From positions 1 to 60,520 of the IMG/VR virus record IMGVR_UViG_3300044621_001247: a stretch of DNA of 60,520 nucleotides. The stretch is one strand, 5' to 3'. Shown piece by piece: positions 1-60,520 of the stretch. Under the pieces are notes generated by a model, which had not been told where the DNA came from, searched no databases, and saw nothing but the letters and a program-made list of their open reading frames with translations. The number at the start of each line of letters is the position of its first letter. Positions within the stretch are counted from its first letter, which is position 1. The stretch comes from a virus (taxonomy: Duplodnaviria; Caudoviricetes). Made by a program: the position numbers and the translations under genes.

Positions 1-2009
1 GGTGCTGTCGGAATGACGAGTATGGTGTCCTTCCTGGGTTCGATGACCGTGTCGAAGACCTGGCTCTCAAGCACCGTCTGCGACTGAGAGAGGTCGTTGG
101 AGACGGACGATTCCGGGATGAAGATGATGTCTGCCGCATTGTCGTCCTGGGCGAACAGGCTGTATGCTGCCATGAGTTCTGAAAGGGTAGCCGCGCTGTT
201 TCCAGCCGAGTCTCCGAACTTCAACTGAGTGTCGTATGACCCTACCCGCGTGTAGGTGATGCCGTCAGCACCGACCTTCTGCGAGGTGATGTCTCCGAAG
301 ACCGTGCTTGCAAGCGATGTGCTGTTGCCCAATCCGCCCTGATACGGAAGAACCTTCGTCATGTAGACGAACTGCGAGTTGGTGTTGATGTAGTCCTTGT
401 AGAAGATGGACTCTCCGTCCAGGTTCTTGGCATCGGATGCCTTGGAGAGGAGTTCAAACCGCTCAAGGATGGAACCCTTAGTACCGAACTTTCCACCCGC
501 ATCGACAACTGCGATGCTGATCTCGTCGTTCGATCCTCCCTGCGACAGGGCATAGGACGAAGTGGCAGGGATGCTTCCGAACAACTTGGACGAGGAGAAC
601 GGCTCTCCGCTGGATGTAGTCGTGGAAGATGAGTCGCTGCGAACGCCAAACTGCACGATTCCGAACTTGAGGTTGTTCCTGACCCCCGTGATGCCACCCG
701 TGACATCGAAGGTGATTCCGACCGTCTCGATGTTGGACGAGTCCTGGTCAATCCTGCGCTTGTAGGATCTGCCTCCGGTGATACCGATCAACTGCGCCCA
801 ACCCTTGACGGTTCCCGATGGAGCAGAACCGATGAGTTCCTCTCCCGCCCGCGACCAGTTGATCACATAGTTCTCGAAGTTGCTTGTCTGGACCGACTGA
901 GGACTAGATGGCTCCACGAACAGCGGCTGGAAGTTGGAGGGAAGACCGCTTTCCGACACGACCTCTACGCGGCTGATGGTGAATGCCGTGTTGCCTGGAT
1001 CGGGAGATCCCGTGCGGAACCTGGTTCCCATGTTGGAGTAGTCTCCGTTCAGGAACAGGATGTCTACGAAGTTGCTGTTAGTGGTATTCAAGCGGCAGAA
1101 GATGTTGCCAGGAATACCGTAGTGGTAGAATGGATTGAACCTGTGGTCTCCGTCGCCAGGAGCGAACCTTTCGGCTGCGTAGTAGTTGGCTGCGTTGCCA
1201 TCGGGATTCGACCCAGTTCCCGTCAAGGTGAAGTTTTGAGCCGTGGTTCCACGGGCATACAAGATGTTGAACTTGTTGATGTCCTGATTGACGGTCGAGA
1301 TGAACTCGGTCGCTGCGACCTTGGGCTGAACCGTGACTGTGAACCAAGGAATGCTCTCGAACGAGACACCAGCCGAGGACTGCTGCGCACCGCTTCCGCG
1401 ATCCGAGAAGCCCGTGTATGTCACTCCGTAGTTTCCGCTAGATACTCCCGTGATGGCTCCTGCATAACCACCAAGTAGGGTGAAATCGCTGTATGCGGGG
1501 GTGGAAACGCTGTCGGATGTTCCTCCGTCGAAGAGGACGACTCTGAGCGAGTTTCCGAATGTGCCAGGATACCTTGCCTTGAAGTATGCCTTCGTCTCGA
1601 TCCCGTCTCCTGCCGAGAATCCACCAAGAGTCCTGAACTGGTCGATGTTGCGGATGGTCCGCTGATCAACGCTGCCGATCCATGTCACGCCCGCATCGTC
1701 CGATGTGGCATTGACCTCTCCAGCCTTGATGGCACGGATGACCTTCAGAGGCGAGGAGTAGCGGAGGAAGTTTGCCGCAGCGTTGAAGTCCTGGTTTCCA
1801 TCGACGGCGGATGCATCGCTTGTCGGCTTTCCGAAGATGGTCGCAAGGTTGCTTTCCGTGCTGATGTTGGTGGCAACCAGACCTGGTCCCCAGTTGAAGA
1901 TTCCGACCATGCCGCCAACATTGAGTCCCTCGGGGACGATGAACTGCGAGAGGTCGATCTCTGAAACATTTACTCCAGGACTGAGTTGCGTTGGAATGGG
2001 ATTAGCCAT
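1..2009 (-). CDS. gp18: Second tail sheath protein (gp18-like paralogue), truncated by the left window edge
   Basis: Not in the ORF track because it runs off the edge. ATG at 2009 reads MANPIPTQLSPGVNVSEIDLSQFIVPEGLNVGGMVGIFNWGP, later with AKYPGTFGNSL and DEISIAVVD motifs. It mirrors the adjacent sheath gene. SD AAGGAG upstream. Confidence 0.88.
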   Translation of the reverse strand, partial: MANPIPTQLSPGVNVSEIDLSQFIVPEGLNVGGMVGIFNWGPGLVATNISTESNLATIFGKPTSDASAVDGNQDFNAAANFLRYSSPLKVIRAIKAGEVNATSDDAGVTWIGSVDQRTIRNIDQFRTLGGFSAGDGIETKAYFKARYPGTFGNSLRVVLFDGGTSDSVSTPAYSDFTLLGGYAGAITGVSSGNYGVTYTGFSDRGSGAQQSSAGVSFESIPWFTVTVQPKVAATEFISTVNQDINKFNILYARGTTAQNFTLTGTGSNPDGNAANYYAAERFAPGDGDHRFNPFYHYGIPGNIFCRLNTTNSNFVDILFLNGDYSNMGTRFRTGSPDPGNTAFTISRVEVVSESGLPSNFQPLFVEPSSPQSVQTSNFENYVINWSRAGEELIGSAPSGTVKGWAQLIGITGGRSYKRRIDQDSSNIETVGITFDVTGGITGVRNNLKFGIVQFGVRSDSSSTTTSSGEPFSSSKLFGSIPATSSYALSQGGSNDEISIAVVDAGGKFGTKGSILERFELLSKASDAKNLDGESIFYKDYINTNSQFVYMTKVLPYQGGLGNSTSLASTVFGDITSQKVGADGITYTRVGSYDTQLKFGDSAGNSAATLSELMAAYSLFAQDDNAADIIFIPESSVSNDLSQSQTVLESQVFDTVIEPRKDTILVIPTA

Positions 2010-2018
2010 TTTCTCTCC

Positions 2019-3929
2019 TTAGATGATCTCGGTGAAGGTGCTGTCTGTCCTGGTCGCGATGAAGTTCAACTGGATGAAGTTGATGCTTCGGTTGGGCTTG
2101 ATGAAGATGTCTGCGACGAACTGGTTGTTGTCGATGACCTGACCTGTGTTGTTGGTCTCGTCGCACACGACCTTGAAGTCGGTGATGCCGCGCTGCGCCT
2201 GTATGCTCCTGAGGTAGGGGATGACCAGGTTGCGGAACTGAGACCTAGTGAACTCGTCGTTGAACTCGAAGAGGCTGAACTTCGCTGCGGTGGAGATAGC
2301 CCTCTCCACCGTGATGAAGAGCCTACGGACATTGATTCGGTCGAACGCGGACGGCTTCTTGAGAAGGGTCTTGTCTCCGTAGAGAAGGGTTCCCTCTCCG
2401 CTGAATGTAGCCACGGGATTGACACCCGCCGAGTAGAGGATGTCACGCGCAGCCTGATCGGGGTTGAACGCCAGTTTCACGACATTCTTCAGCGATCCAC
2501 GGTTCGGTCCCGCTGGGGAGAACCAAGGCTGAGACGTGAACTCGCTCCTTGCGGCAAGACCAGCCGTGTCGGAGTTCAGAGGGATGTATCGGAACAAGTC
2601 GTTGTACTTGTCGTAGACATACTTCCATCCGCTGTCCATGAAGACATAGGACGAGTTGATGTTGTAGGCATTGCGGGTCGCCACGACATTGTTCGTGGCT
2701 GTGATCTGAGACTTGTTGAGGACATCGCTGAGTTTTGGCGAGATGAAGACAACGCAGTCCTTGCGGGCATCAGCCATGTCCCTGAGCAACTTGACGATGG
2801 TCTCAGCCTGTGAGTCGCCGCCAGCGCGTCCTGCCACGATGAGCGACACATCGATGTTCTCGCGGTCAGCCAACTTGGAGTAGCCGTTGGTGTAGATCCT
2901 GCTGCTGGCATTTGTTCCTGCGGTAGCACCACCGAGGCTGTAGCGGATGACCTTGGCGAATCCACCTGAGACATCGCTGAACGAAGTGCCTAGAGGCTGC
3001 TCTGAGGCTGCTCCCCAGATGCTCTTGATGTTTCCACCCCAGATGTATGTCGAGTCGTTGTTGATCGTGCTCGTCACATAGTTTGGCTGGTTGTTGTTGT
3101 CCTTGCTGTCGAAAGCCTTGGACACCGACTGATATGTCTCGAGAACGGAGTTCTTGGTTCCCGTGAAAAGACCGTCCTCGTCGATGACCGCGATATTCAG
3201 TTCGTCGTTCGCTCCACCGGCATTGGTTGCCTGTGTGCTGGTGTCTGCGGCAAGCGAGAAGAGATCCGCATACTTGCTGCGGTATGTGATGACGGTTCCG
3301 TTGGGAATGGTGCTTGCCACCGTGCTCTTGAGGGTGGCAGTCAGACCAGTGGCAGCGTCGATGAGGAAGACCTGCGAGAAGTTCTGCGTCTGGAATATGA
3401 GTTTGTCGTTCTCCTCGACCGTTCCGCCGATTGCCGTGGTGAAGGTGATGGTGTTCGTTCCAGACGAGGCGGTGGCTCCGAGAGTCAGGCTAGCCTGTCC
3501 GTCTCCGTCCAGAACCACGACCTTGAGGGAGTTTCCGATGACACCTGGGCAGCGGGCATAGAAGGGAAGGGTCAAGCCCGATCCAGCAGCGAAGAAATCA
3601 TCGTCGTTGAGGTAGATCTGACCAGTCGCTCCGCTGGAGTTTGCCGTTGTCTCGTCGCTTCCGACGACGCGGACGATCTTGAGGTTTCTCCCATATTGGA
3701 GGAAGTTAGCCGCAGAATGGAAGTCGATGCCGTCATCCGTGCGAGTAGGCTTTCCGAAAACCCTTACGAGATCGTCTTCGGAAGTGACGGTGACGACCTT
3801 TTCGGCTGGTCCCCACTGAAACACGCCAGCAAAGCCACCTGTGGTGGTCGAGAGGTTTGGAACCACCGTGGTGAGGTCGATTTCCGAAAAGTTCACACCA
3901 GGACTAAGTTGTACGGGCAGTCTGCTCAT
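2019..3929 (-). CDS. gp18: Tail sheath protein
   Basis: SPGVNFSEIDLT, FQWGP, PWFSPAG, GDKT and FDRINVRRLF motifs of T4-like gp18. Confidence 0.96.
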   Translation of the reverse strand: MSRLPVQLSPGVNFSEIDLTTVVPNLSTTTGGFAGVFQWGPAEKVVTVTSEDDLVRVFGKPTRTDDGIDFHSAANFLQYGRNLKIVRVVGSDETTANSSGATGQIYLNDDDFFAAGSGLTLPFYARCPGVIGNSLKVVVLDGDGQASLTLGATASSGTNTITFTTAIGGTVEENDKLIFQTQNFSQVFLIDAATGLTATLKSTVASTIPNGTVITYRSKYADLFSLAADTSTQATNAGGANDELNIAVIDEDGLFTGTKNSVLETYQSVSKAFDSKDNNNQPNYVTSTINNDSTYIWGGNIKSIWGAASEQPLGTSFSDVSGGFAKVIRYSLGGATAGTNASSRIYTNGYSKLADRENIDVSLIVAGRAGGDSQAETIVKLLRDMADARKDCVVFISPKLSDVLNKSQITATNNVVATRNAYNINSSYVFMDSGWKYVYDKYNDLFRYIPLNSDTAGLAARSEFTSQPWFSPAGPNRGSLKNVVKLAFNPDQAARDILYSAGVNPVATFSGEGTLLYGDKTLLKKPSAFDRINVRRLFITVERAISTAAKFSLFEFNDEFTRSQFRNLVIPYLRSIQAQRGITDFKVVCDETNNTGQVIDNNQFVADIFIKPNRSINFIQLNFIATRTDSTFTEII

Positions 3930-3956
3930 TTGTTTCTCCCAATGAATCTACTCTCG

Positions 3957-3963
3957 TATGTAT
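3957..3963 (-). promoter_or_regulatory. Candidate T4-type late promoter (ATACATA)
   Basis: TAnATA variant of T4 TATAAATA, about 30 nt upstream of gp18. Confidence 0.45.
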
Positions 3964-3979
3964 CATTTTGAGTATTTGC

Positions 3980-5674
3980 TCAGTACCACCCACCCGCGCC
4001 ATGATTCATGCGGTCTTCCCAGAACTTCTCCGCGTTTTCCTTGTGCCAGACCGCACCGTCCTCGAATGCCGTGGTGGAAATCTCGTCATCCACCCCGTCC
4101 TCGACGAACCCAAACGGAAGCATCTCCTCCTCTATCTTCTCTATCTGCTCCTTGTAGATGTCCTTCTTGATGTCCATGTTGGTGACATCCTTGAAGTAGG
4201 GCTGAGTGGACATCCACCCGAAGAGAACCAGTGTCATCACAAGGTCGTCGTTGTAGCCAGCCTCAGCCTCGAACGAGTTTCTCTTGGACACATAAGAGTA
4301 GAGTTCCTTGATTGTGTCGAAGTCCTCCACGATCAGGCTGTTTCCCTCCAGCAGGGTCTTGAGGACGGAGCATCCAAGACGCTTGACCACCTCGGATGTA
4401 CGGACTCCGAACTGCTTGGTTCCTACTCCGAACCCGCCGTCCATGACCTGACCCTTCCTTCCCCTGTGGGTGCATTTCAGGAGGTTCTCGTATTCCAGTT
4501 CCGAGTGGATGGCATCAGCCACCTGTCCTCCCATGTCGTTTATCTCGACCAGCACATGCGCATTGTTGTACTGCCTTGCTGCCATGTGGATGACATTCGG
4601 GAAGATCAGGGGGGATATCTTGTTGTTGCGGAAGGTGGCAACCACCTTGTAGGGTGTGCTGGTGATGTCGAACACGCTGAAGGCAGAGTAGTCCTGCTCC
4701 GTTCCATGCGAGACATCCACCGCCATGGCATAGATGTGCTTTGGTTCAGCCTTCTCGTACACCTTGAACCCCTCTCCGTTCTCGAATACGGGGTTCTTGT
4801 ACGCCAGCGTCTTCAACTTGGCTGGCGATATGAGGGTGTGGATGGAGCCTAGGAACTCGCAGTTGTGCTCGGTGTTGAACTGCTCAAGAGAGGTGTTGGC
4901 AATCGTCTCTTCCATCCACTTCTCGTCGCGACCAGGAACATCAGACCAGTGGACTTCTATCGGGATGTATGTGTTCCTCTTGTTCGTGGCATCCGTCCAC
5001 ATCTTGTAGAACATGTTCATGCCGTGGGGAGTGGACACCACGATCATCTTGGTGTCCTTGCCGGACGAAATGGTCGGATAGACCGAGGAGAAGAACTCTT
5101 CAGCCACATTGTCGGGGACATAGGCAAACTCGTCCAGTAGGATGGCATTCAGGGACATACCACGGACAGCCGATGACGAGGTCGCTGAAGCGATGACGCG
5201 AGACCCGTTCTCAAGTTGGATCGACCCCTTGTTCCACTCCGTGATTCCCTGCTGAAGCCACCTTGGAAGATACTCGTATGCCAGTTTCAGCCTGGCAAGA
5301 AGTTCCCTTGCCGTGCTCATCTTGTTGGCAAGGATAGCCACATTCATGCTCTGGTTGAACAGGATGTAGTGCAGGAGATAGGCAGTCACCGTGGTTGACT
5401 TGCCAGCCTGTCGCGGCAACTTGGCAATGACGAACCTGTTCTCGTGGATCGTCCGCACTATCTCTTCCTGGTAGTCGTAGAGGTCGAAGGGAACGAGACC
5501 CTTGTCTAGCGACACAATCTTGATGTATTTCTGCACGAAGTAGATGGGATCCCTGGCACATCGTGCGTATTCCGCCACCTGCTCCTGAGTCCAGTTTATC
5601 TTGACCCCAGGAGCCTTGAGGTTCTGGTTTCCCATGTACCAGCCTTCTGTCTTTGCTTCAGGCATCTTCGCCAT
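3980..5674 (-). CDS. gp17: Terminase large subunit
   Basis: PRQAGKST Walker A, LLDEFA Walker B, VSTPHG motif and C-terminal DDLVM nuclease motif. Confidence 0.97.
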   Translation of the reverse strand: MAKMPEAKTEGWYMGNQNLKAPGVKINWTQEQVAEYARCARDPIYFVQKYIKIVSLDKGLVPFDLYDYQEEIVRTIHENRFVIAKLPRQAGKSTTVTAYLLHYILFNQSMNVAILANKMSTARELLARLKLAYEYLPRWLQQGITEWNKGSIQLENGSRVIASATSSSAVRGMSLNAILLDEFAYVPDNVAEEFFSSVYPTISSGKDTKMIVVSTPHGMNMFYKMWTDATNKRNTYIPIEVHWSDVPGRDEKWMEETIANTSLEQFNTEHNCEFLGSIHTLISPAKLKTLAYKNPVFENGEGFKVYEKAEPKHIYAMAVDVSHGTEQDYSAFSVFDITSTPYKVVATFRNNKISPLIFPNVIHMAARQYNNAHVLVEINDMGGQVADAIHSELEYENLLKCTHRGRKGQVMDGGFGVGTKQFGVRTSEVVKRLGCSVLKTLLEGNSLIVEDFDTIKELYSYVSKRNSFEAEAGYNDDLVMTLVLFGWMSTQPYFKDVTNMDIKKDIYKEQIEKIEEEMLPFGFVEDGVDDEISTTAFEDGAVWHKENAEKFWEDRMNHGAGGWY

Positions 5675-6146
5675 CCTTCACTTCCGATTGGTCTATGATC
5701 TGCCGCGCTTCGTCCATGGCTTTGGAGAAACTGCGCTTTGGGTTTATGAGTTCCTGAAGATCCTTCGTGGAACCAAGGAACAAGGCATTGTTTATGTTCG
5801 TCTCGCCCTTGCTTTGGTACTTTTCCTGCTTGATGGTCTTCATGCGCTGATGCAGTTCGACCAAGTCCTTGTTGGTCTCCGCTACTGCCTTTATCATCTG
5901 CGCGACCACTTCGTAAGCCCGTGGTTCCTCGACCTCGGTTGCCACCTTCAAGGCTCCGTCCACAGCCATGAACCCAAGGCTGATGAGTTCCCGAAGGTTC
6001 TCCCTTGCCTTCTGGAAGTCCTTGTCTGCCTCGTCCATGTCCGTCTTGACGGCAAGCGGCTGACCATCCTTCCTTGCCAAAGGGGCTTCATCTGGCTGTA
6101 TGTTGAGTATCTCCGAGAGGCTGTCGTCCATCTTTCCCATGCTCAT
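5658..6146 (-). CDS. gp16: Terminase small subunit
   Basis: PRAYEV and NNALFLGSTKDLQ motifs; directly upstream of gp17. Confidence 0.92.
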   Translation of the reverse strand: MSMGKMDDSLSEILNIQPDEAPLARKDGQPLAVKTDMDEADKDFQKARENLRELISLGFMAVDGALKVATEVEEPRAYEVVAQMIKAVAETNKDLVELHQRMKTIKQEKYQSKGETNINNALFLGSTKDLQELINPKRSFSKAMDEARQIIDQSEVKDGEDA

Positions 6147-6155
6147 CGCCTTTCA

Positions 6156-6323
6156 TCATGTGTTGCCCACCAGGTACACCCTGATTATCTCCTTGTAAGA
6201 GAAACCCGTAGCCCCGTCGAATGTAGCCCCATCGGAGAATGTCACCCCGAGGAAGTTAGTCTGCGTTATCCCCACCGTGTAGTTGGTCAGGAAGCCGTCA
6301 AGAGTCTTTTCGTTGATCGTCAT
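6156..6323 (-). CDS. 55-aa hypothetical protein rich in G-x-T motifs
   Basis: MTINEKTLDGFLTNYTVGITQTNFLGVTFSDGATFDGATGFSYKEIIRVYLVGNT*; ATGA overlap with the gp15 stop; fills the gap before gp16. Confidence 0.65.
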   Translation of the reverse strand: MTINEKTLDGFLTNYTVGITQTNFLGVTFSDGATFDGATGFSYKEIIRVYLVGNT

Positions 6324-6979
6324 GGTTCGCTCATCAGTTCTTGGAATGTGAGGCGAACCTCGCGGATGATTCCCGAAGTCCTGATTCTGCCGAAGACGAA
6401 TGACTTGGCTGTGAAACTGAGGGTGTGGGTGACCATCCTGCGGGTCATCAGGTCTCCCTCATATTCCTCCGTGGCATTCACCGAGTTCAATATGATCGGC
6501 ACATCGATCTTCTTGTCCAGTTCCGTGAAGTTCATCGTGATGGTGAAGTCGGGGGTGAAGTTGGGCAGTATCTGCTCGACTATCTGATGACCGTCCTCGA
6601 TGTTCCTAGTCATGATGTTCAGGGTGAACTGGATGTTGTAGGGAACCTGATGGTAGGTGTTGGACAGCGTCTGATCCAGTTCGTCCTTCGGGGAAGTGGT
6701 CTTGTTGAGGGTGTTCAGTTTCCTTCCGCCGTCATACTGCATTCCCGTTATCTCGAAGCCGATCCTAGGAAGGATGTTCTCTACCGTGTCCCTGTCGCCA
6801 GCCTCGTCAAGTTCGATGACCCTTCTGTAGAACTTCTCCTTGGGACCATACGAGATGGGAACCTTGATCCTCTTCTTGCTGCTGTCGGGATACTCATGCT
6901 CCACGAACACCTCGTCGAAGAGGGATCCGAATGCGACCACCAGTTTCCGTATGCTACCGTTGTAGAAGTAGTCGAACAC
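6320..6979 (-). CDS. gp15: Tail sheath stabiliser / tail completion protein
   Basis: YFYNGSIRKLVVAFGSLF, VPISYGPKEK, LPRIGFE and QIVEQILPNF motifs; gene order 13-14-15-16-17-18. Confidence 0.93.
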   Translation of the reverse strand: MFDYFYNGSIRKLVVAFGSLFDEVFVEHEYPDSSKKRIKVPISYGPKEKFYRRVIELDEAGDRDTVENILPRIGFEITGMQYDGGRKLNTLNKTTSPKDELDQTLSNTYHQVPYNIQFTLNIMTRNIEDGHQIVEQILPNFTPDFTITMNFTELDKKIDVPIILNSVNATEEYEGDLMTRRMVTHTLSFTAKSFVFGRIRTSGIIREVRLTFQELMSEP

Positions 6980-6982
6980 GGA

Positions 6983-7834
6983 TCACCACCTTCCCTCTCC
7001 GAACGGGTCTTTGTCCGTGAAGTCGATTATGTCCTTCGCGGCTCTCTCCCTTTCTATGGCATGGCTGTCGTCTGCGTTGGTGTCCAGGTACTTTTCGTCC
7101 GTGGACGCAAGGGCTGTGTATGTGGTCTGCACTCCCGACTTCCCCCCCTTCAGCGGAAGAAGGATGTCGGGTGTCCCCACCTCGTCGCTGACCTTGAGCG
7201 TCTTCTCCTGCTGCTTGTAGTCGATGACGGTCGCCTTGTATGTGCTGCTGGAGAATGCAGCACCCTGATAGATGGTCTCGCCTTCCTGGAAGGTGACTCC
7301 TGCTGACAGCGTGAACGACCTGATCGGCTTCACCAGGTTGGTCTCTATGGCATCCACTTCCACGATCTCCGTGTCCAGTTTCTCCGCGTTGTAGCGGAAC
7401 CTCTCGCAGTAGAGTTCATATGCAAAGAACGAGTTCCTGTTGTTGACATACTTGATCTCAAACAGACCCCCGTAGTCGGGAAAGTAGACCAGGTCTCCTT
7501 CCTGAGGGATGGTGTCCGTCCCGTACTTCGCGCTTTCCTCGGTGAACCTGCTCTTTGCCACCATGAGGTTCAATGAGTCCTGCAAGTTGATTCCGAACTT
7601 GTCTATCACCCTGCCTAGAGACTCGTAGAACTCGTAGTTGCTGACGAACATCTCTATCTGAAAACTCTTCTCGAACTTGGATATGGTGTCCTCTCCGAAG
7701 AGAGCGTCCAAGTTCTGAAACTTCCTGAAGATGTAGTGGACATCGAAGCCGAAGATCTGTATCTGCTCCTTGACCAGTTGCTCCAGAAGGTTTGAGTCCC
7801 TGAACGAGACCTTGAAGTAGGGGTTTCTTGCCAT
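6983..7834 (-). CDS. gp14: Neck (head completion) protein
   Basis: NPYF start, LFGED, PQEGDLVYFP and C-terminal IIDFTDKDPFGE. Confidence 0.92.
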   Translation of the reverse strand: MARNPYFKVSFRDSNLLEQLVKEQIQIFGFDVHYIFRKFQNLDALFGEDTISKFEKSFQIEMFVSNYEFYESLGRVIDKFGINLQDSLNLMVAKSRFTEESAKYGTDTIPQEGDLVYFPDYGGLFEIKYVNNRNSFFAYELYCERFRYNAEKLDTEIVEVDAIETNLVKPIRSFTLSAGVTFQEGETIYQGAAFSSSTYKATVIDYKQQEKTLKVSDEVGTPDILLPLKGGKSGVQTTYTALASTDEKYLDTNADDSHAIERERAAKDIIDFTDKDPFGEGRW

Positions 7835-8605
7835 TTAGCCCACCATGAAATCCACGGGCAGTTCGTACTTGGATTGAACCGTGTCCTCTATCTTGTTGAT
7901 CTCGTCCACGGCTTCGCTGTAGATGAGAGCGGCATCGAACTTCATCCCGCCAGGCAAGGGGATGTCCTTGAACTTGATGAGGTTCGATGCCCACTGCCGC
8001 TTGATGAGTGCGGTAACATACTTCTTGAGGAGGCGGTCGTTGTATATCTCTGGGAATGTGTCGGCATTCAGGGCAACATACGACTCTACGAGTATCTTGT
8101 CTCCCACATCGAATGTCTTCGTCCAGTCGGTTCCCAACTTGATGCGGTTGGTCACTCGGCTGAACTCTACCTGCTTCTCGGGATTGAGGAACAACTGAAG
8201 CATGTTGAGATACTGCTTCGTGCTGTCGTAGTAGTTCAGGTTGGACGATCCAGTGAGGAAGCCGTTGAAGTAGTCGTTGAGCATCAACTGATACTGAACG
8301 CTGAACATCCCGCTCTGCACAGCCTGATCGACCACGAAGACCTTCTGTATGCTCACTATCTCCGCTCCAGTCGAACCCGTGGGGATGCTGGCTGTGGAGA
8401 TGTACTTGTTGTCGATGTCCTGCTGAGTTATGGTGTAGGGAAGGTATGCCTTCTCTATTCCGTCGAAGTGGTACTGAGAGAAGAACTGCAAGGCATCGTC
8501 TATGCGATCCTCGACCTGAGCGTCATCCACGTTGATTTCGATGACGGGAAACCCTAGCCTTCTGAGGGCATAGTCCTTGAGTTGTTCCCTTGATCCGATG
8601 GACAT
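7835..8605 (-). CDS. gp13: Neck protein
   Basis: LKDYALRRLGFPVIEINVDDAQVEDRIDDALQ and LKKYVTALIKRQW motifs. Confidence 0.95.
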   Translation of the reverse strand: MSIGSREQLKDYALRRLGFPVIEINVDDAQVEDRIDDALQFFSQYHFDGIEKAYLPYTITQQDIDNKYISTASIPTGSTGAEIVSIQKVFVVDQAVQSGMFSVQYQLMLNDYFNGFLTGSSNLNYYDSTKQYLNMLQLFLNPEKQVEFSRVTNRIKLGTDWTKTFDVGDKILVESYVALNADTFPEIYNDRLLKKYVTALIKRQWASNLIKFKDIPLPGGMKFDAALIYSEAVDEINKIEDTVQSKYELPVDFMVG

Positions 8606-8898
8606 GGTTGCCTCCTTTCATTCCGAAGATTCTCAAAGTATCTAGCGTCGTTCTCTCTTTGGCTCCTGCACATCCTCAGTTCAGCGAGGCGATGCGCCAA
8701 ATCATCGATGCCAGAGCAAGGAACTGGTAGACCCCTCTGCACATGTCCATCGGAGATGTAGTGGCGGCTGGTGTCGTAATAGTGAACCAGTTCTCCGGCA
8801 TGGGGATAGTGAGGATTCACCATCAGTATGTCTGTAATGTGAAACTGCTCTCCTTGGAAGAAAACAACATCGCCGGATCTGTTGAACACCACGCTCAT
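8554..8898 (-). CDS. Hypothetical protein
   Basis: ATGA-coupled to the upstream gene; 3' end overlaps the gp13 start. Confidence 0.6.
   Translation of the reverse strand: MSVVFNRSGDVVFFQGEQFHITDILMVNPHYPHAGELVHYYDTSRHYISDGHVQRGLPVPCSGIDDLAHRLAELRMCRSQRENDARYFENLRNERRQPCPSDQGNNSRTMPSEG
8639..8645 (-). promoter_or_regulatory. Candidate late promoter (CTAGATA)
   Basis: TAnATA motif about 35 nt upstream of gp13, followed by SD AAAGGAGG. Confidence 0.45.
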
Positions 8899-10823
8899 GC
8901 CACTTCGTTCGAGCCTCCATCGTTGGTTCCAAGGTATTCTCCCGTCTTCTTTGCGTATGTCAGGAATCTGGAGATCTTCGCTGAGGACTTGCTTCCTGCT
9001 GTTTTCAGGCTCGCCGTGAGAGAGTCGAACGCCTCCTTGTTCTTGGACTGATATTCCAGCAGGTCCAACCTGAGATTGCTCATTTCGGTCGGGCTGATGT
9101 TTCTTGTTATGCCCATTCCATCAACGAAGGAATACGATGCCTGAGATATTCCCTGCGTGATCAGATAGCCGTTCTCCATGATGTAGGACATCATAAGTCT
9201 GTTCGTTGGGTCTATGAACAGAGCGGTATAGGCATTTGCTCCTCCGTAGCAGTTGCCCGCTCCACCCGAAAACAGTCTTCGGTATGGATTCTGACCAAAC
9301 TGGCTGGCTAGAGGGCTGCCGCTGGAACCACGGTTCCCCGAAGCCCCCTCGATCATTACGAACTGCAAGAACCCATATTCATAGATCGAATCATTGGTGT
9401 AGTTCTTCACTATCGTGTCAAGAGACGGGTTGTTGTCGTACACACCATGCAAGGCAAAGCAATGGTCGTATCCCCACGGTCCAGTGTATCCCGTTCCTCC
9501 CACGGGGTAAAACTGACGAACTATTGCACCGTAGTTGGTCGAGAATCCAGTGGCATCCGAAAGCCCAGTTGCTCCGTCTATCCCCAAGGCATATCTCACC
9601 ACATCGGATACGCCAAGTTCAGTGGAATCCAGAAACGTAGATCCTGGAACGCTCTGACTCGTTATGCGCCTCGCGTATGAACGGATGTAATCCGTGCTCT
9701 CCGCAAAGAAGTTGGAACTGCCAGATACGCCGTCAAAGTGCATGATCACAGCCGTCTCGGAACTTATGGTGAACCCGCTGACCGTGGAACCAGCCAGAGT
9801 TCCGCCTCCGAACGGAAGGAATCCATATCCACCTGTCCCGAAAACTCCAGCGGTTCCGGTTGATTCCAGCAACCTGAAGTTGTCGATGTAGCCATCGAAC
9901 GATTCCGTTCCTGCTGGATTGTTTCCGAGGAACAATCCGCCATTTCCACGGGTTTCGGGGAAAGACCCCGCCGTGACGCTGACGAGGAACTTGTTTGCGT
10001 GATTGAAGTATCCCGACATCGCATAGCACACGCCAGCCCCGTTCCTCACTAGAGCCACGGCTATATGATGCCATTGGTTGACGGTCAAGCCAGCGGTGTT
10101 GACGATGTTTTCGGTTTTGTCGTATCCGGCAGTGGTTCCATAGGTCTGCCAGGCAAACTGAAGTTGACCAGCAGAACTGTCGAACGAAATCTTCCAGTTT
10201 GCCGATGCTCCAGTCGGTCCCTTCTGAACAAGGGTGAAGTTGTTGGCGGTGGATGTCGGATAGAAGTACATCTCCACGGCGTAGGAGAATGTTCCTCCCT
10301 TGGCAATGTCGTTGTGCGGAGCGGTAGCACCGCCGGTTTGATTCCTCTTGCTGAGGTTTGTTATGTGGATGAAGCCGCCCGTGTATCCCGTCAGGCTACG
10401 GGTGAACTTGCAGGATCCACTTCCGCAGATGAAAACCGAATTGTCGTGCTTCGGTCTGGTCGTTGGATCCTGCTGATTGAACACGGGAACAGCCTTGGTG
10501 ATGTCCTGAATCACCCTGGTGTTTCGGTTTATCGTTTGCTGTGGATTCTCCATGAACAGCGTTACCTCAACCCGTGGATCATATGTCGATGAGTCGGAAA
10601 ACTTGAACGATTCCTCTCCTGTGGTCAAAGGAGTGAATGAACCATCGAGGGTTTCGGTGAGGACTGTGTCGGGTGGAAGAAGGCTTTCTTCCACCAGCCC
10701 GAATGCTCCGGGCATGGAATAAAGAGCGGGAGAACCCAGAAAGGTTGACTCGGAAGGGTACGTTTCTGGCGAAACAGACAGGATTTTCCCGTCCGAATCG
10801 AATGTGCATATCTTGTATCCCAT
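8895..10823 (-). CDS. Virion structural protein with LamG/concanavalin-like domain
   Basis: VEMYFYP...LTVNQWHHIAVALVR...FDGYIDNFRL is the LamG-3 signature. Confidence 0.8.
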   Translation of the reverse strand: MGYKICTFDSDGKILSVSPETYPSESTFLGSPALYSMPGAFGLVEESLLPPDTVLTETLDGSFTPLTTGEESFKFSDSSTYDPRVEVTLFMENPQQTINRNTRVIQDITKAVPVFNQQDPTTRPKHDNSVFICGSGSCKFTRSLTGYTGGFIHITNLSKRNQTGGATAPHNDIAKGGTFSYAVEMYFYPTSTANNFTLVQKGPTGASANWKISFDSSAGQLQFAWQTYGTTAGYDKTENIVNTAGLTVNQWHHIAVALVRNGAGVCYAMSGYFNHANKFLVSVTAGSFPETRGNGGLFLGNNPAGTESFDGYIDNFRLLESTGTAGVFGTGGYGFLPFGGGTLAGSTVSGFTISSETAVIMHFDGVSGSSNFFAESTDYIRSYARRITSQSVPGSTFLDSTELGVSDVVRYALGIDGATGLSDATGFSTNYGAIVRQFYPVGGTGYTGPWGYDHCFALHGVYDNNPSLDTIVKNYTNDSIYEYGFLQFVMIEGASGNRGSSGSPLASQFGQNPYRRLFSGGAGNCYGGANAYTALFIDPTNRLMMSYIMENGYLITQGISQASYSFVDGMGITRNISPTEMSNLRLDLLEYQSKNKEAFDSLTASLKTAGSKSSAKISRFLTYAKKTGEYLGTNDGGSNEVA

Positions 10824-10833
10824 TGATGGTTCC

Positions 10834-11883
10834 TCAGATCAGCGAATTCAGTACGTTGGACAGATTGAAGTTCAAGTATGCAGAGAATGACCCGGTGAAT
10901 GTCCTAGCACCGCTGAAATCCTCGGGTGGGTATAGCCATGTTGGTGGCTTTACCGAGGTATAGCAATCCCTGTTCTGCGTGAGCAGGAGTGTCAGTGTAG
11001 ATGTATCCGGAGCGGTATTTGGAAATGCCGATGCTGGACCGCCACCACCTGAAATGAGAGCGTTCCAATCGGTCGAATGGCTTCTTGGAACAAACCTGTA
11101 ACTGGCTGGTGCGTCCTCGAAGAGATTGAATGCTCCGTTCACTGGATTGAGTGGACTGTATACCGCCAACCCACCCCCGCCTCCGCTTATCTGAGACCAC
11201 ATGAACGATATTGGATTATTGTTGAGCAATGATCCGCTCAGACCAGAAATCGCAGATCTGCTCGACAGTGATGTGCTGTTGTTGGAGCAGAAGGAGTTTT
11301 TCTCGCTATGGAAATGAGTCGGTACTCTCTGTGCGGCTGGATCGAAGTTAGCCCATACGACAGTCATGCTGTCGAAGTTGGTCGGATCGAATGTCGAGCA
11401 TCTGGAAACCAGCACACCTGTCAAGACGGGGAATACTGAAGCGCATCTAGTCACCAGCAAGGAAGAGGACGCTGCTGCGGAGAAGTTCTGATCGGACACC
11501 GAAGCCACGGATGAATCCAGACGCATCCGCGAACTTCCTAGACAGACGAAACCACGGAGAGCAGCATACGAGCAACAGTTGCTGGACACCATGGTCGATG
11601 TGTTTCTTGACGCAAACGAGGTCAATCTCGTAAAGACCGCCACCGACGAGTTGCAGATAATGGTGGATGATTCGGATGCCACATATGCGCTTCCTGTGGC
11701 TAGATGCAAATCCTCTATGCTGTATTCATAGGTGGTTGGACCGTCACCGTTTCCGATTACTGGTCCATCGCCGTCTCCACCCGGATCTACAGTGACGGGG
11801 TCGTTGCCGACATCATCTCCGGTTCCTTGATTCGGATTACCGCCCCCTCCTTCAAAAACCGTTATGGGAGGAATTGATGACAT
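10834..11883 (-). CDS. Putative fibre-associated protein (Ser-rich beta-helix-like repeats)
   Basis: Lies in the structural operon with SD AAGGAG; periodic ..SS(T/R)I.. repeats follow a Gly/Asp/Pro linker. Confidence 0.6.
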   Translation of the reverse strand: MSSIPPITVFEGGGGNPNQGTGDDVGNDPVTVDPGGDGDGPVIGNGDGPTTYEYSIEDLHLATGSAYVASESSTIICNSSVAVFTRLTSFASRNTSTMVSSNCCSYAALRGFVCLGSSRMRLDSSVASVSDQNFSAAASSSLLVTRCASVFPVLTGVLVSRCSTFDPTNFDSMTVVWANFDPAAQRVPTHFHSEKNSFCSNNSTSLSSRSAISGLSGSLLNNNPISFMWSQISGGGGGLAVYSPLNPVNGAFNLFEDAPASYRFVPRSHSTDWNALISGGGGPASAFPNTAPDTSTLTLLLTQNRDCYTSVKPPTWLYPPEDFSGARTFTGSFSAYLNFNLSNVLNSLI

Positions 11884-11904
11884 TCGTGTTCTCCTTCGGT
11901 GGCG

Positions 11905-13713
11905 TTACTGTTGCAGAGCATTTGATCCCTCTAGAGTTCCGGCTTTGACCGCAATTGTGAGATTCTTGTCTCTCGGATCCCAATCCCACACCGTTCCCTT
12001 GATCCTACCATCGGGAGTGTCGAATGTCTGTCCTGGAACAAAAGAGTTGAAGGACAAGGTGGAACCTGCTTCTATCAACCTTATCCTGACCAAGGATTGT
12101 CCGACAAACGAGGTGAAGCATCTTTCGGCTACCATTGTCGAAGTGTTGATGGATGCAAAACCCGATTCAGCCATTCCCGTACAGACACTTCCGATGGTCT
12201 TCACCACTGAACCCTTGTTAGCCACCACTCCATAGGAACAGTTGGATGCCACAAGAGTACCGAGCAAAACATTAGCCCCAGAGTCCGCGTAGAAACCAAC
12301 GTGGAAGTCCTTGACACCGACACTGTACAAAAGACCATCGACGAAACCATCTGGCTCATTTGCCACCGAAAATCCCAAGTCTCCACCAGAGCAGTATATC
12401 GCGCACTTGTTGCTGTAGCCTTCGTGGGCTGTGCCTATCAACTTCCAGTGAGACGGCATTCCCCTTCCGTCGAAGAAGATGTTGCTGATGTTCCGCAATC
12501 CACCAGATCCGATTCGTAGTATGTTTCCGAAACGCCTGAAGACGGTAGGTATCAGGGTCACGGTGATCATATTGGTATTCACCGTTCCCCAAGAAGCGGA
12601 AGCACCTGCCCCACAGACTCCGTTTACCATGACATGTTCATGGTAGTGAGGTCCGTACTTGTGGGGATCGTTCAAGAAGGTGTTTGCAGCGCCGGTGGCA
12701 GAATACCAACCGGTGTACTCGTTGTTGTCCGTGTAGAATATCCACTTGAACTCTGCCGTCTTCCCGCTTAGGGACGAGTTCGGAAACGAAGCACCCGAGA
12801 AGTTGCTGGTCGCTCCAGATGGAATCCCGCTCTTCAGTGGAGTTCCATAGTATCCCACGGGTACACTGCTCATGTAGTGACCCTTGATCCATGAACCGTT
12901 GTATGTGGCAACCTGCTGCAACCAAGCATTGTTCTGTAGTTCATTCAAGTCCGATGGTCCAGTGTACGAACCAGAGATGAAAGATACCCCCGTCTGAGCA
13001 TTTCCGTAAAATCTGCCCCACTTGTCGGACGATCCGTTGGGTATGCTGAACCAGTCATCGCGTATGGTTGACGATACCGACAGAAGTCCAAATGAAACGC
13101 CGGACAGAGAGTGCGCTCCCAAGATCGATCCTTGGCGGGCAATGTTGTTTCTTGGGGTTGTGGGATACGCCGCGTAGTGGTTCGTCGGGTTGTATTCGTC
13201 GGTGAACTTTAGGTCGTAGTCTTGGACGATCACGCCAGTGCCGACCTGGCTGTTGTTTATGCCGTTGGAGGCGGTTATGGTTTCGTACTGGGTACTGGTG
13301 CTGTACCTGACGCACGACATCGTGATTCCGTGCTTTACGCCAGAATAGTACTTGGCATATCCGGGTGCGGTAAATCCGGTGGTGATGTAGTCCTGAACGT
13401 ACTGAAGAATGAGTACTTCCGGTCTTGCCCCAACGAAAGCAACGCGATTTCCCTGATCGTGGTTCATCTCAATCGGCTCTTCCAGATCGTAGATGCCGCC
13501 AGCAAAGTTCACCGTCACGAATCCACTGTCGGTTATCTGCTTGTCGGACAACCACTGCATTGCCCGCTTTGGGGTTCGGAAGGGAGAACCTTCTTCGGTT
13601 CCCGTGTTGAGAACATCATCGCCGGTTGGACTGACATACAGCGAAACCTTGGTGGTTATCGCCACCCTGATTCCGGTTTCTGCCGATACCCTATGTGCCG
13701 AAAACTGAGACAT
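11905..13713 (-). CDS. Putative tail fibre/spike, pectate-lyase-like beta helix
   Basis: LYVSPTGDD...SPFRT..A motif typical of beta-helix starts; C-terminal periodic repeats. Confidence 0.65.
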   Translation of the reverse strand: MSQFSAHRVSAETGIRVAITTKVSLYVSPTGDDVLNTGTEEGSPFRTPKRAMQWLSDKQITDSGFVTVNFAGGIYDLEEPIEMNHDQGNRVAFVGARPEVLILQYVQDYITTGFTAPGYAKYYSGVKHGITMSCVRYSTSTQYETITASNGINNSQVGTGVIVQDYDLKFTDEYNPTNHYAAYPTTPRNNIARQGSILGAHSLSGVSFGLLSVSSTIRDDWFSIPNGSSDKWGRFYGNAQTGVSFISGSYTGPSDLNELQNNAWLQQVATYNGSWIKGHYMSSVPVGYYGTPLKSGIPSGATSNFSGASFPNSSLSGKTAEFKWIFYTDNNEYTGWYSATGAANTFLNDPHKYGPHYHEHVMVNGVCGAGASASWGTVNTNMITVTLIPTVFRRFGNILRIGSGGLRNISNIFFDGRGMPSHWKLIGTAHEGYSNKCAIYCSGGDLGFSVANEPDGFVDGLLYSVGVKDFHVGFYADSGANVLLGTLVASNCSYGVVANKGSVVKTIGSVCTGMAESGFASINTSTMVAERCFTSFVGQSLVRIRLIEAGSTLSFNSFVPGQTFDTPDGRIKGTVWDWDPRDKNLTIAVKAGTLEGSNALQQ

Positions 13714-13724
13714 TTACTCTCCCT

Positions 13725-15545
13725 TTAGACTGCGGTTCCGCCGCCATACACGACTATGTTCAGATACTGGAAGTTGTCGCTGTGGGTAGCACCGATTATG
13801 TCGTAGACCTGAACTCCGAAGGTAAGTCCTCCGTAGTTGTAGGAGTTTGCGACAAACATCTGCGTTAGTCCGGACCCAGACTTGGCGACAGTAGCCTCGA
13901 CTATGTATTTCGTCTGATCGGCTGTGCCAAGATCGAACAGTAGGTCATGACTGAAGATGTAGTTGCCTTTCGACGCATAGGAAACACCCCACGCACCGTA
14001 TCCTGCGTCGATTGTGCATCCCGCTCCCGGTGTGGATCTCGCCCATCTCTTGGCTGTGTTCTTGGCTACTACCACCCCGCCGCCAGAAGGACCGAGTTTG
14101 TACAACTTGGCATACGAATCCTTCCTCGTCTTGATGATCCAGTAGACCACGACATGCTGAGGAACATTGTTGTGCGGCGAGTTGCCTCCGGCGTTTCCAA
14201 TCGACGCTGTCACATTGGGGGTAAGGTTGTTCGTGCTTACCGAAATGGTTCCAGTCACCGAATGCGAATGCGAACCAGCATTTGGCAACGCGCTAGAACT
14301 GCCTCCAACGGTTCTAACAACGCTGTCTGGTCCACCTAGGTCAAGGTCTATGTTTGTTTCATTGAACAAAGAGTGGTTGTGTGCTCCAGCGACACTTGTC
14401 GTTAGGTTGTGGCTTACGGAAACATTGCCAGTAAGCGATGCGCTCACGGAAATCGGATGACCGTGTATCGGCAGTTCGTTTACTTGCAGTGAATGACGTT
14501 CCTCACCACCAAGAAGTCCTATGGTGTACGATCCAAAAGCCGAGTTTTCTTGACCGGTCAATCCTCTGGAAGACCCGATGAGGAATCTTGCCCGCATGTC
14601 TGGCTTCTTGAGCCTAACTTTTGGATTGACCGCGCTGCTAACGCTGTAGAACGTACTTGTCTGAGACCCGTTCTCCAGGTAGATTCTTCCCTGGTCGCCA
14701 AGAACGAGTTGACTGTTGTGATAGGTTCCGTTGACCAGCAATGGGTCCACCAAGACTTCCGCCGTCAGGTTGTTTCCGGTCACGGCGACCGACAAAAAGG
14801 TACACCTGAACTCGCTGTTCAGTCCTGCCTTTGATACGAAGAAATACGATCCAATGAGTTGGTTGTCCGGTATGATCGTTCCATTTGTTTTGGTCATGGT
14901 GATCTGCTGGGTAAACCCGTAGATCGATCCACTGTTCAGCGATGCATGAAGATCGGAATAACTTGAGATCGGCAGCAAACCACCATCGCAGATGTCCCAT
15001 CCAGCAGGAACATCTCCTGTGTTTCCAGCAAAGGCTATCACCGAACCAACGGGCTGTATGTCGCTGAGATCAACCGTGGAGTCTCCGCTGATCCTGGTCG
15101 ATTGACCGTTCACGACGATACCATCTACAGTTCCAAGTGTGGGAGATGTGTCGTCCGTGGTTCCTGTCGTGATGATGACGGGCTTGATGACGCTAGCGGG
15201 ATTGCTTGGCGCAGTAGTGGTCAACTTGCCCTTCTGTGTGTCGGACAGGTAGAATATCTGCGCTCCCGTGGATCCCGCGATAGTTGACATCAGGCTATCG
15301 GGAAGAGAGATCTCACCCGAATAGACCACGGTCACATCGTTGGATGTTATGGACTCGATGACACCAACGAATGCAGCGTTTGCCTCGCTGTTAGCCTGTG
15401 CAAGCAGATACTTGTCGTCCTGTGGATCATAGCGGATGACATCGCCAACGGCAAAGACATCAGCCGTGACTCCTGCCATGTCTATCTTATTGCGCACGGA
15501 GCGGACATCCGCTAGTGCTACTGGATCGAATGCGCTAGTTCCCAT
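13725..15545 (-). CDS. Tail fibre protein with tail-collar domain
   Basis: PVGSVIAFAG...PAGWDICDG...PDMRARFLIG...GGEERHSL...HNNVPQ collar motifs with HxH metal motifs. Confidence 0.82.
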   Translation of the reverse strand: MGTSAFDPVALADVRSVRNKIDMAGVTADVFAVGDVIRYDPQDDKYLLAQANSEANAAFVGVIESITSNDVTVVYSGEISLPDSLMSTIAGSTGAQIFYLSDTQKGKLTTTAPSNPASVIKPVIITTGTTDDTSPTLGTVDGIVVNGQSTRISGDSTVDLSDIQPVGSVIAFAGNTGDVPAGWDICDGGLLPISSYSDLHASLNSGSIYGFTQQITMTKTNGTIIPDNQLIGSYFFVSKAGLNSEFRCTFLSVAVTGNNLTAEVLVDPLLVNGTYHNSQLVLGDQGRIYLENGSQTSTFYSVSSAVNPKVRLKKPDMRARFLIGSSRGLTGQENSAFGSYTIGLLGGEERHSLQVNELPIHGHPISVSASLTGNVSVSHNLTTSVAGAHNHSLFNETNIDLDLGGPDSVVRTVGGSSSALPNAGSHSHSVTGTISVSTNNLTPNVTASIGNAGGNSPHNNVPQHVVVYWIIKTRKDSYAKLYKLGPSGGGVVVAKNTAKRWARSTPGAGCTIDAGYGAWGVSYASKGNYIFSHDLLFDLGTADQTKYIVEATVAKSGSGLTQMFVANSYNYGGLTFGVQVYDIIGATHSDNFQYLNIVVYGGGTAV

Positions 15546-15554
15546 TTATGCTCC

Positions 15555-18113
15555 TCAGAGTTCCGATTCCACTTCGTAGTTGACTTCCATGCTTCCTGCG
15601 CTCTTGGTTGCCTTGAATCCCTTGCTGGATTGAGTTATGGCTCCGCTCCATGAAGGAAGACCCTTGATCGTAACCTGAGATGTGGATGCATCCCGTATCT
15701 CAACCGGATATCTGACTACAATGGTTCCTCCATCGACAGGAATGGAGTCGGCATTGCTTGCATTCGCGCCTCCGTTGACGATGTTCCTGAACGGAGATGC
15801 TGCGTTAGTCGTCTGATAGTAGCGAAGGCAACGCTCGTAGTCCGTCTGAGGGTCGTTGAGTTCAAACGGAGAAGCAGCCTGTCCCTGCTCAAGTTGCACC
15901 TGAGAGATGTATATGCTGTAGGACGGGGCGTTCGCTATGTTCGGGTTGATTTCCTCAGCCACATCCGTTCCTACCCTAGTGGATCCACCACGGAGGAAGA
16001 ACCTGATTTCGGGACCATCCGTCCCCGAAGCACCGACAAGACCGAACTTGCTGTCGGGAAGGGCAAAGGTGTGCGTGAACTTAGCCCATTGGGTTGGTAG
16101 GCTGACCACGAAACCCTTTTCCTTCTGTGAGTTTGGCTCTATTCCCGTCACCGCGTAGTCTGGTGCGGTTCCTCCACCGAAGTCCCTTCGGAAGGACACG
16201 CCTAGTTTGGCATTTGCCACGGTAGCCTTTGCATAGAAGGAGATCGTGGCATATCCGCTTGGAAGGTTCTCTATTCCCTCTACCCGCTGATAGAGATATG
16301 TCTCCGATCCAGATGTGTGTCCACCCGTTCCGATTGCAAACTCTAGGGCATGACGGGAATAGACATTGGAATCCGAAAACTCCCCAAGCATGAGGGGATA
16401 CCTGTTCACGGAGACATTCAGCCTGTCGGCGGTTGTTCCACCCGTGTTCACCATCTTCCACCTGTCGGCGGTGTAACGGTCTGGCTCGCTCACGGGGTTT
16501 CTGAACGGGAATGTGGTTCCCCTCTGCCAGAAGTCGAAGTTTCCGTTTATCAACTTGTTCTTGAAGCCTGAGTCGAACTCCGGAATCTCTATGCTGGAGC
16601 CGCTTCCGACATTGCTCGTCATGACGAGACCGACATAGTTCTGCACGATTCCGCTCGTAGGAGTGACCGCGACGAGCATCGGCTTCCTGACGGTGTTGAC
16701 CGTGGAGGGCGGCGTGGTTACGAGCGTTCCTTCCTCCGTGCCGAGGAAGTAGACCGATCCTGGAGTCATCGGGGCATACGGTGCTGCCCCCAGTTCGATG
16801 TATCCTGAGATGGTCATCAACGAGGCAGCGGAGTTTCCTCCGTAGTTGGTCTTGGAGATGATTCCAAGAGCCTCTGCCAACTCGCTTGTGCTGGCTGATG
16901 CCTTGACGTAGGAACCAAAAGGTCTGTCCGATGCCGTGAGACCTTCCTCGAATCTGACTGCATCACCCACCGAAAAGAAGTTGGGTGGGTGCTTGACCAC
17001 TACCGTGGATGCGTTCAGTCTTGAGAACAGGGAGTCTATGTCCACTATCTTGTTGCCGACATAGTTCATCACCATCGCCTGTGTTGCGCCGAGCGCATAG
17101 AGGATGGGCTTCCTGACGAATCCGGTGGTGGTCGGTGCGTTCTTGGTGATCTTGCCCGCCTCTGACTCGGAGAGGAAGTAGAACTCTCCCGTCCCTAGGG
17201 ACGATGCTCCGTCCGAAGAAGCGATGGCGTTTGCAAAGTTTCCGCTGACATAGCCAAGCATGTTGACATCCACGAAGTTCTGCGTGGTGTTCAGGTTGAC
17301 GGCAATGCCCATGGATTCGGCATTGAAGACCGTGTTAGCCTGAGCCTTGGTGATTCCTCCGGTGGTCGCATCGTGCCTGATGACCATTCCGAATGTAAGA
17401 CCGATGCCAGTGATACCACCTGCGGGAACCGAGAAACGCCTGACCAGTGATCCGTTGATGAGTCTGGTGGAACCATCGCTTCCGATGGAGATGTTTTCGT
17501 ATGTGGTTCCTGCAAAGTTGCTTTCGACCGAGATGGTAGAGCCGGAATGCGTCGATGTCAGGCTACTCGCAGACGCGCTTCCGTCTCCACCGAAGAAGAA
17601 CTTGTTGTCCTTGGAGTAGAACTTTGCTGCTCCCGTGAACGCTATGGGATCGCTGATTCTCCATGCTGGGAATGTCTTGCCGTCATCGAATGCCTTCCAC
17701 AGGAAGTATTTGTCTCCGCAAGCGCCAGCGATTATGATGCCACCGCCACCTGCGTTGCTGATTACGGTGTCCGATGTTCCACCGGTGGCTCCGCTGGAAC
17801 CGACAGCACCCAGAACCAGGTTGTAGTCGTCGATTGTGACCAGATTGCTGTTGACCGTGGTCACGGTTCCGTTGAATGTGATGTTTCCGGTGAATGTATG
17901 GTTTCCTGGAACGATCTCCTCCAGGAATGCCACTGCCACTCCGTCCGTCTGCTGAATGATTCCGACTCCAGTCGCTCCCTGCAACTGGTACACCTTGATG
18001 CGGTTCAACTTGTCGATGATCTCGGTGTTGGTCAGCGTATACCACTCGTACATCGTGTCCGACAATGTCAGTTGAGGTATGATGTATGTGCTGTCTGCTG
18101 GACCTGTCGGCAT
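15555..18113 (-). CDS. Tail fibre / virion structural protein
   Basis: TVTTVNS and NKLINGNFDFWQRG...YTADRW...VQLEQG...RCLRYYQ fibre motifs; two internal G.FYFL...G.ITK.AP....VRKP modules. Confidence 0.8.
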   Translation of the reverse strand: MPTGPADSTYIIPQLTLSDTMYEWYTLTNTEIIDKLNRIKVYQLQGATGVGIIQQTDGVAVAFLEEIVPGNHTFTGNITFNGTVTTVNSNLVTIDDYNLVLGAVGSSGATGGTSDTVISNAGGGGIIIAGACGDKYFLWKAFDDGKTFPAWRISDPIAFTGAAKFYSKDNKFFFGGDGSASASSLTSTHSGSTISVESNFAGTTYENISIGSDGSTRLINGSLVRRFSVPAGGITGIGLTFGMVIRHDATTGGITKAQANTVFNAESMGIAVNLNTTQNFVDVNMLGYVSGNFANAIASSDGASSLGTGEFYFLSESEAGKITKNAPTTTGFVRKPILYALGATQAMVMNYVGNKIVDIDSLFSRLNASTVVVKHPPNFFSVGDAVRFEEGLTASDRPFGSYVKASASTSELAEALGIISKTNYGGNSAASLMTISGYIELGAAPYAPMTPGSVYFLGTEEGTLVTTPPSTVNTVRKPMLVAVTPTSGIVQNYVGLVMTSNVGSGSSIEIPEFDSGFKNKLINGNFDFWQRGTTFPFRNPVSEPDRYTADRWKMVNTGGTTADRLNVSVNRYPLMLGEFSDSNVYSRHALEFAIGTGGHTSGSETYLYQRVEGIENLPSGYATISFYAKATVANAKLGVSFRRDFGGGTAPDYAVTGIEPNSQKEKGFVVSLPTQWAKFTHTFALPDSKFGLVGASGTDGPEIRFFLRGGSTRVGTDVAEEINPNIANAPSYSIYISQVQLEQGQAASPFELNDPQTDYERCLRYYQTTNAASPFRNIVNGGANASNADSIPVDGGTIVVRYPVEIRDASTSQVTIKGLPSWSGAITQSSKGFKATKSAGSMEVNYEVESEL

Positions 18114-18114
18114 C

Positions 18115-18294
18115 TCAGTTTCCCTCTTCCAGATCGCGGATTCTGCTCTTCAGACTATCTATCTCGTCCCTCATAGCCCGCAACTCGTCCTGAACCGTCC
18201 TGCGGAACATCAGTTCCCTCTCCTTTTCGGGATTGCTGATGATGAGTGCGCCTGATACCCTGTCGCGGGAGAACTGATGCTGTGAGTTTTTCAT
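18115..18294 (-). CDS. 59-aa coiled-coil protein
   Basis: MKNSQHQFSRDRVSGALII...; ATGA overlap with the VrlC-like gene stop, as commonly seen after VrlC in T4-like phages. Confidence 0.7.
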   Translation of the reverse strand: MKNSQHQFSRDRVSGALIISNPEKERELMFRRTVQDELRAMRDEIDSLKSRIRDLEEGN

Positions 18295-21200
18295 TGGACT
18301 GCCACCACCCTGAGATTCTTGACGACGGGAACCCGTGTCTTGTCGTTGCTGTACATGCACACCTTGACTAGGAAAACATTGAACGGATTCGAGGGAACAA
18401 GCGTATACGATGCCTCCCTGAAGTCGTATGGATTGGTCGAGTTCTTGAACTGACCGCCAGCAAAGAACTCTCCCGTAGAGTCGAGAGTCATGAGTTGATA
18501 TCCCGTGTCTCCCAGTTCCCTGTTCACCTTGCTGGAATCGATGGTCTTGGCAAACACGCGAATGAATGAGTTCGGAGGGATGTTCGCGCTGAGGAACACC
18601 TTGAGTTCCGTTCCCTTGAGGTCACCGGGAATCGTGCTGTACTTGGTGATGTATCTCGCGGTGTCGTCTCCCTCCACGGAAGAGACATCCTGCTGTGCCA
18701 CAGCCGTGCTGTGGGACACGCCCCGCCTTGGGCGGTTCTTGGGGTTCCTGCTGGGCTGTCCCGACACCGCAGCCTGTTCGACCGTGGTCTCGCTGCCGAC
18801 GCTGTTCACGATGTATTCCACCGCGATCAGGTTCGACCTGTCCATGTCGATCATGAATGTGCCGATGGATTCGTCGGTCTTTCCGATGGTGAACTCCACG
18901 AACGCCGTGGCTGTGGTGTCGAAGTCGAAGGAATTCTTCAGGGGAATGCTGCGACCGTTGACCATCCTGTATGTCGATGACCCAAGCGTGATTTCATTGC
19001 TGATCGATATGTCCGATGGAGCGAACATGAAGATGTTCGGCTGAACTATGCTGACCTCGTTGATGCCGTCTCCCGTGATTCCGACCTGTAGGTTGAAAGG
19101 ATCAGCCCTCTGGAAGTTGCAGCGATAGAGGCTGAACATGAGGTCTGTGTTGGAGTCGCCAGAGACCTCGGAGTCGTTCTGTGAACGGAACAACGCGCCC
19201 TTCTGGAAGGTCGAGGATATCCTCTCGTCCGTCTCTATGTCGGTCTCTCCGATGTTAGCCACGAACACGGTGTAGTTCTGGCTGTTGGTCGAGATCAGTA
19301 TCGCATACTCGCCTGGTGCAAGGAACACTGGAGTGCTGAACTTGAAGTTCGTAGCCGCTGGCGATGCCTCGTCCACGGTCAGTTCGGATGGCTTCTTGGT
19401 GACGGTGCTGAACGGCAGTATGACCGATGTGTGCGGAAGCCCGTTGATGACTGGGCATAGTTCGACCGTGATGGGAAGTTCCGCATCTGCCGTGGCAATG
19501 TGGATGTCAACGCTCTCGGCAAAGAACCCGTTGGGGTACAGGTCTTCGTTGACCTCGAATGTCTGAGCCAGCGGATCGATCCACTGGTTGTATCTGACCG
19601 TGTTGAGGTTCTTCTTTCTGTAGAGGGGAGTTGACACTACCTTGTTGCTGTTCGGTGTCTGCTTCCTTATCTCGGGATCGCGGATGGCGACGACGCTGAG
19701 GTTCTTGCTTTCCCTGATGCCTGAGCATTGGAAGGAAGCCTCGGCAATAGTTGTGGCATTCTCGATGTCGTTCGAGGCATCATCGACGACTCGGATTATC
19801 TTCTCGCCAACCGTGAACAGACCCGCTGGAATGTTCATGTTGACGGACATCAGCGACCCATCGACCGCATTGGTCATGAACGGACCACTTGCCCCATTCA
19901 TGGTGCAGTAGGCATTCATGTTCACATTGTCCATGAAGACATGAACCTGTGTGCCGGGCTTTAGGTTCACGACATCGAACTTTACCGTGTTGTCTCGGAC
20001 GAATGGAACCACGCTCTTGTTGACAAGCGTGTCGGTTGCCACTTCGTTGTAGTAACCCTTCCTGCGGAAGTCGGTGCGGTAGATTCCACGCGAGGATGCC
20101 GTGTCGTCAACCTTCCTGGACACGGCATCGTTGTCGAACCACTTGTTCTCGGCAGAGTTGGACTGCTTTGCCATGCGGCTTCTTGAGAAGAAGTATGCGT
20201 TTCTCTCGCTCTCCGCGTCCGTAAGTTCGACCGACAGCCCCGTCCACAGGCTCTCCCAATCGTTCCACTGCGAACCGTGACCGCTGTACGAGTTCATCGT
20301 TCCGACGAGCCAGGCATCGTTCACGCCTCCGTCGTTGACCCTCACCACCGGTCGCCTCGACTTGTCGTACCAGAAGTCTGCGTGGGGATAGACCTTCATG
20401 CTGCCCACCCAGTTGGGAAGACCGAAGGGATTCACCCGAACAGCCTTGCTAGCCTTGGACTGAGTGACCACGGGATCGGTGTTCCGCGTGAAGACCTCGC
20501 AGAGAATGTTGTCCTTCGTCAGGGTTATGCCCTGAGCGGACGGAGCGATGAAGTCGTAGGCATGGGAATCGAACGATGGTCTGAGTTCCCCGCGCTCCAC
20601 ATCGATTGAGCATCGGTGGTCATCGCTCACCACATCGGCTACTGAGTGACCGACGAATGTATCGACCAGCACTGCCCTCTTGATGGCATCCTGACCGTTC
20701 GTCTTGACGATGTCCTTGGAGACCACGCTGAGTTCCACATCGGTCAGCACGGCATGCTGCTCAAGTTCGTCGATGCGGCGAGACATCGTCCCGATGTCCT
20801 TCATCGTGAACCTGTCGTTTCCGATGCTTTCAGCCTTGATGTCGGTGGGATTGAATGTATATGCCGGTACGCTCAACACGAAGAGGGTCATCGAGTCCGA
20901 TGTGTCCTCGGGAACAACTGGCGAATCGCTGGCGATTCCGCCCACCCTCTGCAATGTTGTGACTTCTCCGTCAGCCGCTATGTTGCGGGAAACGACGATC
21001 TTGTCGATCCGTGGAAGATACGCATCGTGGTCGCTTGCAATGCTGGACTGAATGGGAGCGAACCCGTTTGAGTAGTTGATGAGCGGTCGGTTGTACTGGT
21101 TTGGAACCGACGATCCGGATGAACCAAGCGTGTTTCCAGAGTAGAAGCCGATTATCTTGGCGATTGGACGGTAGTCAACCGCATTCGCAAGATGCACCGA

Positions 21201-23624
21201 GTTCCCCGTATGCGGATCCGTGTAGACGGGGATCTGGTCGTATGAGAGTCCGAGGTAGGAGTCTCGGACGAAAGGACCATATCCGCTGTGATCGAAGTTG
21301 GTGTATGTGACCGTGAACTGGAAGGTCTTCGTCTCCTCGTAGGTGGAGAAGAAGTTCGGCTTCACAAACAGCCTGGCGAGAAGATATGCCGAATCGCGCT
21401 GACCATTGTCGAACTGAAACCTATGCGAGATGTCGTTTCCGCTGCCGTCCTGGATGGAAACTATGCGGTGGACATCAGCCTTGTTCAGGGTGAAGTACAT
21501 CTCGTAGATGCCGTTCGCGCTGTTCCTTCTGATGATGCGCTTGCTCACATTGGACTGACTGGTGGTGTTCGTGATGGTCTCGGAGGTCTGCACAAGTGTC
21601 TTTGTGCGGATCTTCGATGTGTCAACGGACACCCCCTGCAAGTTGGTAGAGACTGCCTTGACCTTTCCGACAAGCCGATAGCCGCCAGGAGGCAGTTGGC
21701 TTGTGAAGACCACGAAGTCTCCGCTACCTGATATCTTCGCCCGCGCAACGCTCTGTCCCGATGGAATCTGTGCGCTTTGACCTACGATCTTGAGGATCGT
21801 GCCTGGAGCGAGGTAGTTCGCGTTCGTCGGAGGAAGAGACGGTGATTCGGAAACGACATAGTATCCGTCCTCGGAGTCCAGAACGACATCGTTTCCATCT
21901 GGCACGAAGCCCTGTCCTATGTTCGCTGCCTCGAAGCACCAGTTGTATTCGTTGCCAAGCCCCAGTTCCACCTCTGGAAACGGGTTTGCAGCGGACACCA
22001 CGAATGTCCTGGACACATCGTGGACATACGAAACGCTGTCCACATTCGCAATCATGGTGGTCGGGGTGTTTCCGTTGAGCGGATAGACAAGGCTCTGGCT
22101 GGCGAAGTCATGGAACTTGGGAACTGCCGAGTTGGCGGCATCCCTAGTGATGTCCGAGAGCAACTTGGTCGATATCCGCGTGACTGGATCGATCATGTAG
22201 AGGTTGATCGGCAGACCCACCGTGGTTCCGAACTTGATGTTCTCCACCGAAGACAGGTATGCGCGGAACTGCATCGTCGCGCCTTGGGTGCTGTTCACGG
22301 TGGGATCGTCGGTGTCGAGCCTGTGGAGTATTCCGCTGAACAGGGTGTTGGCATACCCGTTCGCAAGGAACTCCTGTGCGGTGAGAGGTTGGGTTGCCCC
22401 GTAGACCTCGACCGACAGGCTTCTCTCGCCCCTCAACTGGCTTGGAAGGGAGAAGAGCGGAGCGATGTTCGTTCCCGATGCAACGGGGTTGTACTTGCCA
22501 AGGATGTAGTTGCCGAAGTAGTTCGACACGCCCATGTACTGATACTCGGTGATCGTCCTTGCCTTTGGAACCTCTATCTGCTCCTTGAAGCGGGACTCGT
22601 ATTCGTGTCCGAAGACATATGCCTTGCCCGAACCGATCTCAGCAACCACTGAAGAGGCATCCGTGGAGTCCTTGAAGGTTATGTCGAACGGCTTTACGAC
22701 ATAGTTTCCCTTCTCGTCGTATGTCCTCTGAGCGAACAGGTTCATCAAGTCGGAATACTGCGTCTGGTCGAACTTCCGCACGACGGTTCCGTTCTGATAC
22801 CTGACCAGTTCGACGAAGTCCTTCTCGGAGTCGGTCTCGACGAAAGACAAGACCATGTCCACCTTATATCGGTGAGCGCCGGGTGCGTTGTAGTTGTATG
22901 ATCCGCTGGCGGGATCCTTGAGGGTGTAGTCGTCCTTCTCGGTGACTATCATGGATACGACCCTGAATCCCATCGATCCCGATGGAGCGGTGAATGTCCT
23001 CACCCCATCGACCACCGTGTAGGCTGGTTCGATCTGATCGCTTGTCCTTACGAAGAACCCGTTAGCATAGTAGATGCCTTCGCCCGTAGCCACGACACGG
23101 CATCTGCCCTTGTATGGAAGCGTCTGCGAGTCTGGGGCTGTGGTGACATTGAAGAACTTGTCTGGATTGTCCGACTCAAGCGAGGTCGATGCGGAGAACT
23201 CGGTTCCCGACATGTAACTGATGACTGCAACTACGAAGTTGTCGTCGTCTCCCGCCGGAGGCAGGAAGTCGAGAACCTTGGCTTTCGACACGACATTGCC
23301 CGAACCATCGCGCTGTATGAGGTTGAAGCCGACGATGTCCTGCTCCGCTAGGTTGAACAGAGGGACAGACGAAGACTGAGGAAGAAGCCTGACGAAGTTG
23401 AGGGTCTGCGTTGAGATGTTTCCGCCGATGATGCGGCTTCCGTCCCTGAAGATGTTGTTGCCGAACCGCTCGATCTGGTTCTGAAGGATGGTCTGCAACT
23501 GCGTCAGTTCGCGGGTCTGAACCGCGTAGCCTGGACGGAACAGCATCCTGAGGAACTTCTTGTCCTCCTCGTAGTCATCGTAGTAGGGGCGAACATTGAA
23601 CAGGCTCGGATCGTAAGAGGGCAT
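18291..23624 (-). CDS. vrlC: VrlC-like large virion structural protein (DUF4815-type)
   Basis: PYYDDY...LFRPGYAVQTRELTQLQTILQNQIERFG, NAPGAHRYK, YLPRIDK and DPLAQTF motifs. Confidence 0.88.
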   Translation of the reverse strand: MPSYDPSLFNVRPYYDDYEEDKKFLRMLFRPGYAVQTRELTQLQTILQNQIERFGNNIFRDGSRIIGGNISTQTLNFVRLLPQSSSVPLFNLAEQDIVGFNLIQRDGSGNVVSKAKVLDFLPPAGDDDNFVVAVISYMSGTEFSASTSLESDNPDKFFNVTTAPDSQTLPYKGRCRVVATGEGIYYANGFFVRTSDQIEPAYTVVDGVRTFTAPSGSMGFRVVSMIVTEKDDYTLKDPASGSYNYNAPGAHRYKVDMVLSFVETDSEKDFVELVRYQNGTVVRKFDQTQYSDLMNLFAQRTYDEKGNYVVKPFDITFKDSTDASSVVAEIGSGKAYVFGHEYESRFKEQIEVPKARTITEYQYMGVSNYFGNYILGKYNPVASGTNIAPLFSLPSQLRGERSLSVEVYGATQPLTAQEFLANGYANTLFSGILHRLDTDDPTVNSTQGATMQFRAYLSSVENIKFGTTVGLPINLYMIDPVTRISTKLLSDITRDAANSAVPKFHDFASQSLVYPLNGNTPTTMIANVDSVSYVHDVSRTFVVSAANPFPEVELGLGNEYNWCFEAANIGQGFVPDGNDVVLDSEDGYYVVSESPSLPPTNANYLAPGTILKIVGQSAQIPSGQSVARAKISGSGDFVVFTSQLPPGGYRLVGKVKAVSTNLQGVSVDTSKIRTKTLVQTSETITNTTSQSNVSKRIIRRNSANGIYEMYFTLNKADVHRIVSIQDGSGNDISHRFQFDNGQRDSAYLLARLFVKPNFFSTYEETKTFQFTVTYTNFDHSGYGPFVRDSYLGLSYDQIPVYTDPHTGNSVHLANAVDYRPIAKIIGFYSGNTLGSSGSSVPNQYNRPLINYSNGFAPIQSSIASDHDAYLPRIDKIVVSRNIAADGEVTTLQRVGGIASDSPVVPEDTSDSMTLFVLSVPAYTFNPTDIKAESIGNDRFTMKDIGTMSRRIDELEQHAVLTDVELSVVSKDIVKTNGQDAIKRAVLVDTFVGHSVADVVSDDHRCSIDVERGELRPSFDSHAYDFIAPSAQGITLTKDNILCEVFTRNTDPVVTQSKASKAVRVNPFGLPNWVGSMKVYPHADFWYDKSRRPVVRVNDGGVNDAWLVGTMNSYSGHGSQWNDWESLWTGLSVELTDAESERNAYFFSRSRMAKQSNSAENKWFDNDAVSRKVDDTASSRGIYRTDFRRKGYYNEVATDTLVNKSVVPFVRDNTVKFDVVNLKPGTQVHVFMDNVNMNAYCTMNGASGPFMTNAVDGSLMSVNMNIPAGLFTVGEKIIRVVDDASNDIENATTIAEASFQCSGIRESKNLSVVAIRDPEIRKQTPNSNKVVSTPLYRKKNLNTVRYNQWIDPLAQTFEVNEDLYPNGFFAESVDIHIATADAELPITVELCPVINGLPHTSVILPFSTVTKKPSELTVDEASPAATNFKFSTPVFLAPGEYAILISTNSQNYTVFVANIGETDIETDERISSTFQKGALFRSQNDSEVSGDSNTDLMFSLYRCNFQRADPFNLQVGITGDGINEVSIVQPNIFMFAPSDISISNEITLGSSTYRMVNGRSIPLKNSFDFDTTATAFVEFTIGKTDESIGTFMIDMDRSNLIAVEYIVNSVGSETTVEQAAVSGQPSRNPKNRPRRGVSHSTAVAQQDVSSVEGDDTARYITKYSTIPGDLKGTELKVFLSANIPPNSFIRVFAKTIDSSKVNRELGDTGYQLMTLDSTGEFFAGGQFKNSTNPYDFREASYTLVPSNPFNVFLVKVCMYSNDKTRVPVVKNLRVVAVQ

Positions 23625-23635
23625 CTACATTGCTC

Positions 23636-25936
23636 CTAGAAACCTATGACAATCTTGAACTCTTCCGATTGTTCCTGATTTCTCTGTATTGGTCGGATAT
23701 TCTCTATGTATAGCAACTCACCCGAACCCACTGAGATGTCCGGAAGCGTTATTCCCGCGATGGTGACGGTCATCTGCTGTGCGGCAGTCAGTCCGTATTC
23801 GGTGAAGGACAGCGAATCTGTGGTGTTGAACTTGCCCCTGACATTGTTCACACGGAGTATTCCGGTGAGACCGCTTCCCCCTTGGACGGTGAAGTCAAGT
23901 ATGTCAGCGTCCGTGCGGACGAGCGTCTTGGGATCGGTCTGCGAGAGGGTTCCATCCACGGCGGGAACTCCGAAGAGGACACCATCCGTGAACGGCGTTC
24001 CAGAAACTACTGTTATCTTGGTGGTCAGGTCGTATCGACCGATGTCCTCGGCTATTGAAGGTCTGAACGAAGTGGAAGCGATGCGACCGAACACCTCGTC
24101 CCCGCCGAAAGTCATGAAGGAACTTCCTCCAGTGCTTCCGATTGTGAGTTGACCGATGGACTCTCCATACTCTTGATCGACATCCAGTATGGCTGCTGAC
24201 TCCATGGTGTAGCCAGCGGTCCCGAAAGAGATTAGCCTGTCCTTGGTGAATGCTCCCTGTAGGGTGTCTATGACCACGCTTCGGTCGTAGAGGTCGTATG
24301 AGAATATCGTTCCATACGCGGAAAGGGTCTGTCCTACCACGGATGAATACTGCCTTGCGATGTCGCCAGTGGCAAATGGAGCGGAATAAGTGGCTCCGTA
24401 GTAGACCCTCACCTTGCTGGACGAGTCATCGGAGAACCTGAAGTCTCCCTCGATGTCCTTGAGATATAGACGAAGCATGCTGCTTCTGCTTGGAACGAAC
24501 CTGTCGCTGTCCACTATCCGTGCCGTGGCACGGCTTTCCTTGCCGAATATGAACATTCCGGGAACGAATGTGTTCAGCGAATACTTGTCGGTCTTGGTCG
24601 GCTGCTTCTTGACCAGAACCTCCAGTATCCTCTGCTCTTCCTGACCCGCAAGGGTCTCGCCTCCCCGAAGAAGGGGACTCTTGAGGATTCCGAACTGCCT
24701 GTAGTCGTTCCTGTGGCTTATCTTGCCGTCTTCTGTTCCATCGACCTCAACTACCATCATCAGGCTGGCGGGCTTGAGTTCGCGGATTGCGTTGTATCCA
24801 TGACCCTTCGGCGTGGACAGGCTTGCCGAAATGGTGTTGTTCAGGGTTGCAACTGCCGTTCCAATGCTCGGTCCAGAGGCTCCCGTGACCACCCTTGGTC
24901 TGGCATATGTGTAGTTCCTGCCTGGGTTCAGGATGGTCAGGTTGTCGATCTTCCTGTCGGAGTCGGTGACGGGTGCTACGACTGCACCAGTTCCATCTCC
25001 ATCGACGACCATGTATGGGACTATCCTGTATTGGCTCAGGGTGGAGACTGGTCTGTCGAGCGGTGGGTGGATCTCCGCATAGTGGTAGGAGACTCCGCTT
25101 CCCGTCTTGGCAAAGTTCACTATCCTGAGATACTGACCGATGCCAGGACCATCGGTGACGCGGATGGCATAGTCGTTCCAGTATCCGTTTGCGGGATTGA
25201 TCGCCTCGTCGCCTATGTTTATGGTGACTATCGTCGAACCAGCCTGATTGGCGGTCACACCAAGGTCGGGAACCGTGTTGAAGGAGGTGAAGAATCGGCT
25301 GTAGCGGAAAGACTTGTCGAATGTCGGTCCCGCCGTCTTGGTGAAGGAAACGGTGTCTATGCTTCCAGGAACCGCGCTGTCCTGCACCGCCCTCTGCTCA
25401 AGGTTCTCGTCTCCCGCAAGGAAGACCGGAATGTAATCGAGCGTGATGTGTCCAAGATAGTCCTCAGGAACGGTGTAGATGTATTTCCAAGAGTAGCCAT
25501 CGGACAGGCTGAATACCTGAGTGGATCTGCCTGTAGGCATGATGGTCGATGCGTTTCCGGTGGACTTCATGCACTTGTAGACATCGTTTTCGGAAGTGAA
25601 GACATACCATTCCTTGTCCGCAAGGTCTGTGGTCTCCGAATAAGCCGCGTAGGTGGTTCCTGGCGTCCAGTCTATGCGCGGAACGATCAGTTTCGTGTTC
25701 TCGGGGAAAATCCTCTTGATGAAGATGCCGTTGCGAATGGAGTCGTATGTGTTCCTGCCGACCTCTCCGAACGACGGTGGTCTCGTGTCGCTTTCGACAG
25801 CCGTGGTCGATGGGTTGTCCTCGTAGGGGAGAGAACGACCCACGAACAGGTAGTAGTTGCTGCTTCCCGAGAGAAAATCGCGGATGATCTCCACGATGTC
25901 GGTTTTGAAGAGTGACTTGAGGGCGGTGTTTGCCAT
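23636..25936 (-). CDS. gp8: Baseplate wedge subunit
   Basis: VPRIDWTPG, VYKC, DGYSWKYIYT, NDYRQFGI and SGELLYIEN motifs. Confidence 0.88.
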   Translation of the reverse strand: MANTALKSLFKTDIVEIIRDFLSGSSNYYLFVGRSLPYEDNPSTTAVESDTRPPSFGEVGRNTYDSIRNGIFIKRIFPENTKLIVPRIDWTPGTTYAAYSETTDLADKEWYVFTSENDVYKCMKSTGNASTIMPTGRSTQVFSLSDGYSWKYIYTVPEDYLGHITLDYIPVFLAGDENLEQRAVQDSAVPGSIDTVSFTKTAGPTFDKSFRYSRFFTSFNTVPDLGVTANQAGSTIVTINIGDEAINPANGYWNDYAIRVTDGPGIGQYLRIVNFAKTGSGVSYHYAEIHPPLDRPVSTLSQYRIVPYMVVDGDGTGAVVAPVTDSDRKIDNLTILNPGRNYTYARPRVVTGASGPSIGTAVATLNNTISASLSTPKGHGYNAIRELKPASLMMVVEVDGTEDGKISHRNDYRQFGILKSPLLRGGETLAGQEEQRILEVLVKKQPTKTDKYSLNTFVPGMFIFGKESRATARIVDSDRFVPSRSSMLRLYLKDIEGDFRFSDDSSSKVRVYYGATYSAPFATGDIARQYSSVVGQTLSAYGTIFSYDLYDRSVVIDTLQGAFTKDRLISFGTAGYTMESAAILDVDQEYGESIGQLTIGSTGGSSFMTFGGDEVFGRIASTSFRPSIAEDIGRYDLTTKITVVSGTPFTDGVLFGVPAVDGTLSQTDPKTLVRTDADILDFTVQGGSGLTGILRVNNVRGKFNTTDSLSFTEYGLTAAQQMTVTIAGITLPDISVGSGELLYIENIRPIQRNQEQSEEFKIVIGF

Positions 25937-25937
25937 G

Positions 25938-27944
25938 TTAGAAGTTCGGTGATGTCAGTCGAGGGCTTTCTATCAGTCCGTATTCGTTGCCGTCCCCCGT
26001 GGTTCCGACATACGATGTGTTCTGCGGGCTTGAATGGAAGTGATAGCCAAGAGGCATTCTGAAGAATGGGTTGAGTGCCATAGCCCCGAAGGATGCTCCA
26101 GCACCAGTTGATCCGTTCCAGACTCCCGTCAGACCACGGATTCCCCAGATGTTGGGGTGATGGTGTATCCGCCAGTAGTCGTAACTGAACCCCTGTGCTT
26201 CTATGTAGCCCTCGACACCGAGGCTGCTTCCAAGTGGTCTGCCCTGCGTGTCGTGGGTGAACCCACCTGTCTCGGGGACGATTCCTACTCCTGCTCTGAC
26301 AAGGCTCACCGTTGCTGTAAAGCCTGAAGTTGCTGTGAACATCCTGATCGTCTTTCCCTCAACGAAGGAGGATGTGGCTCCAAACAATGCGGTCAATCCC
26401 GCTCCATTCAGGCTGATCCCCCTGAGAAGGAGGATTCCATAGGTTCCTCCATCGTTTAGACTTCTGAACTCAAAGACACCTGCGGTTATGCCGTTTCCGG
26501 AAGCACCGGTAGCAAATACGCTTGTGAAAGTCAGTCCCCCAAAGGTAAACCCGATTGGCTGCACAAAGAGTTTTCCACCCGTGCTTCCGTAGTTCTGCAC
26601 ATTGTTGTATACCGTGGCTCGTGGATTGAAGCCGTTTGGATAGACTCCGTATAGGTCGGCGGTGGTTCCCATCCTGTAAGGTGTGTAGTGACCGATGTAC
26701 GGGAGTTCGTACCTCTGCATCTCGGAATGGAACGGAAGGCTGTCGATCACGCCGCGATCAACCAGTATGTCTCCGAACATCTTGAACCCGGCGGGATGGA
26801 CAAGCCGCTTGTACATCTCCTTGTACATGTCGAACGATATCTCGCTCTTCAGCACATACGAGAAGTCCTGATAGAAGTCTCCGTCGAAAAGACGCTTGGT
26901 GGAACTGAGTTTCCCATCGTTGTTTGAGTAGTATCCCCTGTACTGGCTCAAGGCTGAGACCACGACTGCAAACCTCGCGTTTCCGTCGCCGGTGTTGGAA
27001 ACCACGAATGCGTCCACATCGTCGGAGTATCCTATTCCGGAGTCTATCACGGAAACCGATAGTATCCGTCCGTCCTTGTCGGTTAGTTCTATGGCAACGG
27101 AAGCACCGAATCCCTCAATCGCTCCAGTGAGACCCAACCTGTCGGCTTGTTCGTATCCCGATCCTCCGTTCAGCACATCCACGCGGCTGATGACAGGAAC
27201 GACTCGCTCTTCCAGCGAACCAGAGGGAAGATCGCACCTGATGGGAAGATTGGCTACGAAATCACCGAAAGGCTGTCCGATGAATATCTCCGTGACCTTC
27301 CAGTGCCGCATGTCGTACTGAAACACGCGGGTGACCTGAGCGGATGCCACCACCTGTCCCGTGGCAGGATCGTACTGATATACCCGATTGCCCTCCATCA
27401 GGTAGTTCGCGGTTCCACCCGAACTGGTGGTCTTGAGAGACAGACGCTCTATCCACTTCCCGTCCGATCCCCTGAGTATGTCCTTTCCAGGATAGGCTAC
27501 CTGGGACGAGACATTGTAGATGAGCCTGAACAGGAACCTGAACGACTTCTCCGTTCCCTTGGATCCATAGAAGTTCCTTGCGTTCTTGAGGAAGTTGGCT
27601 TCGCTGACCACCCGTCCGTTCTCGTCGGTTGCCAGTTGATATGGGAATCCGCGCAGATACATTTCGCGGAAGTCGGCAAAAAACAGACCGATGGTACGGT
27701 CGATGTCCGTGCTCTCCGTAAACGAGTCGATGATTCCGAACGCATTCTGATACTGCTCAAGCCACTCGTAGTAAGCCTCGAGGAACAGCCTGAATGTGAC
27801 ATGGTCTCTGTTGACGAAGTCGGGAACCTGATCCACGACCAGGTTGCTGGGACCAAACCTCTTGATGGTAAGTGCTGGCGGCTCCCTCAGCAGAACCTGA
27901 GGTGCTGGAGCGGGACCAGTGGAGCCGAACAGGATCGGAAGCAT
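25938..27944 (-). CDS. gp7: Baseplate wedge protein (gp7-like)
   Basis: QVPDFV...FLEAYYEWLE...FYGSKGTEKSFRFLFRLIY...YQDFSYVLKS...VHPAG; lies between gp6 and gp8. Confidence 0.75.
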   Translation of the reverse strand: MLPILFGSTGPAPAPQVLLREPPALTIKRFGPSNLVVDQVPDFVNRDHVTFRLFLEAYYEWLEQYQNAFGIIDSFTESTDIDRTIGLFFADFREMYLRGFPYQLATDENGRVVSEANFLKNARNFYGSKGTEKSFRFLFRLIYNVSSQVAYPGKDILRGSDGKWIERLSLKTTSSGGTANYLMEGNRVYQYDPATGQVVASAQVTRVFQYDMRHWKVTEIFIGQPFGDFVANLPIRCDLPSGSLEERVVPVISRVDVLNGGSGYEQADRLGLTGAIEGFGASVAIELTDKDGRILSVSVIDSGIGYSDDVDAFVVSNTGDGNARFAVVVSALSQYRGYYSNNDGKLSSTKRLFDGDFYQDFSYVLKSEISFDMYKEMYKRLVHPAGFKMFGDILVDRGVIDSLPFHSEMQRYELPYIGHYTPYRMGTTADLYGVYPNGFNPRATVYNNVQNYGSTGGKLFVQPIGFTFGGLTFTSVFATGASGNGITAGVFEFRSLNDGGTYGILLLRGISLNGAGLTALFGATSSFVEGKTIRMFTATSGFTATVSLVRAGVGIVPETGGFTHDTQGRPLGSSLGVEGYIEAQGFSYDYWRIHHHPNIWGIRGLTGVWNGSTGAGASFGAMALNPFFRMPLGYHFHSSPQNTSYVGTTGDGNEYGLIESPRLTSPNF

Positions 27945-29758
27945 CAGGCTCTCCTGGAGGACGAGTCGGTGAGTCTGACAACCAGACCGCCGTCAAGGCT
28001 TGGGTCGATGAAGAGAACCTGGTTTCGCTTGGGGACTATGTCCTTGGTCTGGTCGGGAACGGCATTGATTTGGATGAACGGCTTCGTTCCTGTTCCAGTG
28101 GGGGCAAATCCAGTCAGGGACATCTTTCCCGTGGCGTAGTCGATCTTGCCGATCCTGTCGTTGATCACCTTGACGGTGGAACCCTTCACGGAGTTCAGGA
28201 CTATGTTTCCAGAACCATTGTCGCTGAGATAGCAGTCCACCACGACATTCTGCGAGTTCCTGTGCTTGAACAGCGAGGACGAGATGACAGAGACGCATGT
28301 TCCCTGGCTTCTCTGCAACTCCGCTCCGAAGTCAAGGTCATAGTTGGACAGACCGAATGTGGGAATGAATCTCTTGGCTAGGCGAGTGCTGATTCGGTTG
28401 CTGACCATGGCGTTGTTGGATAGGTCGATCAGCCTCGATATGGTCGAGTATCGGAAAGATCCGCCGAAGGAGTAGAGGTTTTGCGCGGAGTAGAGGACCG
28501 CAGCGAGTTCTATGGAACGCTTGACTTCGGATTCGCTGGTGAGTGTTCGGGAAGAATCGTATGTCGCGGAGCAGTCGAAGAGGATGTATGTGTAGTCAAC
28601 ATCGACCACCTCAGCCGTCACTGCCACAATCTTCCGTTGGTCGAGTATGGTGTTCAGTATCGTCTTCTTGTCCAGTTCTCCGATGAACTGCGAGTTCTTG
28701 GGTATGACCGAGATGAAGACCTTTCCATATTGAGGTGGGTCGCTCTCCTCCCCGCCCCATACCTTCACCTGAAGGGCGTTGTTGTATTCCTTCAGCACTA
28801 TGGACTCGTAGTCCATTGCCGTGACCGCACGATCCTGCGACTGATAGTATCTCGGGGCTGTATACCTGATTCGCTCGGTGTCGTCCTTCACGCCTCCGAG
28901 GGTGGACGCAGACACCGTGGTGACGGTCGCTCCGAACTGGTTTCCGCCAAGCCCGCCGAAAAGGAACTCCGAGATGTTGTTGCCCTGCGGACCCTGCGTC
29001 TTCATGAAGATGGCTACGATGTACGAACCCTTCTCTGGTTCAGCCCCAAGTATTCCGTCTCCGAACGAGATTTCCGTGTTGCCCTTGTAGTTCTCGTTGA
29101 CGAAGAACACCTTTGATGTTGGGTCTAGGGAGACGAAGTCCCCGTCTCGCTTCCACGAAAGGTCTGCGTTAGACAGATCGGTCGGAGAACGCATGACATA
29201 CAGCCGGATCGTTGATCGGTCGATGTTGTCGAAGGGAAGTTCCATCTTCCTCGAGTTGCTGTCGGGATCGTAGACGATGGAGACGGAGTCGAATGCCCCC
29301 TGGTGTATCTCGACATTCTCGCACTTGTGGGGAGTGCTCGTCTTGTCTATGTCGTATGACTTCAGGGTCACGAAGGAATACTGGATCCCGTCCTTGGTGG
29401 AAGTGAACCTAGTTCCCACCGGAATGGTGTTGTAGCCCACCACATTCTCGCTGAACGACAAGTTGACCACGGCACGGGCTGCGGTGTCGGATGTAGGGAC
29501 ATACCCCAGGTTCTTGGCAAGAGAGACTACCGATCTTCGCAGAACAGCCGAATCGATGAACGACTCTGCGGCAAGCATGTTCGCATACATTGCCATGTAG
29601 TGGGTGTTGTATGCCAGAACATCCAGAAGGATGTTCATTCCCGATCCCTCGAAGTCGTAGTCGGTGAACTCTGGGGTTCCGCTCAGATAGTTCCTGAGGT
29701 TGGTCTTGATTCCCTCGAAGTCTATGTCGGTGATGGGTGAAAGTGCCCGGTTAGGCAT
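27944..29758 (-). CDS. gp6: Baseplate wedge subunit
   Basis: DFEGIKTNL...DYDFEGS...LAYNTHY, QDRAVTAMDY and WGGEESDPPQYGKVFIS. Confidence 0.95.
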   Translation of the reverse strand: MPNRALSPITDIDFEGIKTNLRNYLSGTPEFTDYDFEGSGMNILLDVLAYNTHYMAMYANMLAAESFIDSAVLRRSVVSLAKNLGYVPTSDTAARAVVNLSFSENVVGYNTIPVGTRFTSTKDGIQYSFVTLKSYDIDKTSTPHKCENVEIHQGAFDSVSIVYDPDSNSRKMELPFDNIDRSTIRLYVMRSPTDLSNADLSWKRDGDFVSLDPTSKVFFVNENYKGNTEISFGDGILGAEPEKGSYIVAIFMKTQGPQGNNISEFLFGGLGGNQFGATVTTVSASTLGGVKDDTERIRYTAPRYYQSQDRAVTAMDYESIVLKEYNNALQVKVWGGEESDPPQYGKVFISVIPKNSQFIGELDKKTILNTILDQRKIVAVTAEVVDVDYTYILFDCSATYDSSRTLTSESEVKRSIELAAVLYSAQNLYSFGGSFRYSTISRLIDLSNNAMVSNRISTRLAKRFIPTFGLSNYDLDFGAELQRSQGTCVSVISSSLFKHRNSQNVVVDCYLSDNGSGNIVLNSVKGSTVKVINDRIGKIDYATGKMSLTGFAPTGTGTKPFIQINAVPDQTKDIVPKRNQVLFIDPSLDGGLVVRLTDSSSRRA

Positions 29759-30156
29759 CAGATGTTCCTCTCTATGGCGATGGTGAGGGTGGATACCTCG
29801 CGGCTGTTCATGAGCATGAACGAGATGGTCACATCAAACAGGTTGTATTCCTCGTTGAAGATGACCCGCACATCGTTTACCTTTGCCCTTGGCTCGTACC
29901 TGTTCAGTATGTCCATGATGTTGGATCGGATAGCCATGGCAGTCAGCGGTGTCGCTGGCTCGAAAAGCATTCGACTAACCCTGGAGTCGATCTGCGGGTT
30001 GAACGGCTTGTCGTATCTGTTCATCAGTACAAGGTTCCTGACGGATCGCTTGACTGCCTCCGCATCCTTCTTCAACGAGACATCCTTCGTCACGGGATTA
30101 GCCGCGAAGTCCAGATCCAGGTCAACGAAGAGGTTCTTCCTAACAATGCTTTTCAT
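29758..30156 (-). CDS. gp25: Baseplate wedge subunit
   Basis: DLDLDF...AVKRSVRNLV...YEPRA motifs. Confidence 0.93.
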   Translation of the reverse strand: MKSIVRKNLFVDLDLDFAANPVTKDVSLKKDAEAVKRSVRNLVLMNRYDKPFNPQIDSRVSRMLFEPATPLTAMAIRSNIMDILNRYEPRAKVNDVRVIFNEEYNLFDVTISFMLMNSREVSTLTIAIERNI

Positions 30157-30776
30157 CTGTAGTCTTCTGCCGTGCTCAACAAGAACGCTATCTGATCCCG
30201 CGCATCGTCGATTTCATCCTGAAACTTGGACTCGTCCAGATTGTCCAATCTACCCAAATCGCACCATTCGATCATTATGTATCCGTGAATCGCGAGGCTG
30301 TGCTTGCATTGCACGGGCAGGATAGAATACGCCAGCGTGTCGTGAACCTCGAGGAACCGCTTGCTGTTCGACTCATCGTCCTCAGACACCATCCTGATGT
30401 CAGAATCGTTCTCCTGTAGCAATTCTATGAGTTCCACGAACCTGCTTACAAGAGAGTCCTGCCTGAACTGCATGGTGGACGATGCCTTCTGGTCGCAGGA
30501 CTGATGTGTGATGGACATCCTGCGCATGGAGGATCCATCGACATACTTTCCTCCGTTGTGGAACTGAGCAAGGGTTGCCCTGCAAGCGTTGGAGCGGATG
30601 CGCAACTCGGTGAGGACTTCCCAGATCCGCATGTTCACTTGGGTGAAAGCCTTCTCCGATTTCTTGGCTTTCTTACCTTTGATGAATCTAAGAACTTCCT
30701 TGAGACCGAAGTAGCCGCCAGCGATCATCGCGGCGACTCCTGCTCCTATCTTGAACCATAGATCGATGTCTTCCAT
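30153..30776 (-). CDS. Membrane-anchored protein with probable GAF-like domain (holin T-like architecture)
   Basis: One N-terminal hydrophobic helix followed by a basic patch, then a soluble domain containing FHNGG. Confidence 0.5.
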   Translation of the reverse strand: MEDIDLWFKIGAGVAAMIAGGYFGLKEVLRFIKGKKAKKSEKAFTQVNMRIWEVLTELRIRSNACRATLAQFHNGGKYVDGSSMRRMSITHQSCDQKASSTMQFRQDSLVSRFVELIELLQENDSDIRMVSEDDESNSKRFLEVHDTLAYSILPVQCKHSLAIHGYIMIEWCDLGRLDNLDESKFQDEIDDARDQIAFLLSTAEDYR

Positions 30777-30810
30777 GTCTTTGCCTTTCCTTTCTCGTCT
30801 GAAAGCATAA

Positions 30811-30817
30811 TACTTAG
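30811..30817 (-). promoter_or_regulatory. Candidate late promoter (CTAAGTA)
   Basis: AT-rich intergenic gap upstream of the 30776 gene. Confidence 0.4.
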
Positions 30818-30848
30818 GTTTTCAGCAAGATCTTGATAATGACAAAGG

Positions 30849-31742
30849 TCAGTCGTTCAGACTGGGAATGTAGTCCAAGAGGTTCACGGGAGCATTTTCC
30901 ACCTTCACGCCGCTTTCGTTTGCTATGTCCTTGAGTGCCTTGCTGGCATCCTCGGTGGTTATGAGGTTCGTGACCAACTGCGCACCGAAGCACGGGTCGG
31001 AAAGAACGGAGGAGATGATGGTGTTGCCAAGGGCATACCTCTCCACGAATGCGAGAGCGGCATTGTAGGCATTGATGTCGCCGTTTATGAGGCTCTGCAT
31101 GGTGCTTTCCAACTGAACTAGGTTGTCCGTAAGTTGGCGGATCTTGCCGACATCCTCAGCGAGGTCAGTGAGACCGCCAGCCGCAAGTTGAGCCTCGATG
31201 TTGGAGAGAACGCTGGAGATCTGGCTCATGTTCTGCCCGAAGTTCTCGAAGAATGGTCCCGTGATCTGCGGGTTTAGCGAGGAGAAGGCATTGGAGAAGT
31301 TGTCCTCGAGTTTCTGTCCAGGATCCTTCAGCAAGTCCTTGATGGAGTTGTAGGTGGACATGACACCTATGATTTGATCCAGCCTCGGGAGGACGCTGTT
31401 GGGGTCGCCAAGATCGACTCCGCTGAGTCTGTTGGTGTGCGCGATGAATGCCTGTAGTTCGGTGTTCGTTCGTCCCAGCACATCGGACAGGTCTCCCGCA
31501 GCGTCGGCAAGACCGCCGAAACCGCTGGACAGAGCCTGTATGCTTTCAAGTTGACCCAAGGACTTCCCGATGTCCCCCTGAAGGAGTTCCGCCACCTGCT
31601 GCACGGGATTGCGGAGAAGGTTCCCGTCCATGAACTCCTGTAGGAACTTCTTCGGTCCTGGCGGGATGAGTTGGGATATCAGGCTGCAATTCGATGCGTC
31701 GAAGATGCTGGGATATCCTGGCTGGTTCTGCGCCCATGTCAT
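30849..31742 (-). CDS. Hypothetical helical protein (start re-called at MTWAQNQ)
   Basis: ATGA overlap with the PAAR stop; long ORF in the structural operon. Confidence 0.7.
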   Translation of the reverse strand: MTWAQNQPGYPSIFDASNCSLISQLIPPGPKKFLQEFMDGNLLRNPVQQVAELLQGDIGKSLGQLESIQALSSGFGGLADAAGDLSDVLGRTNTELQAFIAHTNRLSGVDLGDPNSVLPRLDQIIGVMSTYNSIKDLLKDPGQKLEDNFSNAFSSLNPQITGPFFENFGQNMSQISSVLSNIEAQLAAGGLTDLAEDVGKIRQLTDNLVQLESTMQSLINGDINAYNAALAFVERYALGNTIISSVLSDPCFGAQLVTNLITTEDASKALKDIANESGVKVENAPVNLLDYIPSLND

Positions 31743-32002
31743 AGTCCTACCTCCACATTGCTGTTGCATGTCATCGCGTGTCCGCAAGAAGCGTGGTTCC
31801 CGTAGACGCACACCCCTATGTCGCCAGCCGTAACCGACTGCGATCCCGTGACCATTACGGGACCAGAATGCTCGTCCCTGCCGTGTCCTGCCACATTGCT
31901 TCCGATTATCACCACGGGAAGGTCGTTGACGGTCACAGACTGCGATCCAGTCACAACCCTTCCTCCCGCGATTGCGTTTCCCACTCCTCCTAGGGACGGC
32001 AT
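31739..32002 (-). CDS. PAAR-like spike tip protein (gp5.4-like)
   Basis: Repeated TGSQSVT, H..xH and CGH metal ligands, 87 aa, downstream of gp5. Confidence 0.85.
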   Translation of the reverse strand: MPSLGGVGNAIAGGRVVTGSQSVTVNDLPVVIIGSNVAGHGRDEHSGPVMVTGSQSVTAGDIGVCVYGNHASCGHAMTCNSNVEVGL

Positions 32003-32199
32003 CAGAATCTTCCTCCGTCCACTATGTCTATGTCGAATCCTGCCATCAGTTCAAACCCCGATCCTTCCACGAAAGGCGGAATGCCCTTCGTCTCGTCCAC
32101 GCAGAGGTATGTGAACCCGTTGTCGGGGAAGTAGACCGCATCTCCAGGCTGATATGCCGTGTTCAGGTCGAAGGTTCCTTTCCAGTGTATTGAAGCCAT
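32002..32199 (-). CDS. Small carbohydrate-binding-module-like protein
   Basis: WKGTF...AYQPGDAVY...YLC...PP pattern (ChtBD/CBM5-12-like). Confidence 0.55.
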   Translation of the reverse strand: MASIHWKGTFDLNTAYQPGDAVYFPDNGFTYLCVDETKGIPPFVEGSGFELMAGFDIDIVDGGRF

Positions 32200-32208
32200 G
32201 GGTGATTC

Positions 32209-33351
32209 TCAGAACGGGGATGGGTATTTGCCTGGAACGAACTTGGGGTCGCTCTGAGACGATCCTTGGCGGGAAAGGGAGTTTAGTTTGACCATCCTGC
32301 CCTCTCCCTCCAGGAACACATCGCTTCCGCCATGCGTCTTGATAGCCGTGCTGTCAGCCGAGTTGGTCACTATCTTTCCCTCTTCCGTTTCGATGACGCA
32401 GTTCCCCACGACCTTCGTGTACTTGTTTCCGCGTATCGTCTCCCTGTAGTCTCCCTGAACATCCATCTCGACATTCCCACACACGACTCCCCGTAGATCC
32501 TTCCTGGCAAGGAGGTTGACATTGCCCTCAACCTGTAGGTTCAGGTCGCCGCCGTCCTTTCCGTTCCCCACCAGAAGCCTTCCGTCCCCGTCTATGGTGA
32601 TGGTTGCCGATCCCTTGATGTGGATGAAGTCGCTTCCCGCTATGAGTTCATAGTTGTTCCCCACGACCTTGTGGACGCGGGTTCCGTTGGGGTCGTTCTT
32701 CCACCCGTTGGCAACCTCCTCGAAACTTCCCGATGGGTGGTATGTGTGATGGCGTTCCTTCTCTTGGGTGTCGTCCCATTCCTCGACCATTCCCGACTTG
32801 GTCGCAAAGACCTTGTTGTTGGGATACTTGGCTGCATATGGCGAAGTCGGTTCCGACCACTTAGCCTTCTCCTCGACATCCCATGCCACCATGACATCCT
32901 CGACAAGGCTATCCTCCTTGTCCTTCAGGATGGTCTTGTCCTTCTCGTCTCCCGTGGCAAGTCGGTTCGTGTCGGGAACATCCTTCTCGGTGGGATAGGT
33001 TCCAGTGGGATCGTTGAACCCGCTCCTGGGATCAGGCAGTTCCGATGGAATGCCTCCGACCGTGAACATGACCACAGGATGCTGCGCGTTCAGCCCGTCC
33101 CTGAAGAATCCGAAGACATGGGATCCTGGCAGCATGCCTGTCGGAGATCTTCCGATTCCGCTGATCGACGCGCTTCCGCATTCCTGTAGGACATGCGCCC
33201 ACGGAAGGCTCTTGGTGGGTATCTTCGACTTGTCGTCCGTGTGATAGCCGAAGGCGCGGACTCTGACCCGTCCTATCTTGAGTGGATCGTCTATGTCTTC
33301 CACGACACCGAACCACCAGACGAATCTGTCCCTACCCATGAAGTCAGGCAT
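32209..33351 (-). CDS. gp5: Baseplate central spike (OB fold plus beta-helix, no lysozyme domain)
   Basis: WWFGVVEDIDDPLKIGRVRVR, LPWA, YPNNKV..TKSG...HPSGSF and V.G(N/D) repeats. Confidence 0.93.
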   Translation of the reverse strand: MPDFMGRDRFVWWFGVVEDIDDPLKIGRVRVRAFGYHTDDKSKIPTKSLPWAHVLQECGSASISGIGRSPTGMLPGSHVFGFFRDGLNAQHPVVMFTVGGIPSELPDPRSGFNDPTGTYPTEKDVPDTNRLATGDEKDKTILKDKEDSLVEDVMVAWDVEEKAKWSEPTSPYAAKYPNNKVFATKSGMVEEWDDTQEKERHHTYHPSGSFEEVANGWKNDPNGTRVHKVVGNNYELIAGSDFIHIKGSATITIDGDGRLLVGNGKDGGDLNLQVEGNVNLLARKDLRGVVCGNVEMDVQGDYRETIRGNKYTKVVGNCVIETEEGKIVTNSADSTAIKTHGGSDVFLEGEGRMVKLNSLSRQGSSQSDPKFVPGKYPSPF

Positions 33352-33356
33352 TCATC

Positions 33357-33533
33357 TCATCGCTTTCTGTCTCGGACTCGGTAGTTCTGGTCGGGGAAGT
33401 TCTCTCTTGCCCAAGACTCCCATTCCCGCAACTCCTCGTTGCTCATGGAGAGTTTGCGGACCTTGCTTTCGGTCTCGTCGGGCGTGATCACATGGACATC
33501 GGTTCGTTCATTCTGCATGGGTTCTCCGTTCAC
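33357..33533 (-). CDS. 58-aa hypothetical protein
   Basis: GTG start overlapping the upstream TGA; reads ...SNEELREWESWARENFP...; fills the gap before gp5. Confidence 0.55.
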   Translation of the reverse strand: MNGEPMQNERTDVHVITPDETESKVRKLSMSNEELREWESWARENFPDQNYRVRDRKR

Positions 33534-34843
33534 CTTATCTGTGTCTTCTCTATCCTGTCGGGCATACGCTTGATCAAGGACTCCTTGGACATCTCCACGG
33601 TGGTCTTGTACCCGCTCTTCCTATTTAGGACATGCTTCAGGGTCACGACGATGTACTTGCCCGTGATGAAATGATCCAGATAGTCCGTCTCCATGTCCCC
33701 CATGTATCCGATCTTGGGAACCTGTAGACCGACCGTGTCCAGCAACCTCAGCGATGAGTTTCCAGGAACAAGCATAGTCACGCGCATCGTGGTGAACTGC
33801 TTCTGTAGGCTTCTGTTGGTCAGCGCGTATTCGCCATAGTTGTCGTTGTCCTGTATCCCGTCCATCTTCTTAGTCTGCGATGGGAGGTATATCCTGTTGG
33901 CAGACTTTCCCTTCTCAAGGTAGAGATCGAAGAACTTGTTGGTTGGTATCATTGGATATCTGTTCAGCGACTTCCATCCGGGATTGTTGGTGTAGTCAAT
34001 GTAGTCGAAGTCCTGCTGCGTGTACTGCTTGGTCGTTATGTCGTGGGTGTTCAGCACTCCCGAGTACATTCCCCCCTGAAACTCGTCCAGTTTGTCGAAG
34101 TACGAGGTTATGGAGTAGTCTAGAACCCTGGTGAGGTATAGTTCGACATCGGCAAGGTTTCCTGGATTTCTAGGCTCCACGCGAAAGACATACTTCTCCT
34201 TCTTCTGAGTCTCATGCAGGATGTCCTTGAAGTGGAATCCGTCCACATCCTCGTAGAACCTGTAGAAGGATGTGTGCTCGTCGTTGAAGGCTCTCTCCGC
34301 AAGCCATGATATGGTGAACAGGGGTGTCCATCGGGGTATCACGAAACTGCGCTTCTTGCTTGTCCGAACATTGACATCTAGGGTCTTGTCGAATGTATCC
34401 CGCAGTATAGCGGTAGCCATGTCCGTAATGCTTCCGGAGATGGATGACTCCGTGACAAGGAACCTGTTGAGGAAGTTAGTCTCGGTCACGAACTGAACGA
34501 CATAGACTTCGGTCTTCTCTCCATCGGCTCTTGCCTTTCCCATGGGAGCGGTGATGAATCCCTTTATGGTCACAGGCTCGAACTGAGTGCCCGGAGTCCT
34601 GTATGTTACCTCCACCCTCTCGTTTCCGACTATCGGAAGCGTCTCGGACAGGTTCAAGGTGTCGCGGAGAAGTATCTCCCCGTAGAGTTTGTCGTCAAAG
34701 ATGGATTCGGATATGACCAGTTCGATGAACACATCCATCGATGCTATCTCTATTCCGTCGCCTCCTGAGTTGCTGAATATCAGCAGACGGTCGATCTGAA
34801 ACCCGCTCTCGCTGTATGTCGAGGGAGACGATGCCTCAGCCAT
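33530..34843 (-). CDS. Baseplate hub protein (gp27-like)
   Basis: ISESIF..LYGEI...LPIVGNE...FYEDVDGFHF...GKYIVVTLKH; position between gp53 and gp5. Confidence 0.65.
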   Translation of the reverse strand: MAEASSPSTYSESGFQIDRLLIFSNSGGDGIEIASMDVFIELVISESIFDDKLYGEILLRDTLNLSETLPIVGNERVEVTYRTPGTQFEPVTIKGFITAPMGKARADGEKTEVYVVQFVTETNFLNRFLVTESSISGSITDMATAILRDTFDKTLDVNVRTSKKRSFVIPRWTPLFTISWLAERAFNDEHTSFYRFYEDVDGFHFKDILHETQKKEKYVFRVEPRNPGNLADVELYLTRVLDYSITSYFDKLDEFQGGMYSGVLNTHDITTKQYTQQDFDYIDYTNNPGWKSLNRYPMIPTNKFFDLYLEKGKSANRIYLPSQTKKMDGIQDNDNYGEYALTNRSLQKQFTTMRVTMLVPGNSSLRLLDTVGLQVPKIGYMGDMETDYLDHFITGKYIVVTLKHVLNRKSGYKTTVEMSKESLIKRMPDRIEKTQIR

Positions 34844-35705
34844 TGCTCAACGACTCCTCGACCTGCTTGGCGACCTTCTCGACATACTGGCGGGGAAGAG
34901 CCACCACGCCCCGCCTGTCGTCGTTCTCGGCTACCTCGTTCTCTAGGTTCGTCACCACGAAGTCTGTGAAGTCCTCGTTGATGTATCTTCCAAGCAGGGT
35001 CTGTCCGAATGTGAATCCCGATAGGTCGGTCGGTTCCACGAAAGACTCCTGCAACGACAAGGGGAGAAGGGGATTTAGCATCGACCCATCCCGCTCGAAG
35101 TGGTGCATCGCGAAAGGACTCTGAATGGACTTTCCGACCCTCGCGACATAGTAGGTCTCGTTGCCTAGCACATCGGTGTTCTTTCCAGCGATGTACGAGT
35201 TCTCTGCTGGTATCCACAGGGTCTTCTCCGCGAACTCAAGCACCAGCCTCCCCGTGACGGGATCGAAGGAATGCACCCTGGCTCCGAAGTTGGCATTCTG
35301 ATAGGATGGCTGCAAGCCTGGATTCGTCTGCGTGGTCGCATAGACGATGTCGTTCTTCCTGAAGGAACCCTCGAAAGGCTTGTCGCCCGCCACATTGGTC
35401 AGGAACAGAGTGTAGCCAGGATGCTTCTCATCGACATAGTTGTCGAACGAGGACGGAGCCAGAACCCAATCGTAGTAGGGATTGACCGCCTCGTTCATCT
35501 GTAGGAGCAGCCAGTGGTATCTGGAGTCCCCGTACAACTTGTCCGAGAAGATGTCGGGTCTGTCCTTGTCTCCCGCTAGGATGTCCACAGGAAACTGACC
35601 TTCCTTCATGAGGGCATCAGCCACCCTGAGATTGACGGTGATGTCCGTCATGTAGCCAAAGCCAAGCGGAGAGATGTATCTGGTGATCGGTATTCTGTCG
35701 TACAT
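34836..35705 (-). CDS. gp53: Baseplate wedge subunit
   Basis: DRPD...KLYGDSRYHWLLL..N...NPYYDW LysM-like motif; C-terminal E..END..R. Confidence 0.88.
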   Translation of the reverse strand: MYDRIPITRYISPLGFGYMTDITVNLRVADALMKEGQFPVDILAGDKDRPDIFSDKLYGDSRYHWLLLQMNEAVNPYYDWVLAPSSFDNYVDEKHPGYTLFLTNVAGDKPFEGSFRKNDIVYATTQTNPGLQPSYQNANFGARVHSFDPVTGRLVLEFAEKTLWIPAENSYIAGKNTDVLGNETYYVARVGKSIQSPFAMHHFERDGSMLNPLLPLSLQESFVEPTDLSGFTFGQTLLGRYINEDFTDFVVTNLENEVAENDDRRGVVALPRQYVEKVAKQVEESLSNG

Positions 35706-35708
35706 GTG

Positions 35709-37187
35709 TCAGTATCCGTGGACTATATGCTCGTTGTTCAACTGCTCCATCTCCTGGAACTCAAGGGTCATGGTGATGAACGCTGGCTTGGAGTCGTGGA
35801 ATGTCTTGAAGTCTCCCGCAGCGGAGTAGTCAACATTGACACCAGCCAGCGCAAGCCGTGGAAGTTTCGGAAGATGGTCGTTCACCACAGCCGCTCCTGC
35901 ATCGGTTATGGTGAAGAAGGTAGCCTCGAACTCTGCGGGGAACTTGAAGAAGTGACCGCCGCCGCCACGGAGGGCAGGGTATGCATGGTATCGGAACATC
36001 CGTATGATGTCGAGAACGGTCTGCGCCTCGCGTGGGTTCTTCGGGGCAAACTCGAATGTGAAGGAGTGGTTTCTGATGCCGACATCCTTGAACATCATTT
36101 CCCTTCTTGGATTGGTGACGCTTCTCGTCGAGGCATTCCTAGCAGCCTGAATGTTGGCAGCCTCTATTCCAAGCATTCCCGTTGCCTGATTTATGAGATT
36201 GGCGATTGCCTGTGTTCCTGCCTTCTCGACCACCGACGAGACACCTCCTCGCTGTAGCGTCACCGCGCTGATGAGGCTCCTCATCATCCCCATGTCCTCA
36301 TCGGAGTATATCAACTGGTCGTTGGCTGTGATCTTGAGCGGCATATAGAGGCATATCGTGTCCTTGGACTTGACATTGGCATAGCCGAACCTCCGGTTGG
36401 CAAGAAGGATGTTCTGCTCCCACTTCGGGCGGTTCACCTTCCGACCGCTGATTCCCCTGCGCTCGTAGTCTATCTTGTTGAGTTCTCCGCTTTTGTCCAC
36501 AAGCACATCCCCACCAATAGACTTGGCATAGTTGATGAGGTCCGTCACGGGAAGGAATGTCTCTCCGACCTCCAATCCTAACTCACCGGCTATGGACGCT
36601 ATTCCTCCAGTCCCGCTCAAGATGTTCCCAAGACCACCGAGAGCAGACTTCTCCAACTGAAGTATCTGCTCGTTGGCTGTAACGCCGCTTCGACTCTCCG
36701 AACCGTACTCGCTCTGCTCCCTGACAAAGTCTATCTGTTCCTGAGAGAAACCCGCCTGAGTCAAGTATCCTGGGTAGTCTCCTTCCCACGAAGACCTGGA
36801 ACCATTTCCACCCGCTATCTCTCCCTTAGCCGCCAATGCGCTTGTTGACTGATTGACTATCCTGTTCTGCACCCTTGTCGAGTCCGACTCTCCCTGATAG
36901 ATATTGAAGCACATGAAGTGATGGTATCTTCGGTTCTTGCCCAGATCCTGCGGATACTGAAGGAAACTGGGAATGCCCAGTATCTGATTTCGGTTGGCAT
37001 CGGGTATGTTGAACTGGGAAAGGATCTGCCCGATGTTGTCGTCAGCCCCGCCCAGTTGGCTTCCAAGGTTGACATTCTGCACGTCAGCACCCCTGTTGCG
37101 GCTTCCGCCGAACGACGCTGCATAAGGGAACTCGTCCATGGACAAGTCCGTCTCCCTCTCGTAGTACTTTCCGTTCTCAGAGTTCAT
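35709..37187 (-). CDS. gp48: Baseplate tail tube cap
   Basis: ICLYMP, NPRREMMFK, R.HSFTFEFAPKNPREA, VNVDYS and TLEFQE motifs. Confidence 0.88.
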   Translation of the reverse strand: MNSENGKYYERETDLSMDEFPYAASFGGSRNRGADVQNVNLGSQLGGADDNIGQILSQFNIPDANRNQILGIPSFLQYPQDLGKNRRYHHFMCFNIYQGESDSTRVQNRIVNQSTSALAAKGEIAGGNGSRSSWEGDYPGYLTQAGFSQEQIDFVREQSEYGSESRSGVTANEQILQLEKSALGGLGNILSGTGGIASIAGELGLEVGETFLPVTDLINYAKSIGGDVLVDKSGELNKIDYERRGISGRKVNRPKWEQNILLANRRFGYANVKSKDTICLYMPLKITANDQLIYSDEDMGMMRSLISAVTLQRGGVSSVVEKAGTQAIANLINQATGMLGIEAANIQAARNASTRSVTNPRREMMFKDVGIRNHSFTFEFAPKNPREAQTVLDIIRMFRYHAYPALRGGGGHFFKFPAEFEATFFTITDAGAAVVNDHLPKLPRLALAGVNVDYSAAGDFKTFHDSKPAFITMTLEFQEMEQLNNEHIVHGY

Positions 37188-37189
37188 CT

Positions 37190-37645
37190 ATGTCCACCCA
37201 AAAGAAGTTTCTGCAAGGATCTTTCATCCCGAAGAACCCCAAGAAGTACAAGGGGGATCCCACGGAGATTATCTATCGCAGTTCTTGGGAAAGAAGATTC
37301 ATGAACTACTGCGACAACAAGACATCCATCGTGGAGTGGTCGAGCGAACGCACGATAGTCCCGTATCTCTACGAGGCTGACGGCAGGACTCACCGATACT
37401 TCGTTGACTTCCGCATAGTCGTGGAGGACAAGGAAGGCAAGAGGCAGACCTACCTAGTCGAGATAAAGCCCCACAAGAAGACGATGCCCCCGAAGAAGCC
37501 CAAGCGGCAGACCAAGAGTTACATATACGAGACGCTGGAGTTCGTCAAGAACCAGAACAAGTGGGATGCTGCCAGAAAGTACGCGGAGCAGAGGGGATGG
37601 AAGTTCCTCATACTCACAGAGAACGAACTCAAGATAGGAAAGTGA
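37190..37645 (+). CDS. gp4: Head completion nuclease (TnsA-like)
   Basis: PKNPKKYKGDP..IIYRSSWE, HRYFVDF, LVEIKP and NQNKWDAA motifs. Confidence 0.95.
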   Translation: MSTQKKFLQGSFIPKNPKKYKGDPTEIIYRSSWERRFMNYCDNKTSIVEWSSERTIVPYLYEADGRTHRYFVDFRIVVEDKEGKRQTYLVEIKPHKKTMPPKKPKRQTKSYIYETLEFVKNQNKWDAARKYAEQRGWKFLILTENELKIGK

Positions 37646-37648
37646 CCC

Positions 37649-38329
37649 ATGGACCTGAAATCGCTGCGCAAGGTGTTCGAGGAAATGGAAGCCCTCAAGG
37701 ACGAAGACCTGAAGACTCCCACGGACGACCTGGTGCAGGAGGCGGTGGATTGGTATCAGGACAATGCGACCGCTGTCTACAAGGACACCTACGGGGTCAG
37801 TCCAAAAAACGCTGGCTTCAAGCAAAGCACACTGCTGCCCCACTCGTCCATCGACTACGGAGCGATCCCCCGTGGCGGCGGAAGGCTCTATACCTTCGCC
37901 TACGAACCAGAGAAGTCCCACAAGAAGAAGACCTACTGGGACATGTTCCCTCTCGTCCTGACGATGATAGAGGACAAGCCCGCCCCAGGCACATTCATGG
38001 GCATCAACCTGCACTACCTGGATCCCGAGCGGAGGAAACTCGCCTTCCTCACTCTCGTCGAGGAGTATGCATCGGGAGACCTATCTCAGAGAAGCACCAG
38101 GATTTCCTTTCTTGAGAACGCAAAACTCCGCGCTCCACCCGCTAGATACCTGAGACCCTGCATACGGAGATACAAGTTCGAGAACATCCGTGGACGGGCT
38201 TTGCTCATACCACCCGAGCACTGGATGAAGATGATATTCCTGCCCACCCACCAGTTCACCGGTCGGTTCCTGGGGGCAGGAGAGGGAAGAGTGTGGAGAG
38301 ACACCTGGAAGCGATACAGAAAGACCTGA
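37649..38329 (+). CDS. gp2: DNA end protector protein
   Basis: LYTFAY..YWDMFPLV...GINLHYL...CIRRY...LPT.QF motifs. Confidence 0.9.
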   Translation: MDLKSLRKVFEEMEALKDEDLKTPTDDLVQEAVDWYQDNATAVYKDTYGVSPKNAGFKQSTLLPHSSIDYGAIPRGGGRLYTFAYEPEKSHKKKTYWDMFPLVLTMIEDKPAPGTFMGINLHYLDPERRKLAFLTLVEEYASGDLSQRSTRISFLENAKLRAPPARYLRPCIRRYKFENIRGRALLIPPEHWMKMIFLPTHQFTGRFLGAGEGRVWRDTWKRYRKT

Positions 38330-38332
38330 CGA

Positions 38333-39241
38333 ATGGCATTCAACCCCCTCTTCTCATCATCAGCCCTGAATGCGCTGAACTCTCCCGATGCGCTGAACCG
38401 CGTCAACGGTAGCCGAAACAACACGGAGCAACAGTCGTTCGACGATGCCGTGAGGCAGTTTGAGAGCAGACTCTCGGGAATCCATGCCTCCAACCTAGCC
38501 ATGAACCTGGCGATAGACGGGTTGCTTGAGTCCAAGTCGGCGGCACACGACCCATCGACCAGCAGCGTCAAGCGGCAACTTGAGCACATCGTGGAGATGG
38601 GCTTCTATGCCAGACCCACCAGGTTCTCCTTCTTCATAGACGGGTTTCCCTCCAATGTGAACGAGCGTCTTGTGAGGAACTGCATGGCGACATCCATGCC
38701 TGGGCGGTCTCTCATGTCGCAGGGGTTCAAGATATATGGTCCACCCGTGGAGCAGGTATACGAGGCAATGTACGGCAACGAGATCGGGATGACCTTCCGC
38801 GTCGGTCAGGACATGATGGAGAGAGACCTGTTCGAGAGATGGATGAACATGTCCATATCCTACAGGACATCGGATGTCTCCTATCCGGACGACTACATGA
38901 CCACCATGAGGATATACCAGTTGAACCGCATGGACGGATATGTGTATGCGGTTCGCCTCAGGAATGTGTTCTGCAAGTCGATGTCCGACATGGAGTTCTC
39001 ATCGGATGCATCCGATCAGTTGCACACGGTGAATGTCTCCTTGGGATACACCGACTATGCGGTGATTGGTCGAGTGAATCCACGGGAGCAGAGGCAGACT
39101 GCCGCAGCGGATGGTCCTGTGAGCGGAAGGCGGGCGATCTATTCAGACAGCGCAAGCAGGATAGTGTCCGACCTGACCAGCGAGGAGCAGCAAGCGATGA
39201 ACAACTTGAACAACATAGTGTTTGGACGAACCAGCGGGTGA
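38333..39241 (+). CDS. gp54: Baseplate tail tube initiator (gp54-like)
   Basis: ARPTRF, PGRSL, FERWM and IYQL tail-tube fold motifs; gene order. Confidence 0.72.
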   Translation: MAFNPLFSSSALNALNSPDALNRVNGSRNNTEQQSFDDAVRQFESRLSGIHASNLAMNLAIDGLLESKSAAHDPSTSSVKRQLEHIVEMGFYARPTRFSFFIDGFPSNVNERLVRNCMATSMPGRSLMSQGFKIYGPPVEQVYEAMYGNEIGMTFRVGQDMMERDLFERWMNMSISYRTSDVSYPDDYMTTMRIYQLNRMDGYVYAVRLRNVFCKSMSDMEFSSDASDQLHTVNVSLGYTDYAVIGRVNPREQRQTAAADGPVSGRRAIYSDSASRIVSDLTSEEQQAMNNLNNIVFGRTSG

Positions 39242-39264
39242 TACCCAGAACAGGATGAATCGAC

Positions 39265-39966
39265 ATGACATTGCCTAGAATAGCGATAGCCAAGTATCCC
39301 ATAACGATCCCCTCCACGAAGAAGGAGACCTACTTCAGACCTTTCCTCGTCAAGGAGCAGAAGATACTCATGATGGCTTCGGAGAGCGGAGACGAGAAGC
39401 AGATTGCCAAGGCTATCGGGGACATAGTGGACAGATGCGTTGACGGGCTGACCAATGTGCATTCCATGCCCATGTTCGACCTGGAGTATCTCTTCCTAAA
39501 CATCCGAGCCAAGTCGGCTGGCGAAGTGGTCAGCCTGAACGCTCCATGCCCCAAGTGCAGCAAGACCCATGGGGTCGAGGTCAAACTGGACGAGATTCAG
39601 GTTGACTTCAAGGACAACAAATCCAACAAGATCATGCTCACGGACAAGATGGGGATAGTGATGAGGTATCCGTGCCTGGGCGATTCCGCCGTCAGCATGA
39701 ACGGGATGAACGCTGAGGATGTGATTGAGTTCGTAGCCGCATCGATAGAGAGCGTGTTCGACGAGGAGATGGTCTACGGCAGGAAGGACTCCACGCAGAA
39801 GGAGATGGTGGAGTTCGTGGAGTCGATGACCACTGAGCAGTTCGAGAAGGTCACGGAGTTCTACCAGAACCTCCCGCAGGTCCGCAAGGAAGTGGACTGC
39901 CGATGCCCGTCGTGCGGAAACGAATACAAGATAGACTTCAGAGGGCTACGCGATTTTTTTACCTGA
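39265..39966 (+). CDS. gp26: Baseplate hub assembly protein
   Basis: MTLPRI..RPFLVKEQKIL...FDLEYLFLNIRAKSAGE, two CxxC, GLRDFF. Confidence 0.92.
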   Translation: MTLPRIAIAKYPITIPSTKKETYFRPFLVKEQKILMMASESGDEKQIAKAIGDIVDRCVDGLTNVHSMPMFDLEYLFLNIRAKSAGEVVSLNAPCPKCSKTHGVEVKLDEIQVDFKDNKSNKIMLTDKMGIVMRYPCLGDSAVSMNGMNAEDVIEFVAASIESVFDEEMVYGRKDSTQKEMVEFVESMTTEQFEKVTEFYQNLPQVRKEVDCRCPSCGNEYKIDFRGLRDFFT

Positions 39967-40148
39967 TGATGTGCCACGAGAACCTGGCAAACCTCTTCAA
40001 GACCAACTTCCTCCTCATGCATGAGCACAAGTATTCGCTCACGGAGTTGGAGGAGATGATTCCTTGGGAACGAGAAGTGTACCTCTCCCTGCTTGTCAAG
40101 CACATACAGGAGGAGAACGAAAGGCTGAAGCAGCAAAGGACAGGCTAG
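39966..40148 (+). CDS. gp51: Baseplate hub assembly catalyst
   Basis: TNFLLMHEHKYSLTELEEMIPWEREVY motif; TGATG overlap with gp26. Confidence 0.88.
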   Translation: MMCHENLANLFKTNFLLMHEHKYSLTELEEMIPWEREVYLSLLVKHIQEENERLKQQRTG

Positions 40149-40149
40149 G

Positions 40150-42141
40150 ATGAAACCAGGCGAAAGAGAAGCCATAAAGTATCAGGCTGAGTCGCTGGGC
40201 AAGATGCTCAGGTTCAACCTTGGAAGCGCGATCCTCACGGGAGGCATCGGTGCTGCCGGTGCGTTAGGTCGCCTTCCTGGCGCAAGGACGATCAGGGAAA
40301 GCCTGGAGATTCGGAAGCGAGAACGCTACTTTCAGTCCGGACGAGACGAGCAGGGCAGGAAACTCACCAAGAGGGAACTACAGGACAGGGAAGCGCAGAG
40401 ATCTGACATGGGCGCGTTGGGATACCTCCGAGAGGTGTTCGAGGATTCGTGGGGATTCAAGGGCAAGGGCGCGGAAAAAGGGGCAGTTCCCGTCAGGTTT
40501 TCCGATGCCGGTATCGACCAACTGAAGGAAGCATTCAGCGAACTCTCCCAGGTTCTGGGGGGAGTCGATGAAAAGGCAGATGCGGCACTTGCGGGGATCG
40601 GCACGATCCGGACTGCTCTGGGCGTATACGGAGGAGAGTCTTCTTCCGATCCGTCTTCCATCACAGCCCCGACACCACCTCCGGTCGCAGACACGGCAGC
40701 GAAGGAAGCGGCGGTTGAGAAGGACCGCGAGGACGACAAGGACGCGGCAACGAAGGAAGCGGCGGTTGAGAAGGAGCGCGAGGACGACAAGGACGCAGCA
40801 GAAGCCGCAGAGAAGCAGGAAGGTCTGTTCGGCAAGTTGATAAAGGCAGTCAAGGACAGCAAGGAAGAAGGAGGAGGGCTGTTTGGACTGATAGCAACGG
40901 CTATCGGCGGGTTTGCATCGATGGTGGCAGGAAAGTTCGGATTGCTGCTGGGCAAGATAGCACCGATACTGACCATACTCGGCAAGATCGCGGGATTCTT
41001 CGGATTGAAGGGAATCTCTGGCGCTCTGTCTGGTGCTGCTAAAGGAACCGCGACTAGTGCTGCTAAAGGCACGGCTGCGGGTGCTGCGGGCGCGGCTGAA
41101 GCGGCAAAGAAGCCAGGCATCATGTCGCGCATGGCATCGGGAATAGGACGGGGTGTCAAGGGAATCGGTTCGATGCTTGCCAAGACGGGAATAGGTCAGA
41201 CAGCCATACAGGCTGGTTCTGGTCTGGTCCAGGCTGGCAAGTTCGCAGGAAAAGAGATGCGCTACCTGGGAAACGACATAGCGGGAGCCGCAAAGAGCGC
41301 AGCAAAGCCAGCGGCAGGATGGCTGTCCAGCGCATGGAATGCCACAAAAGGCTTTGGATCCCGTGCCGTGGATGCGGTGGCAAGGTTGAACCCGCTCAAG
41401 TACATCAAGAACCTGGCATCGACTCAAGGACCGAAGTTGCTGAAAGGATTGACATCGGTTCCTGCAATCGGTGCTGCAATCGAAGCGATAATAGGTGCGC
41501 TCGACATAGCGAGCGTCAAGGGGGACGAGACCATGTCTCCCGACGAGAAGAAGACTAGGATAGGGCAAATCGTCGGAAAGACGATAGGAAGCGCACTGGG
41601 CACGGTCGGAGGATCGGTGCTTGGAGGCGCAGTGGGATCGTTGCTGGGTCCAGGACCAGGAACCGCAATCGGGTCCATAGCGGGAGCCATGGGTGGAAGT
41701 TGGCTTGGAGGAACTCTTGGCGAAGCCCTAGCCGATGCGCTTGGACCAAGGGAGATCTACGACATACTGGAGTCCATTCCTGGAATCGGAAGTCTGCTGC
41801 GGGTCGATGATGAGAAAGAGACTGCTCCTATGACGGAGGCATCCAATCCAGTCACAGGATCGGCTGCTTCATCCGTTGGACAAGACTCATCGCAGTCGAT
41901 TCCAAGCCGAGTGGACGCTCAAGTGGTGGATGCAAGACCGACGATGGGATCCAATGCATCTTCCATGATGCAGGAGAACTCCATGCTGAGGACGACCCCT
42001 CAGCCTCAGCCCAAGCCAGCCACGACGAACATTGCAGACAACAGGGTGTCCAACAACGCTACGATGCTTTCGGCTCCGTCAGCCCGCATCGGAGGAGCAA
42101 ACCAGACTGCCACCTTCAACGGACTGATGGCACTCGCATGA
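40150..42141 (+). CDS. Tape-measure-like protein (gp29 position)
   Basis: Ala/Gly-rich helical protein with hydrophobic GxxxG tracts, immediately after gp26/gp51. Confidence 0.65.
   Translation: MKPGEREAIKYQAESLGKMLRFNLGSAILTGGIGAAGALGRLPGARTIRESLEIRKRERYFQSGRDEQGRKLTKRELQDREAQRSDMGALGYLREVFEDSWGFKGKGAEKGAVPVRFSDAGIDQLKEAFSELSQVLGGVDEKADAALAGIGTIRTALGVYGGESSSDPSSITAPTPPPVADTAAKEAAVEKDREDDKDAATKEAAVEKEREDDKDAAEAAEKQEGLFGKLIKAVKDSKEEGGGLFGLIATAIGGFASMVAGKFGLLLGKIAPILTILGKIAGFFGLKGISGALSGAAKGTATSAAKGTAAGAAGAAEAAKKPGIMSRMASGIGRGVKGIGSMLAKTGIGQTAIQAGSGLVQAGKFAGKEMRYLGNDIAGAAKSAAKPAAGWLSSAWNATKGFGSRAVDAVARLNPLKYIKNLASTQGPKLLKGLTSVPAIGAAIEAIIGALDIASVKGDETMSPDEKKTRIGQIVGKTIGSALGTVGGSVLGGAVGSLLGPGPGTAIGSIAGAMGGSWLGGTLGEALADALGPREIYDILESIPGIGSLLRVDDEKETAPMTEASNPVTGSAASSVGQDSSQSIPSRVDAQVVDARPTMGSNASSMMQENSMLRTTPQPQPKPATTNIADNRVSNNATMLSAPSARIGGANQTATFNGLMALA
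40700..40801 (+). repeat. 51-nt tandem duplication (KEAAVEKDREDDKDAA x2)
   Basis: 40700-40750 and 40751-40801 are near-identical. Confidence 0.95.
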
Positions 42142-42529
42142 TGCCTTCCTCCGTAGTGTAGTGGATCTGGTCGAAGACCTTCATGCACCACGGGAGGCAC
42201 TTGGGGCATGGTCTGGACATGCGCATCTCCCCCTTGCGGTTGAACCTGAAGTTCCACAGTTCGATGTCCTCGCGGAGATCGCACCTCAGGAAGGCATCGA
42301 GTTCCGAATGGACTTCGTCGAAGAGGTAGCCGTGCTCGACTGCCATGGGATGTGTCTTGAACCTGTTCGTCCCCCATGCCACGATCCTGTTCTTGTGCAG
42401 GATCAGGCTGCAATGCTTCTTCTTGCGGGGAACATCCATGCACTTCTCGAAGGCAAACCTGAGAAGACGCTGATGTCTTTTGGGAAGTTTGTGACTTCCC
42501 TGTGATACTGAGATACTCAATGGTTCCAT
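42116..42529 (-). CDS. Zn-dependent cytidine/adenosine deaminase-fold protein
   Basis: HSE...SRPCPKC matches HxE/PCxxC; H....L...N.IVA.G.N N-terminal motif. Confidence 0.85.
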   Translation of the reverse strand: MEPLSISVSQGSHKLPKRHQRLLRFAFEKCMDVPRKKKHCSLILHKNRIVAWGTNRFKTHPMAVEHGYLFDEVHSELDAFLRCDLREDIELWNFRFNRKGEMRMSRPCPKCLPWCMKVFDQIHYTTEEGIMRVPSVR

Positions 42530-42697
42530 GATCTAAGTACTGGTATCTCGAGAAGGGGTCTTCTCAATCAGGACACAGTTAGATATGTCGGGCAGAAGAC
42601 GCATCGGGAAATGATTCTGATCGAATCGAAAAGAAAGATTGGATCCCCATCCACCAAAATGATTCTCGTCAAAGTAAGGTTCATTTGACCGAACGGC

Positions 42698-42725
42698 TTG
42701 ACAACCTTTGGGAACACCGTATCTT
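42698..42725 (+). promoter_or_regulatory. Sigma70-type early promoter
   Basis: TTGACA-N16-TATCTT in the divergent intergenic region. Confidence 0.7.
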
Positions 42726-42814
42726 TACTTCAGTTGCGGAACGACACCGACCTAGATACGGAGCCGTCGTTGCCGCGAGGCAGATCATCGAAATCGTGAT
42801 AGAAAGGCATCATC

Positions 42815-43237
42815 ATGCTCAGGATGAATATCGACAGGAAGTTCTGCGCGAGCCTGAAGGTCTTTGAGGAAGGGCTTGGAAAGATCGTCGCGGAAGCCAC
42901 CGATGGCGGATCAGAGGTCATCCACGAAGAGGGATACAAGTACGTCCGCATCGTCCTTGTCAGCAAGGAAGCGGACGGCAGCAGGAAGAAGCAGATCTGG
43001 GGCTTCATCGACAAGCGCACGGGTGACATCTACCGCCCCGCAAGCATGAAGGCTCCAAGCCTCAACTACTCGCGTGGAAACATCCATGACGAGTCGAACG
43101 GGCTTGCCACCGCCCATTGGTCGGGACCGTCCTACATCTGGGAGATCAACGAGCGCAGGAAGGAAGAGAGCGCGGGGCGGCAGGAGGAAGCGGGAGAAGG
43201 AGAGACCGCACAGCCTACGATGGAGTTCCCCCTCTGA
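42815..43237 (+). CDS. Conserved-looking phage hypothetical protein
   Basis: G.KYVRIV...WGFIDK.TGDIY.PAS.KAP....RGNI motif common in T4-like phages. Confidence 0.75.
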   Translation: MLRMNIDRKFCASLKVFEEGLGKIVAEATDGGSEVIHEEGYKYVRIVLVSKEADGSRKKQIWGFIDKRTGDIYRPASMKAPSLNYSRGNIHDESNGLATAHWSGPSYIWEINERRKEESAGRQEEAGEGETAQPTMEFPL

Positions 43238-43521
43238 TGCCGCACTACAGGTTCCACATCGACATTCCGTTCGATCCATCGGATTCGGAGGAGGAGTGCG
43301 TCCGAAAGTCGGAGAAGGTCGTGTCCTTCCTAGAGACGATGACGATGATCGAGAACCTGGGGATAGAGAAGGTCAACTACAGGCTAGGTCACGACGAGGA
43401 CAGGCAGAAGTCCAACTACCTCGACAAGAACGAGAACGGGCATGTGAGCAACAAAAAGTTCACCATCGTCTTCAGCGACGATAACAGGCAGTCGAAAAGA
43501 ATCGTTTCGGACAACCCTTGA
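43237..43521 (+). CDS. Hypothetical protein
   Basis: TGATG-coupled; MPHYRFHIDIP...YRLGHDEDRQKSNYL. Confidence 0.7.
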   Translation: MPHYRFHIDIPFDPSDSEEECVRKSEKVVSFLETMTMIENLGIEKVNYRLGHDEDRQKSNYLDKNENGHVSNKKFTIVFSDDNRQSKRIVSDNP

Positions 43522-43545
43522 CACAGCCGTGGAACTGGCTAGACT
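43518..43545 (+). promoter_or_regulatory. Sigma70-type promoter upstream of tRNA-Ile(UAU)
   Basis: TTGACA-N16-TAGACT. Confidence 0.72.
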
Positions 43546-43561
43546 GATGCAGACAGTCAAT

Positions 43562-43636
43562 GTGCCGTGGGAGGTCTTGGCATCCTCAGCCTGATTTATA
43601 AACAGGTAAGAACAGGTTCGATTCCTGTACGGCATA
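43562..43636 (+). tRNA. tRNA-Ile(TAT), atypical
   Basis: Acceptor GTGCCGT/ACGGCAT, D stem GAGG/CCTC, anticodon arm CCTGA-TTTATAA-ACAGG (A31:A39 mismatch), T arm ACAGG-TTCGATT-CCTGT. Confidence 0.8.
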
Positions 43637-43717
43637 CATCAACAACCGACCGTGCGCCATGTGGATCCACGCACGGTTCGGAGACTACAAGGATCCACTG
43701 ACTATGGAGACATCGAC

Positions 43718-44086
43718 ATGATTAGGTTTGTTACTGACAGCGAAAGAAGCGGCAAGAGCGTGACTGGTCTGCTTGCCCTCCTTTTCGGCATCGGCTTCTT
43801 CTGGTTCACCTTCCTCTCACCTGAGACGGTGAACTCTGCCACGAAGGCAAACTACTGCCTCGTCGCGGCTGCTTTGTCGTTCGCGGGATACCTGTGGTTC
43901 CGCCTTCAGGAGACGAAGGCATGGCTCGAAAGCGAGGAGAAGGGTCGCAACGATGACCGCAAGGAAAACTACAGCAACGAGTCCATCCGTGGTCTGCACG
44001 ACCGCATCGACCGCCTTGAGGAGCGTTCCAAGTGCAAGAACGGCGGCGGGTGCATGGCAGACAACGAAGACACATTCGGATTGTGA
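43718..44086 (+). CDS. Two-TM membrane protein
   Basis: SD GGAG; two hydrophobic helices and a charged C-terminus. Confidence 0.7.
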   Translation: MIRFVTDSERSGKSVTGLLALLFGIGFFWFTFLSPETVNSATKANYCLVAAALSFAGYLWFRLQETKAWLESEEKGRNDDRKENYSNESIRGLHDRIDRLEERSKCKNGGGCMADNEDTFGL

Positions 44087-44098
44087 GTCAAGTCCTGA

Positions 44099-44105
44099 CT
44101 AAATA
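44099..44105 (+). promoter_or_regulatory. Candidate late promoter (CTAAATA) upstream of the tRNA array
   Basis: Close match to T4 TATAAATA. Confidence 0.55.
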
Positions 44106-44178
44106 GGTTCCGTCCACCTACCTGGGGAAACGACAAGGACGGCAGAGGGGAGCGCATTCTGCGATAACGCTCTTTCGT

Positions 44179-44250
44179 GCGGATGTAACTCAGAGGTAGA
44201 GTCTCGGTTTTCCAAACCGATGGTCGTGGGTTCAAATCCCATCGTCCGCT
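44179..44250 (+). tRNA. tRNA-Gly(TCC)
   Basis: TCGGT-TTTCCAA-ACCGA anticodon arm; complete cloverleaf. Confidence 0.95.
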
Positions 44251-44251
44251 T

Positions 44252-44322
44252 TGCGAGTGAGTGAGACGGCAACACACTAGGCTCATAATCTAGGGAAATG
44301 GGTTCGACTCCCATACTCGCTA
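44252..44322 (+). tRNA. tRNA-Met/Ile2(CAT), atypical
   Basis: CTAGG-CTCATAA-TCTAG; T arm ATGGG-TTCGACT-CCCAT; 1:72 mismatch. Confidence 0.85.
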
Positions 44323-44324
44323 TT

Positions 44325-44398
44325 GTGACTGTAGAACAAATGGATAGTTCAGGAGATTGTGATTCTCCCCGTTGCGGGTTCAAGTCCCGCCAGTCACC
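44325..44398 (+). tRNA. tRNA-His(GTG)
   Basis: GGAGA-TTGTGAT-TCTCC; acceptor GTGACTG/CAGTCAC, C73. Confidence 0.93.
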
Positions 44399-44410
44399 CT
44401 CTGTGATAAC

Positions 44411-44481
44411 TGCCCGATTGTGTAATGGTAGCACCCGAGACTCTGATTCTCGTTGTCCTGGTTCGAGTCCAGGTTGGGCAA
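44411..44481 (+). tRNA. tRNA-Gln(CTG)
   Basis: CGAGA-CTCTGAT-TCTCG. Confidence 0.93.
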
Positions 44482-44488
44482 CTTTTCC

Positions 44489-44560
44489 GTGGGGATAACT
44501 CAGTAGGTAGAGTAGCGGACTGAAAATCCGTCAGCGAAGGTTCGATTCCTTCTCCTCACA
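44489..44560 (+). tRNA. tRNA-Phe(GAA)
   Basis: GCGGA-CTGAAAA-TCCGT. Confidence 0.94.
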
Positions 44561-44561
44561 T

Positions 44562-44632
44562 TGGTCTGTAGCACAACGGTAGTGCGCCGTCCTGTTAGGA
44601 CGGGGTTACAGGTTCAAATCCTGTCGGACCAG
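44562..44632 (+). tRNA. tRNA-Asn(GTT)
   Basis: CCGTC-CTGTTAG-GACGG, G73. Confidence 0.93.
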
Positions 44633-44633
44633 T

Positions 44634-44706
44634 TGGACTGTGGCTCAGTAGGCAGAGCATTCCCTTGATAAGGGAGAGGTCGTTGGTTCGATTCCAACCA
44701 GTCCTA
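44634..44706 (+). tRNA. tRNA-Ile(GAT)
   Basis: TTCCC-TTGATAA-GGGAG. Confidence 0.92.
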
Positions 44707-44712
44707 TTCGAC

Positions 44713-44795
44713 TGATCGTTTCCCGAGCAGCAAAGGGGAGAGTCTGTAAAACTCTTGGTCTTCGACCTTCGTAGGTGCAAGTCCTACACGATCAA
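44713..44795 (+). tRNA. tRNA-Tyr(GTA)
   Basis: AGAGT-CTGTAAA-ACTCT, long variable arm GGTC-TTC-GACC, T loop TGCAAGT. Confidence 0.88.
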
Positions 44796-44804
44796 CTTCA
44801 GAGA

Positions 44805-44878
44805 CGGGACATGGCTCAGTTTGGTAGAGCGTTCGCTTTGGGAGCGAGATGTCGCAGGTTCAAATCCTGCTGTCCCGA
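44805..44878 (+). tRNA. tRNA-Pro(TGG)
   Basis: TTCGC-TTTGGGA-GCGAG; CGG...CCGA acceptor. Confidence 0.95.
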
Positions 44879-44888
44879 TTGTGTGTCT

Positions 44889-44960
44889 GCCCTCATAGTA
44901 TAGCGGCTATTACCGTTGATTTGTAATCATCAGACCTCAGTTCGATTCTGAGTGGGGGCT
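44889..44960 (+). tRNA. tRNA-Thr(TGT)
   Basis: GTTGA-TTTGTAA-TCATC; GCC...GGCT acceptor. Confidence 0.92.
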
Positions 44961-44969
44961 TTCAAAAAC

Positions 44970-45101
44970 CTTCCTCTTGCCTGTAATGCGCAAAGGCTCA
45001 AGTAGAGGAGAAAATGGAGAACACCACTCCATTGTGGGTTTCGCGGAAAACGGATTGGGTACTTGCAAAGCCCTACCGAATGTTCCAAGGTTGTCCCACC
45101 A
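44970..45101 (+). ncRNA. Unidentified structured RNA within the tRNA array
   Basis: Three consecutive stem-loops; the last is closed by GTGGG/CCCAC and ends in CCA. Confidence 0.4.
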
Positions 45102-45105
45102 GTTC

Positions 45106-45179
45106 GGTCTAGTAGATTAGTTGGCTAAATCGTTGGACTTTCACTCCAAAGACCGTGGGTTCGACTCCCACCTAGATCA
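45106..45179 (+). tRNA. tRNA-Glu(TTC)
   Basis: TTGGA-CTTTCAC-TCCAA. Confidence 0.93.
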
Positions 45180-45186
45180 TTCTTCC

Positions 45187-45549
45187 ATGCCATGCTATGC
45201 AATCTCCATCCGTGAAGACACGCAGCACCTCCTCAAGGACGGCGGGGGATACCTCTTCTACAGGAAGAAGTCCCTTGCCGTCGAGGTCTGCGATGAGATG
45301 AATGCCCTGCGGAAGGGAATGAAACTGGAGCAGGTCTATTCGGTCTGCAAGGTGGACGAGAAGGATTGGAAGGGATACCCCTTCACATACGACAAGGAGT
45401 TCGATGATGACGGTTCCAGAGGAGATGTTCAACGCTATACGAAACGCACGGCACTTCATGCTGGCACTGATGGATCCAAAGCAGACTCCAAAGGTTCCAA
45501 GAGAAGTCCGAAAGAGGGCAAGGGACAGACTCAGGCACTTCCCTTCTGA
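45187..45549 (+). CDS. Hypothetical protein (start re-called after tRNA-Glu)
   Basis: MPCYAISIRED...; 3' part overlaps the next ORF. Confidence 0.55.
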   Translation: MPCYAISIREDTQHLLKDGGGYLFYRKKSLAVEVCDEMNALRKGMKLEQVYSVCKVDEKDWKGYPFTYDKEFDDDGSRGDVQRYTKRTALHAGTDGSKADSKGSKRSPKEGKGQTQALPF

Positions 45550-45751
45550 GTTCGACATCAGCGAGATGGAAAAGTTCCATGCCCTCAGGGATCAGGATCC
45601 AAACATCCTTTTCGGAGAGTGCATGAAGAGGCTTGACTCCATCCGTGGGGAGATTACCATAGCGGAGCGAAAGTTGAGCGATGTCGGCAACGACATCGTG
45701 ACCGCGATCAGGAACACCAGAGGAGGCAACGATGCCCAACAGCAAGGCTAG
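45404..45751 (+). CDS. Phage hypothetical protein
   Basis: MTVPEE...TPKVPREVRKRARDRLRHFP motif; SD AAGGAG. Confidence 0.72.
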   Translation: MMTVPEEMFNAIRNARHFMLALMDPKQTPKVPREVRKRARDRLRHFPSEFDISEMEKFHALRDQDPNILFGECMKRLDSIRGEITIAERKLSDVGNDIVTAIRNTRGGNDAQQQG

Positions 45752-45998
45752 GAATGTCGCGAGGAAGCACCGCAAGTCCAGGATTCGGTGGAAGAACAAG
45801 AACAAGGCAAGCCTGGCTCTAGCCAAGGACAAGGCATCGAAGCCCAAGAAGAAGGTCTCGGTGTTCGACAGGGCAAGGGCGGCACAGCAGAATGTTCCCC
45901 TGTCGGGGGCAACCCCGTCTGCCGTATCTAACCCGACAGGGGAACGCCGCACCGCTTCGATGATGACTTTCGACGAACTCAAGGCAACTGGAGGCTGA
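45732..45998 (+). CDS. Basic hypothetical protein
   Basis: SD GGAGG; Lys/Arg-rich. Confidence 0.65.
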   Translation: MPNSKARNVARKHRKSRIRWKNKNKASLALAKDKASKPKKKVSVFDRARAAQQNVPLSGATPSAVSNPTGERRTASMMTFDELKATGG

Positions 45999-45999
45999 G

Positions 46000-46269
46000 A
46001 TGGAAAAGACACAGATGGTCGAGTCCCTTCACCGTGGAATCTGCGAGGTGGTGTTCACCAAGGCAGACGGCACGGAGCGCACCATGAAATGCACACGGTC
46101 GCAGAGCCATGCTCCCATTTCCGTTCCCGCATCCAACCTCCTGACTGAGGACGGGTCGGTCGGACCCGATGTCATTCCCGTGTGGGATGTCGAGGCAGGG
46201 CAATGGAGGTCGTTCAACGCGAAGTCGGTGAAGTCCTTCCGCTCCGTTGGTTCGTTGCTGAACGGATGA
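46000..46269 (+). CDS. WYL_2 / Sm-like SH3 beta-barrel protein
   Basis: V.FTKADGTERTM.CT...VWDVE...WRSF motif. Confidence 0.82.
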   Translation: MEKTQMVESLHRGICEVVFTKADGTERTMKCTRSQSHAPISVPASNLLTEDGSVGPDVIPVWDVEAGQWRSFNAKSVKSFRSVGSLLNG

Positions 46270-46276
46270 GCGAGTC

Positions 46277-46540
46277 GCCCCTCTAACTCAATGGTAGAGT
46301 AACGGACTTTCAAATGGAACTGCCGTGCAGGAATGCACGGATCGAATCTTGTCAAAGTCGGTGAACTCCCTGTCGAAAGACGAGACAACGCCGAGCCAAG
46401 CGCAGCGATGCGAAGGTGTAGAGACTTGACGGCAAGCACCCAGAACGGGTGAAGGCAAAGTCCAGACCACGAACGGAAGGCGGCGAAAGCCGAAGTGGTA
46501 GGTAATCCGTCAGTTGTGGGTTCGAGTCCCACGGGGGGTA
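46277..46540 (+). tRNA. tRNA-Lys(TTT) split by a group I intron (exons 46277-46310 and 46503-46540)
   Basis: Joined exons give GCCCCTC...ACGGA-CTTTTAA-TCCGT...GTGGG-TTCGAGT-CCCAC-GGGGGGT-A. Confidence 0.9.
46311..46502 (+). ncRNA. Group I intron (IC3-like, 192 nt, no ORF)
   Basis: P (CAAAGTCGGTGAA), Q (AACGCCGAGCCAAG), R (GGTGTAGAGACTTGACG) and S (GAAGGCAAAGTCC) core elements; follows U and ends in G; P1 guide TGGAA. Confidence 0.93.
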
Positions 46541-46544
46541 TTGC

Positions 46545-46626
46545 GCCAGCGTGGCGGAATGGCATACGCAGGATGCTCAAAACATCCGGATCCTAGATCG
46601 TGCAGGTTCGACTCCTGTCGCTGGTA
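46545..46626 (+). tRNA. tRNA-Leu(CAA)
   Basis: GGATG-CTCAAAA-CATCC, long variable arm. Confidence 0.94.
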
Positions 46627-46638
46627 TTGGAGGAACAC

Positions 46639-47010
46639 ATGCAGACACAGAACATGACCAAGACAGAACTCATCGAAAACATCGAAATCCTCGCGGAAAA
46701 GTGCGAGAAGTTGATCGCCGAACTCGCGCAGCGCACCGCCGCTCTTGATCAAATGACGGTTCACCGCAATGCGACGATAGAACATCGAGACATCACGCAG
46801 CAGGTGCTAAACGGTATCACCGTTGCGTTATCTCAGCGCACCGCCGACCTCGCCCGCGTGACCGCCGAGCGCGACGAGGCGCGGCGGTGGGTGTGCAGAA
46901 AGACGGTCTACGCAGAAAGGAAACCCCACGATTTGGTTGATTCCACCGAAGCAAAGGTTCTCCTCGAAGCACAGATGCGCGGCTGGGACTGCTTCGCAAA
47001 GGAGGGGTGA
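46639..47010 (+). CDS. Coiled-coil hypothetical protein (TAERDEARR...RGWDCF family)
   Basis: SD GGAGG; shares DNA blocks with the next ORF. Confidence 0.75.
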   Translation: MQTQNMTKTELIENIEILAEKCEKLIAELAQRTAALDQMTVHRNATIEHRDITQQVLNGITVALSQRTADLARVTAERDEARRWVCRKTVYAERKPHDLVDSTEAKVLLEAQMRGWDCFAKEG

Positions 47011-47303
47011 TGAGCGACTTCCCCGAGATCACCACCGAGCAGATCGTGGCTCGTCTCCGCATGATCGTCGCAGAGCCAGATTCGCTCTGCAAGACCGACA
47101 TTCACTACATAGAGGACGCTGCTGACGAACTGGAGAGCAAGGGCGACGAGATCGCCCGCCTCACCGCCGAGCGCGACGAGGCGCGGCGGGAACTCTGCCA
47201 GTTGAAGTCACGATTGGGAGCGGACTACTACGTTCCATCATTGAATCCCGAGGGTTACGCCAAAGTGCGCGGCTGGGACTGCTTCGAGGAGGAAGGCAAG
47301 TGA
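47007..47303 (+). CDS. Hypothetical protein (TAERDEARR...RGWDCF family)
   Basis: GTGA-coupled paralogue of the previous ORF. Confidence 0.75.
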   Translation: MMSDFPEITTEQIVARLRMIVAEPDSLCKTDIHYIEDAADELESKGDEIARLTAERDEARRELCQLKSRLGADYYVPSLNPEGYAKVRGWDCFEEEGK

Positions 47304-47548
47304 GCAACAAACCAGACATCGTGCATAGACTAGAGCGACAACCGCTATTCGTCACCCACGAAACATTCGGCAATCCTGTTTGCTGCGTGATGACGAGCGA
47401 GACTTGCAAAATGAATCAAGAGGAGCGCATGGAGGCTGCATCGGAGATCAAACGCCTCCGCGCCGACCTCGAGAAAGTTCGCACAGAGCGCGACCAAGCG
47501 TTGTGGGAATCAACACAGGACTTCTGGGGAAAGACAAGTGACTACTGA
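47300..47548 (+). CDS. Hypothetical protein (DIV.RL...EAA.EI.RLR type)
   Basis: GTGA-coupled. Confidence 0.7.
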   Translation: MSNKPDIVHRLERQPLFVTHETFGNPVCCVMTSETCKMNQEERMEAASEIKRLRADLEKVRTERDQALWESTQDFWGKTSDY

Positions 47549-47939
47549 AACATGGATCTTCATCGGCATCGGCATCTCACTGGTCTTGAACACCTACATG
47601 ATCCTTTCGTACTACTGGGTTCATCAGATGACATCGAGGGTGAACGACCTTGAACGGAATCTGCTCACTCACGGCAAGGGACTTGACGACCTCTCCAGAA
47701 GGATTTACAACCTTGAGCGGCAATCCGAATATCTCACATACCAATTGAGCCTCCACGGCAACAGCATTGCAACCCTGAAGCCACTGACCGACTACTTCGA
47801 GCACAAGAACAGGATGCAAGCAAAAACCAAACTTGCCGAACAGGATGAGTCTAAGATTGCAAAAGCAAAGAAACAGAAGGAAGAGGATGAGGCAAGACTC
47901 GCGGAACTGAAGAAGGAATTGGAAGGACTATTCAAGTGA
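47538..47939 (+). CDS. Membrane-anchored coiled-coil protein
   Basis: N-terminal TM helix, then heptad repeats. Confidence 0.7.
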   Translation: MTTETWIFIGIGISLVLNTYMILSYYWVHQMTSRVNDLERNLLTHGKGLDDLSRRIYNLERQSEYLTYQLSLHGNSIATLKPLTDYFEHKNRMQAKTKLAEQDESKIAKAKKQKEEDEARLAELKKELEGLFK

Positions 47940-48217
47940 AGCAGAACGAAGACCTCAAGTTCATCATCCACTTTGACCATGACTTCAGCAAGGAAATGTC
48001 GGAACAGATCGGCAACCACATCAAACAGCAATGGGAGAGTGGGATCATGGTCTTTCCGAATACTGTGTGCAGAGTGGTGATCATCGACAAGCATGGAGAT
48101 GCGAAGTACGAGTGGACTCGCCCCAAGGAGGTGATCATCGGTTCTCCCCCCAAGGAGGAAGAAAAGTCCTGGTTCAAGGAGGAAGAAAAGTCCTGGTTCT
48201 CTCGCTTGTTCTCGTAG
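47936..48217 (+). CDS. Hypothetical protein
   Basis: GTGA-coupled; C-terminal KEEEKSWF x2. Confidence 0.65.
   Translation: MKQNEDLKFIIHFDHDFSKEMSEQIGNHIKQQWESGIMVFPNTVCRVVIIDKHGDAKYEWTRPKEVIIGSPPKEEEKSWFKEEEKSWFSRLFS
48151..48198 (+). repeat. Perfect 24-nt tandem duplication
   Basis: CAAGGAGGAAGAAAAGTCCTGGTT x2. Confidence 0.97.
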
Positions 48218-48230
48218 GGGTTGAACTTTG

Positions 48231-48237
48231 CTAAATA
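48231..48237 (+). promoter_or_regulatory. Candidate late promoter (CTAAATA)
   Basis: 20 nt upstream of the ATG at 48258, followed by SD GAGGAG. Confidence 0.6.
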
Positions 48238-48257
48238 TCTCCACAGAGGAGATTTCC

Positions 48258-48791
48258 ATGAAGACATACAGAGAGTTCGTAGCAGAGGCAGCATCCCGTT
48301 CCCTTTCCCGCCTACACGGTCACCTACAGGCAGGGCATATGGTGGGGTTCATCTCCGCAAGCCGTGGGAATCTTTCTCCTGCCGAGAACAACAAGAGGAC
48401 GAAGGAACTGCACAAGAGCCTCAAGGGGCATGGCTTTACCCCCGTCCCCGTCAAGGGCGAGTACATCGAAGACCACAATGGAGAGAAGAAGAAGGTAAAG
48501 GAGAAGACCTTCATGATCCATTCGGGTCAACTTTACGGTCATGCAGAGAATCCCACGAATGCGCATCGCGAGACGCTTCGCACCTTGAAGACGCTAGGAG
48601 CGCAGCATGATCAAGACACCGTCCTCACCGTCTCCAAGAAGCACGGCAGCGTGTTCCACGGCACGGGCAAGTCGGACTGGGTTCCGAAGGGCAAGAGGGC
48701 GCGTATCGGCGGTGCTGGAATCAGCACGAATGTTGGCGACTTCAACACTCGGTTGAAGGGCAAGAAGTTCATAGTAGGTGGAGGAGACTGA
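48258..48791 (+). CDS. Putative internal head protein with T4-type capsid-targeting sequence
   Basis: N-terminus MKTYREFVAE versus T4 IP CTS MKTYQEFIAE; body has ISASRG...EN..R...GEY.E...EK.F...QD.VL. Confidence 0.72.
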   Translation: MKTYREFVAEAASRSLSRLHGHLQAGHMVGFISASRGNLSPAENNKRTKELHKSLKGHGFTPVPVKGEYIEDHNGEKKKVKEKTFMIHSGQLYGHAENPTNAHRETLRTLKTLGAQHDQDTVLTVSKKHGSVFHGTGKSDWVPKGKRARIGGAGISTNVGDFNTRLKGKKFIVGGGD

Positions 48792-48792
48792 G

Positions 48793-49017
48793 ATGAGTGG
48801 ATTCTATTCGACATGGCTAAACCATCACTTTCGGGGAAAGCGCACATTCGATGTGCGACTTTTCAGGATGACACCCGCAGAGCGCATTGCCCGATACGGG
48901 ACGGACATGGTCGCTGAACTGCGACAGATGTCTCCCGAGGAGAGGAAGACCATCTACGGGTCGGACTTCTCCGAGTACCTGAATGTTTCTGCGTCGAACC
49001 CCATCCGCAGCGTTTGA
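48793..49017 (+). CDS. Hypothetical protein
   Basis: SD GGAGGAG; two M(T/S)P.ER...YG.D repeats. Confidence 0.65.
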   Translation: MSGFYSTWLNHHFRGKRTFDVRLFRMTPAERIARYGTDMVAELRQMSPEERKTIYGSDFSEYLNVSASNPIRSV

Positions 49018-49071
49018 TTCCAAATCAATAAGAAGATCCAAAGAGTCTTTTCGATTCTTGGTCGTGTGGTA

Positions 49072-49099
49072 TTGACTCCACCCCAGGATCGGTTAGACT
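49072..49099 (+). promoter_or_regulatory. Sigma70-type early promoter
   Basis: TTGACT-N16-TAGACT. Confidence 0.7.
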
Positions 49100-49187
49100 T
49101 GTGAAGCAACAGTTGAGGAGCGCACGGGGGCAGCCGATGCGCCAACCTCACCATCAAAGTGATGCTGCCCTTCAGGAGATTCAGACA

Positions 49188-49469
49188 ATGGCTACCGCAA
49201 CCAAGCCCACCCTCAGCAAGACCCGTCAGGTCATCAACCACCTCCGTTCGGGCAAGACCCTGACGCAGGATCAGGCGTTTAGCAAGTTCGGCGTGAGGAA
49301 CCTCCGCGCCATGGTCTCGTCCATCCGTGAGCAGTTCGAGCGTTACGGCAACTGGATGCTCCAGACGGACACCAACAAGCGTGGCGAGACGGTCTACCGC
49401 CTCACCGACATCCACCCTGGTCAGCGCGTCTGGGGCTTCGACGCTCAGGGCAATCGTTACCGTCTTTGA
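49188..49469 (+). CDS. Winged-helix/HTH DNA-binding protein
   Basis: VINHLRSGKTLT...A...FGVRNLRA.VS.IR...YRL pattern; SD CAGGAG. Confidence 0.75.
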   Translation: MATATKPTLSKTRQVINHLRSGKTLTQDQAFSKFGVRNLRAMVSSIREQFERYGNWMLQTDTNKRGETVYRLTDIHPGQRVWGFDAQGNRYRL

Positions 49470-49489
49470 ATGACGGGAATAGTTGAAAC

Positions 49490-49604
49490 GGTCGCGTGGG
49501 AACGGCAGTCGGATACCGCGATCTATCCGATGATCATCGTCTAGCATGAGCCAGACGGCGGCAGGGCAAGGGGAGGACGCTCCCCTCCCTGCCGTTCCTG
49601 TTTT
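49490..49604 (+). ncRNA. Structured intergenic RNA / switchable terminator
   Basis: Four predicted helices, a loop pseudoknot and an alternative terminator pairing (see findings). Confidence 0.5.
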
Positions 49605-49617
49605 ACGGAGGCATGTC

Positions 49618-49761
49618 ATGGACAACCGCAGACACAGCGCGGGGAAGGGAGACTCTCCCCGTCCCGTTGACCGCAAGAAGTGGTCGGAGAACTGGGACAG
49701 GATCTTCGGGAAGAAGCCGAAGAAGCAGTCCGTGCAGAAGAAGACCAAGAAGTCACGATAG
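49618..49761 (+). CDS. Small basic protein (GKGDSPRP...ENWDRIFG)
   Basis: SD GGAGG; motif typical of small phage proteins. Confidence 0.7.
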   Translation: MDNRRHSAGKGDSPRPVDRKKWSENWDRIFGKKPKKQSVQKKTKKSR

Positions 49762-49775
49762 TCAAACTTCCACAT

Positions 49776-49849
49776 ACACCTGTAACTCAGTAGGATAGAG
49801 TAACGGTTTTCTAAACCGTCAGTCACAGGTTCGAGTCCTGTCGGGTGTG
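49776..49849 (+). tRNA. tRNA-Arg(TCT)
   Basis: ACGGT-TTTCTAA-ACCGT; acceptor ACACCTG/CGGGTGT. Confidence 0.94.
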
Positions 49850-49853
49850 CTTT

Positions 49854-50159
49854 ATGAAACACACAATGCCAAGCAAAACCAAGAAAGTCTATTGTCGCTA
49901 CGGGGAAGAACGCCTGATCGTTGACCACGGTCACGGCGTGTACACCATGAGCGGAAAGTGCGGCTACTACCGCGCTGGAAACGACCCATCGGGGAAGGGG
50001 ATCGCATTCTTCGATCCTTCGGGTGGTCCGTTCATCGGGAAGGGAGAGATGGGCGTTCCGCTTGATGAGTTCGGTGGTCGCGTGGTCACGGACATCATCA
50101 TCGAATCCGCTGCCGAGGGTCACTTCAAGATCACGGTGGAGACGGAGGAACCCGCTTAG
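49854..50159 (+). CDS. Hypothetical protein
   Basis: RYG..R...FFDPSGGPFI motif. Confidence 0.7.
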   Translation: MKHTMPSKTKKVYCRYGEERLIVDHGHGVYTMSGKCGYYRAGNDPSGKGIAFFDPSGGPFIGKGEMGVPLDEFGGRVVTDIIIESAAEGHFKITVETEEPA

Positions 50160-50168
50160 GGAGGTGGC

Positions 50169-50176
50169 TATACATA
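50169..50176 (+). promoter_or_regulatory. Candidate late promoter (TATACATA)
   Basis: One mismatch from T4 TATAAATA; upstream of the ferritin-like gene and tmRNA. Confidence 0.55.
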
Positions 50177-50194
50177 AAGTAGGAGAACCACCAA

Positions 50195-50554
50195 ATGTAC
50201 ATAACCAGCCTTCTCACTCTTCAGAACCAACTTCGCATATTCCATTGGCAGACCACATCGTATGCGGAGCATGAGGCATTCGGAAAGGCATACGGAGATC
50301 TAGGAGACCTGATCGACACATTCATCGAGACGATGATGGGAAAGAAGGGGAGGATCCTCTCCAGCGGTGGATTCAGCATCCACCTCACCAACTACCGCGA
50401 GACTGATCCCGTGGCATTCCTCAAGCAGTACGATACCTACCTCACATCGCTGGACGACGAGTTGTTGGAAGGAGACACGGAACTCAAGAACATCAGGGAC
50501 GAGATGAAGGGCGTGGTGAACCACACAATCTACCTGCTCACCCTCAACAAGTGA
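50195..50554 (+). CDS. Ferritin/Dps-like four-helix protein
   Basis: FHWQT.SYAEH.A...Y..L..LID.F.E...G...NIRDEM...YLLTL. Confidence 0.82.
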   Translation: MYITSLLTLQNQLRIFHWQTTSYAEHEAFGKAYGDLGDLIDTFIETMMGKKGRILSSGGFSIHLTNYRETDPVAFLKQYDTYLTSLDDELLEGDTELKNIRDEMKGVVNHTIYLLTLNK

Positions 50555-50832
50555 GCAAACGACATCGTTGATCTTTGCATACTACCTGGTCACACGGGGG
50601 TTCGATACCCCCCGACTCCATTCAAACCTACGGGGTCGAACTGGAATCGACGGCTAGATGTTCGCAACAGGGAGATGTCCGAGAGGTCGCTGACAACCCT
50701 CGTAAAATCCCAATGTCGGCAACCATAAACGCCGCGAACATGCGGATGGCTGCTTGAAGCAGTGGGGTCCGATCCACCCGCGACTGAACGGATCATCGGC
50801 ACAGGGTCTCCGAAAGGAGGCTTTGTGCTTTT
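50555..50832 (+). ncRNA. ssrA: Circularly permuted (two-piece) tmRNA
   Basis: T arm GGGGG-TTCGATA-CCCCC plus CGACTCC-A (50596-50620) precedes GGGGTCG-AACTGGAATCGAC (50632). The acceptor stem has G3:U70. Tag ORF 50719-50757 encodes ATINAANMRMAA*. Outer ends are approximate. Confidence 0.9.
50799..50832 (+). terminator. Intrinsic terminator ending the tmRNA coding piece
   Basis: GCACAGGGTCTCC-GAAA-GGAGGCTTTGTGC-TTTT. Confidence 0.75.
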
Positions 50833-50902
50833 CGGGAAGCCATAGATAGCCATGTACCCGTGATAGTTTCAGAATGGAGTCACCATCATGGAGCAGCCCC
50901 CT

Positions 50903-51346
50903 ATGGCATTCCTCACACCTGAGTTCATCTCCCTCATCGGAGGAAGCCTCGTCGGCTTCCTCTTCCGCCACATGGCAGAGAAGCGGGAGAACGAACGGCA
51001 GATGGTCGAGAACATCATCAACCTCAACAAGCAGTCGAACGAGAACCACGACAAGGCTGTCGAAAGGGTTCCCATCGACATGGGCAAGACCATTCGGCGG
51101 ATCATCGTCCTCGCGGTGCTGTTTGCCACGATGCTTGCCCCGTTCATCCTTCCGTTCTTCGGCATCCCGACCTTCCTCGAGGTGGATCAGTCCAATCCCG
51201 ACAGGCTCTTCGGGCTGATTCCCGCCTACACGCAGAAGTTCATAGTCGAGATCAACGGGTTCATCTATCCATCCGAGAACAGGCAGATCCTACTGAGCCT
51301 CGTAGGCTTCTACTTCGGCAATGCCGCAGGAAAAGGAAAGACCTAA
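50903..51346 (+). CDS. Putative holin (3-TM type)
   Basis: Three hydrophobic segments ending in VGFYFG; CATAGATA late-like motif at 50841. Confidence 0.55.
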   Translation: MAFLTPEFISLIGGSLVGFLFRHMAEKRENERQMVENIINLNKQSNENHDKAVERVPIDMGKTIRRIIVLAVLFATMLAPFILPFFGIPTFLEVDQSNPDRLFGLIPAYTQKFIVEINGFIYPSENRQILLSLVGFYFGNAAGKGKT

Positions 51347-51618
51347 TGCGCACAATCACAGCAATCGTCCTCTCTCTCATGCTCTACGGCTGCTCCGTGA
51401 CCCCGAAGGTCATCCCCGACGAGACCAAGGGAAGCGCGATGACCCGCAAGATCGACAAGGACACGGAGATGGGCAAGCCGTTACAGACTGGATACGGGTG
51501 GATCCTCTGGTACATACCCGTTGTCGTGGTCGCGATGGCTTGGGGATACCGAGAGTTCTTCCGAAAGCCGACTCCAGAGGACGATTCGACTCCCAAGAAG
51601 ACCAAGAGACGCAAGTAG
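51346..51618 (+). CDS. Lipoprotein with C-terminal TM helix (spanin-like topology)
   Basis: Signal peptide with LYGC lipobox; ILWYIPVVVVAMAW TM; basic tail. Confidence 0.55.
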   Translation: MRTITAIVLSLMLYGCSVTPKVIPDETKGSAMTRKIDKDTEMGKPLQTGYGWILWYIPVVVVAMAWGYREFFRKPTPEDDSTPKKTKRRK

Positions 51619-51657
51619 ACGGCTCACGGAGAGGCTTCAACCATCACAAAAGCACCG

Positions 51658-51684
51658 AAACCACAATTCGTTGTGGTTTTTGTG
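51658..51684 (+). terminator. Intrinsic terminator
   Basis: AAACCACAA-TTCG-TTGTGGTTT-TTGTG. Confidence 0.75.
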
Positions 51685-51748
51685 TCAAATTTGACTGATT
51701 TTCCTTGTCCAAAGGCTGTTCTAGGGTCGGTTTTGGTGGTTTTTCGGT

Positions 51749-51845
51749 CGTAAGTGCTTACCAGACCGAAACTTACAACGATTTTCGTCGTTTTGGGGCT
51801 GTTTCGGCTGTCCCTGTGGACAAAACCTTCGGAATAGACGATACT
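51749..51845 (+). promoter_or_regulatory. Palindromic operator plus leaderless sigma70-type promoter
   Basis: CGTAAGT-N15-ACTTACA (51749-51777); TGGACA-N17-GATACT (51817-51845); ATG 6 nt later. Confidence 0.68.
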
Positions 51846-51851
51846 AGTGGT

Positions 51852-52268
51852 ATGGATTCAGGTTCCGACCACGCCCTTTCCCTCTCCCGCCTCTCCGACG
51901 ATGCCATGCAGCGCGGCTATCCCGACAACTTCTCCTCGCAGGAGGAGTGGGATGCCTACAACGAGCGTCTCGACGCTGAGGAGCGCACCGCAGAGCATCG
52001 CGCCCTGCACGGCACGGACGAAGTCGCCGTCAACTACCCCGAGACGGTAGTTCTCCGTGCTGCCGATGGGTGCGAGTCGTGCGGCGGCAAGGGATTCGTG
52101 GTCGAGTCGCACGGCGAGGAGATCGACTGCGACTGCTGCTTCTATGCCGACCTCTCTCCCGACGAGACGGCGGCTGTCGAGATGGGGTCTTACATCATCC
52201 AGCCTTCCGACTCGTATGTCCGCAAGATGGCTGAACGCGCCGAAGTCGAACCCGAAGGAGGCAACTGA
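51852..52268 (+). CDS. Acidic protein with DnaJ-like Zn finger (CxxCxGxG...CxCC)
   Basis: CESCGGKG...CDCC; start re-called at the leaderless ATG. Confidence 0.7.
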   Translation: MDSGSDHALSLSRLSDDAMQRGYPDNFSSQEEWDAYNERLDAEERTAEHRALHGTDEVAVNYPETVVLRAADGCESCGGKGFVVESHGEEIDCDCCFYADLSPDETAAVEMGSYIIQPSDSYVRKMAERAEVEPEGGN

Positions 52269-52272
52269 GAAC

Positions 52273-53223
52273 ATGAGCAAGTACCGCACGAACACGAAGC
52301 ATCCAGTCGCGCCGCCGTACAAGAGCCACCGAACCAAGAGCAACGCCGTGACCGTCCCCGCCAACTCCATCAACCCCGACTACTTCAAGACCGCCCATGC
52401 CCATGAGGGCGTGGTTCGCAATCTCAAGAATGTGTATGGTCCCCTCACTCGCAGCAGCGGGATGAGCGCGTGGCGCGTGTGGGTTCGCATCACGACCACC
52501 GAAGGGTGGGTTCTCATGGGCTACATCGGCAATGCCGCGACCGAGGCTGAACTGCCGAAGGTGGTCAAGGGCGACAAGATCATCCTTGATCCTCTCGTCC
52601 TCTCTTCGTGGCAGCGCGTGGACGGCATGGACGAGCGTCCCGCCGACTTCTCCCGCACCCTGCGCGGCAAGATCGTGCGCGGTGCGGCTGCTGCGGCTCC
52701 CGCGACCGTGCCGCTGACGAACAAGCCTTTGGCTACGGGGGTGTCCTTCACGGCGGCAGTTCAGTCGAGTGTGGCTGCTGCTTCGGCTCCTGCCCCTCGC
52801 CGCCGATCCTCCCGCTCCCAATGGCTGAAGCAGAACGAGGCTCTCCGCGACAGCCTTGCCATCCCCGCGATCTGGTGCCTGACCAACACCACCGACGAGA
52901 GCCACCTGAAGGTCTTCCTGCCGAATGTGTGGAACGGCTCATACGAAATCCGCGAGTACCGCAGGAACGATGCGGGATTGTGGATCTTCCGTGAGGGGCG
53001 TTCGTGCGTCCGCAAGGAAGATGCCGTTGCCCAATGGAAGAGCGACGAGTCCAGCGGCAAGTGGGGCAACCGCCGCAACATCACCAAGTACATCGATGTG
53101 GATGAGATCTTCAATGGATGGGGTGCTGAACATCCCGCCGACAGGTATGCGCGTCTCATCGGCGGCACGGACTTCGTCACCCTCACCGTCACCTTCGGCA
53201 ACTCGTTCCCCCGCAAGTCCTGA
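52273..53223 (+). CDS. Hypothetical early protein
   Basis: SD GGAGG; C-ending codon bias; two domains joined by an Ala/Pro linker. Confidence 0.75.
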   Translation: MSKYRTNTKHPVAPPYKSHRTKSNAVTVPANSINPDYFKTAHAHEGVVRNLKNVYGPLTRSSGMSAWRVWVRITTTEGWVLMGYIGNAATEAELPKVVKGDKIILDPLVLSSWQRVDGMDERPADFSRTLRGKIVRGAAAAAPATVPLTNKPLATGVSFTAAVQSSVAAASAPAPRRRSSRSQWLKQNEALRDSLAIPAIWCLTNTTDESHLKVFLPNVWNGSYEIREYRRNDAGLWIFREGRSCVRKEDAVAQWKSDESSGKWGNRRNITKYIDVDEIFNGWGAEHPADRYARLIGGTDFVTLTVTFGNSFPRKS

Positions 53224-53241
53224 ACGAAAGGAACAGACACC

Positions 53242-53769
53242 ATGAATACGCTCACCTACACCAATTTCCGCGCTGCGCTGTACGATCTTCCCCGTGATGT
53301 GCGGATCAAGTTCGCGCTCTGGTGCATCGGACGCGCCAACAAGTTCGCTTATTCGGATGTCAATCCGCAACTCGCCGTCGTGCATCGTTATCTCGACGGC
53401 AAGGCAACCAAGGAAGAGGTTGCTTCCGCGAGGGATGTTCTCTATCGTTCTCCCGTCTGTTCATCCGTCCGTGCGGTGTATAGCCTTTGCTGCGACATCT
53501 GCGAGGAGAACTCGCAGGGTGAACCTTCATTGGATCAGTCGTGCTTCGGGGCTATCTCCGTCTCTGCGTATGGCGTGTCGTTGGGAGTCGCTGAGAAGAA
53601 GTGGGAGAAGTGGATACTGAAGCATGAGTTTCAGTATCCGCCTCTGAGTTGCGGACGGCAGCAAGAGGAGAGGGCGGGATTTGATGCGATGCGGAAGGAA
53701 GCCCGTAAGAAGGAGCATGCCACGCAGACGAAGGAACTCATTCGACTTCTAGAGGAGACCAAGCGATGA
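53242..53769 (+). CDS. Hypothetical protein (FALWC...YLDG.AT.EE domain)
   Basis: Paralogous N-terminus and C-terminus with the next ORF. Confidence 0.75.
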   Translation: MNTLTYTNFRAALYDLPRDVRIKFALWCIGRANKFAYSDVNPQLAVVHRYLDGKATKEEVASARDVLYRSPVCSSVRAVYSLCCDICEENSQGEPSLDQSCFGAISVSAYGVSLGVAEKKWEKWILKHEFQYPPLSCGRQQEERAGFDAMRKEARKKEHATQTKELIRLLEETKR

Positions 53770-54260
53770 CTGACACCGACATCAATCGTCTGATCGACCG
53801 CCTGTCCGACCGCCAACGCCGAGAGTTCGGGCTATGGTGCGCCGAGCGCATCCGCCACCTGATGACCGACCCGCGTAGCACCGCCGCTCTCGATGTCGTG
53901 GCGCGGCATCTGCGCGGCGAGGCGACCGACGCGGAACTGGCTGCGGCAACGGCTGCGGCGTGGGCTGCGGCTGCGGCGCGGGCTGCGGCGGCGGCGTGGT
54001 CTGCGGCGGCGTGGGCGCGGGATGCGGCGTGGTCTGCGGCAGATGCGGCGTGGTCTGCGGCGTGGGATGCGGCGTGGGCTGCGGCGCGGGATGCGGCGCG
54101 GGCTGCGGCGGCTGCGGCTGCGGCGCGGGCTGCGGCGTGGTCTGCGGCAGATGCGGCTTCGGCTGCGGCGCGGGCTGCGGCGTGGTCTGCGGCATGGGAT
54201 GCAGAACGCGCCGCGCAGTTTGCAGAACTGAACCGTCTTCTGGAGGAAACCAAGCGATGA
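53766..54260 (+). CDS. Ala-rich (xAAW) repeat protein, Imm5-like N-domain
   Basis: FGLWCAERIRHL..DPRS..AL...L.GEAT..EL followed by [SAD]AA[WRA] tetrapeptide repeats. Confidence 0.78.
   Translation: MTDTDINRLIDRLSDRQRREFGLWCAERIRHLMTDPRSTAALDVVARHLRGEATDAELAAATAAAWAAAAARAAAAAWSAAAWARDAAWSAADAAWSAAWDAAWAAARDAARAAAAAAAARAAAWSAADAASAAARAAAWSAAWDAERAAQFAELNRLLEETKR
53939..54203 (+). repeat. 12-nt unit coding minisatellite (e.g. TCTGCGGCGTGG)
   Basis: Variant units repeated in tandem. Confidence 0.92.
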
Positions 54261-54544
54261 CTGACAACAAGAACGACATCTCGTCCCGCATCACCGACCG
54301 CCTCGAACTCGTCCGCGTCGAGACTGCCAACTGCCGTGCAGGTCGCACCTACGGCTTTCCCGACGAGATCAAGGCGATGATCTTGACCAACCTTGCCCAT
54401 GCCCGTTGGAACCGTCCTCTCCTTGACGAAGCGACCAAGCGGCTCCATGATGTCACGGAGTATGAGGTTCGTTGGCAGTTTGGCGACCTCGACCGCCTCA
54501 TTGAGGCAGAAACCGACCGTTTGTCGGAGGAAGAGGGGGATTGA
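54257..54544 (+). CDS. Hypothetical protein
   Basis: ATGA-coupled MTDNKNDISSR... Confidence 0.7.
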   Translation: MTDNKNDISSRITDRLELVRVETANCRAGRTYGFPDEIKAMILTNLAHARWNRPLLDEATKRLHDVTEYEVRWQFGDLDRLIEAETDRLSEEEGD

Positions 54545-54569
54545 CACCATCCCCGCCTTCGGATAGAAT
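54541..54569 (+). promoter_or_regulatory. Strong sigma70-type promoter
   Basis: TTGACA-N17-TAGAAT. Confidence 0.8.
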
Positions 54570-54615
54570 CATACCACTCGACCGATCCGTTTCCCAAACC
54601 TTTCAGGAGAACCTT

Positions 54616-55071
54616 ATGCCGACCAAGACCAAGAAGACCAAGCGCACCGCGAAGACTACCAAGAGCAAGACCAAGGTGGTCGTGACTGCCGCCGTCCGTC
54701 CTGCGGGTCGCTCGACCCGATCCGCCACCGCGTCTGCCATGAGCAGCGGGCTTGCCGCGCTGACCGAGGCAGGATCTCGCAGCACGGCACAGGTGAAGCC
54801 CACGACCGCGTCCAAGCCCAAGTCGGGCAAGGAACCTTCGCTCGTCTTCGAGGCTCCTGCGGTGCAGAAGCACACCCGTGCCGAAGCGGAGGAGGCGATC
54901 CGCGACCTCCGTGCCATCGTCGCCAAGATGTACGGGGACGGCAAGTTCAAGAACTCGGCGGCTCTCATGGTTCCGCTGACCGACATCGACAACGCGACCT
55001 ACTACAAGTCCAGCGGGTGCTACGACCGCAGCATCGACATCTGCAACAAGTGCAAGGACAAGATCAACTGA
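54616..55071 (+). CDS. Hypothetical protein with basic Lys/Thr-rich N-terminus
   Basis: SD CAGGAG; MPTKTKKTKRTAKTTKSK... Confidence 0.75.
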   Translation: MPTKTKKTKRTAKTTKSKTKVVVTAAVRPAGRSTRSATASAMSSGLAALTEAGSRSTAQVKPTTASKPKSGKEPSLVFEAPAVQKHTRAEAEEAIRDLRAIVAKMYGDGKFKNSAALMVPLTDIDNATYYKSSGCYDRSIDICNKCKDKIN

Positions 55072-55123
55072 CACAGCCCGAGCGACAGAAAACCCCGAAT
55101 CAGACCGACAGGAGAAACCCATC

Positions 55124-55483
55124 ATGCCGAACAACAGCAACGACAACAACAACGACATCGTCCCGCCCCTCCACAACATCACCGCCGAGCACAACATCAA
55201 GACGCTCGACCTCGTTGGTGGATTGATCATGGGGAGCATCAAGTCGAACACCCCCATCACCGTGGATCGGCTCCCTCTCATCATGGAGGCAATCGCGCAG
55301 GTTCGCATCTACTGCACCTTCCGCGATCAGAAGGAACTCACGGATGCCAACAGCCTTGCCGTCATCGCATCTGCGCGGGTGCTGCTCAAGCGCGGGATCG
55401 GTTCCAAGCCTTCTGATGCGGAGCAAACCGATGCGGCAGCGCAGGAGATCCTCGCTGACCTCCGCAAGAACGGCATCGGCTGA
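55124..55483 (+). CDS. Hypothetical protein
   Basis: SD CAGGAG; strong codon bias. Confidence 0.75.
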   Translation: MPNNSNDNNNDIVPPLHNITAEHNIKTLDLVGGLIMGSIKSNTPITVDRLPLIMEAIAQVRIYCTFRDQKELTDANSLAVIASARVLLKRGIGSKPSDAEQTDAAAQEILADLRKNGIG

Positions 55484-55510
55484 TCGGACTGCACAACCAA
55501 CATTCGGGTC

Positions 55511-55540
55511 GGAGGGGGCGAAAGCCCCCTCCATCCTTTC
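55511..55540 (+). terminator. GC-rich hairpin, weak U tract
   Basis: GGAGGGGGC-GAAA-GCCCCCTCC-ATCCTTTC. Confidence 0.55.
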
Positions 55541-55558
55541 AAACGGGAGAAACACACA

Positions 55559-55831
55559 ATGAGCGGCAACAACGACATCGTGGAACAGATGTGGACGGAA
55601 CTCCAGTCCTACCAGCCGTTCGCTGACGCGGACGGGCATGGCGACACATGGAGAACCATGTGCGAGAAGAGGACGAAGGAAGCGGCATTTATAGCGGCAG
55701 ATGCGGCGCGCCCGCGTCGGCGTACGCGGCGGGAATGGGCTTGGCGGGCGACTTTGGCGGCGATGACGGCGGCGGATTGTGAAGCATACAAAGCCATCGT
55801 GAATATCCGCAAGGCAAAGGAGGGACGATGA
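55559..55831 (+). CDS. Hypothetical protein
   Basis: SD GGGAG; MW.EL..YQP.AD.DGHG.TW..MC motif. Confidence 0.7.
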   Translation: MSGNNDIVEQMWTELQSYQPFADADGHGDTWRTMCEKRTKEAAFIAADAARPRRRTRREWAWRATLAAMTAADCEAYKAIVNIRKAKEGR

Positions 55832-56097
55832 CACAGACCGAAACCCAGACAGACCAGTACGGGCTTCCCATGACGAAGATGTACACCGTCGAGTACATCG
55901 TCCTGATCGACGGGGAGGAGATGGACGAGACCTACTATGAGATCGTGTGGGCAAGGGATCCGCACGATGCCGCCTACAAGGCTCAGGAGATCTTCTACGA
56001 CAACGAGAGCATCGACGGCACAAGCATGGCATTCAAGTGGGTCGAGGTGTATGAGAATCAGTCAGCGATGAGGAACACCAAGGAGAACGAGCGATGA
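55828..56097 (+). CDS. Acidic hypothetical protein
   Basis: ATGA-coupled. Confidence 0.7.
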   Translation: MTQTETQTDQYGLPMTKMYTVEYIVLIDGEEMDETYYEIVWARDPHDAAYKAQEIFYDNESIDGTSMAFKWVEVYENQSAMRNTKENER

Positions 56098-56558
56098 AGA
56101 AGACCACGAAGAAGAGCAACAAGAGCAGCGTCCGTCTTGTGAACCAGCCGCTTTCCGAATGGCGGGTGGTCGCACGAAAGTACGAGAAGCCTACCCAGGA
56201 GATTTTCGATGAGAATCAACGATGGATTCCAGGTGGTGTCCGTTTCGTGATCTGCAAGGTCTGCTATGACTCGAAGGGAAAGCCCAATGGCATCGTGGAA
56301 TATCCCGACACAACGGTACGGGTGAACTATTCCGACTACGAAGGCAAGGACGAGTTTCAGCGTCCCTTGCACAAGGCAGAGCAGGAGAGCCGACAAAACC
56401 TCAGGGACATGATGAGGGCGTGGCATCTTCCGATCCTTGAGGAGATCGACCGCACGGGAGACTACCGCATCCGCGAGTGGAAGGGAACCAAGGAGTTCAA
56501 CCGACTGGAACGACTGTGCGACTGCCCCAAGAAGACCAAGAGGAAGACCAAGCGATGA
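56094..56558 (+). CDS. Hypothetical protein
   Basis: ATGA-coupled. Confidence 0.7.
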   Translation: MKKTTKKSNKSSVRLVNQPLSEWRVVARKYEKPTQEIFDENQRWIPGGVRFVICKVCYDSKGKPNGIVEYPDTTVRVNYSDYEGKDEFQRPLHKAEQESRQNLRDMMRAWHLPILEEIDRTGDYRIREWKGTKEFNRLERLCDCPKKTKRKTKR

Positions 56559-57802
56559 ATGAACTGAACCCCAACCTCCCGTTCCATACCTTCCATAAGA
56601 ACATCCTCGCGGAAGACGAGCATGAGATCCGCAACCTCGACAGCGTCATGGCTGCGATGAACAGCGTCCTCGACACGCCGACCGTGCTTGAGGCGGCGAT
56701 CATGCCCGATGCCTGTCCCGTGGGCAAGGACGAGATCCCCGTGGGAGGCGTGGTCGTCACCTGGAATGCGATCCACCCCCGAATGCACAGCGCGGATGTC
56801 TGTTGTTCCGTGATGGCTACGGATCTCGGCTATGCCGATCCCAAGATGGTTCTTGATCTCGCACAGGCGGTCACGCACTTCGGGATCGGCGGACGGTCGC
56901 CCGACTTTGAGATCGGTCTTCCCGAAAACCTGAAGGCTCGTATCGAAGCCAATCCGTTCCTCAACAACCAGAAGAGCCTCTTCTGCGCTCAGTCGCACCT
57001 CGGGACGCAGGGGGACGGCAACCACTTCCTGTTCGTCGGTCGCAGCAAGAACACGGGTCGCACGATGCTCGTCACCCACCACGGAAGCCGTGGGTTCGGA
57101 GCGAATCTCTACAAGGAAGGCGTTAGGGTGGCGGAATCTTTCCTGAAGAAGATCGATCCGAAGGTCAATCCCAAGAACGCATGGATCCCTGCGGACACGC
57201 AGGAAGGACACGACTACTGGGAAGCCCTCCAGATCGTCCGCTGTTGGACGAAGTACAACCACATCGTCATCCACGATGTGGTCGAGCAGGTGTCGTGGGC
57301 AGACCGCGTCTCGCGGTTTTGGAACGAACACAACTTCGTGTTCAGGGACGGTGACCGCTTCTATCATGCAAAGGGCGCAACCCCGATGTGCAACAAGTTC
57401 GTCCCCGACTCGATTGATGGTCTGCGCCTGATCCCCCTCAACATGGGACAGCCGATCCTGATCGCCAAGGCGGTTCCCGATGCCCGACTCACGAACGGCA
57501 TCGGCTTCGCTCCCCACGGCGCGGGTCGGAACTTCAGCCGCACGGAACACAAGCGGACGAAGTTGGTCGGCAAGACGGTCGAGGAGGTGTTCGCTGAGGA
57601 GACGGCGGGGCTTGATGTCCGCTTCTACTCGGGCAAGATCGATGTGAGCGAACTTCCTAGTGCCTACAAGGACGCGGAGAAGGTGAAGGATCAGATCCGA
57701 CACTTCAACCTCGCGACCATCGTGGACGAGATCATGCCCTACGGGTGCATCATGGCGGGAGAGATGGAGAAGCCTTGGCAGAAGAAGAAGGAGAGCAAGT
57801 GA
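56555..57802 (+). CDS. rtcB: RtcB-family RNA ligase
   Basis: MPD, D.CC, GTQGDGNHF, HHGSRG, HNF, HAKGAT, HGAGR and E.PSAYK catalytic motifs; start re-called at 56555. Confidence 0.93.
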   Translation: MNELNPNLPFHTFHKNILAEDEHEIRNLDSVMAAMNSVLDTPTVLEAAIMPDACPVGKDEIPVGGVVVTWNAIHPRMHSADVCCSVMATDLGYADPKMVLDLAQAVTHFGIGGRSPDFEIGLPENLKARIEANPFLNNQKSLFCAQSHLGTQGDGNHFLFVGRSKNTGRTMLVTHHGSRGFGANLYKEGVRVAESFLKKIDPKVNPKNAWIPADTQEGHDYWEALQIVRCWTKYNHIVIHDVVEQVSWADRVSRFWNEHNFVFRDGDRFYHAKGATPMCNKFVPDSIDGLRLIPLNMGQPILIAKAVPDARLTNGIGFAPHGAGRNFSRTEHKRTKLVGKTVEEVFAEETAGLDVRFYSGKIDVSELPSAYKDAEKVKDQIRHFNLATIVDEIMPYGCIMAGEMEKPWQKKKESK

Positions 57803-58038
57803 AGGACAACCACAGCAATAGCGACCATGTGGAGACGGACACGGAAAAGAGGTGGGAGCAGGGCATCCCTCATCACCCAGAGTCCGAGAAGATTTTCGCC
57901 TTCCTCCGAAAGGCAGACGAGAAGTACGACTTCTTCGACTGGAAGGCGGGAGGTGACGGGGACAATGGAGAGGAACTGATGTATGCTCTTGATGTCTACT
58001 TTGACCTCAAGGATCGAAACAAGGAGAGCAAGCAATGA
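57799..58038 (+). CDS. Hypothetical protein
   Basis: GTGA-coupled; RWE.G..HHP.S...FDWK.GGDGDNGE.LMY motif. Confidence 0.72.
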   Translation: MKDNHSNSDHVETDTEKRWEQGIPHHPESEKIFAFLRKADEKYDFFDWKAGGDGDNGEELMYALDVYFDLKDRNKESKQ

Positions 58039-58205
58039 GCGACACATATACTCATTTGGTTTTTCGTCTGCGTAGGACTGACAAGAACAGAGGAGTTCCA
58101 ATCTGTTCAGAAGCAGCCGACGAGATCGAACGCCTCCTTGCCGAGATTGCAAGGCTGAAGCAACTTCAGCAGAAGACCAAGAAGGGAACCCGAAAGACAC
58201 TATGA
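58035..58205 (+). CDS. 56-aa hypothetical protein (EAADEIERL type)
   Basis: ATGA overlaps at both ends; below the ORF-track length cutoff. Confidence 0.6.
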   Translation: MSDTYTHLVFRLRRTDKNRGVPICSEAADEIERLLAEIARLKQLQQKTKKGTRKTL

Positions 58206-58642
58206 AGACCATGAAGAACATCCTCGCCGCATTCCTCCCGTTCGCAGTCGCAGCCGTGTGCGTGGCAGTCCCTCCTCCTGCGGGAACAGACATCGACCGC
58301 ATCCTCGACGCGATTCAGAAGGTCGAGACGGGAGGCGAGGCTGACCCCGCGAACGCGGTGGGCGACAACGGCAAGGCGATTGGTCCGATGCAGATCCACC
58401 GTGCCTACTGGAAGGATGCCGTGCAGTTCGATCCCTCCATCGGCGGAACCTACGAGGACTGCCGAGACGAGGACTATGCTCGTCGCATCGTGGTCGCGTA
58501 CATGACCCGATACGCTCCCGACTGGAATGTGAGAACCATTGCGAGAATCCACAATGGCGGTCCTCGCGGTCACAAGAACCCCAAAACCGTCAACTATGCC
58601 AACAAGGTTTTCAAGAACTACCAAACGATGACCGATAACTGA
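58202..58642 (+). CDS. Signal-anchored lysozyme-fold protein (i-type/destabilase or transglycosylase-like)
   Basis: N-terminal hydrophobic segment; AI..VE.GG...AVGD.G.AIG.MQI...YW.DA...ARIHNGGP.G. Confidence 0.82.
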   Translation: MKTMKNILAAFLPFAVAAVCVAVPPPAGTDIDRILDAIQKVETGGEADPANAVGDNGKAIGPMQIHRAYWKDAVQFDPSIGGTYEDCRDEDYARRIVVAYMTRYAPDWNVRTIARIHNGGPRGHKNPKTVNYANKVFKNYQTMTDN

Positions 58643-58662
58643 TGGATTTCACGCAGATTTGC

Positions 58663-58756
58663 CGTAAGTCCATATGGCTACAGGACTTACGATCTGAAGT
58701 ATTTCGTTTTCCCGCGTTCCATGGGGATTGACACAAACATCCGTTTGTGGGATACT
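58663..58756 (+). promoter_or_regulatory. Palindromic operator plus leaderless sigma70-type promoter
   Basis: CGTAAGT-N15-ACTTACG (58663-58691); TTGACA-N17-GATACT (58728-58756); ATG 6 nt later. Confidence 0.75.
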
Positions 58757-58762
58757 TAGGGC

Positions 58763-60082
58763 ATGTCGAAGTCCACCAAGAACCCGTCCCGCACCGTCCG
58801 CAACTCCAACAGCAAGGACAGCATGAGCAACAGCACGACCGCGTACAACAACCTCCAGACCCGTCAGCAGCGTTTCGTCGATACCCTCGCCTCGCTCTAC
58901 GGCGAGGGTGACGGCAACTACAACTACACCCGCACCCAGGTCATCGCCGCCTCCGACAAGTGCGGCATGAGCAACCCGCCCGTGTGGGTCGTGAATGTGC
59001 AGAGCCGCCGTGCGGGTCGCGGTCTGTACAATGTGGCTGAGTGTGCTGCGGCTCACGATGGCTCGGGCAGCACCAAGACTGCCAAGACTACCAAGCCCGC
59101 CGCGAAGAGCCGCGCCAAGGCAGTTGCCGCTGCCACGACCGAAGAGCCGCTTCCTGCCACGGTCGCCGCGCTCGTCACCGAAGTGCAGCAGTTCGTCCCG
59201 AACAAGAACCCGATCTATGTGCCGTGGGGTCACTTCGATACGCTCCGCAGCATCGTCAAGTCCAAGGTGTTCTACCCCGCTTGGGTCAACGGCGAGTCGG
59301 GCAACGGCAAGACGCTGATGATCGAGCAGATCTGCGCGGCTGAGGGTCGCGAGTTCTTCCGCGTCAACATCACGGAGGAGACGGACGAGGACGATCTCCT
59401 CGGCGGCTTCCGTCTCGTCAACGGCGACACCGTGTGGCAGGACGGTCCCGTGGTGGAGGCGATCAAGCGCGACGCGGTTCTGCTGCTTGACGAACTCGAC
59501 CTCGGCTCGTTCAAGACCATGTGCCTTCAGCCCGTGCTTGAGGGCAAGGGCGTGTTCCTGAAGAAGGTCGGCAAGTTCATCAAGCCTCGCTCGGGCGGGG
59601 GCTTCACGGTCTTCGCCACCGCGAACACCAAGGGCAAGGGCAGCGACGATGGTCGCTTCGCGGGAACCCGCGTCCAGAACGAGGCTCTGCTTGAGCGGTT
59701 CAAGATCACCGTCGATCAGCCCTACCCGCCCGTTGCCACGGAGCAGAAGATCATCGACAAGGTCTTCGACGCGCTCAATGTCGATTCGGAGGTCGCCAAG
59801 CCTCTGTCCAGCACCCTTGCGCGTTGGTCGGAGTCGGTGCGCCGTGCGCGTGACGAGGGTGCGATTGAGGAGATCGTGACCACCCGCCGTCTCGTCGCAA
59901 TCGCTGAGGGCTTCGTCATCTTCGGTGACATCAAGCAAGCCCTGACCCTCGGTCTGTCCCGCTTCGACGGCGAGACCCGCGATGCCCTGCTCGACTTCTA
60001 CAGCAAGTTGGCTCCTGAGACGGAGAAGAAGGACGAGGCTCCCGCTCCTGCCGCTGCGGATACTTCCGACTGCCCGTTCTGA
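58763..60082 (+). CDS. cobS: CobS-like (MoxR family) AAA+ ATPase
   Basis: GESGNGKT, ETDEDDLLGG, LLLDE, TANTKGKGSDDGRF and NEALLERF, as in phage CobS. Confidence 0.92.
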   Translation: MSKSTKNPSRTVRNSNSKDSMSNSTTAYNNLQTRQQRFVDTLASLYGEGDGNYNYTRTQVIAASDKCGMSNPPVWVVNVQSRRAGRGLYNVAECAAAHDGSGSTKTAKTTKPAAKSRAKAVAAATTEEPLPATVAALVTEVQQFVPNKNPIYVPWGHFDTLRSIVKSKVFYPAWVNGESGNGKTLMIEQICAAEGREFFRVNITEETDEDDLLGGFRLVNGDTVWQDGPVVEAIKRDAVLLLDELDLGSFKTMCLQPVLEGKGVFLKKVGKFIKPRSGGGFTVFATANTKGKGSDDGRFAGTRVQNEALLERFKITVDQPYPPVATEQKIIDKVFDALNVDSEVAKPLSSTLARWSESVRRARDEGAIEEIVTTRRLVAIAEGFVIFGDIKQALTLGLSRFDGETRDALLDFYSKLAPETEKKDEAPAPAAADTSDCPF

Positions 60083-60170
60083 TCGGACGGTCTGACACGG
60101 GGGAGGAGAAGTATCTCCCCCATTCCCGCATTCTGCATCCTCGCAAACTCACACAACGGAGAAACGCACA

Positions 60171-60520
60171 ATGAACACGATCTTCAACCCGATCCCCGCC
60201 GCCATCCGCACCAAGGCTCTTGCCACCAAGCCCAAGCCGAAGCCGAAGCACAATCCGTACCTGTTCGATGTCCGAGAGGACAAGGAACTGATCGACCTGC
60301 TGATTGATGCAACAGACTTCGGTCGTAAAGTTTTGCTGCCAGCGGGCGCATACCTGATCGACTGCACCAAAGCGGTGGACAACTGCCACGACGAACTGGA
60401 TGTTTCCGCCCCCATCGGGGTGATATGGGTTCTCGTCAGCCCGAAGGGGCATACGCAATACTACAACTTTGGACTGTCGGAGAAGATCCGTGAGTGGGCA
60501 TGGTGGGTGCGGGAGTTCCT
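60171..60520 (+). CDS. Hypothetical protein, truncated at the right edge
   Basis: SD GGAG; MNTIFNPIPAAIRTK... open to the window end. Confidence 0.65.
   Translation, partial: MNTIFNPIPAAIRTKALATKPKPKPKHNPYLFDVREDKELIDLLIDATDFGRKVLLPAGAYLIDCTKAVDNCHDELDVSAPIGVIWVLVSPKGHTQYYNFGLSEKIREWAWWVREF

Follow-up and report, generated by a model that had tools for sequence, protein, structure and literature searches.

Organization of the translation-related region

The window analyzed here is the 60,520-nucleotide IMG/VR record IMGVR_UViG_3300044621_001247 at its full length and represents a lake-water T4-like phage. Sheath, terminase and T4-type baseplate genes occupy 2–40 kb of the window, and the gp6-like protein shares only ∼34% identity with its best isolate match. 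Translation-related parts are located at 42–58 kb and comprise 15 tRNA genes, a two-piece tmRNA, a stand-alone RtcB RNA ligase and three small proteins. The region, which begins directly after the baseplate and tail genes, probably represents the variable side of a freshwater T4-like myovirus genome, where the early genes lie; this assignment is one piece with the explanation favored below and shares its moderate probability.

The sequence-only reading had combined these parts into one integrated translation-rescue system. As a coordinated counter-defense, the tRNAs, some with altered anticodon arms, would replace cleaved host tRNAs, RtcB would reseal the cleaved ends and the tmRNA would clear stalled ribosomes. 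The location of the tRNAs, RtcB and tmRNA inside 15 kb speaks for such an arrangement, but the transcriptional layout does not. Sigma-70-like sites are scattered over the region (10 of 11 on the + strand; chance expectation 6.1 ± 2.4 sites), and the parts are spread over several transcription units, as delineated by these putative promoters. Moreover, the deaminase ORF lies on the opposite strand, in line with the earlier statement that the genes do not form one operon. PADLOC assigns none of the 37 proteins scanned to a defense-related family, which also argues against a counter-defense.

tRNA set and anticodon stems

ARAGORN finds the 14 tRNAs that had been listed from the sequence. All are + strand genes within 43562–49850, and Rfam confirms 12 of them at gathering scores. 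tRNA-Ile(UAU) (43562–43637) reaches 32.4 bits in the Rfam E-value mode, and tRNA-Tyr is called by ARAGORN only. Ten tRNAs (Gly-UCC, CAU, His, Gln-CUG, Phe, Asn, Ile-GAU, Tyr, Pro-UGG and Thr-UGU) are packed into a tight array (44179–44960), and tRNA-Glu(UUC) (45106–45179), tRNA-Leu(CAA) (46545–46626) and tRNA-Arg(UCU) (49776–49850) are found separately by ARAGORN and Rfam. An intron-split tRNA-Lys(UUU) brings the total to 15. The phage tRNAs may supplement or replace host tRNAs. ATA accounts for 31% of the Ile codons and GGA for 44% of the Gly codons, both of which are read by phage tRNAs, as are AGA and AGG, which together compose 48% of the Arg codons. Codon demand does not obviously explain the presence of tRNA-Lys(UUU), because AAA makes up just 53 of the 680 Lys codons. 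The retention of this little-demanded tRNA, a classical target of PrrC and PARIS, is consistent with a counter-defense.

The ARAGORN drawings and a stem read-out locate A31:A39 in tRNA-Ile(UAU), U28:U42 in tRNA-Thr(UGU) and G31:U39 in the CAU tRNA. All three had been described as anticodon-arm mismatches; the first two hold, whereas G31:U39 is present as a G:U pair, which is a standard wobble pair and not a mismatch. A31:A39 is kept in the tRNA-Ile(UAU) of two related phage fragments (G001 and G002) in which the remainder of the stem differs, and U28:U42 of tRNA-Thr(UGU) is kept in the same two fragments with a compensatory change at 27:43. The maintenance of both mismatches across two phage lineages suggests that the anticodon stems are under selection and is a further argument for a counter-defense. 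Precedents are available from T5, whose tRNA-Lys resists PARIS through changes in the anticodon stem-loop, as described in the excerpted report (PMC11464382), and from T4, whose ligase repairs PrrC-cut tRNA-Lys, as summarized in excerpts of PMC10264068.

Group I intron in tRNA-Lys(UUU)

The tRNA-Lys(UUU) gene consists of exon 1 (46277–46310, + strand; ending in CUUU by sequence reading), a 192-nt intron without an ORF (46311–46502) and exon 2 (46503–46540); the intron separates anticodon positions 35 and 36. The exons joined by script yield a 72-nt tRNA-Lys(ttt) in ARAGORN. In the spliced tRNA, the anticodon stem is paired throughout and the loop, CUUUUAA, is an ordinary one, features that disfavor a counter-defense based on altered anticodon arms. 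The intron matches the full Rfam Intron_gpI model (RF00028) with 31.7 bits and an E value of 7e-5, below the gathering score of 50. In an eight-sequence alignment, the conserved core covaries, and 20 of the 46 consensus pairs exhibit compensatory changes. A contig from an independent lake-water DNA run is identical over positions 44911–46871 (0 differences), which places the intron in the DNA and excludes an assembly artifact. The intron-split tRNA-Lys proposed earlier is thus confirmed at the DNA level, and an intron-less allele with the exon junction is observed in one low-depth DNA contig of run X12.

The intron ends in G, has a U:G pair at the 5′ splice site in P1, and is predicted to be of the self-splicing group I type. 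It would behave as a selfish element that excises itself from the pre-tRNA without a ligase. Joining of the tRNA-Lys halves by RtcB, as in archaeal and eukaryal tRNA splicing, is suggested by the occurrence of RtcB and an intron-containing tRNA inside the same 15 kb, but is very improbable: the group I core, U:G pair and terminal G indicate that the intron should self-splice, which would make RtcB unnecessary; the bulge-helix-bulge context of protein-spliced introns is absent; and RtcB is found in none of the five viral records with the intron family, two of which are ∼90% complete.

The intron is 95.7% identical to that of a viral contig (L026) with 42% GC, compared with 54% here, whereas the flanking proteins are merely 52–70% identical. 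At least 11 of the 15 matched viral contigs carry the intron family in tRNA genes, and one family member bears an HNH ORF. Cellular contigs with the 3′ core motif number at least 120 and are mostly alphaproteobacterial; the tRNAs concerned are chiefly Leu(UAA), Arg(CCU) and CAU, and four Acetobacteraceae loci contain the intron in tRNA-Lys(UUU) at the identical junction. Judged by these matches, the family is composed mostly of alphaproteobacterial tRNA introns and is widespread in the tRNA genes of this class. The bacterial group I tRNA introns, which we take to belong to subgroup IC3, are likewise compact (∼190–230 nt), ORF-less and located in the anticodon loop (cyanobacterial tRNA-Leu(UAA), Azoarcus tRNA-Ile and alphaproteobacterial tRNA-Arg(CCU)), but the phage intron resides in a phage-encoded tRNA gene. 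In the excerpted text of a 2014 review, every phage group I intron then known is placed in a protein-coding gene (PMC3984707), and the intron in a phage tRNA gene is the freshest item of the region.

tmRNA and the small proteins

The two-piece tmRNA noticed earlier is recovered by ARAGORN (50530–50848, + strand; tag AANMRMAA*) and by the Rfam tmRNA_permuted model (RF04321; 50561–50757; 57.1 bits versus a cut-off of 47). Its acceptor stem, read from the ARAGORN drawing, is of the alanine type with G3:U70, and the short tag ends in AA. The tmRNA would release stalled ribosomes via host SmpB. It is adjoined by a DUF5856/phrog_858 protein (50195–50554, + strand; Pfam 1.6e-19, PHROG 7e-22). In G001 and G002 the homolog of this protein immediately precedes the tmRNA, and in two other contigs (L179 and L181) it immediately follows one.

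The WYL_2 protein, an Sm-like SH3 barrel (46000–46269, + strand; Pfam PF10902 4e-13, phrog_1086 1.4e-18), ends 7 nt before the start of tRNA-Lys, at the position previously reported for a WYL/Sm-like protein. Homologs with 43–52% identity are located just upstream of the tRNA block containing the intron-split tRNA-Lys in L026, L021 and L031.

The ORF at 42116–42529 (− strand) encodes a 137-residue protein that matches no Pfam, NCBIfam or PHROG family but contains an HSE...PCPKC motif, whose H74, E76, P107, C108 and C111 residues are invariant in 28 aligned homologs. Its AlphaFold2 model (pLDDT 82.5) is predicted to adopt a cytidine-deaminase fold; the best Foldseek matches are blasticidin-S, cytidine and dCMP deaminases and TadA (E ∼5e-4; TM 0.5–0.6). 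The motif and predicted fold bear out the earlier label of Zn-deaminase, and the protein could be nothing more than a small deaminase acting on dCMP or cytidine.

RtcB

The RtcB ORF opens with GTG at 56477, and translation probably starts at ATG 56555 (56555–57802, + strand). The identification made earlier is upheld by Pfam (6.5e-32) and phrog_1075 (5e-81). The catalytic motifs GNHF, HHGSRG, YHAKGAT and PHGAGR align to P. horikoshii RtcB and are invariant in six homologs; their integrity is compatible with a counter-defense. RtcB would reseal RNA ends with 2′,3′-cyclic phosphate and 5′-OH, whatever the substrate. Pnk or Rnl families, which T4 employs, are not found among the ORFs scanned here. 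The end chemistry of RtcB differs from that of T4 Pnk/Rnl1.

The phage RtcB scores under the cut-offs of both matched NCBIfam RtcB models, NF007153 and the PrfH-coupled TIGR03073, which leaves tRNA and rRNA as candidate substrates and weakens the counter-defense reading; by sequence, it is placed in a divergent stand-alone clade. The nearest homologs (49–61% identity) come from 12 loci. Among seven scanned loci of cellular homologs (57–61% identity), WYL+WCX regulators occur at four, RlaP at two, DUF4132/DUF7737 at three and PrfH at one. A damage-repair role of the phage enzyme is likely because its nearest cellular homologs sit in dedicated RNA-repair loci. An N-terminal segment of ∼50 residues, common to the cellular homologs, is absent from the phage protein.

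The repaired RNA could be rRNA or another non-tRNA substrate, as for the PrfH-coupled RtcB2, which acts on 16S rRNA cut in the decoding center, and RtcB would then be functionally unrelated to the tRNA array. The best NCBIfam matches are the short RtcB models NF007153 and TIGR03073, the latter release-factor-H-coupled, and no canonical tRNA-ligase model; L007 encodes a true PrfH (TIGR03072 220.9 bits versus a cut-off of 166.65) and, two genes further downstream, a 61%-identical homolog; and EcRtcB2 repairs damaged 30S subunits, not tRNAs, according to the excerpted study (PMC9304027). We nevertheless regard this substrate as doubtful, given the TIGR03073 score of 45.5, far under the cut-off of 271.8, the single PrfH among the seven loci and the absence of an RF-1 domain protein among the 108 window ORFs scanned. 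The phage copy differs from the RtcB2–PrfH ribosome repair pair (PMC9304027, excerpts) and from WYL-regulated RtcB loci in that it stands alone and falls below the family cut-offs.

Distribution of the parts and comparison with known systems

The co-occurrence comparison proposed with the sequence-only reading was performed, and the components are independently distributed in every assembled set of relatives, all of which are fragments. Among 58 viral contigs with a DUF5856 homolog, a tmRNA is found in two, tRNAs in nine, the deaminase in two, WYL_2 in one and RtcB in none; these contigs, like all the relatives, are fragments, flanks reach at most 10 kb, and RtcB could lie elsewhere in the genomes. 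G001 (56.8 kb) and G002 (43 kb) share WYL_2, the intron-containing tRNA-Lys, tRNA-Leu(CAA) and DUF5856 plus tmRNA with the phage, and neither RtcB nor the deaminase is found in these fragments (CheckV completeness 9–32% for G001–G003). Reciprocally, the available DNA around the 12 nearest RtcB loci contains no tRNA or tmRNA, and the Rhizobium T4-like phage RHph_Y65 has no annotated tRNA within 20 kb of its RtcB.

The translation parts thus look like a loose toolkit inherited independently rather than a module. We consider it reasonably probable that the variable early-gene side gathered translation-related genes one by one. A coordinated counter-defense is unlikely, as co-inheritance is seen in no comparison, all of which involve fragments. 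From the earlier interpretation, the parts themselves stand, each plausibly sustaining translation in the infected cell, but their integration into one system is not supported by these fragmentary contigs (RtcB in 0/58 DUF5856 contigs and 0/5 intron records; tRNA or tmRNA at 0/12 RtcB loci).

Each part of the region is of an already known kind. Phage-borne tRNA-Lys(UUU) and/or an RNA ligase are shared with T4 (Pnk/Rnl1 versus PrrC) and T5 (nuclease-resistant tRNA-Lys versus PARIS), as excerpted from PMC10264068 and PMC11464382. RtcB plus tRNA also occurs in subcluster K1 mycobacteriophages, which differ in that they are siphoviruses with a temperate lifestyle and one tRNA only; the tmRNA described with them is the integration site in the host. 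A role of phage RtcB against tRNA cleavage by the host was already proposed in 2011, on the grounds that only K1 genomes had both tRNA and RtcB (PMC3203893, excerpts).

Two-piece tmRNAs are already known from aquatic T4-like phages. A permuted ssrA among early genes is shared with Melnitz and pelagimyophage-type phages, and excerpts of the Melnitz paper report two-piece tmRNAs in 17 of 47 Melnitz-like contigs, tmRNA in 402 of 18,146 surveyed phages and two-piece forms for 53 of 133 unique tmRNAs, 50 of the 53 from aquatic phages (PMC9004378). Compared with Melnitz, the phage has an unusually short, 8-residue tag, no glutamine riboswitch is found in an Rfam E-value scan, and RtcB has 0 occurrences in the excerpted paper (PMC9004378).

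A comparable tRNA region is likewise already known from Sphingobium phage Lacusarx, whose "translation takeover" region combines 24 tRNAs, tmRNA, a deaminase (tadA) and rtcB. Lacusarx is a siphovirus, compared with the T4-like myovirus here, its deaminase is a recognizable TadA, and the excerpted text mentions no intron-split tRNA. The Lacusarx authors state there that the linkage of the region is not kept in related phages and report equivalents in DSS3phi8 and phiCbK-like phages (PMC5648845).

A probable translation-support region in a freshwater T4-like phage

The favored reading of the region with the tRNA, tmRNA and RtcB genes is a toolkit that supports translation, located in a plastic genome section of this freshwater T4-like phage. 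The window comprises the whole available record of this genome (60,520 bases), and its 2–40 kb portion is a T4-like myovirus structural module with tail sheath, large and small terminase, tail tube and baseplate proteins. The latter are called gp6-, gp25- and gp5-like here, T4 gene numbers that are our own presumptive labels. The tRNA/tmRNA/RtcB region starts directly behind the final tail gene. No isolate phage matches the gp6-like protein at more than ∼34% identity; the best matches come from myoviruses of Synechococcus, Pelagibacter and Methylophilales, and this low identity indicates a distant lineage. When the 15.7-kb region was compared with isolate phages by megablast, the sole match was to 56 nt of tRNA-Pro. 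In IMG/VR, RtcB retrieved 1 locus and the gp6-like protein 4 loci, with no close full-length relative among them. Many lake-water metagenome runs contain near-identical DNA, and 14 of the 24 listed include half or more of the sampled words. The GC content of the window is ∼54% and climbs to 62% at 52–56 kb. The T4 late-promoter motif TATAAATA is absent from the window, and PADLOC matched 0 of 37 proteins.

A group I intron splits the tRNA-Lys(UUU) gene

The sequence-only reading had placed a WYL protein directly upstream of an intron-split tRNA-Lys, and this arrangement was borne out. A WYL_2 gene (46000–46269; Pfam 4e-13) is followed on the plus strand by the two tRNA-Lys(UUU) exons (46277–46310 and 46503–46540). 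As read from the sequence, the 5′ half ends with ...ACGGACUUU at 46310 and the 3′ half starts with UAAUCCGU at 46503. The 192 nt between the halves align to the entire group I intron model (RF00028; 31.7 bits, E 7e-5), with a score below the gathering score of 50, which is the cut-off of a very broad model and not a structural feature. The P3–P9 core is present: an alignment of eight introns contains 46 consensus pairs, 20 of them with compensatory changes, which are located in P2, P3, P5, P6a and P8.

The junction reads ...CUUU/C...G/UAAUCC, with a U:G pair at the 5′ splice site in the P1 hairpin and a terminal intron G. The exons joined in silico form a 72-nt tRNA-Lys(ttt) in ARAGORN with an ordinary CUUUUAA loop, and the same junction recurs in three other viral and four bacterial loci. 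Splicing one base earlier on both sides would instead give a Thr(UGU) tRNA. The shifted junction would cost the U:G pair and was excluded because it fails in the homologous viral contig L026, whose intron would end in A. A contig from an independent lake-water DNA run covers 44911–46871 with 0 differences, so the intron is present in the DNA and does not stem from assembly. In a low-depth contig of another lake DNA run, the tRNA-Thr end is joined to 46503 via the 36-nt tRNA-Lys 5′ half. This allele has no intron, its junction is precisely the one predicted, and it counts as weak support. An exact 27-nt search of the exon/intron junction in IMG/VR gave no match. The only RNA run with any sequence from the region yielded two exact contigs, at 43688–43934 and 49133–49576, outside tRNA-Lys, tmRNA and RtcB. 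A role of RtcB as the tRNA-Lys splicing ligase was also considered and rejected; the intron is self-splicing in type, so RtcB would not be needed for splicing.

The intron belongs to a tRNA-intron family shared by phages and bacteria

A motif derived from the intron 3′ core matched 15 IMG/VR contigs. Exon joining identified interrupted tRNA genes in at least 11 of these viral contigs, including Lys(UUU) in L021, L031 and L026, Leu(UAA) in L018, L025, L024 and L028, Asn(GUU) in L019 and Ile(UAU) in L022 and L027. The motif lies in a protein-coding context in four viral contigs, and the intron copy in a 595-kb uncultured phage encodes an HNH endonuclease ORF. The introns of the window and L026 are 95.7% identical, whereas the flanking proteins are just 52–70% identical, which would fit either a recent lateral transfer or a strong constraint on structure.

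In cellular genomes, the motif matches at least 120 contigs, overwhelmingly from Alphaproteobacteria. Most of the 80 cellular loci examined interrupt Leu(UAA), Arg(CCU) or CAU tRNAs, and four Acetobacteraceae loci have tRNA-Lys(UUU) interrupted at the junction used in the window. Given these matches in cellular tRNA genes, the window intron is a member of a known bacterial tRNA-intron family, and its new aspect is its home in phage tRNA genes. A 2014 review describes phage introns as then known only in protein genes (PMC3984707). The titles and abstracts searched contained no published group I intron in a phage tRNA gene, and a later report is possible. Phage tRNA genes might both harbor this family and spread it among Alphaproteobacteria, a reading that we hold tentatively and rate as possible rather than probable. 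The finding bears on how such patchily distributed introns move between bacteria, and group I introns in phage tRNA genes are a lead worth following. The range of taxa with this type of intron, together with the permuted tmRNA, points to a host that is probably alphaproteobacterial.

tRNA, tmRNA and deaminase genes

ARAGORN reproduced the 14 tRNAs and the permuted tmRNA of the sequence-only reading, all on the plus strand, and 12 of the tRNAs and the tmRNA reach Rfam gathering scores. The anticodon-arm mismatches that it had listed are likewise present in the ARAGORN drawings and the stem read-out: A31:A39 in Ile(UAU), U28:U42 in Thr(UGU) and G31:U39 in the CAU tRNA. A31:A39 and U28:U42 are kept in two related viral contigs (G001 and G002) although neighboring pairs have changed, which argues that they are selected features; their use in nuclease evasion, as first suggested from the sequence, is possible. 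The tRNA-Ile(UAU) genes of these relatives are 91 nt in ARAGORN, long for a class I tRNA (G001, 39940–40030; G002, 7337–7427).

Codon usage fits part of the tRNA set. ATA makes up 31% of the Ile codons, GGA 44% of the Gly codons and AGA plus AGG 48% of the Arg codons, and the phage's own tRNAs read all four, which would fit ordinary codon supply. Codon supply does not account for tRNA-Lys(UUU), as AAA comprises just 53 of 680 Lys codons. PrrC- and PARIS-type nucleases classically target tRNA-Lys(UUU). Phage tRNAs that resist nucleases, tRNA-Lys among them, have been established by experiment in other phages (PMC10264068, PMC11464382).

The tmRNA (50530–50848) is of the two-piece type, as proposed, with an RF04321 score of 57.1 bits against a cut-off of 47 and the ARAGORN call 'Permuted'. 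Its 3′ domain (55–91) precedes the 5′ domain (103–130), and the tag ORF, with its resume codon and stop, is located at 202–228. The acceptor pair is G3:U70, and the tag reads AANMRMAA. Aquatic T4-like phages are known to carry two-piece tmRNAs (PMC9004378). An Rfam scan of 42–58 kb by E-value contained no glutamine riboswitch or other regulatory RNA.

The tmRNA adjoins a DUF5856 gene in three lineages (window, 50195–50848; L021, 6287–6968; L179, 9426–10354). It is permuted in the window and one-piece in the other lineages. It lies downstream of DUF5856 in the window and L021 and upstream in L179 and L181, two viral contigs with tmRNA beside a DUF5856 homologue. This pattern suggests that the DUF5856 neighborhood is a recurrent insertion spot with exchange of the tmRNA type.

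The ORF described as a Zn-deaminase (42116–42529, minus strand) is without a family hit in Pfam and NCBIfam, and its assignment held on motif and fold. The HSE and PCxxC motifs, which correspond to the H-x-E and P-C-x-x-C signature of the superfamily, are invariant in 28 homologues. The structural model is confident (pLDDT 82.5), and the top 50 Foldseek matches are all deaminases, led by cytidine, dCMP, blasticidin and tRNA-adenosine deaminases and including the dCMP deaminase of cyanophage S-TIM5. The TM values of 0.5–0.6 to all subfamilies (TadA, dCMP and cytidine) do not separate them. The protein could be a small dCMP deaminase, an enzyme that is ordinary for a T4-like phage.

RtcB is a stand-alone and divergent protein

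The RtcB assignment (56555–57802) stands, with a PF01139 score of 111.7 bits against a cut-off of 27 (6.5e-32) and a phrog_1075 match at 5e-81. The likely start codon, ATG at 56555, overlaps the stop codon of the ORF before it. The PHGAGR (to CHGAGR), GNHF, HHGSRG and YHAKGAT motifs align to Pyrococcus horikoshii RtcB, and the PHGAGR motif is taken here to carry the nucleophile, the GMP-acceptor His. These four His/metal motifs and MPDAC are invariant in six homologues. The phage protein is without an N-terminal segment of ∼50 residues that is common to cellular homologues. It scores below the NCBIfam cut-offs of both short RtcB models (71.5 versus 407 and 45.5 versus 271.8). The latter is that of PrfH-coupled RtcB2 (TIGR03073), and no prfH gene is adjacent. 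Pfam scanning of the 108 ORFs at 39.9–60.5 kb found no RF-1 domain and no Pnk, Rnl, RtcA, archease, SmpB or PrfH family. The region thus differs from the T4 Pnk/Rnl1 pathway, neither family of which occurs in these 108 ORFs of a contig that is part of the genome. RtcB2 repairs 16S rRNA and not tRNA (PMC9304027), and the substrate of the window RtcB therefore cannot be assumed.

RtcB is common in phages (475 of 50,697 phage records by tblastn). The nearest homologues, with 49–61% identity, come from one IMG/VR locus and 11 metagenome loci. Seven of these 12 loci, mostly cellular, were scanned with Pfam, and the neighbors were WYL+WCX (4/7), DUF4132/DUF7737 (3/7), RlaP (2/7) and a true PrfH (1/7). 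Five conserved cellular loci (L007, L008, L009, L013 and L016) encode RtcB homologues of 57–61% identity together with a divergently transcribed WYL+WCX regulator, a small protein without assigned function, DUF4132/DUF7737, RlaP and, once, PrfH. This locus type may be an uncharacterized RNA-repair operon type. The stand-alone, divergent phage RtcB clade, with cellular relatives in WYL-regulated RNA-repair loci, is a lead of independent value.

The components do not recur as an ensemble

The sequence-only reading had proposed, as a hypothesis, that these genes form one anti-tRNA-nuclease system. Its underlying observation was correct and carefully made; the proposed ensemble did not recur in any of four co-occurrence comparisons. 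No tRNA or tmRNA is present in the examined DNA of the 12 RtcB-homologue loci. Conversely, RtcB is found in none of five intron-carrier records searched as a whole (two of them ∼90% complete), none of the three closest relatives (G001–G003, all fragments) and none of 58 viral contigs with a DUF5856 homologue (also fragments). These 58 contigs contain tmRNA in two cases, tRNAs in nine, the deaminase in two and WYL_2 in one. The Rhizobium T4-like phage RHph_Y65 has no annotated tRNA within 20 kb of its RtcB gene. Because all of the compared contigs are fragments, these results represent absence of support and not proof of independence.

Two smaller linkages recur among the relatives: WYL_2 beside the tRNA block, and a tmRNA beside DUF5856. 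G003 (contig L026; 15 kb, GC 42%) shares with the window the deaminase (58% identity), an S-adenosylmethionine-lyase-like gene (70%) and others, and its WYL_2 protein (52% identical) is encoded directly upstream of the intron-containing tRNA-Lys. G001 (L021; 56.8 kb) and its near-twin G002 (L031; 43 kb) have the order WYL_2, Arg, Thr, intron-tRNA-Lys, Glu, Leu(CAA), DUF5856, tmRNA, Gly and Asn. Both contigs lack RtcB and the deaminase and carry a one-piece tmRNA. In the window, the region has eleven sigma-70-like sites versus 6.1 ± 2.4 expected by chance; ten are on the plus strand, spread over 42.7–58.7 kb, and the deaminase is on the opposite strand.

The distribution of the genes does not support an integrated system, nor is the idea new. 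RtcB, two-piece tmRNA, a tRNA/tmRNA/tadA/rtcB region and nuclease-resistant phage tRNAs are all already known in other phages. Counter-defense by RtcB plus tRNAs was published in 2011 for K1 mycobacteriophages (PMC3203893). The tRNA region of phage Lacusarx comprises 24 tRNAs, a tmRNA, tadA and rtcB, and the authors of that report note that relatives do not maintain the linkage (PMC5648845).

A joint reading of the parts would have tRNA-Lys(UUU) protected on three levels. The tRNA would be supplied fresh from a self-splicing precursor, tRNA-Lys of the phage or host would be resealed by the stand-alone, new-clade RtcB, and tmRNA would clear ribosomes stalled on Lys codons. The conserved anticodon-stem mismatches of Ile(UAU) and Thr(UGU) would likewise serve to evade nucleases. 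We consider this combination improbable. The proposal that phage tRNA genes carry the intron family between bacteria is separable from it and more likely. If the parts were truly coupled, they would form a compact example of layered phage counter-defense against tRNA-cleaving immunity. As the evidence stands, a freshwater T4-like lineage joins the phages with tRNA arrays, two-piece tmRNA and RtcB.

Variable and flanking sequences

Between tmRNA and RtcB, the 52000–56000 block has 62% GC and dense long ORFs on both strands and is almost without family matches, with only phrog_18326 at 53766–54260. The block may have been inserted from a foreign source. In three lake-water DNA runs, the summed contig depth at 53748–54281 is 109–231 versus ∼2–15 in most other bins. 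Depth is likewise raised in the tRNA bins of those runs, and 53748–54281 also shows many variant joints. The pattern resembles that of a repeat or of a sequence shared widely. Metagenome contigs contain several joints with short sides of 21–28 nt, such as 47471 to 55610 and 44247 to 49822.

An S-adenosylmethionine-lyase-like protein is encoded at 48228–48791 (Pfam 3.7e-13; 70% identical in L026), and its family is known from phage anti-restriction. Downstream of RtcB are a destabilase-type lysozyme (58202–58642), which is common to G001–G003, and a CobS-like AAA_5 ATPase (58763–60082; phrog_249, 7e-90).

Follow-up and report, generated by a model that had tools for sequence, protein, structure and literature searches.

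Sequence evidence for a compact group I intron that splits the anticodon of a tRNA-Lys(UUU) gene at positions 35/36 in a T4-like phage contig

The tRNA array of the window (the whole stretch of DNA analysed here, a 60.5-kb IMG/VR virus record with a completeness estimate of about 34%) extends from 43562 to 46626, and is followed downstream by a further tRNA-Arg and a permuted tmRNA (default ARAGORN and Rfam). Within this array lies, on the plus strand, a split tRNA gene (46277-46540) consisting of two exons that are separated by a 192-nt insert having a G as its last base (Table 1). Exon 1 ends with ACGGACTTT at 46310 and exon 2 starts with TAATCCGT at 46503; the exon ends, the length of the insert and its terminal G are all located where an earlier note on this DNA had placed them. 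Since genes for a T4-type baseplate hub, a tail tube and a large terminase are all present on it, the contig is, judged by its gene content, that of a real phage of T4-like type. Its large terminase is approximately 58% identical to those of Synechococcus cyanomyoviruses and of the Methylophilales phage Melnitz, and many lake-water metagenome runs contain DNA that is near-identical to this stretch.

The ORF immediately upstream of the split tRNA encodes a small WYL_2-fold protein, while a gene of the SAM-lyase family, which could provide an anti-restriction function, is located 1.7 kb downstream (48228-48791). No endonuclease gene was found among the ten neighbouring ORFs checked, and no ORF inside the insert. 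The adjacent tRNA-Leu(CAA) and the split tRNA are probably co-transcribed; the same gene order, Lys followed by Leu(CAA), is found in a relative that lacks the insert (contig L235, described below). Default ARAGORN detected no second tRNA-Lys gene in the window, which represents about 34% of the genome.

The split gene was recognized by ARAGORN with introns allowed (option -i), which proposed one cloverleaf covering exactly 46277-46540, its anticodon loop being interrupted by an insert of approximately 190 nt. With default ARAGORN and with the Rfam tRNA model no gene was reported at 46277-46540, bearing out the expectation that standard annotation would miss it. As the intron placement and the isotype labels given by ARAGORN (e.g. 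'SeC tca') are arbitrary, candidate splice sites were instead enumerated by the rule that the base at position -1 is a U and the base at omega a G. When the six Lys(UUU) pre-tRNAs that are available (that of the window and those of five further viral contigs) were compared, standard pairs were found in 100% of the cells of the acceptor, D and T stems and in 96.7% of those of the anticodon stem, and all four stems contain compensatory changes. Five of the seven acceptor-stem pairs are changed on both sides among these six intron-bearing genes with pairing kept, and the tRNA must therefore be under selection. The CCA end is not encoded in exon 2. Short BLAST searches against annotated phage tRNAs were weakly informative: exon 1 matched six records, of which three are tRNA-Lys (two from the same phage), one is tRNA-Gln and two are unannotated, and exon 2 matched many isotypes.

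Table 1. Features of the split tRNA-Lys(UUU) locus and of the predicted intron structure (positions in the window; cells are base-pair positions counted over six Lys(UUU) pre-tRNAs).
Feature	Position	Strand	Remarks
tRNA-Thr(UGU), intact	44889-44960		Default ARAGORN
tRNA-Lys(UUU) exon 1	46277-46310	+	Acceptor 5' strand, D arm, anticodon stem 5' strand, loop C32 U33 U34 U35; ARAGORN -i; stems paired in 6/6
Group I intron, tRNA-intron (IC3-like) type	46311-46502	+	Rfam RF00028, family-invariant columns, covariation, homologous presence/absence (L052 vs L235)
P1 hairpin	46308-46319	+	U33-A46319, U34-A46318, U35.G46317 wobble at the 5' splice site, C46311-G46316; guide sequence 46316-46319
P2, 7 bp, GGAA loop	46323-46340	+	6/7 pairs changed on both sides, six sequences
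P3 5' strand	46348-46353	+	Pairs with 46431-46436; 86.7% of cells paired, 2 compensatory pairs
P4	46358-46394	+	46358-46363 with 46389-46394; encloses P5; 100% paired, 2 compensatory pairs
P5, GAAA loop	46371-46374 with 46379-46382	+	Poorly alignable: 66.7% paired, gaps in 3 rows
P6	46395-46417	+	46395-46397 with 46415-46417; 100% paired
P6a, GCGA loop	46401-46404 with 46409-46412	+	100% paired, 2 compensatory pairs
P7 5' strand, J7/3, P3 3' strand	46421-46436	+	P7 is 46421 plus 46423-46426, A46422 bulged; P3 3' strand is 46431-46436
P8, unusually small, 5 bp and 5-nt loop	46437-46451	+	All cells paired; one compensatory pair (U-A in place of C-G in L188 and L214)
P7 3' strand	46459-46463	+	Pseudoknot with 46421-46426
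P9	46467-46498	+	46467-46470 with 46495-46498; 100% paired
P9a, GAAA loop	46481-46484 with 46489-46492	+	100% paired, 3 compensatory pairs
Terminal G (omega G)	46502	+	Before the 3' splice site; G in 59/59 aligned viral tRNA introns and in 6/6 Lys introns
tRNA-Lys(UUU) exon 2	46503-46540	+	U36 A37 A38, anticodon stem 3' strand, 5-nt variable loop, T arm, acceptor 3' strand, discriminator A
tRNA-Leu(CAA)	46545-46626	+	4 nt downstream of the split tRNA-Lys; ARAGORN default, Rfam

Taken on its own, the window offers two readings that combine a U at -1 and a G at omega with a 7-nt anticodon loop, and enumeration gave them equal stem scores: U35/G46502, which yields Lys(UUU), and U34/G46501, i.e. 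a 34/35 junction with the intron at 46310-46501, which yields tRNA-Thr(UGU). Another viral contig (L021) does contain a Thr(UGU) gene that is split at 34/35. Comparison with related introns nevertheless speaks against a threonine product. The window end ...GTGGTAGG aligns to the family end ...GTGGTAAG, putting 46502, and not 46501, in the invariant G column. A search of the viral contigs with a 3'-junction pattern yielded the five further Lys(UUU) intron contigs (L052, L188, L214, L191 and L197); in L052, L191 and L197 an A precedes the terminal G and the junction reads ...TAAG|TAATC, so that an intron end one base earlier is impossible there. With exon 2 fixed, a 7-nt loop is obtained only with U35 as the end of exon 1; P1 for U34 would have just two exon pairs, and an intact tRNA-Thr(UGU) is already present in the window (Table 1).

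Homologues without an intron lead to the same result. The exon-1 motif gave 93 matches in viral contigs, including the window: 78 run straight from ...GGACTTT into TAATCCG and represent uninterrupted Lys(UUU) genes (called tRNA-Lys(ttt) by default ARAGORN in the six contigs checked), four have an intron, nine are Gln(UUG)-like and two fall outside these groups. Contig L235 carries an uninterrupted tRNA near-identical to that of L052; it is syntenic with L052 and the window, sharing ORFs both up- and downstream, and its flanks are 77-84% identical to those of L052. Alignment of L052 with L235 displays a clean difference of 191 nt located exactly between GGACTTT and TAATCCGT, at a position that cannot be slid, and this syntenic allele reads CTTT-TAATCC, as do the 78 uninterrupted homologues. 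An exact search of the viral contigs for the 5' junction of the window returned L052 only. The search of phage contigs for both alleles that the earlier note had recommended was productive, with L235 and 78 uninterrupted genes on one side and five further intron-bearing Lys(UUU) contigs on the other. Because the G column, the A before the terminal G, the uninterrupted homologues and the L235 allele agree, the junction, as read from these alignments, lies between anticodon positions 35 and 36 and the tRNA is a tRNA-Lys(UUU), which was also the choice of the earlier note; that the gene specifies tRNA-Thr(UGU) is exceedingly improbable.

Joining 46310 to 46503 creates the 7-nt loop CUUUUAA, with U33, the anticodon UUU and a purine at position 37. 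The identity elements recognized by the lysyl-tRNA synthetase of E. coli are U35 and A73; U35 and the discriminator base A46540 are present in the split tRNA-Lys sequence, and the tRNA encoded by the split gene would be expected to be charged with lysine.

The assignment of the insert to the group I introns, likewise put forward in the earlier note, was supported by family-invariant columns and by covariation, next to an Rfam match that stays under the curated threshold. The Rfam model Intron_gpI (RF00028) aligns over its full length (model positions 1-253) with 46299-46482 at 31.7 bits, short of the gathering score (50), the E-value being 2e-6 when the local stretch was searched and 2.8e-4 when the whole window was compared with all 4227 families; it is the sole such match in the window. 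According to the accessible part of the study by Williams (2020, bioRxiv 10.1101/2020.01.27.920355), none of the 12 Rfam group I seed sequences is bacterial, and matches were accepted there from 18-20 bits. A 22-nt core motif (46413-46434, spanning J6/7, P7, J7/3 and the 3' strand of P3) occurs exactly in at least 117 IMG/VR contigs, and ARAGORN placed tRNA halves on both sides of it in 105 of the 118 regions examined, the other 13 being without a split tRNA. A reference alignment was constructed from 59 distinct viral tRNA introns of this core-motif set, with the window and its close relative left out; the window intron agrees with it at 63/63 invariant columns, 21 of which are the search motif and hence invariant by construction. 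Viral introns of Leu(UAA), Met, Lys(CUU) and Thr genes align with it from end to end as well. By these comparisons the insert is placed among the group I introns of the tRNA-intron type, as a compact representative. Its placement in subgroup IC3 appears probable, on the grounds that it aligns with viral Leu(UAA) 34/35 introns and that the four classical bacterial tRNA intron types are marked IC3, a label they carry in the intron database as cited in the available text of Williams (2020).

The P1-P9 and cloverleaf model was drawn on the window sequence, and pairs were counted on the six Lys(UUU) pre-tRNAs. Standard pairs occupy 97.6% of 423 cells, compared with 35-40% when the partners are slid by one to three columns, a contrast in which the model has an advantage, as it was derived from one of the rows compared, that of the window. 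Compensatory change was observed in 28 of 73 pairs, the set including the near-duplicates L188 and L214, and 0/500 shuffles reached the observed values. Minimum free energy folding by itself was just marginally better than for shuffled sequences (z = -1.86, equalled by 13 of 200 shuffles). The five pairs of P7 are invariant in 6/6 sequences and paired in 100% of the cells. The P1 that the earlier note had modelled (U33-A, U34-A, U35.G and C+1-G) is present, and all four of its pairs are identical in 6/6 Lys(UUU) pre-tRNAs; being invariant, these pairs are supported by conservation and not by covariation. In the window P1 comprises three exon pairs and one intron pair, with C32 opposite C46320, while L191 and L197 have an additional C32-G pair. 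P10 would contain at most two base pairs (U36.G and A37-U) and is absent in L191.

Some of these characteristics would also suit a decayed intron remnant that no longer splices, the locus then being a tRNA pseudogene: the Rfam score lies under the gathering score, P8 is minimal, the hairpin inside P9 is 2 nt shorter in the window than in L188 and L197, and both P1 and P10 are short. Against decay, all of the family-invariant positions are kept, and the helices of both intron and exons retain their pairing by compensatory changes across diverged copies; when L052 and the remaining Lys introns are set aside, the closest relatives of the window intron are just approximately 60% identical to it. 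Moreover, identical contigs bridge the site in four lake metagenome DNA runs from different studies (region 45500-47500), and all of them bear the intron; no intron-less allele was found in these four runs, and no joint spans 46311-46502. The window also contains no other tRNA-Lys, though it covers about 34% of the genome. A decayed remnant must consequently be considered unlikely.

Three joints listed in the lake runs are located elsewhere and have short sides. Among RNA runs, none was found to contain the region 45000-48000. Lake DNA run X14 contains an L052-like variant with a T inserted behind 46291 and an A>T change at 46302, and a spike in read depth at 46371-46437 originates from the conserved cores of other introns.

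The anatomy of the locus, its junction, its membership of the intron family (by sequence and by covariation) and the intron-less allele are most coherently explained by a functional phage tRNA-Lys(UUU) that is very probably made from a precursor with a 192-nt, ORF-less, IC3-like group I intron between U35 and U36. Homology with tRNA group I introns that have been characterised allows a series of steps to be proposed. The split tRNA-Lys would be transcribed jointly with the adjacent tRNA-Leu(CAA). U33-U35 would pair with the guide bases G46317, A46318 and A46319 to form P1, in which the U35.G46317 wobble would set the 5' splice site. The attack after U35 would come from a free guanosine bound in P7. 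G46502 would then replace this guanosine in the P7 site, and the 3'-OH of U35 would attack before U36 (46503), leaving the loop CUUUUAA. Throughout, the exons would be held together by the anticodon stem (46302-46306 with 46506-46510) more than by the weak P10 of 1-2 bp.

The distribution of this intron family was scrutinized in the 118 regions of the core-motif set. Leu(UAA) split at 34/35 is by far the largest class (74 regions), followed by Met(CAU) at 33/34 (nine) and at 36/37 (eight), Lys(CUU) at 35/36 (two, L009 and L072), Thr(UGU) at 34/35 (one), Arg(UCU) (one clear and one ambiguous) and Ile(UAU) (one); the remaining regions are ambiguous or without a split tRNA. Asn(GUU) split at 35/36 was found in 11 further viral regions. 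In a quick maximum-likelihood tree of 87 introns, restricted to unambiguous rows and to lengths of up to 235 nt, the window intron groups with those of L052, L188 and L197 (SH-aLRT 93), L153 being the same contig as L052, whereas the Lys(UUU) intron of L191 groups with Asn introns (SH-aLRT 95); the Lys site was therefore occupied at least twice.

The family extends to a cultured phage. BLAST with a Leu-type viral intron, followed by ARAGORN -i, revealed in Agrobacterium phage Atu_ph07 a tRNA-Leu(UAA) with an intron of 278 nt at 34/35; this gene lies in an unannotated gap, where the GenBank record has no feature. The whole locus of the window gave just a partial match by BLAST against GenBank phages, to the tRNA-Leu intron of a 595-kb uncultured phage, and megablast of 12 kb matched a tRNA-Pro only. 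In bacterial genomes and metagenomes, a pattern search for the core with the tiny P8 recovered mainly fMet 33/34 introns (in MAGs of Anaerolineae, Patescibacteria and Deltaproteobacteria) and brought up no further Lys case.

The occurrence of the intron in this particular gene could suggest a benefit to the phage, the intron either masking the anticodon loop of the precursor from nucleases or tying the supply of tRNA-Lys to GTP/Mg2+ and the timing of infection. tRNA-Lys(UUU) is an established target of the anticodon nuclease PrrC, and the SAM-lyase-family gene with its possible anti-restriction function is encoded nearby. Phage tRNAs have been proposed to act in counter-defence, according to the accessible part of PMC10264068. 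However, the loop after splicing is the canonical CUUUUAA, and the mature tRNA would therefore not be protected. The family shows nothing specific to Lys, being mainly associated with Leu(UAA) and occurring also in genes for Met, Asn, Lys(CUU), Thr and Arg tRNAs; a close relative, L235, does without the intron, and 78 of the 93 homologous viral Lys matches are uninterrupted. For these reasons the idea, taken from the earlier note, of an intron that conceals the anticodon loop from PrrC- or PARIS-type nucleases found no support, and a useful intron in either form is considered very unlikely. Most simply, the intron is a selfish or neutral passenger, which varies in presence among related phages, sits in several tRNA genes and would be tolerated because it splices.

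Seen more broadly, group I introns may be a common and overlooked part of phage tRNA genes, with representatives in at least one cultured phage, the jumbo phage Atu_ph07, and in well over 100 IMG/VR contigs. They would occupy no fewer than eight tRNA/site classes (Leu-UAA 34/35; Met-CAU 33/34 and 36/37; Lys-UUU, Lys-CUU and Asn-GUU, all 35/36; Thr-UGU 34/35; Arg-UCU) and would have been gained, lost and moved among tRNAs sharing U|UAAUC, and their Lys(UUU) 35/36 class would be one not yet in print; we regard this generalization as evenly balanced between being right and being wrong. If it is true, common phage tRNA introns contradict the confinement of phage introns to protein genes, and phage tRNA repertoires are systematically under-counted. 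Because default tRNA finders miss such genes, phage tRNA complements, and the codon-usage and counter-defence arguments built on them, would be incomplete. The presence/absence pair L052/L235, together with the two lineages at the Lys site, represents a tractable system for studying the spread of ORF-less introns. With 181-192 nt and a P8 of 5 bp, these introns rank with the smaller group I introns found in nature, and they could serve as minimal ribozymes. The finding reveals no new mechanism; what makes it interesting is the phage setting, together with the apparently wide and unannotated distribution of such introns.

The available text of Williams (2020) expands the bacterial tRNA group I introns from four classical types to 21 tRNA/site classes. 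The classical set comprises Leu(UAA) at 34/35, fMet at 33/34, and Arg(CCU) and Ile2(CAU) at 36/37 (Leu.3Ug, fMet.2Ug, Arg.5Ug and Ile2.5Ug in its naming), which agrees with the sites given in the earlier note. As for phages, the accessible parts of PMC3984707 and PMC11878797 describe group I introns in protein genes, such as T4 td, nrdB and sunY and those of Bastille and Twort-like phages, and the 2014 review by Hausner et al., in its available text, states that all phage introns observed by then reside in protein genes despite the many phage tRNA genes, in accordance with, and going further than, the earlier note's remark that they are typically found there. Our literature search turned up neither a phage tRNA gene nor a tRNA-Lys described as interrupted by a group I intron, although the table of Williams (2020) may list a Lys class. 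Nor did it turn up the 35/36 introns of Patescibacteria Asn/Asp tRNAs that the earlier note had mentioned; Asn(GUU) genes with this split were, however, seen in the 11 viral regions given above. The kind of intron is accordingly known from bacterial tRNA genes; the phage setting is new, and the Lys(UUU) host gene possibly so.

With the bacterial tRNA introns the window intron shares its size class (approximately 190-250 nt), the absence of an ORF, the location in the anticodon loop, the U at -1 that forms a wobble in P1, the terminal G and the conserved core, and with the fMet introns of Anaerolineae, Patescibacteria and Deltaproteobacteria MAGs also the core variant with a tiny P8. It differs from them in its host gene, tRNA-Lys(UUU), in its site at 35/36 ('Lys.4Ug' in the naming of Williams) and in residing in the genome of a T4-like phage. 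A known anticodon-loop group I intron at 36/37, which probably resembles that of the window in sequence, has the same compact P1-P9 architecture and GNRA loops on its peripheral helices, but its site and guide sequence differ and its P8 is larger than the 5 bp and 5-nt loop found here. Phage introns in protein genes are mostly of IA type and often carry homing endonuclease genes, unlike the ORF-less intron of the window, which interrupts a tRNA gene. The viral Lys(CUU) (L009 and L072) and Asn(GUU) introns belong to the same family, occupy the same 35/36 site and precede an exon 2 starting with UAAUC, whereas the guide sequences of the other viral tRNA introns fit their own anticodons. The textbook division, with phage introns in protein genes and bacterial ones in tRNA and rRNA genes, would thus be crossed by phage tRNA arrays that host the 'bacterial' type.

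The split tRNA-Lys(UUU) gene of the window starts 8 nt past the end of a small ORF with a WYL_2 domain, and a homologue of this ORF is retained 5' of the tRNA-Lys gene in three viral contigs in which that gene also carries an intron (L052, L188 and L214) as well as in L235, the syntenic contig in which it is without one. The tRNA-rich region also contains an ORF of the S-adenosylmethionine lyase family, which could have an anti-restriction function. The window encodes a tRNA-Ile(UAU) that lies separate from the main tRNA array, and also has an Ile(GAU) gene at 44633.

The phage furthermore encodes a permuted (two-piece) tmRNA, for which ARAGORN gives the tag peptide AANMRMAA. The Rfam model for Betaproteobacteria tmRNA also matches part of this gene (36.3 bits, E = 9.7e-8), and this partial match, together with the similarity of the terminase to that of a Methylophilales phage, hints at a freshwater betaproteobacterium as host.

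Features located in the window and in other phage sequences
Feature	Sequence	Coordinates	Strand	Basis
tRNA-Ile, anticodon UAU	window	43562-43637	+	Rfam, low score (32.4 bits)
Small WYL_2 (Sm-like SH3 barrel) ORF	window	46000-46269	+	
S-adenosylmethionine lyase family ORF	window	48228-48791	+	Pfam PF23780, 3.7e-13
Permuted (two-piece) tmRNA	window	50530-50848	+	Rfam tmRNA_permuted, 57.1 bits; ARAGORN
Paired Asn-type 3' ends	L057	326-348 and 835-857		
Paired Asn-type 3' ends	L193	10523-10545 and 11031-11053		
Paired Asn-type 3' ends	L218	9234-9256 and 9743-9765		
Split tRNA-Leu(UAA)	Atu_ph07, MF403008.1	about 112890-113251 (= L309 660-1021)		

Among the viral contigs with related introns, L057, L193 and L218 each contain two copies of an Asn-type intron 3' end with exon 2, spaced by about 509 nt. 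A split tRNA-Asn(GUU) was resolved at only one copy of each pair, and the second may represent a duplicated gene or one with a longer intron. In the IMG/VR contig L104, the core motif lies within a split tRNA whose insert measures about 330 nt; no clean solution for the insert ends combined U at -1 with G at omega, and no anticodon was called.

The intron core with an unusually small P8 is also present in fMet(CAU) genes interrupted at 33/34, on GTDB genome contigs (L120-L146) from MAGs bearing the label Anaerolineae, Patescibacteria, Omnitrophota, Deltaproteobacteria or Desulforudis and from a single one labelled Woesearchaeota; ARAGORN found no split tRNA in 11 of these 27 regions.

Sequences related to these introns also lie in GenBank phages. 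The uncultured 595-kb phage LR756511.1 carries, at about 409215-409330, the 3' half of a related intron, and behind it an exon 2 resembling that of tRNA-Leu(UAA). The 5' portion differs, and ARAGORN with introns allowed did not recover an entire split tRNA within 1.2 kb; this intron may be longer or ORF-carrying. In Pelagibacter phage HTVC120P (MH598807.1, 19653-19807), a match of 74% over 155 nt to the viral Leu-type tRNA intron query falls within an annotated capsid protein gene, which suggests that this structural gene contains a related group I intron. In the cultured jumbo phage Atu_ph07 of Agrobacterium, a group I intron of 278 nt interrupts the tRNA-Leu(UAA) gene at 34/35, and this gene sits in an annotation gap, with no feature over the locus.

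What the first reader, a model, noticed from the sequence alone, without database searches (positions are those of the whole stretch)
50555..50832. Phage-encoded circularly permuted (two-piece) tmRNA
Seen: the 3' half of a tRNA-like domain (T arm GGGGG-TTCGATA-CCCCC, then CGACTCC-A, ending 50620) comes before the 5' half (GGGGTCG-AACTGGAATCGAC, starting 50632), with an 11-nt spacer between them. The two strands give a 7-bp acceptor stem with G3:U70. GGCTAG can pair with CTGGTC as helix 2. Downstream lie a GCA resume codon, the tag ATINAANMRMAA*, a stop-codon hairpin (GCTGCT-TGA-AGCAGT), a pseudoknot (GTGGG/CCCGC with GATCC/GGATC) and a terminator. Known: G3:U70 is the AlaRS determinant and C-terminal AA is the ClpXP-type degron. 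Permuted tmRNAs are known in Alphaproteobacteria, some marine cyanobacteria, a betaproteobacterial lineage and some mitochondria. The phage tmRNAs I know of are one-piece. Inference: this is a compact, possibly independently permuted, phage tmRNA with no encoded CCA and no smpB in the window.
Basis: partly seen in the sequence, partly recalled or inferred. Interest (0 to 1): 0.9.

Follow-up and report, generated by a model that had tools for sequence, protein, structure and literature searches.

The report
Two-piece tmRNA gene in lake phage
A large T4-like phage from lake water carries a genuine split (circularly permuted) tmRNA gene for rescuing stalled ribosomes, but phage genes of this kind have been published, so it is a solid and fairly ordinary finding.

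Summary
ARAGORN calls a permuted tmRNA at 50530-50848. Rfam's tmRNA_permuted model scores 57.1 bits against a cut-off of 47 at 50561-50757. The window is a 34%-complete fragment of a T4-like myovirus.

The gene belongs to a large family on IMG/VR viral contigs (at least 117 contigs). In 77 distinct sequences the acceptor stem always pairs 7 of 7, G3:U70 is kept, and 4:69 shows all four Watson-Crick pairs. Helix 2, a distal helix, the T arm, a hairpin before the tag and the second pseudoknot helix all covary.

- The conserved tag is 8 residues, AANMRMAA, not 12.
- Phage two-piece tmRNAs are in print (PMC9004378). I confirmed them in Melnitz and HTVC008M.
- The 11-nt spacer and the missing CCA are normal for this family and for two cyanobacterial two-piece tmRNAs.

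What remains new: the family passes none of the alpha, beta or cyano models, has no blastn match in GenBank phages, and has an unusually short tag. Processing and activity were not tested.

The parts
50561..50620 (+). Acceptor piece, encoded first. It holds the distal-helix 5' strand GACATC (50561-50566), the helix 2 5' strand (50586-50592), the T arm (50596-50612), the 3' acceptor strand CGACTCC (50613-50619) and discriminator A (50620). No CCA follows.
   Evidence: Rfam RF04321 alignment. RNAalifold pair table on 77 sequences. Acceptor tally. The 5' end is inferred from the start of the Rfam match and of the conserved block, and was not mapped.
50621..50631 (+). Intervening spacer TTCAAACCTAC (11 nt). 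It would be removed when the precursor is cut into two pieces.
   Evidence: Sequence. Spacer lengths in the family are 5-173 nt. Removal is inferred from known two-piece tmRNA processing and was not tested.
50632..50657 (+). Start of the coding piece: 5' acceptor strand GGGGTCG (50632-50638), D-loop analogue AACTGGAATCGA (50639-50650), helix 2 3' strand (50651-50657).
   Evidence: G1-G2-G3 and the TGG..TCGA motif are conserved across the family.
50674..50702 (+). Distal-helix 3' strand GATGTC (50674-50679, pairs with 50561-50566), then a hairpin at 50680-50702 in the pseudoknot-1 position.
   Evidence: RNAalifold. Distal helix: GC 56 / AU 19 at one pair and UA 66 / CG 9 at another. Hairpin: AU 62 / UA 11 and CG 52 / GC 12 / UA 11.
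50731..50757 (+). Tag reading frame GCC GCG AAC ATG CGG ATG GCT GCT TGA, coding AANMRMAA*.
Evidence: ARAGORN. An 8-codon frame starts with GCC (58), GCT (18) or GGC (1) in 77 of 77 family sequences.
50749..50794 (+). Stop-codon hairpin (50749-50763) and 3' pseudoknot: helix a 50762-50766 with 50777-50781, helix b 50771-50775 with 50790-50794.
   Evidence: Helix a and the hairpin are invariant in 77 of 77, so they give no covariation evidence. Helix b has at least 4 bp at the homologous place in 77 of 77, with 20 different strand pairs.
50799..50832 (+). 13-bp hairpin with GAAA loop followed by TTTT. Probable 3' end or terminator of the coding piece.
   Evidence: MFE fold. A hairpin plus T run sits at the same place in relatives. 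Not called by the consensus terminator scan.
50195..50554 (+). Upstream DUF5856 gene. It ends 6 nt before the tmRNA gene, on the same strand, so co-transcription is possible.
   Evidence: Pfam PF19174, 71.1 bits. PHROG 858. No sigma-70-like promoter was found between the two.
43562..49850 (+). Array of 14 phage tRNA genes on the same strand. Like the tmRNA gene, none encodes CCA.
   Evidence: ARAGORN. Rfam gathering search lists 12 of the 14 as tRNA. 3'-end check gave 0 of 14 with CCA.

Best explanation
This is a functional ssrA gene of the known circularly permuted (two-piece) type, carried by a T4-like lake myovirus and sitting just downstream of the phage's tRNA gene array.

Proposed mechanism. 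All of the following steps are inferred, from established tmRNA and tRNA biology and from the two-piece tmRNA of Caulobacter (cited in PMC9004378); none was tested here.
- One precursor of about 270 nt (50561-50832) is transcribed, possibly together with the upstream DUF5856 gene.
- RNase P cuts 5' of G50632.
- The 11-nt trailer is trimmed back to A50620.
- A CCA-adding enzyme adds CCA. That enzyme would come from the host or from the unsequenced part of the phage.
- This gives a ~60-nt acceptor piece and a ~200-nt coding piece. They are held together by the 7-bp acceptor stem, helix 2 and a 6-bp distal helix.
- AlaRS charges the RNA through G3:U70 and A73.
- Host SmpB and EF-Tu deliver it to stalled ribosomes.
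- Translation resumes at GCC 50731 and adds AANMRMAA. The C-terminal Ala-Ala would mark the protein for host proteases while the ribosome is released.

For the phage, the likely benefit is keeping ribosomes free late in infection, when host mRNA is being destroyed. This too is inferred.
For: Shown:
- Two independent detectors call it.
- The window is a virus record with T4-like terminase, sheath, tube and baseplate genes.
- It has homologues on at least 117 IMG/VR contigs. ARAGORN of those 117 permuted, 0 standard and 41 nothing. Some of the 41 are cut by a contig end.
- In 77 distinct full-length sequences, the acceptor pairs 7 of 7 in 77 of 77. Pair 4:69 is G:C in 54, U:A in 11, C:G in 8 and A:U in 4. 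G3:U70 is kept in 76 by script. The 77th, L328, is a script artefact: its real strand GGGGCTG is visible.
- 16 of the 38 RNAalifold pairs have compensatory changes, spread over the distal helix, helix 2, the T arm and the pre-tag hairpin.
- Pseudoknot helix b is kept with 20 different strand pairs.
- The 8-codon tag is conserved as A-[ANE]-x-[ML]-[AR]-[MIVL]-A-A.
- The phage's own 14 tRNA genes also lack CCA, so CCA addition is needed in this system in any case.
- Related cultured phages carry permuted tmRNAs (PMC9004378, passages).
Against: - There is no expression or processing evidence.
- No smpB or CCA-adding enzyme is found in the fragment.
- No promoter-like site and no consensus terminator were called.
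- In this sequence the innermost pair of helix 2 is an A-C mismatch.
- The MFE fold of the uncut precursor does not form the acceptor stem.
- An 8-residue tag ending in MAA lacks most of the adaptor and protease determinants known for longer tags. Whether it acts as a degron is therefore open (recalled knowledge, not tested).
- The host is unknown.
Confidence: 0.85

Rival explanations
1. This is the same RNA, but from a separate, phage-specific origin. On this reading the family is a fourth two-piece lineage that became permuted independently of the alpha, beta and cyanobacterial ones.
For: - Lineage models all fail their cut-offs and match only the tRNA-like domain of the window: alpha 24.6 (cut-off 50), beta 36.3 (cut-off 84), cyano 40.4 (cut-off 70).
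- The family's 19-nt signature occurs in 18 places in the representative genomes of 185,579 species. Only 1 of these is a family member, and it lies on a 9.5-kb contig that looks like a phage.
- Some related phages carry a one-piece tmRNA in the same neighbourhood (L139, L141).
Against: - The layout of the tRNA-like domain (canonical T loop, no CCA, 6-13 nt spacer) is the same in two cyanobacterial two-piece tmRNAs.
- The family HMM matches those two (15.4 and 12.9 bits) and not the Melnitz or HTVC008M tmRNAs.
- The closest relative, L312, aligns over the full length of the beta model at 52.5 bits.
- Capture of host tmRNA genes by phages is the published explanation for Melnitz (PMC9004378).
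- Fast divergence of the mRNA-like part would also explain the failed cut-offs.
- The 19-mer scan demands exact identity, so diverged bacterial relatives would be missed.
Confidence: 0.1
2. The RNA is made and charged, but it serves the phage in another way than general ribosome rescue. It might compete with or replace the host tmRNA so that rescued proteins get a short tag with a different fate. [quoted passage not shown]
For: - The tag is only 8 residues and usually ends in MAA rather than the usual LAA.
- PMC9004378 raises selective tagging of host proteins as a possibility for Melnitz (passage).
- PMC11915505 mentions a tag-less mycobacteriophage tmRNA that inhibits host tmRNA when expressed in E. 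coli (passage).
Against: - A complete tag frame with a stop codon and terminal Ala-Ala is conserved in 77 of 77 sequences. That is what ordinary trans-translation needs.
- Nothing here distinguishes the possible fates of the tagged proteins.
Confidence: 0.15
3. It is a dead remnant: a piece of host ssrA picked up at a prophage attachment site, or a tRNA-like chance match.
For: tmRNA genes are common integration sites, and ssrA fragments occur in prophages (PMC9004378 and PMC11915505, passages).
Against: - All parts of a tmRNA gene are present and in the permuted order.
- Compensatory changes across 77 sequences show selection on the structure.
- The surroundings are T4-like virion genes and tRNA genes. 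None of the ORFs scanned against PHROGs or Pfam matched an integrase family. Not every ORF was scanned.
Confidence: 0.02

Closest known systems
Two-piece tmRNAs of the cultured T4-like phages Methylophilales phage Melnitz and Pelagibacter phage HTVC008M (Kyanoviridae)
   Same: - Phage-encoded, circularly permuted ssrA in aquatic T4-like myoviruses.
- Both pass RF04321, at 113.4 and 90.6 bits.
- These phages are among the best cultured matches to this phage's terminase (58.7%) and baseplate wedge (33-34%).
   Different: - Their tmRNAs encode CCA and carry alpha-type tags, ANDNYVPVDYALAA and ANFNEYALAA.
- PMC9004378 reports a glutamine riboswitch in Melnitz. No riboswitch family matched 50400-51000 at E up to 10.
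- The window's family HMM finds no similarity to them.
Two-piece tmRNAs of two cyanobacterial genomes (Rfam cyano_tmRNA, RF01851)
   Same: - Canonical T loop, no encoded CCA, very short spacer: 6 nt in L391 and 13 nt in L393, against 11 nt here.
- It is the best lineage-specific score for the window, 40.4 bits.
   Different: - The score is below the 70-bit cut-off and covers only the tRNA-like domain.
- The cyanobacterial tag is twice as long, ANNIVRFSRQTAPVAA.
- The mRNA-like part and pseudoknots are not alignable.
Betaproteobacterial two-piece tmRNA (Rfam beta_tmRNA, RF01850)
   Same: The tRNA-like domain matches at 36.3 bits. The closest relative, L312, aligns over the whole model at 52.5 bits.
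   Different: Both scores are below the 84-bit cut-off. The beta consensus shown continues with CC after the discriminator, and this gene does not.
One-piece phage tmRNAs (for example in mycobacteriophages and Streptomyces phages, and in relatives L139 and L141 of this phage)
   Same: They are a phage-borne ribosome-rescue RNA next to tRNA genes. In L139 and L141 the gene lies beside the same DUF5856 gene.
   Different: They have the standard gene order (RF00023, 130.8 bits in L139). The window has the permuted order.

Membership tests
Permuted (two-piece) tmRNA, Rfam RF04321 | The 3' half of the tRNA-like domain is encoded before the 5' half | tested here: met
   The T arm and 3' acceptor strand (50596-50620) precede the 5' acceptor strand (50632-50638). 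ARAGORN labels it tmRNA*.
Permuted (two-piece) tmRNA, Rfam RF04321 | Score at or above the curated gathering score | tested here: met
   57.1 bits against 47.
Permuted (two-piece) tmRNA, Rfam RF04321 | 7-bp acceptor stem with G3:U70 and discriminator A (alanine identity) | tested here: met
   GGGGTCG pairs with CGACTCC, followed by A. The stem is kept with covariation in 77 of 77 family sequences.
Permuted (two-piece) tmRNA, Rfam RF04321 | Helices that hold the two pieces together (helix 2 and beyond) | tested here: met
   Helix 2 and a 6-bp distal helix show compensatory changes. One A-C mismatch occurs in the window's helix 2.
Permuted (two-piece) tmRNA, Rfam RF04321 | Tag reading frame that starts at an alanine codon and ends in Ala-Ala plus a stop | tested here: met
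   AANMRMAA* at 50731-50757. An 8-codon frame is conserved in 77 of 77.
Permuted (two-piece) tmRNA, Rfam RF04321 | The precursor is cut into two RNAs, CCA is added, and the RNA is charged with alanine and used with SmpB | not testable with these tools
   No RNA data could be used. No smpB was found in the 34%-complete fragment.
alpha_tmRNA (RF01849) | Gathering score of 50 bits | tested here: not met
   24.6 bits, tRNA-like domain only. There is also no encoded CCA, unlike the alpha-type tmRNAs of Melnitz and HTVC008M.
beta_tmRNA (RF01850) | Gathering score of 84 bits | tested here: not met
   36.3 bits, model positions 84-160 only. Relative L312 reaches 52.5 bits over the full length.
cyano_tmRNA (RF01851) | Gathering score of 70 bits | tested here: not met
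   40.4 bits, model positions 52-124 only. The layout of the tRNA-like domain is nevertheless the same as in L391 and L393.

The most novel reading that the evidence does not exclude
The window's gene is the most G+C-rich member seen so far of a large two-piece tmRNA clade that appears restricted to phages. The locus itself is found in lake-water DNA runs. The clade has an ultra-short 8-residue tag and passes none of the three bacterial two-piece models. It may have evolved for a long time inside phage genomes, or may have become permuted there, given that some relatives carry one-piece genes at the same locus. In many members the spacer that is cut out has grown to a conserved, apparently structured insert of 95-173 nt with no Rfam match. 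That insert could be a second functional RNA released during tmRNA processing.
Probability: 0.15. Interest if true: 0.6.

Novelty: new member of a known kind. Interest (0 to 1): 0.3.

Why it matters
It adds a well-supported example, with covariation evidence, of large aquatic phages carrying their own ribosome-rescue RNA alongside tRNA genes.

It also points to a sizeable viral tmRNA family that has no blastn match in the GenBank phage collection searched here. That family's short tag and variable spacer make it a handy natural series for two questions:
- How little tag and how little spacer does a two-piece tmRNA need?
- How do phages acquire and reshape host translation RNAs?

It does not overturn anything. 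Phage two-piece tmRNAs were reported in 2022.

Tried and rejected
Searches that led nowhere:
- Near relatives by neighbouring genes. 58 loci were found with the DUF5856 gene and 70 with the downstream 152-aa gene. ARAGORN found 0 permuted and 2 one-piece tmRNAs in these 128 loci. blastn then showed that ARAGORN had missed one permuted gene, L124. Synteny was therefore a poor route, and a signature pattern worked instead.
None matched the window beyond the tRNA-like domain.
- blastn of the window and of a family member against GenBank phages gave no match, or only 9-11% coverage at the T arm or the 3' hairpin.
- Sampling 121 genomes of the phylum of one cyanobacterial genome gave only 2 permuted tmRNAs over the cut-off. 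That is too few for a tree, so no phylogeny was attempted.
- My first script for the frame of the upstream motif matched only 7 sequences and was discarded. The codon count replaces it.
- My first unanchored search for pseudoknot helix b picked up chance complements. The anchored version replaces it.
- Sequencing runs: no RNA holder was listed. 24 DNA runs of lake-water or freshwater metagenomes hold all or part of the stretch, 10 of them possible sources of this DNA. Read laying was not used, because DNA contigs cannot show RNA ends.
- The promoter and terminator scan found nothing.
- A literature search for freshwater cyanophage tmRNA gave nothing on this family. PMC5964084 mentions tmRNA only in its reference list.
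- I did not find this family or its tag described in the three searches made. Table S1 of PMC9004378, which lists the 53 two-piece phage tmRNAs, is a supplement. It may include members of this family.

Rejected ideas:
- Host ssrA at a prophage end. The GC rise at about 52 kb made me consider it, but the record is a T4-like virus and genes continue on both sides.
- The 12-residue tag.

Full report
**What is there.**
- T arm: GGGGG, loop TTCGATA, CCCCC (50596-50612).
- 3' acceptor strand CGACTCC (50613-50619) and discriminator A (50620).
- An 11-nt spacer (50621-50631).
- 5' acceptor strand GGGGTCG (50632-50638), then AACTGGAATCGAC.

The two strands give a 7-bp stem with G3:U70. ARAGORN reports a permuted tmRNA at 50530-50848 with tag AANMRMAA*. 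Rfam's tmRNA_permuted model (RF04321) matches 50561-50757 end to end at 57.1 bits, against a gathering score of 47. The 275-nt precursor folds at -104.5 kcal/mol, z = -3.19 against dinucleotide shuffles. That fold contains the distal helix, helix 2, the T arm and a 13-bp 3' hairpin followed by UUUU. It does not form the acceptor stem. The consensus scan called neither a promoter nor a terminator here.

**Whose gene it is.**
- The window is a linear IMG/VR virus record of 60,520 bases, estimated 34% complete.
- It encodes a T4-type large terminase, tail sheath, tail tube, and baseplate wedge and hub proteins. It also encodes an RtcB ligase and a CobS-like ATPase.
- The terminase is 58-59% identical to those of Synechococcus myoviruses and of Methylophilales phage Melnitz. 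The baseplate wedge protein is 31-34% identical to those of Synechococcus phages, Pelagibacter phage HTVC008M and Melnitz. No close cultured relative exists in that collection.
- Fourteen tRNA genes lie at 43562-49850 on the same strand. None encodes CCA.
- The tmRNA gene begins 6 nt after a DUF5856 gene.
- The DNA of the locus is held by lake-water metagenome runs.

**Relatives and covariation.**
Loci found through the two flanking genes were mostly uninformative. They did reveal L124, a permuted tmRNA that ARAGORN missed but RF04321 scores at 85 bits. L124 shares the window's stop-codon hairpin and pseudoknot start. ARAGORN of the 117 permuted, none standard, and 41 nothing. Some of the 41 are cut by a contig end.

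I took 76 distinct full-length copies plus the window and aligned them as A1.
- Acceptor stem: pairs 7 of 7 in 77 of 77.
  - Pairs 1:72 and 2:71 are invariant.
  - Pair 3:70 is G:U in 76. The exception, L328, is an artefact of my script, which stopped at an earlier chance 7-mer. Its real strand GGGGCTG is visible.
  - Pair 4:69 is G:C in 54, U:A in 11, C:G in 8 and A:U in 4.
  - Pairs 5:68 and 6:67 also vary while staying paired.
- RNAalifold finds 38 pairs, 16 of them with compensatory changes.
  - Distal helix (window 50561-50566 with 50674-50679): GC 56 / AU 19, and UA 66 / CG 9.
  - Both halves of helix 2.
  - T arm: GC 38 / AU 33 / UA 6 at its first pair.
  - The hairpin before the tag.
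- The stop-codon hairpin and the GTGGG/CCCGC helix never vary, so they say nothing either way.
- The second pseudoknot helix (window GATCC with GGATC) is present at the homologous position in 77 of 77, with 20 different strand pairs such as GGTTC/GAACC and CCCGGTTT/AAACCGGG.

**The tag.**
All 77 sequences have an 8-codon frame before the stop. So it is not conserved as a coding position. I take the tag to be AANMRMAA, as ARAGORN does. Only an experiment can settle this for this particular phage.

**Spacer and CCA.**
No family member encodes CCA. The three bases after the discriminator are TTA, TTC, TTT, CTT, CTC or CTA. By script, spacers are 5-6 nt in 20 sequences, 11-13 nt in 5, and 28-173 nt in the rest. 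The single 28-nt value is the L328 artefact. The window's 11 nt is therefore unremarkable.

**Comparison with what is known.**
- Phage two-piece tmRNAs are published. PMC9004378 (abstract and passages read) describes one in Melnitz. It also reports that 402 isolate phage genomes carried 133 unique tmRNAs. ARAGORN called 53 of those two-piece, and 50 of the 53 came from marine or aquatic phages. Of 47 Melnitz-like contigs, 17 had permuted tmRNAs.
- I confirmed RF04321 matches in Melnitz (113.4 bits) and HTVC008M (90.6 bits). I found none in three other records tested: S-SRM01, S-H38 and Desulfovibrio phage 7757.
- The Melnitz and HTVC008M tmRNAs are alpha-like. They encode CCA and have longer ANDN-type or ANFN-type tags. 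The window's family HMM does not match them.
- Two cyanobacterial two-piece tmRNAs (L391, L393) have the same tRNA-like layout as the window: no CCA and spacers of 6 and 13 nt. The family HMM matches them weakly, at 12.9 and 15.4 bits, in the tRNA-like domain only.
- The lineage-specific Rfam models all fail on the window: alpha 24.6 against 50, beta 36.3 against 84, cyano 40.4 against 70. The closest relative, L312, aligns over the full beta model at 52.5 bits, also below the cut-off. L124's best lineage match is cyano at 35 bits. The family's origin is unresolved.
- The signature 19-mer occurs 18 times in the representative genomes of 185,579 species. Seventeen are unrelated sequences, and one is a family member on a 9.5-kb contig of a metagenome-assembled genome.
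- blastn finds no family member in 50,697 GenBank phage records.
- PMC11915505 (passages) explains that RF04321 merges the three lineage models and covers only the tRNA-like domain. It lists 79 bacteriophage tmRNA sequences in its database.

**Mechanism.**
Shown:
- The gene has every sequence and structure feature of a two-piece tmRNA.
- Those features are under selection in many phages.

Inferred from established tmRNA and tRNA biology:
- Transcription as one precursor.
- An RNase P cut before G50632.
- Trimming of the 11-nt trailer to A50620.
- CCA addition.
- Alanylation through G3:U70.
- Delivery by host SmpB and EF-Tu.
- Resumption at GCC 50731.
- Tagging with AANMRMAA and release of the ribosome.

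No smpB or CCA-adding enzyme is in the fragment, but two thirds of the genome is missing. Whether an 8-residue tag ending in MAA is an efficient degron is open.

**Verdict.**
It is wrong about its rarity and about the tag length.
- The claim of an independent permutation has no positive support.
- The gene is a new member of a known kind. It belongs to a large phage-borne family that I did not find described in three literature searches.

Noticed in passing
window 43562-49850: Array of 14 tRNA genes on the + strand, several abutting with no gap. None encodes CCA, and nearly all are followed by T or TT.
   Followed up: partly
window 56477-57802 and 58763-60082: An RtcB-type RNA ligase gene (PHROG 1075, E 5e-81) and a CobS-like ATPase gene (PHROG 249, E 7e-90) lie a few kb downstream of the tRNA and tmRNA region. 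RtcB next to a tRNA set suggests repair of cleaved tRNAs.
   Followed up: no
window about 52000-60520: G+C rises from about 0.54 to 0.57-0.62. Most ORFs there have no Pfam or PHROG match.
   Followed up: no
L139 2426-2760 and L141 2426-2757: Phages with a related DUF5856 gene carry a standard one-piece tmRNA (RF00023, 130.8 bits in L139; tag ANTQYRLAA) beside that gene and beside tRNA genes. One-piece and two-piece forms therefore occupy the same neighbourhood in related phages.
   Followed up: partly
A1 columns about 70-245; for example L286 3467-3857 and L124 1068-1235: In most family members the spacer between the two tmRNA halves is 71-99 nt or 167-173 nt. It is conserved within each length class and contains obvious stem-forming repeats. 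No Rfam family matched these inserts.
   Followed up: partly
L380 (9,495-base contig of a metagenome-assembled Bacteroidota genome): It carries a family-member tmRNA (tag AAPMAMAA) whose printed 110-nt stretch matches viral contig L312. It is probably a phage contig binned into a bacterial genome.
   Followed up: no
window 3-2009 and 2019-3929: Two adjacent ORFs on the - strand match tail-sheath families. The first matches only in its N-terminal 100 residues.
   Followed up: no
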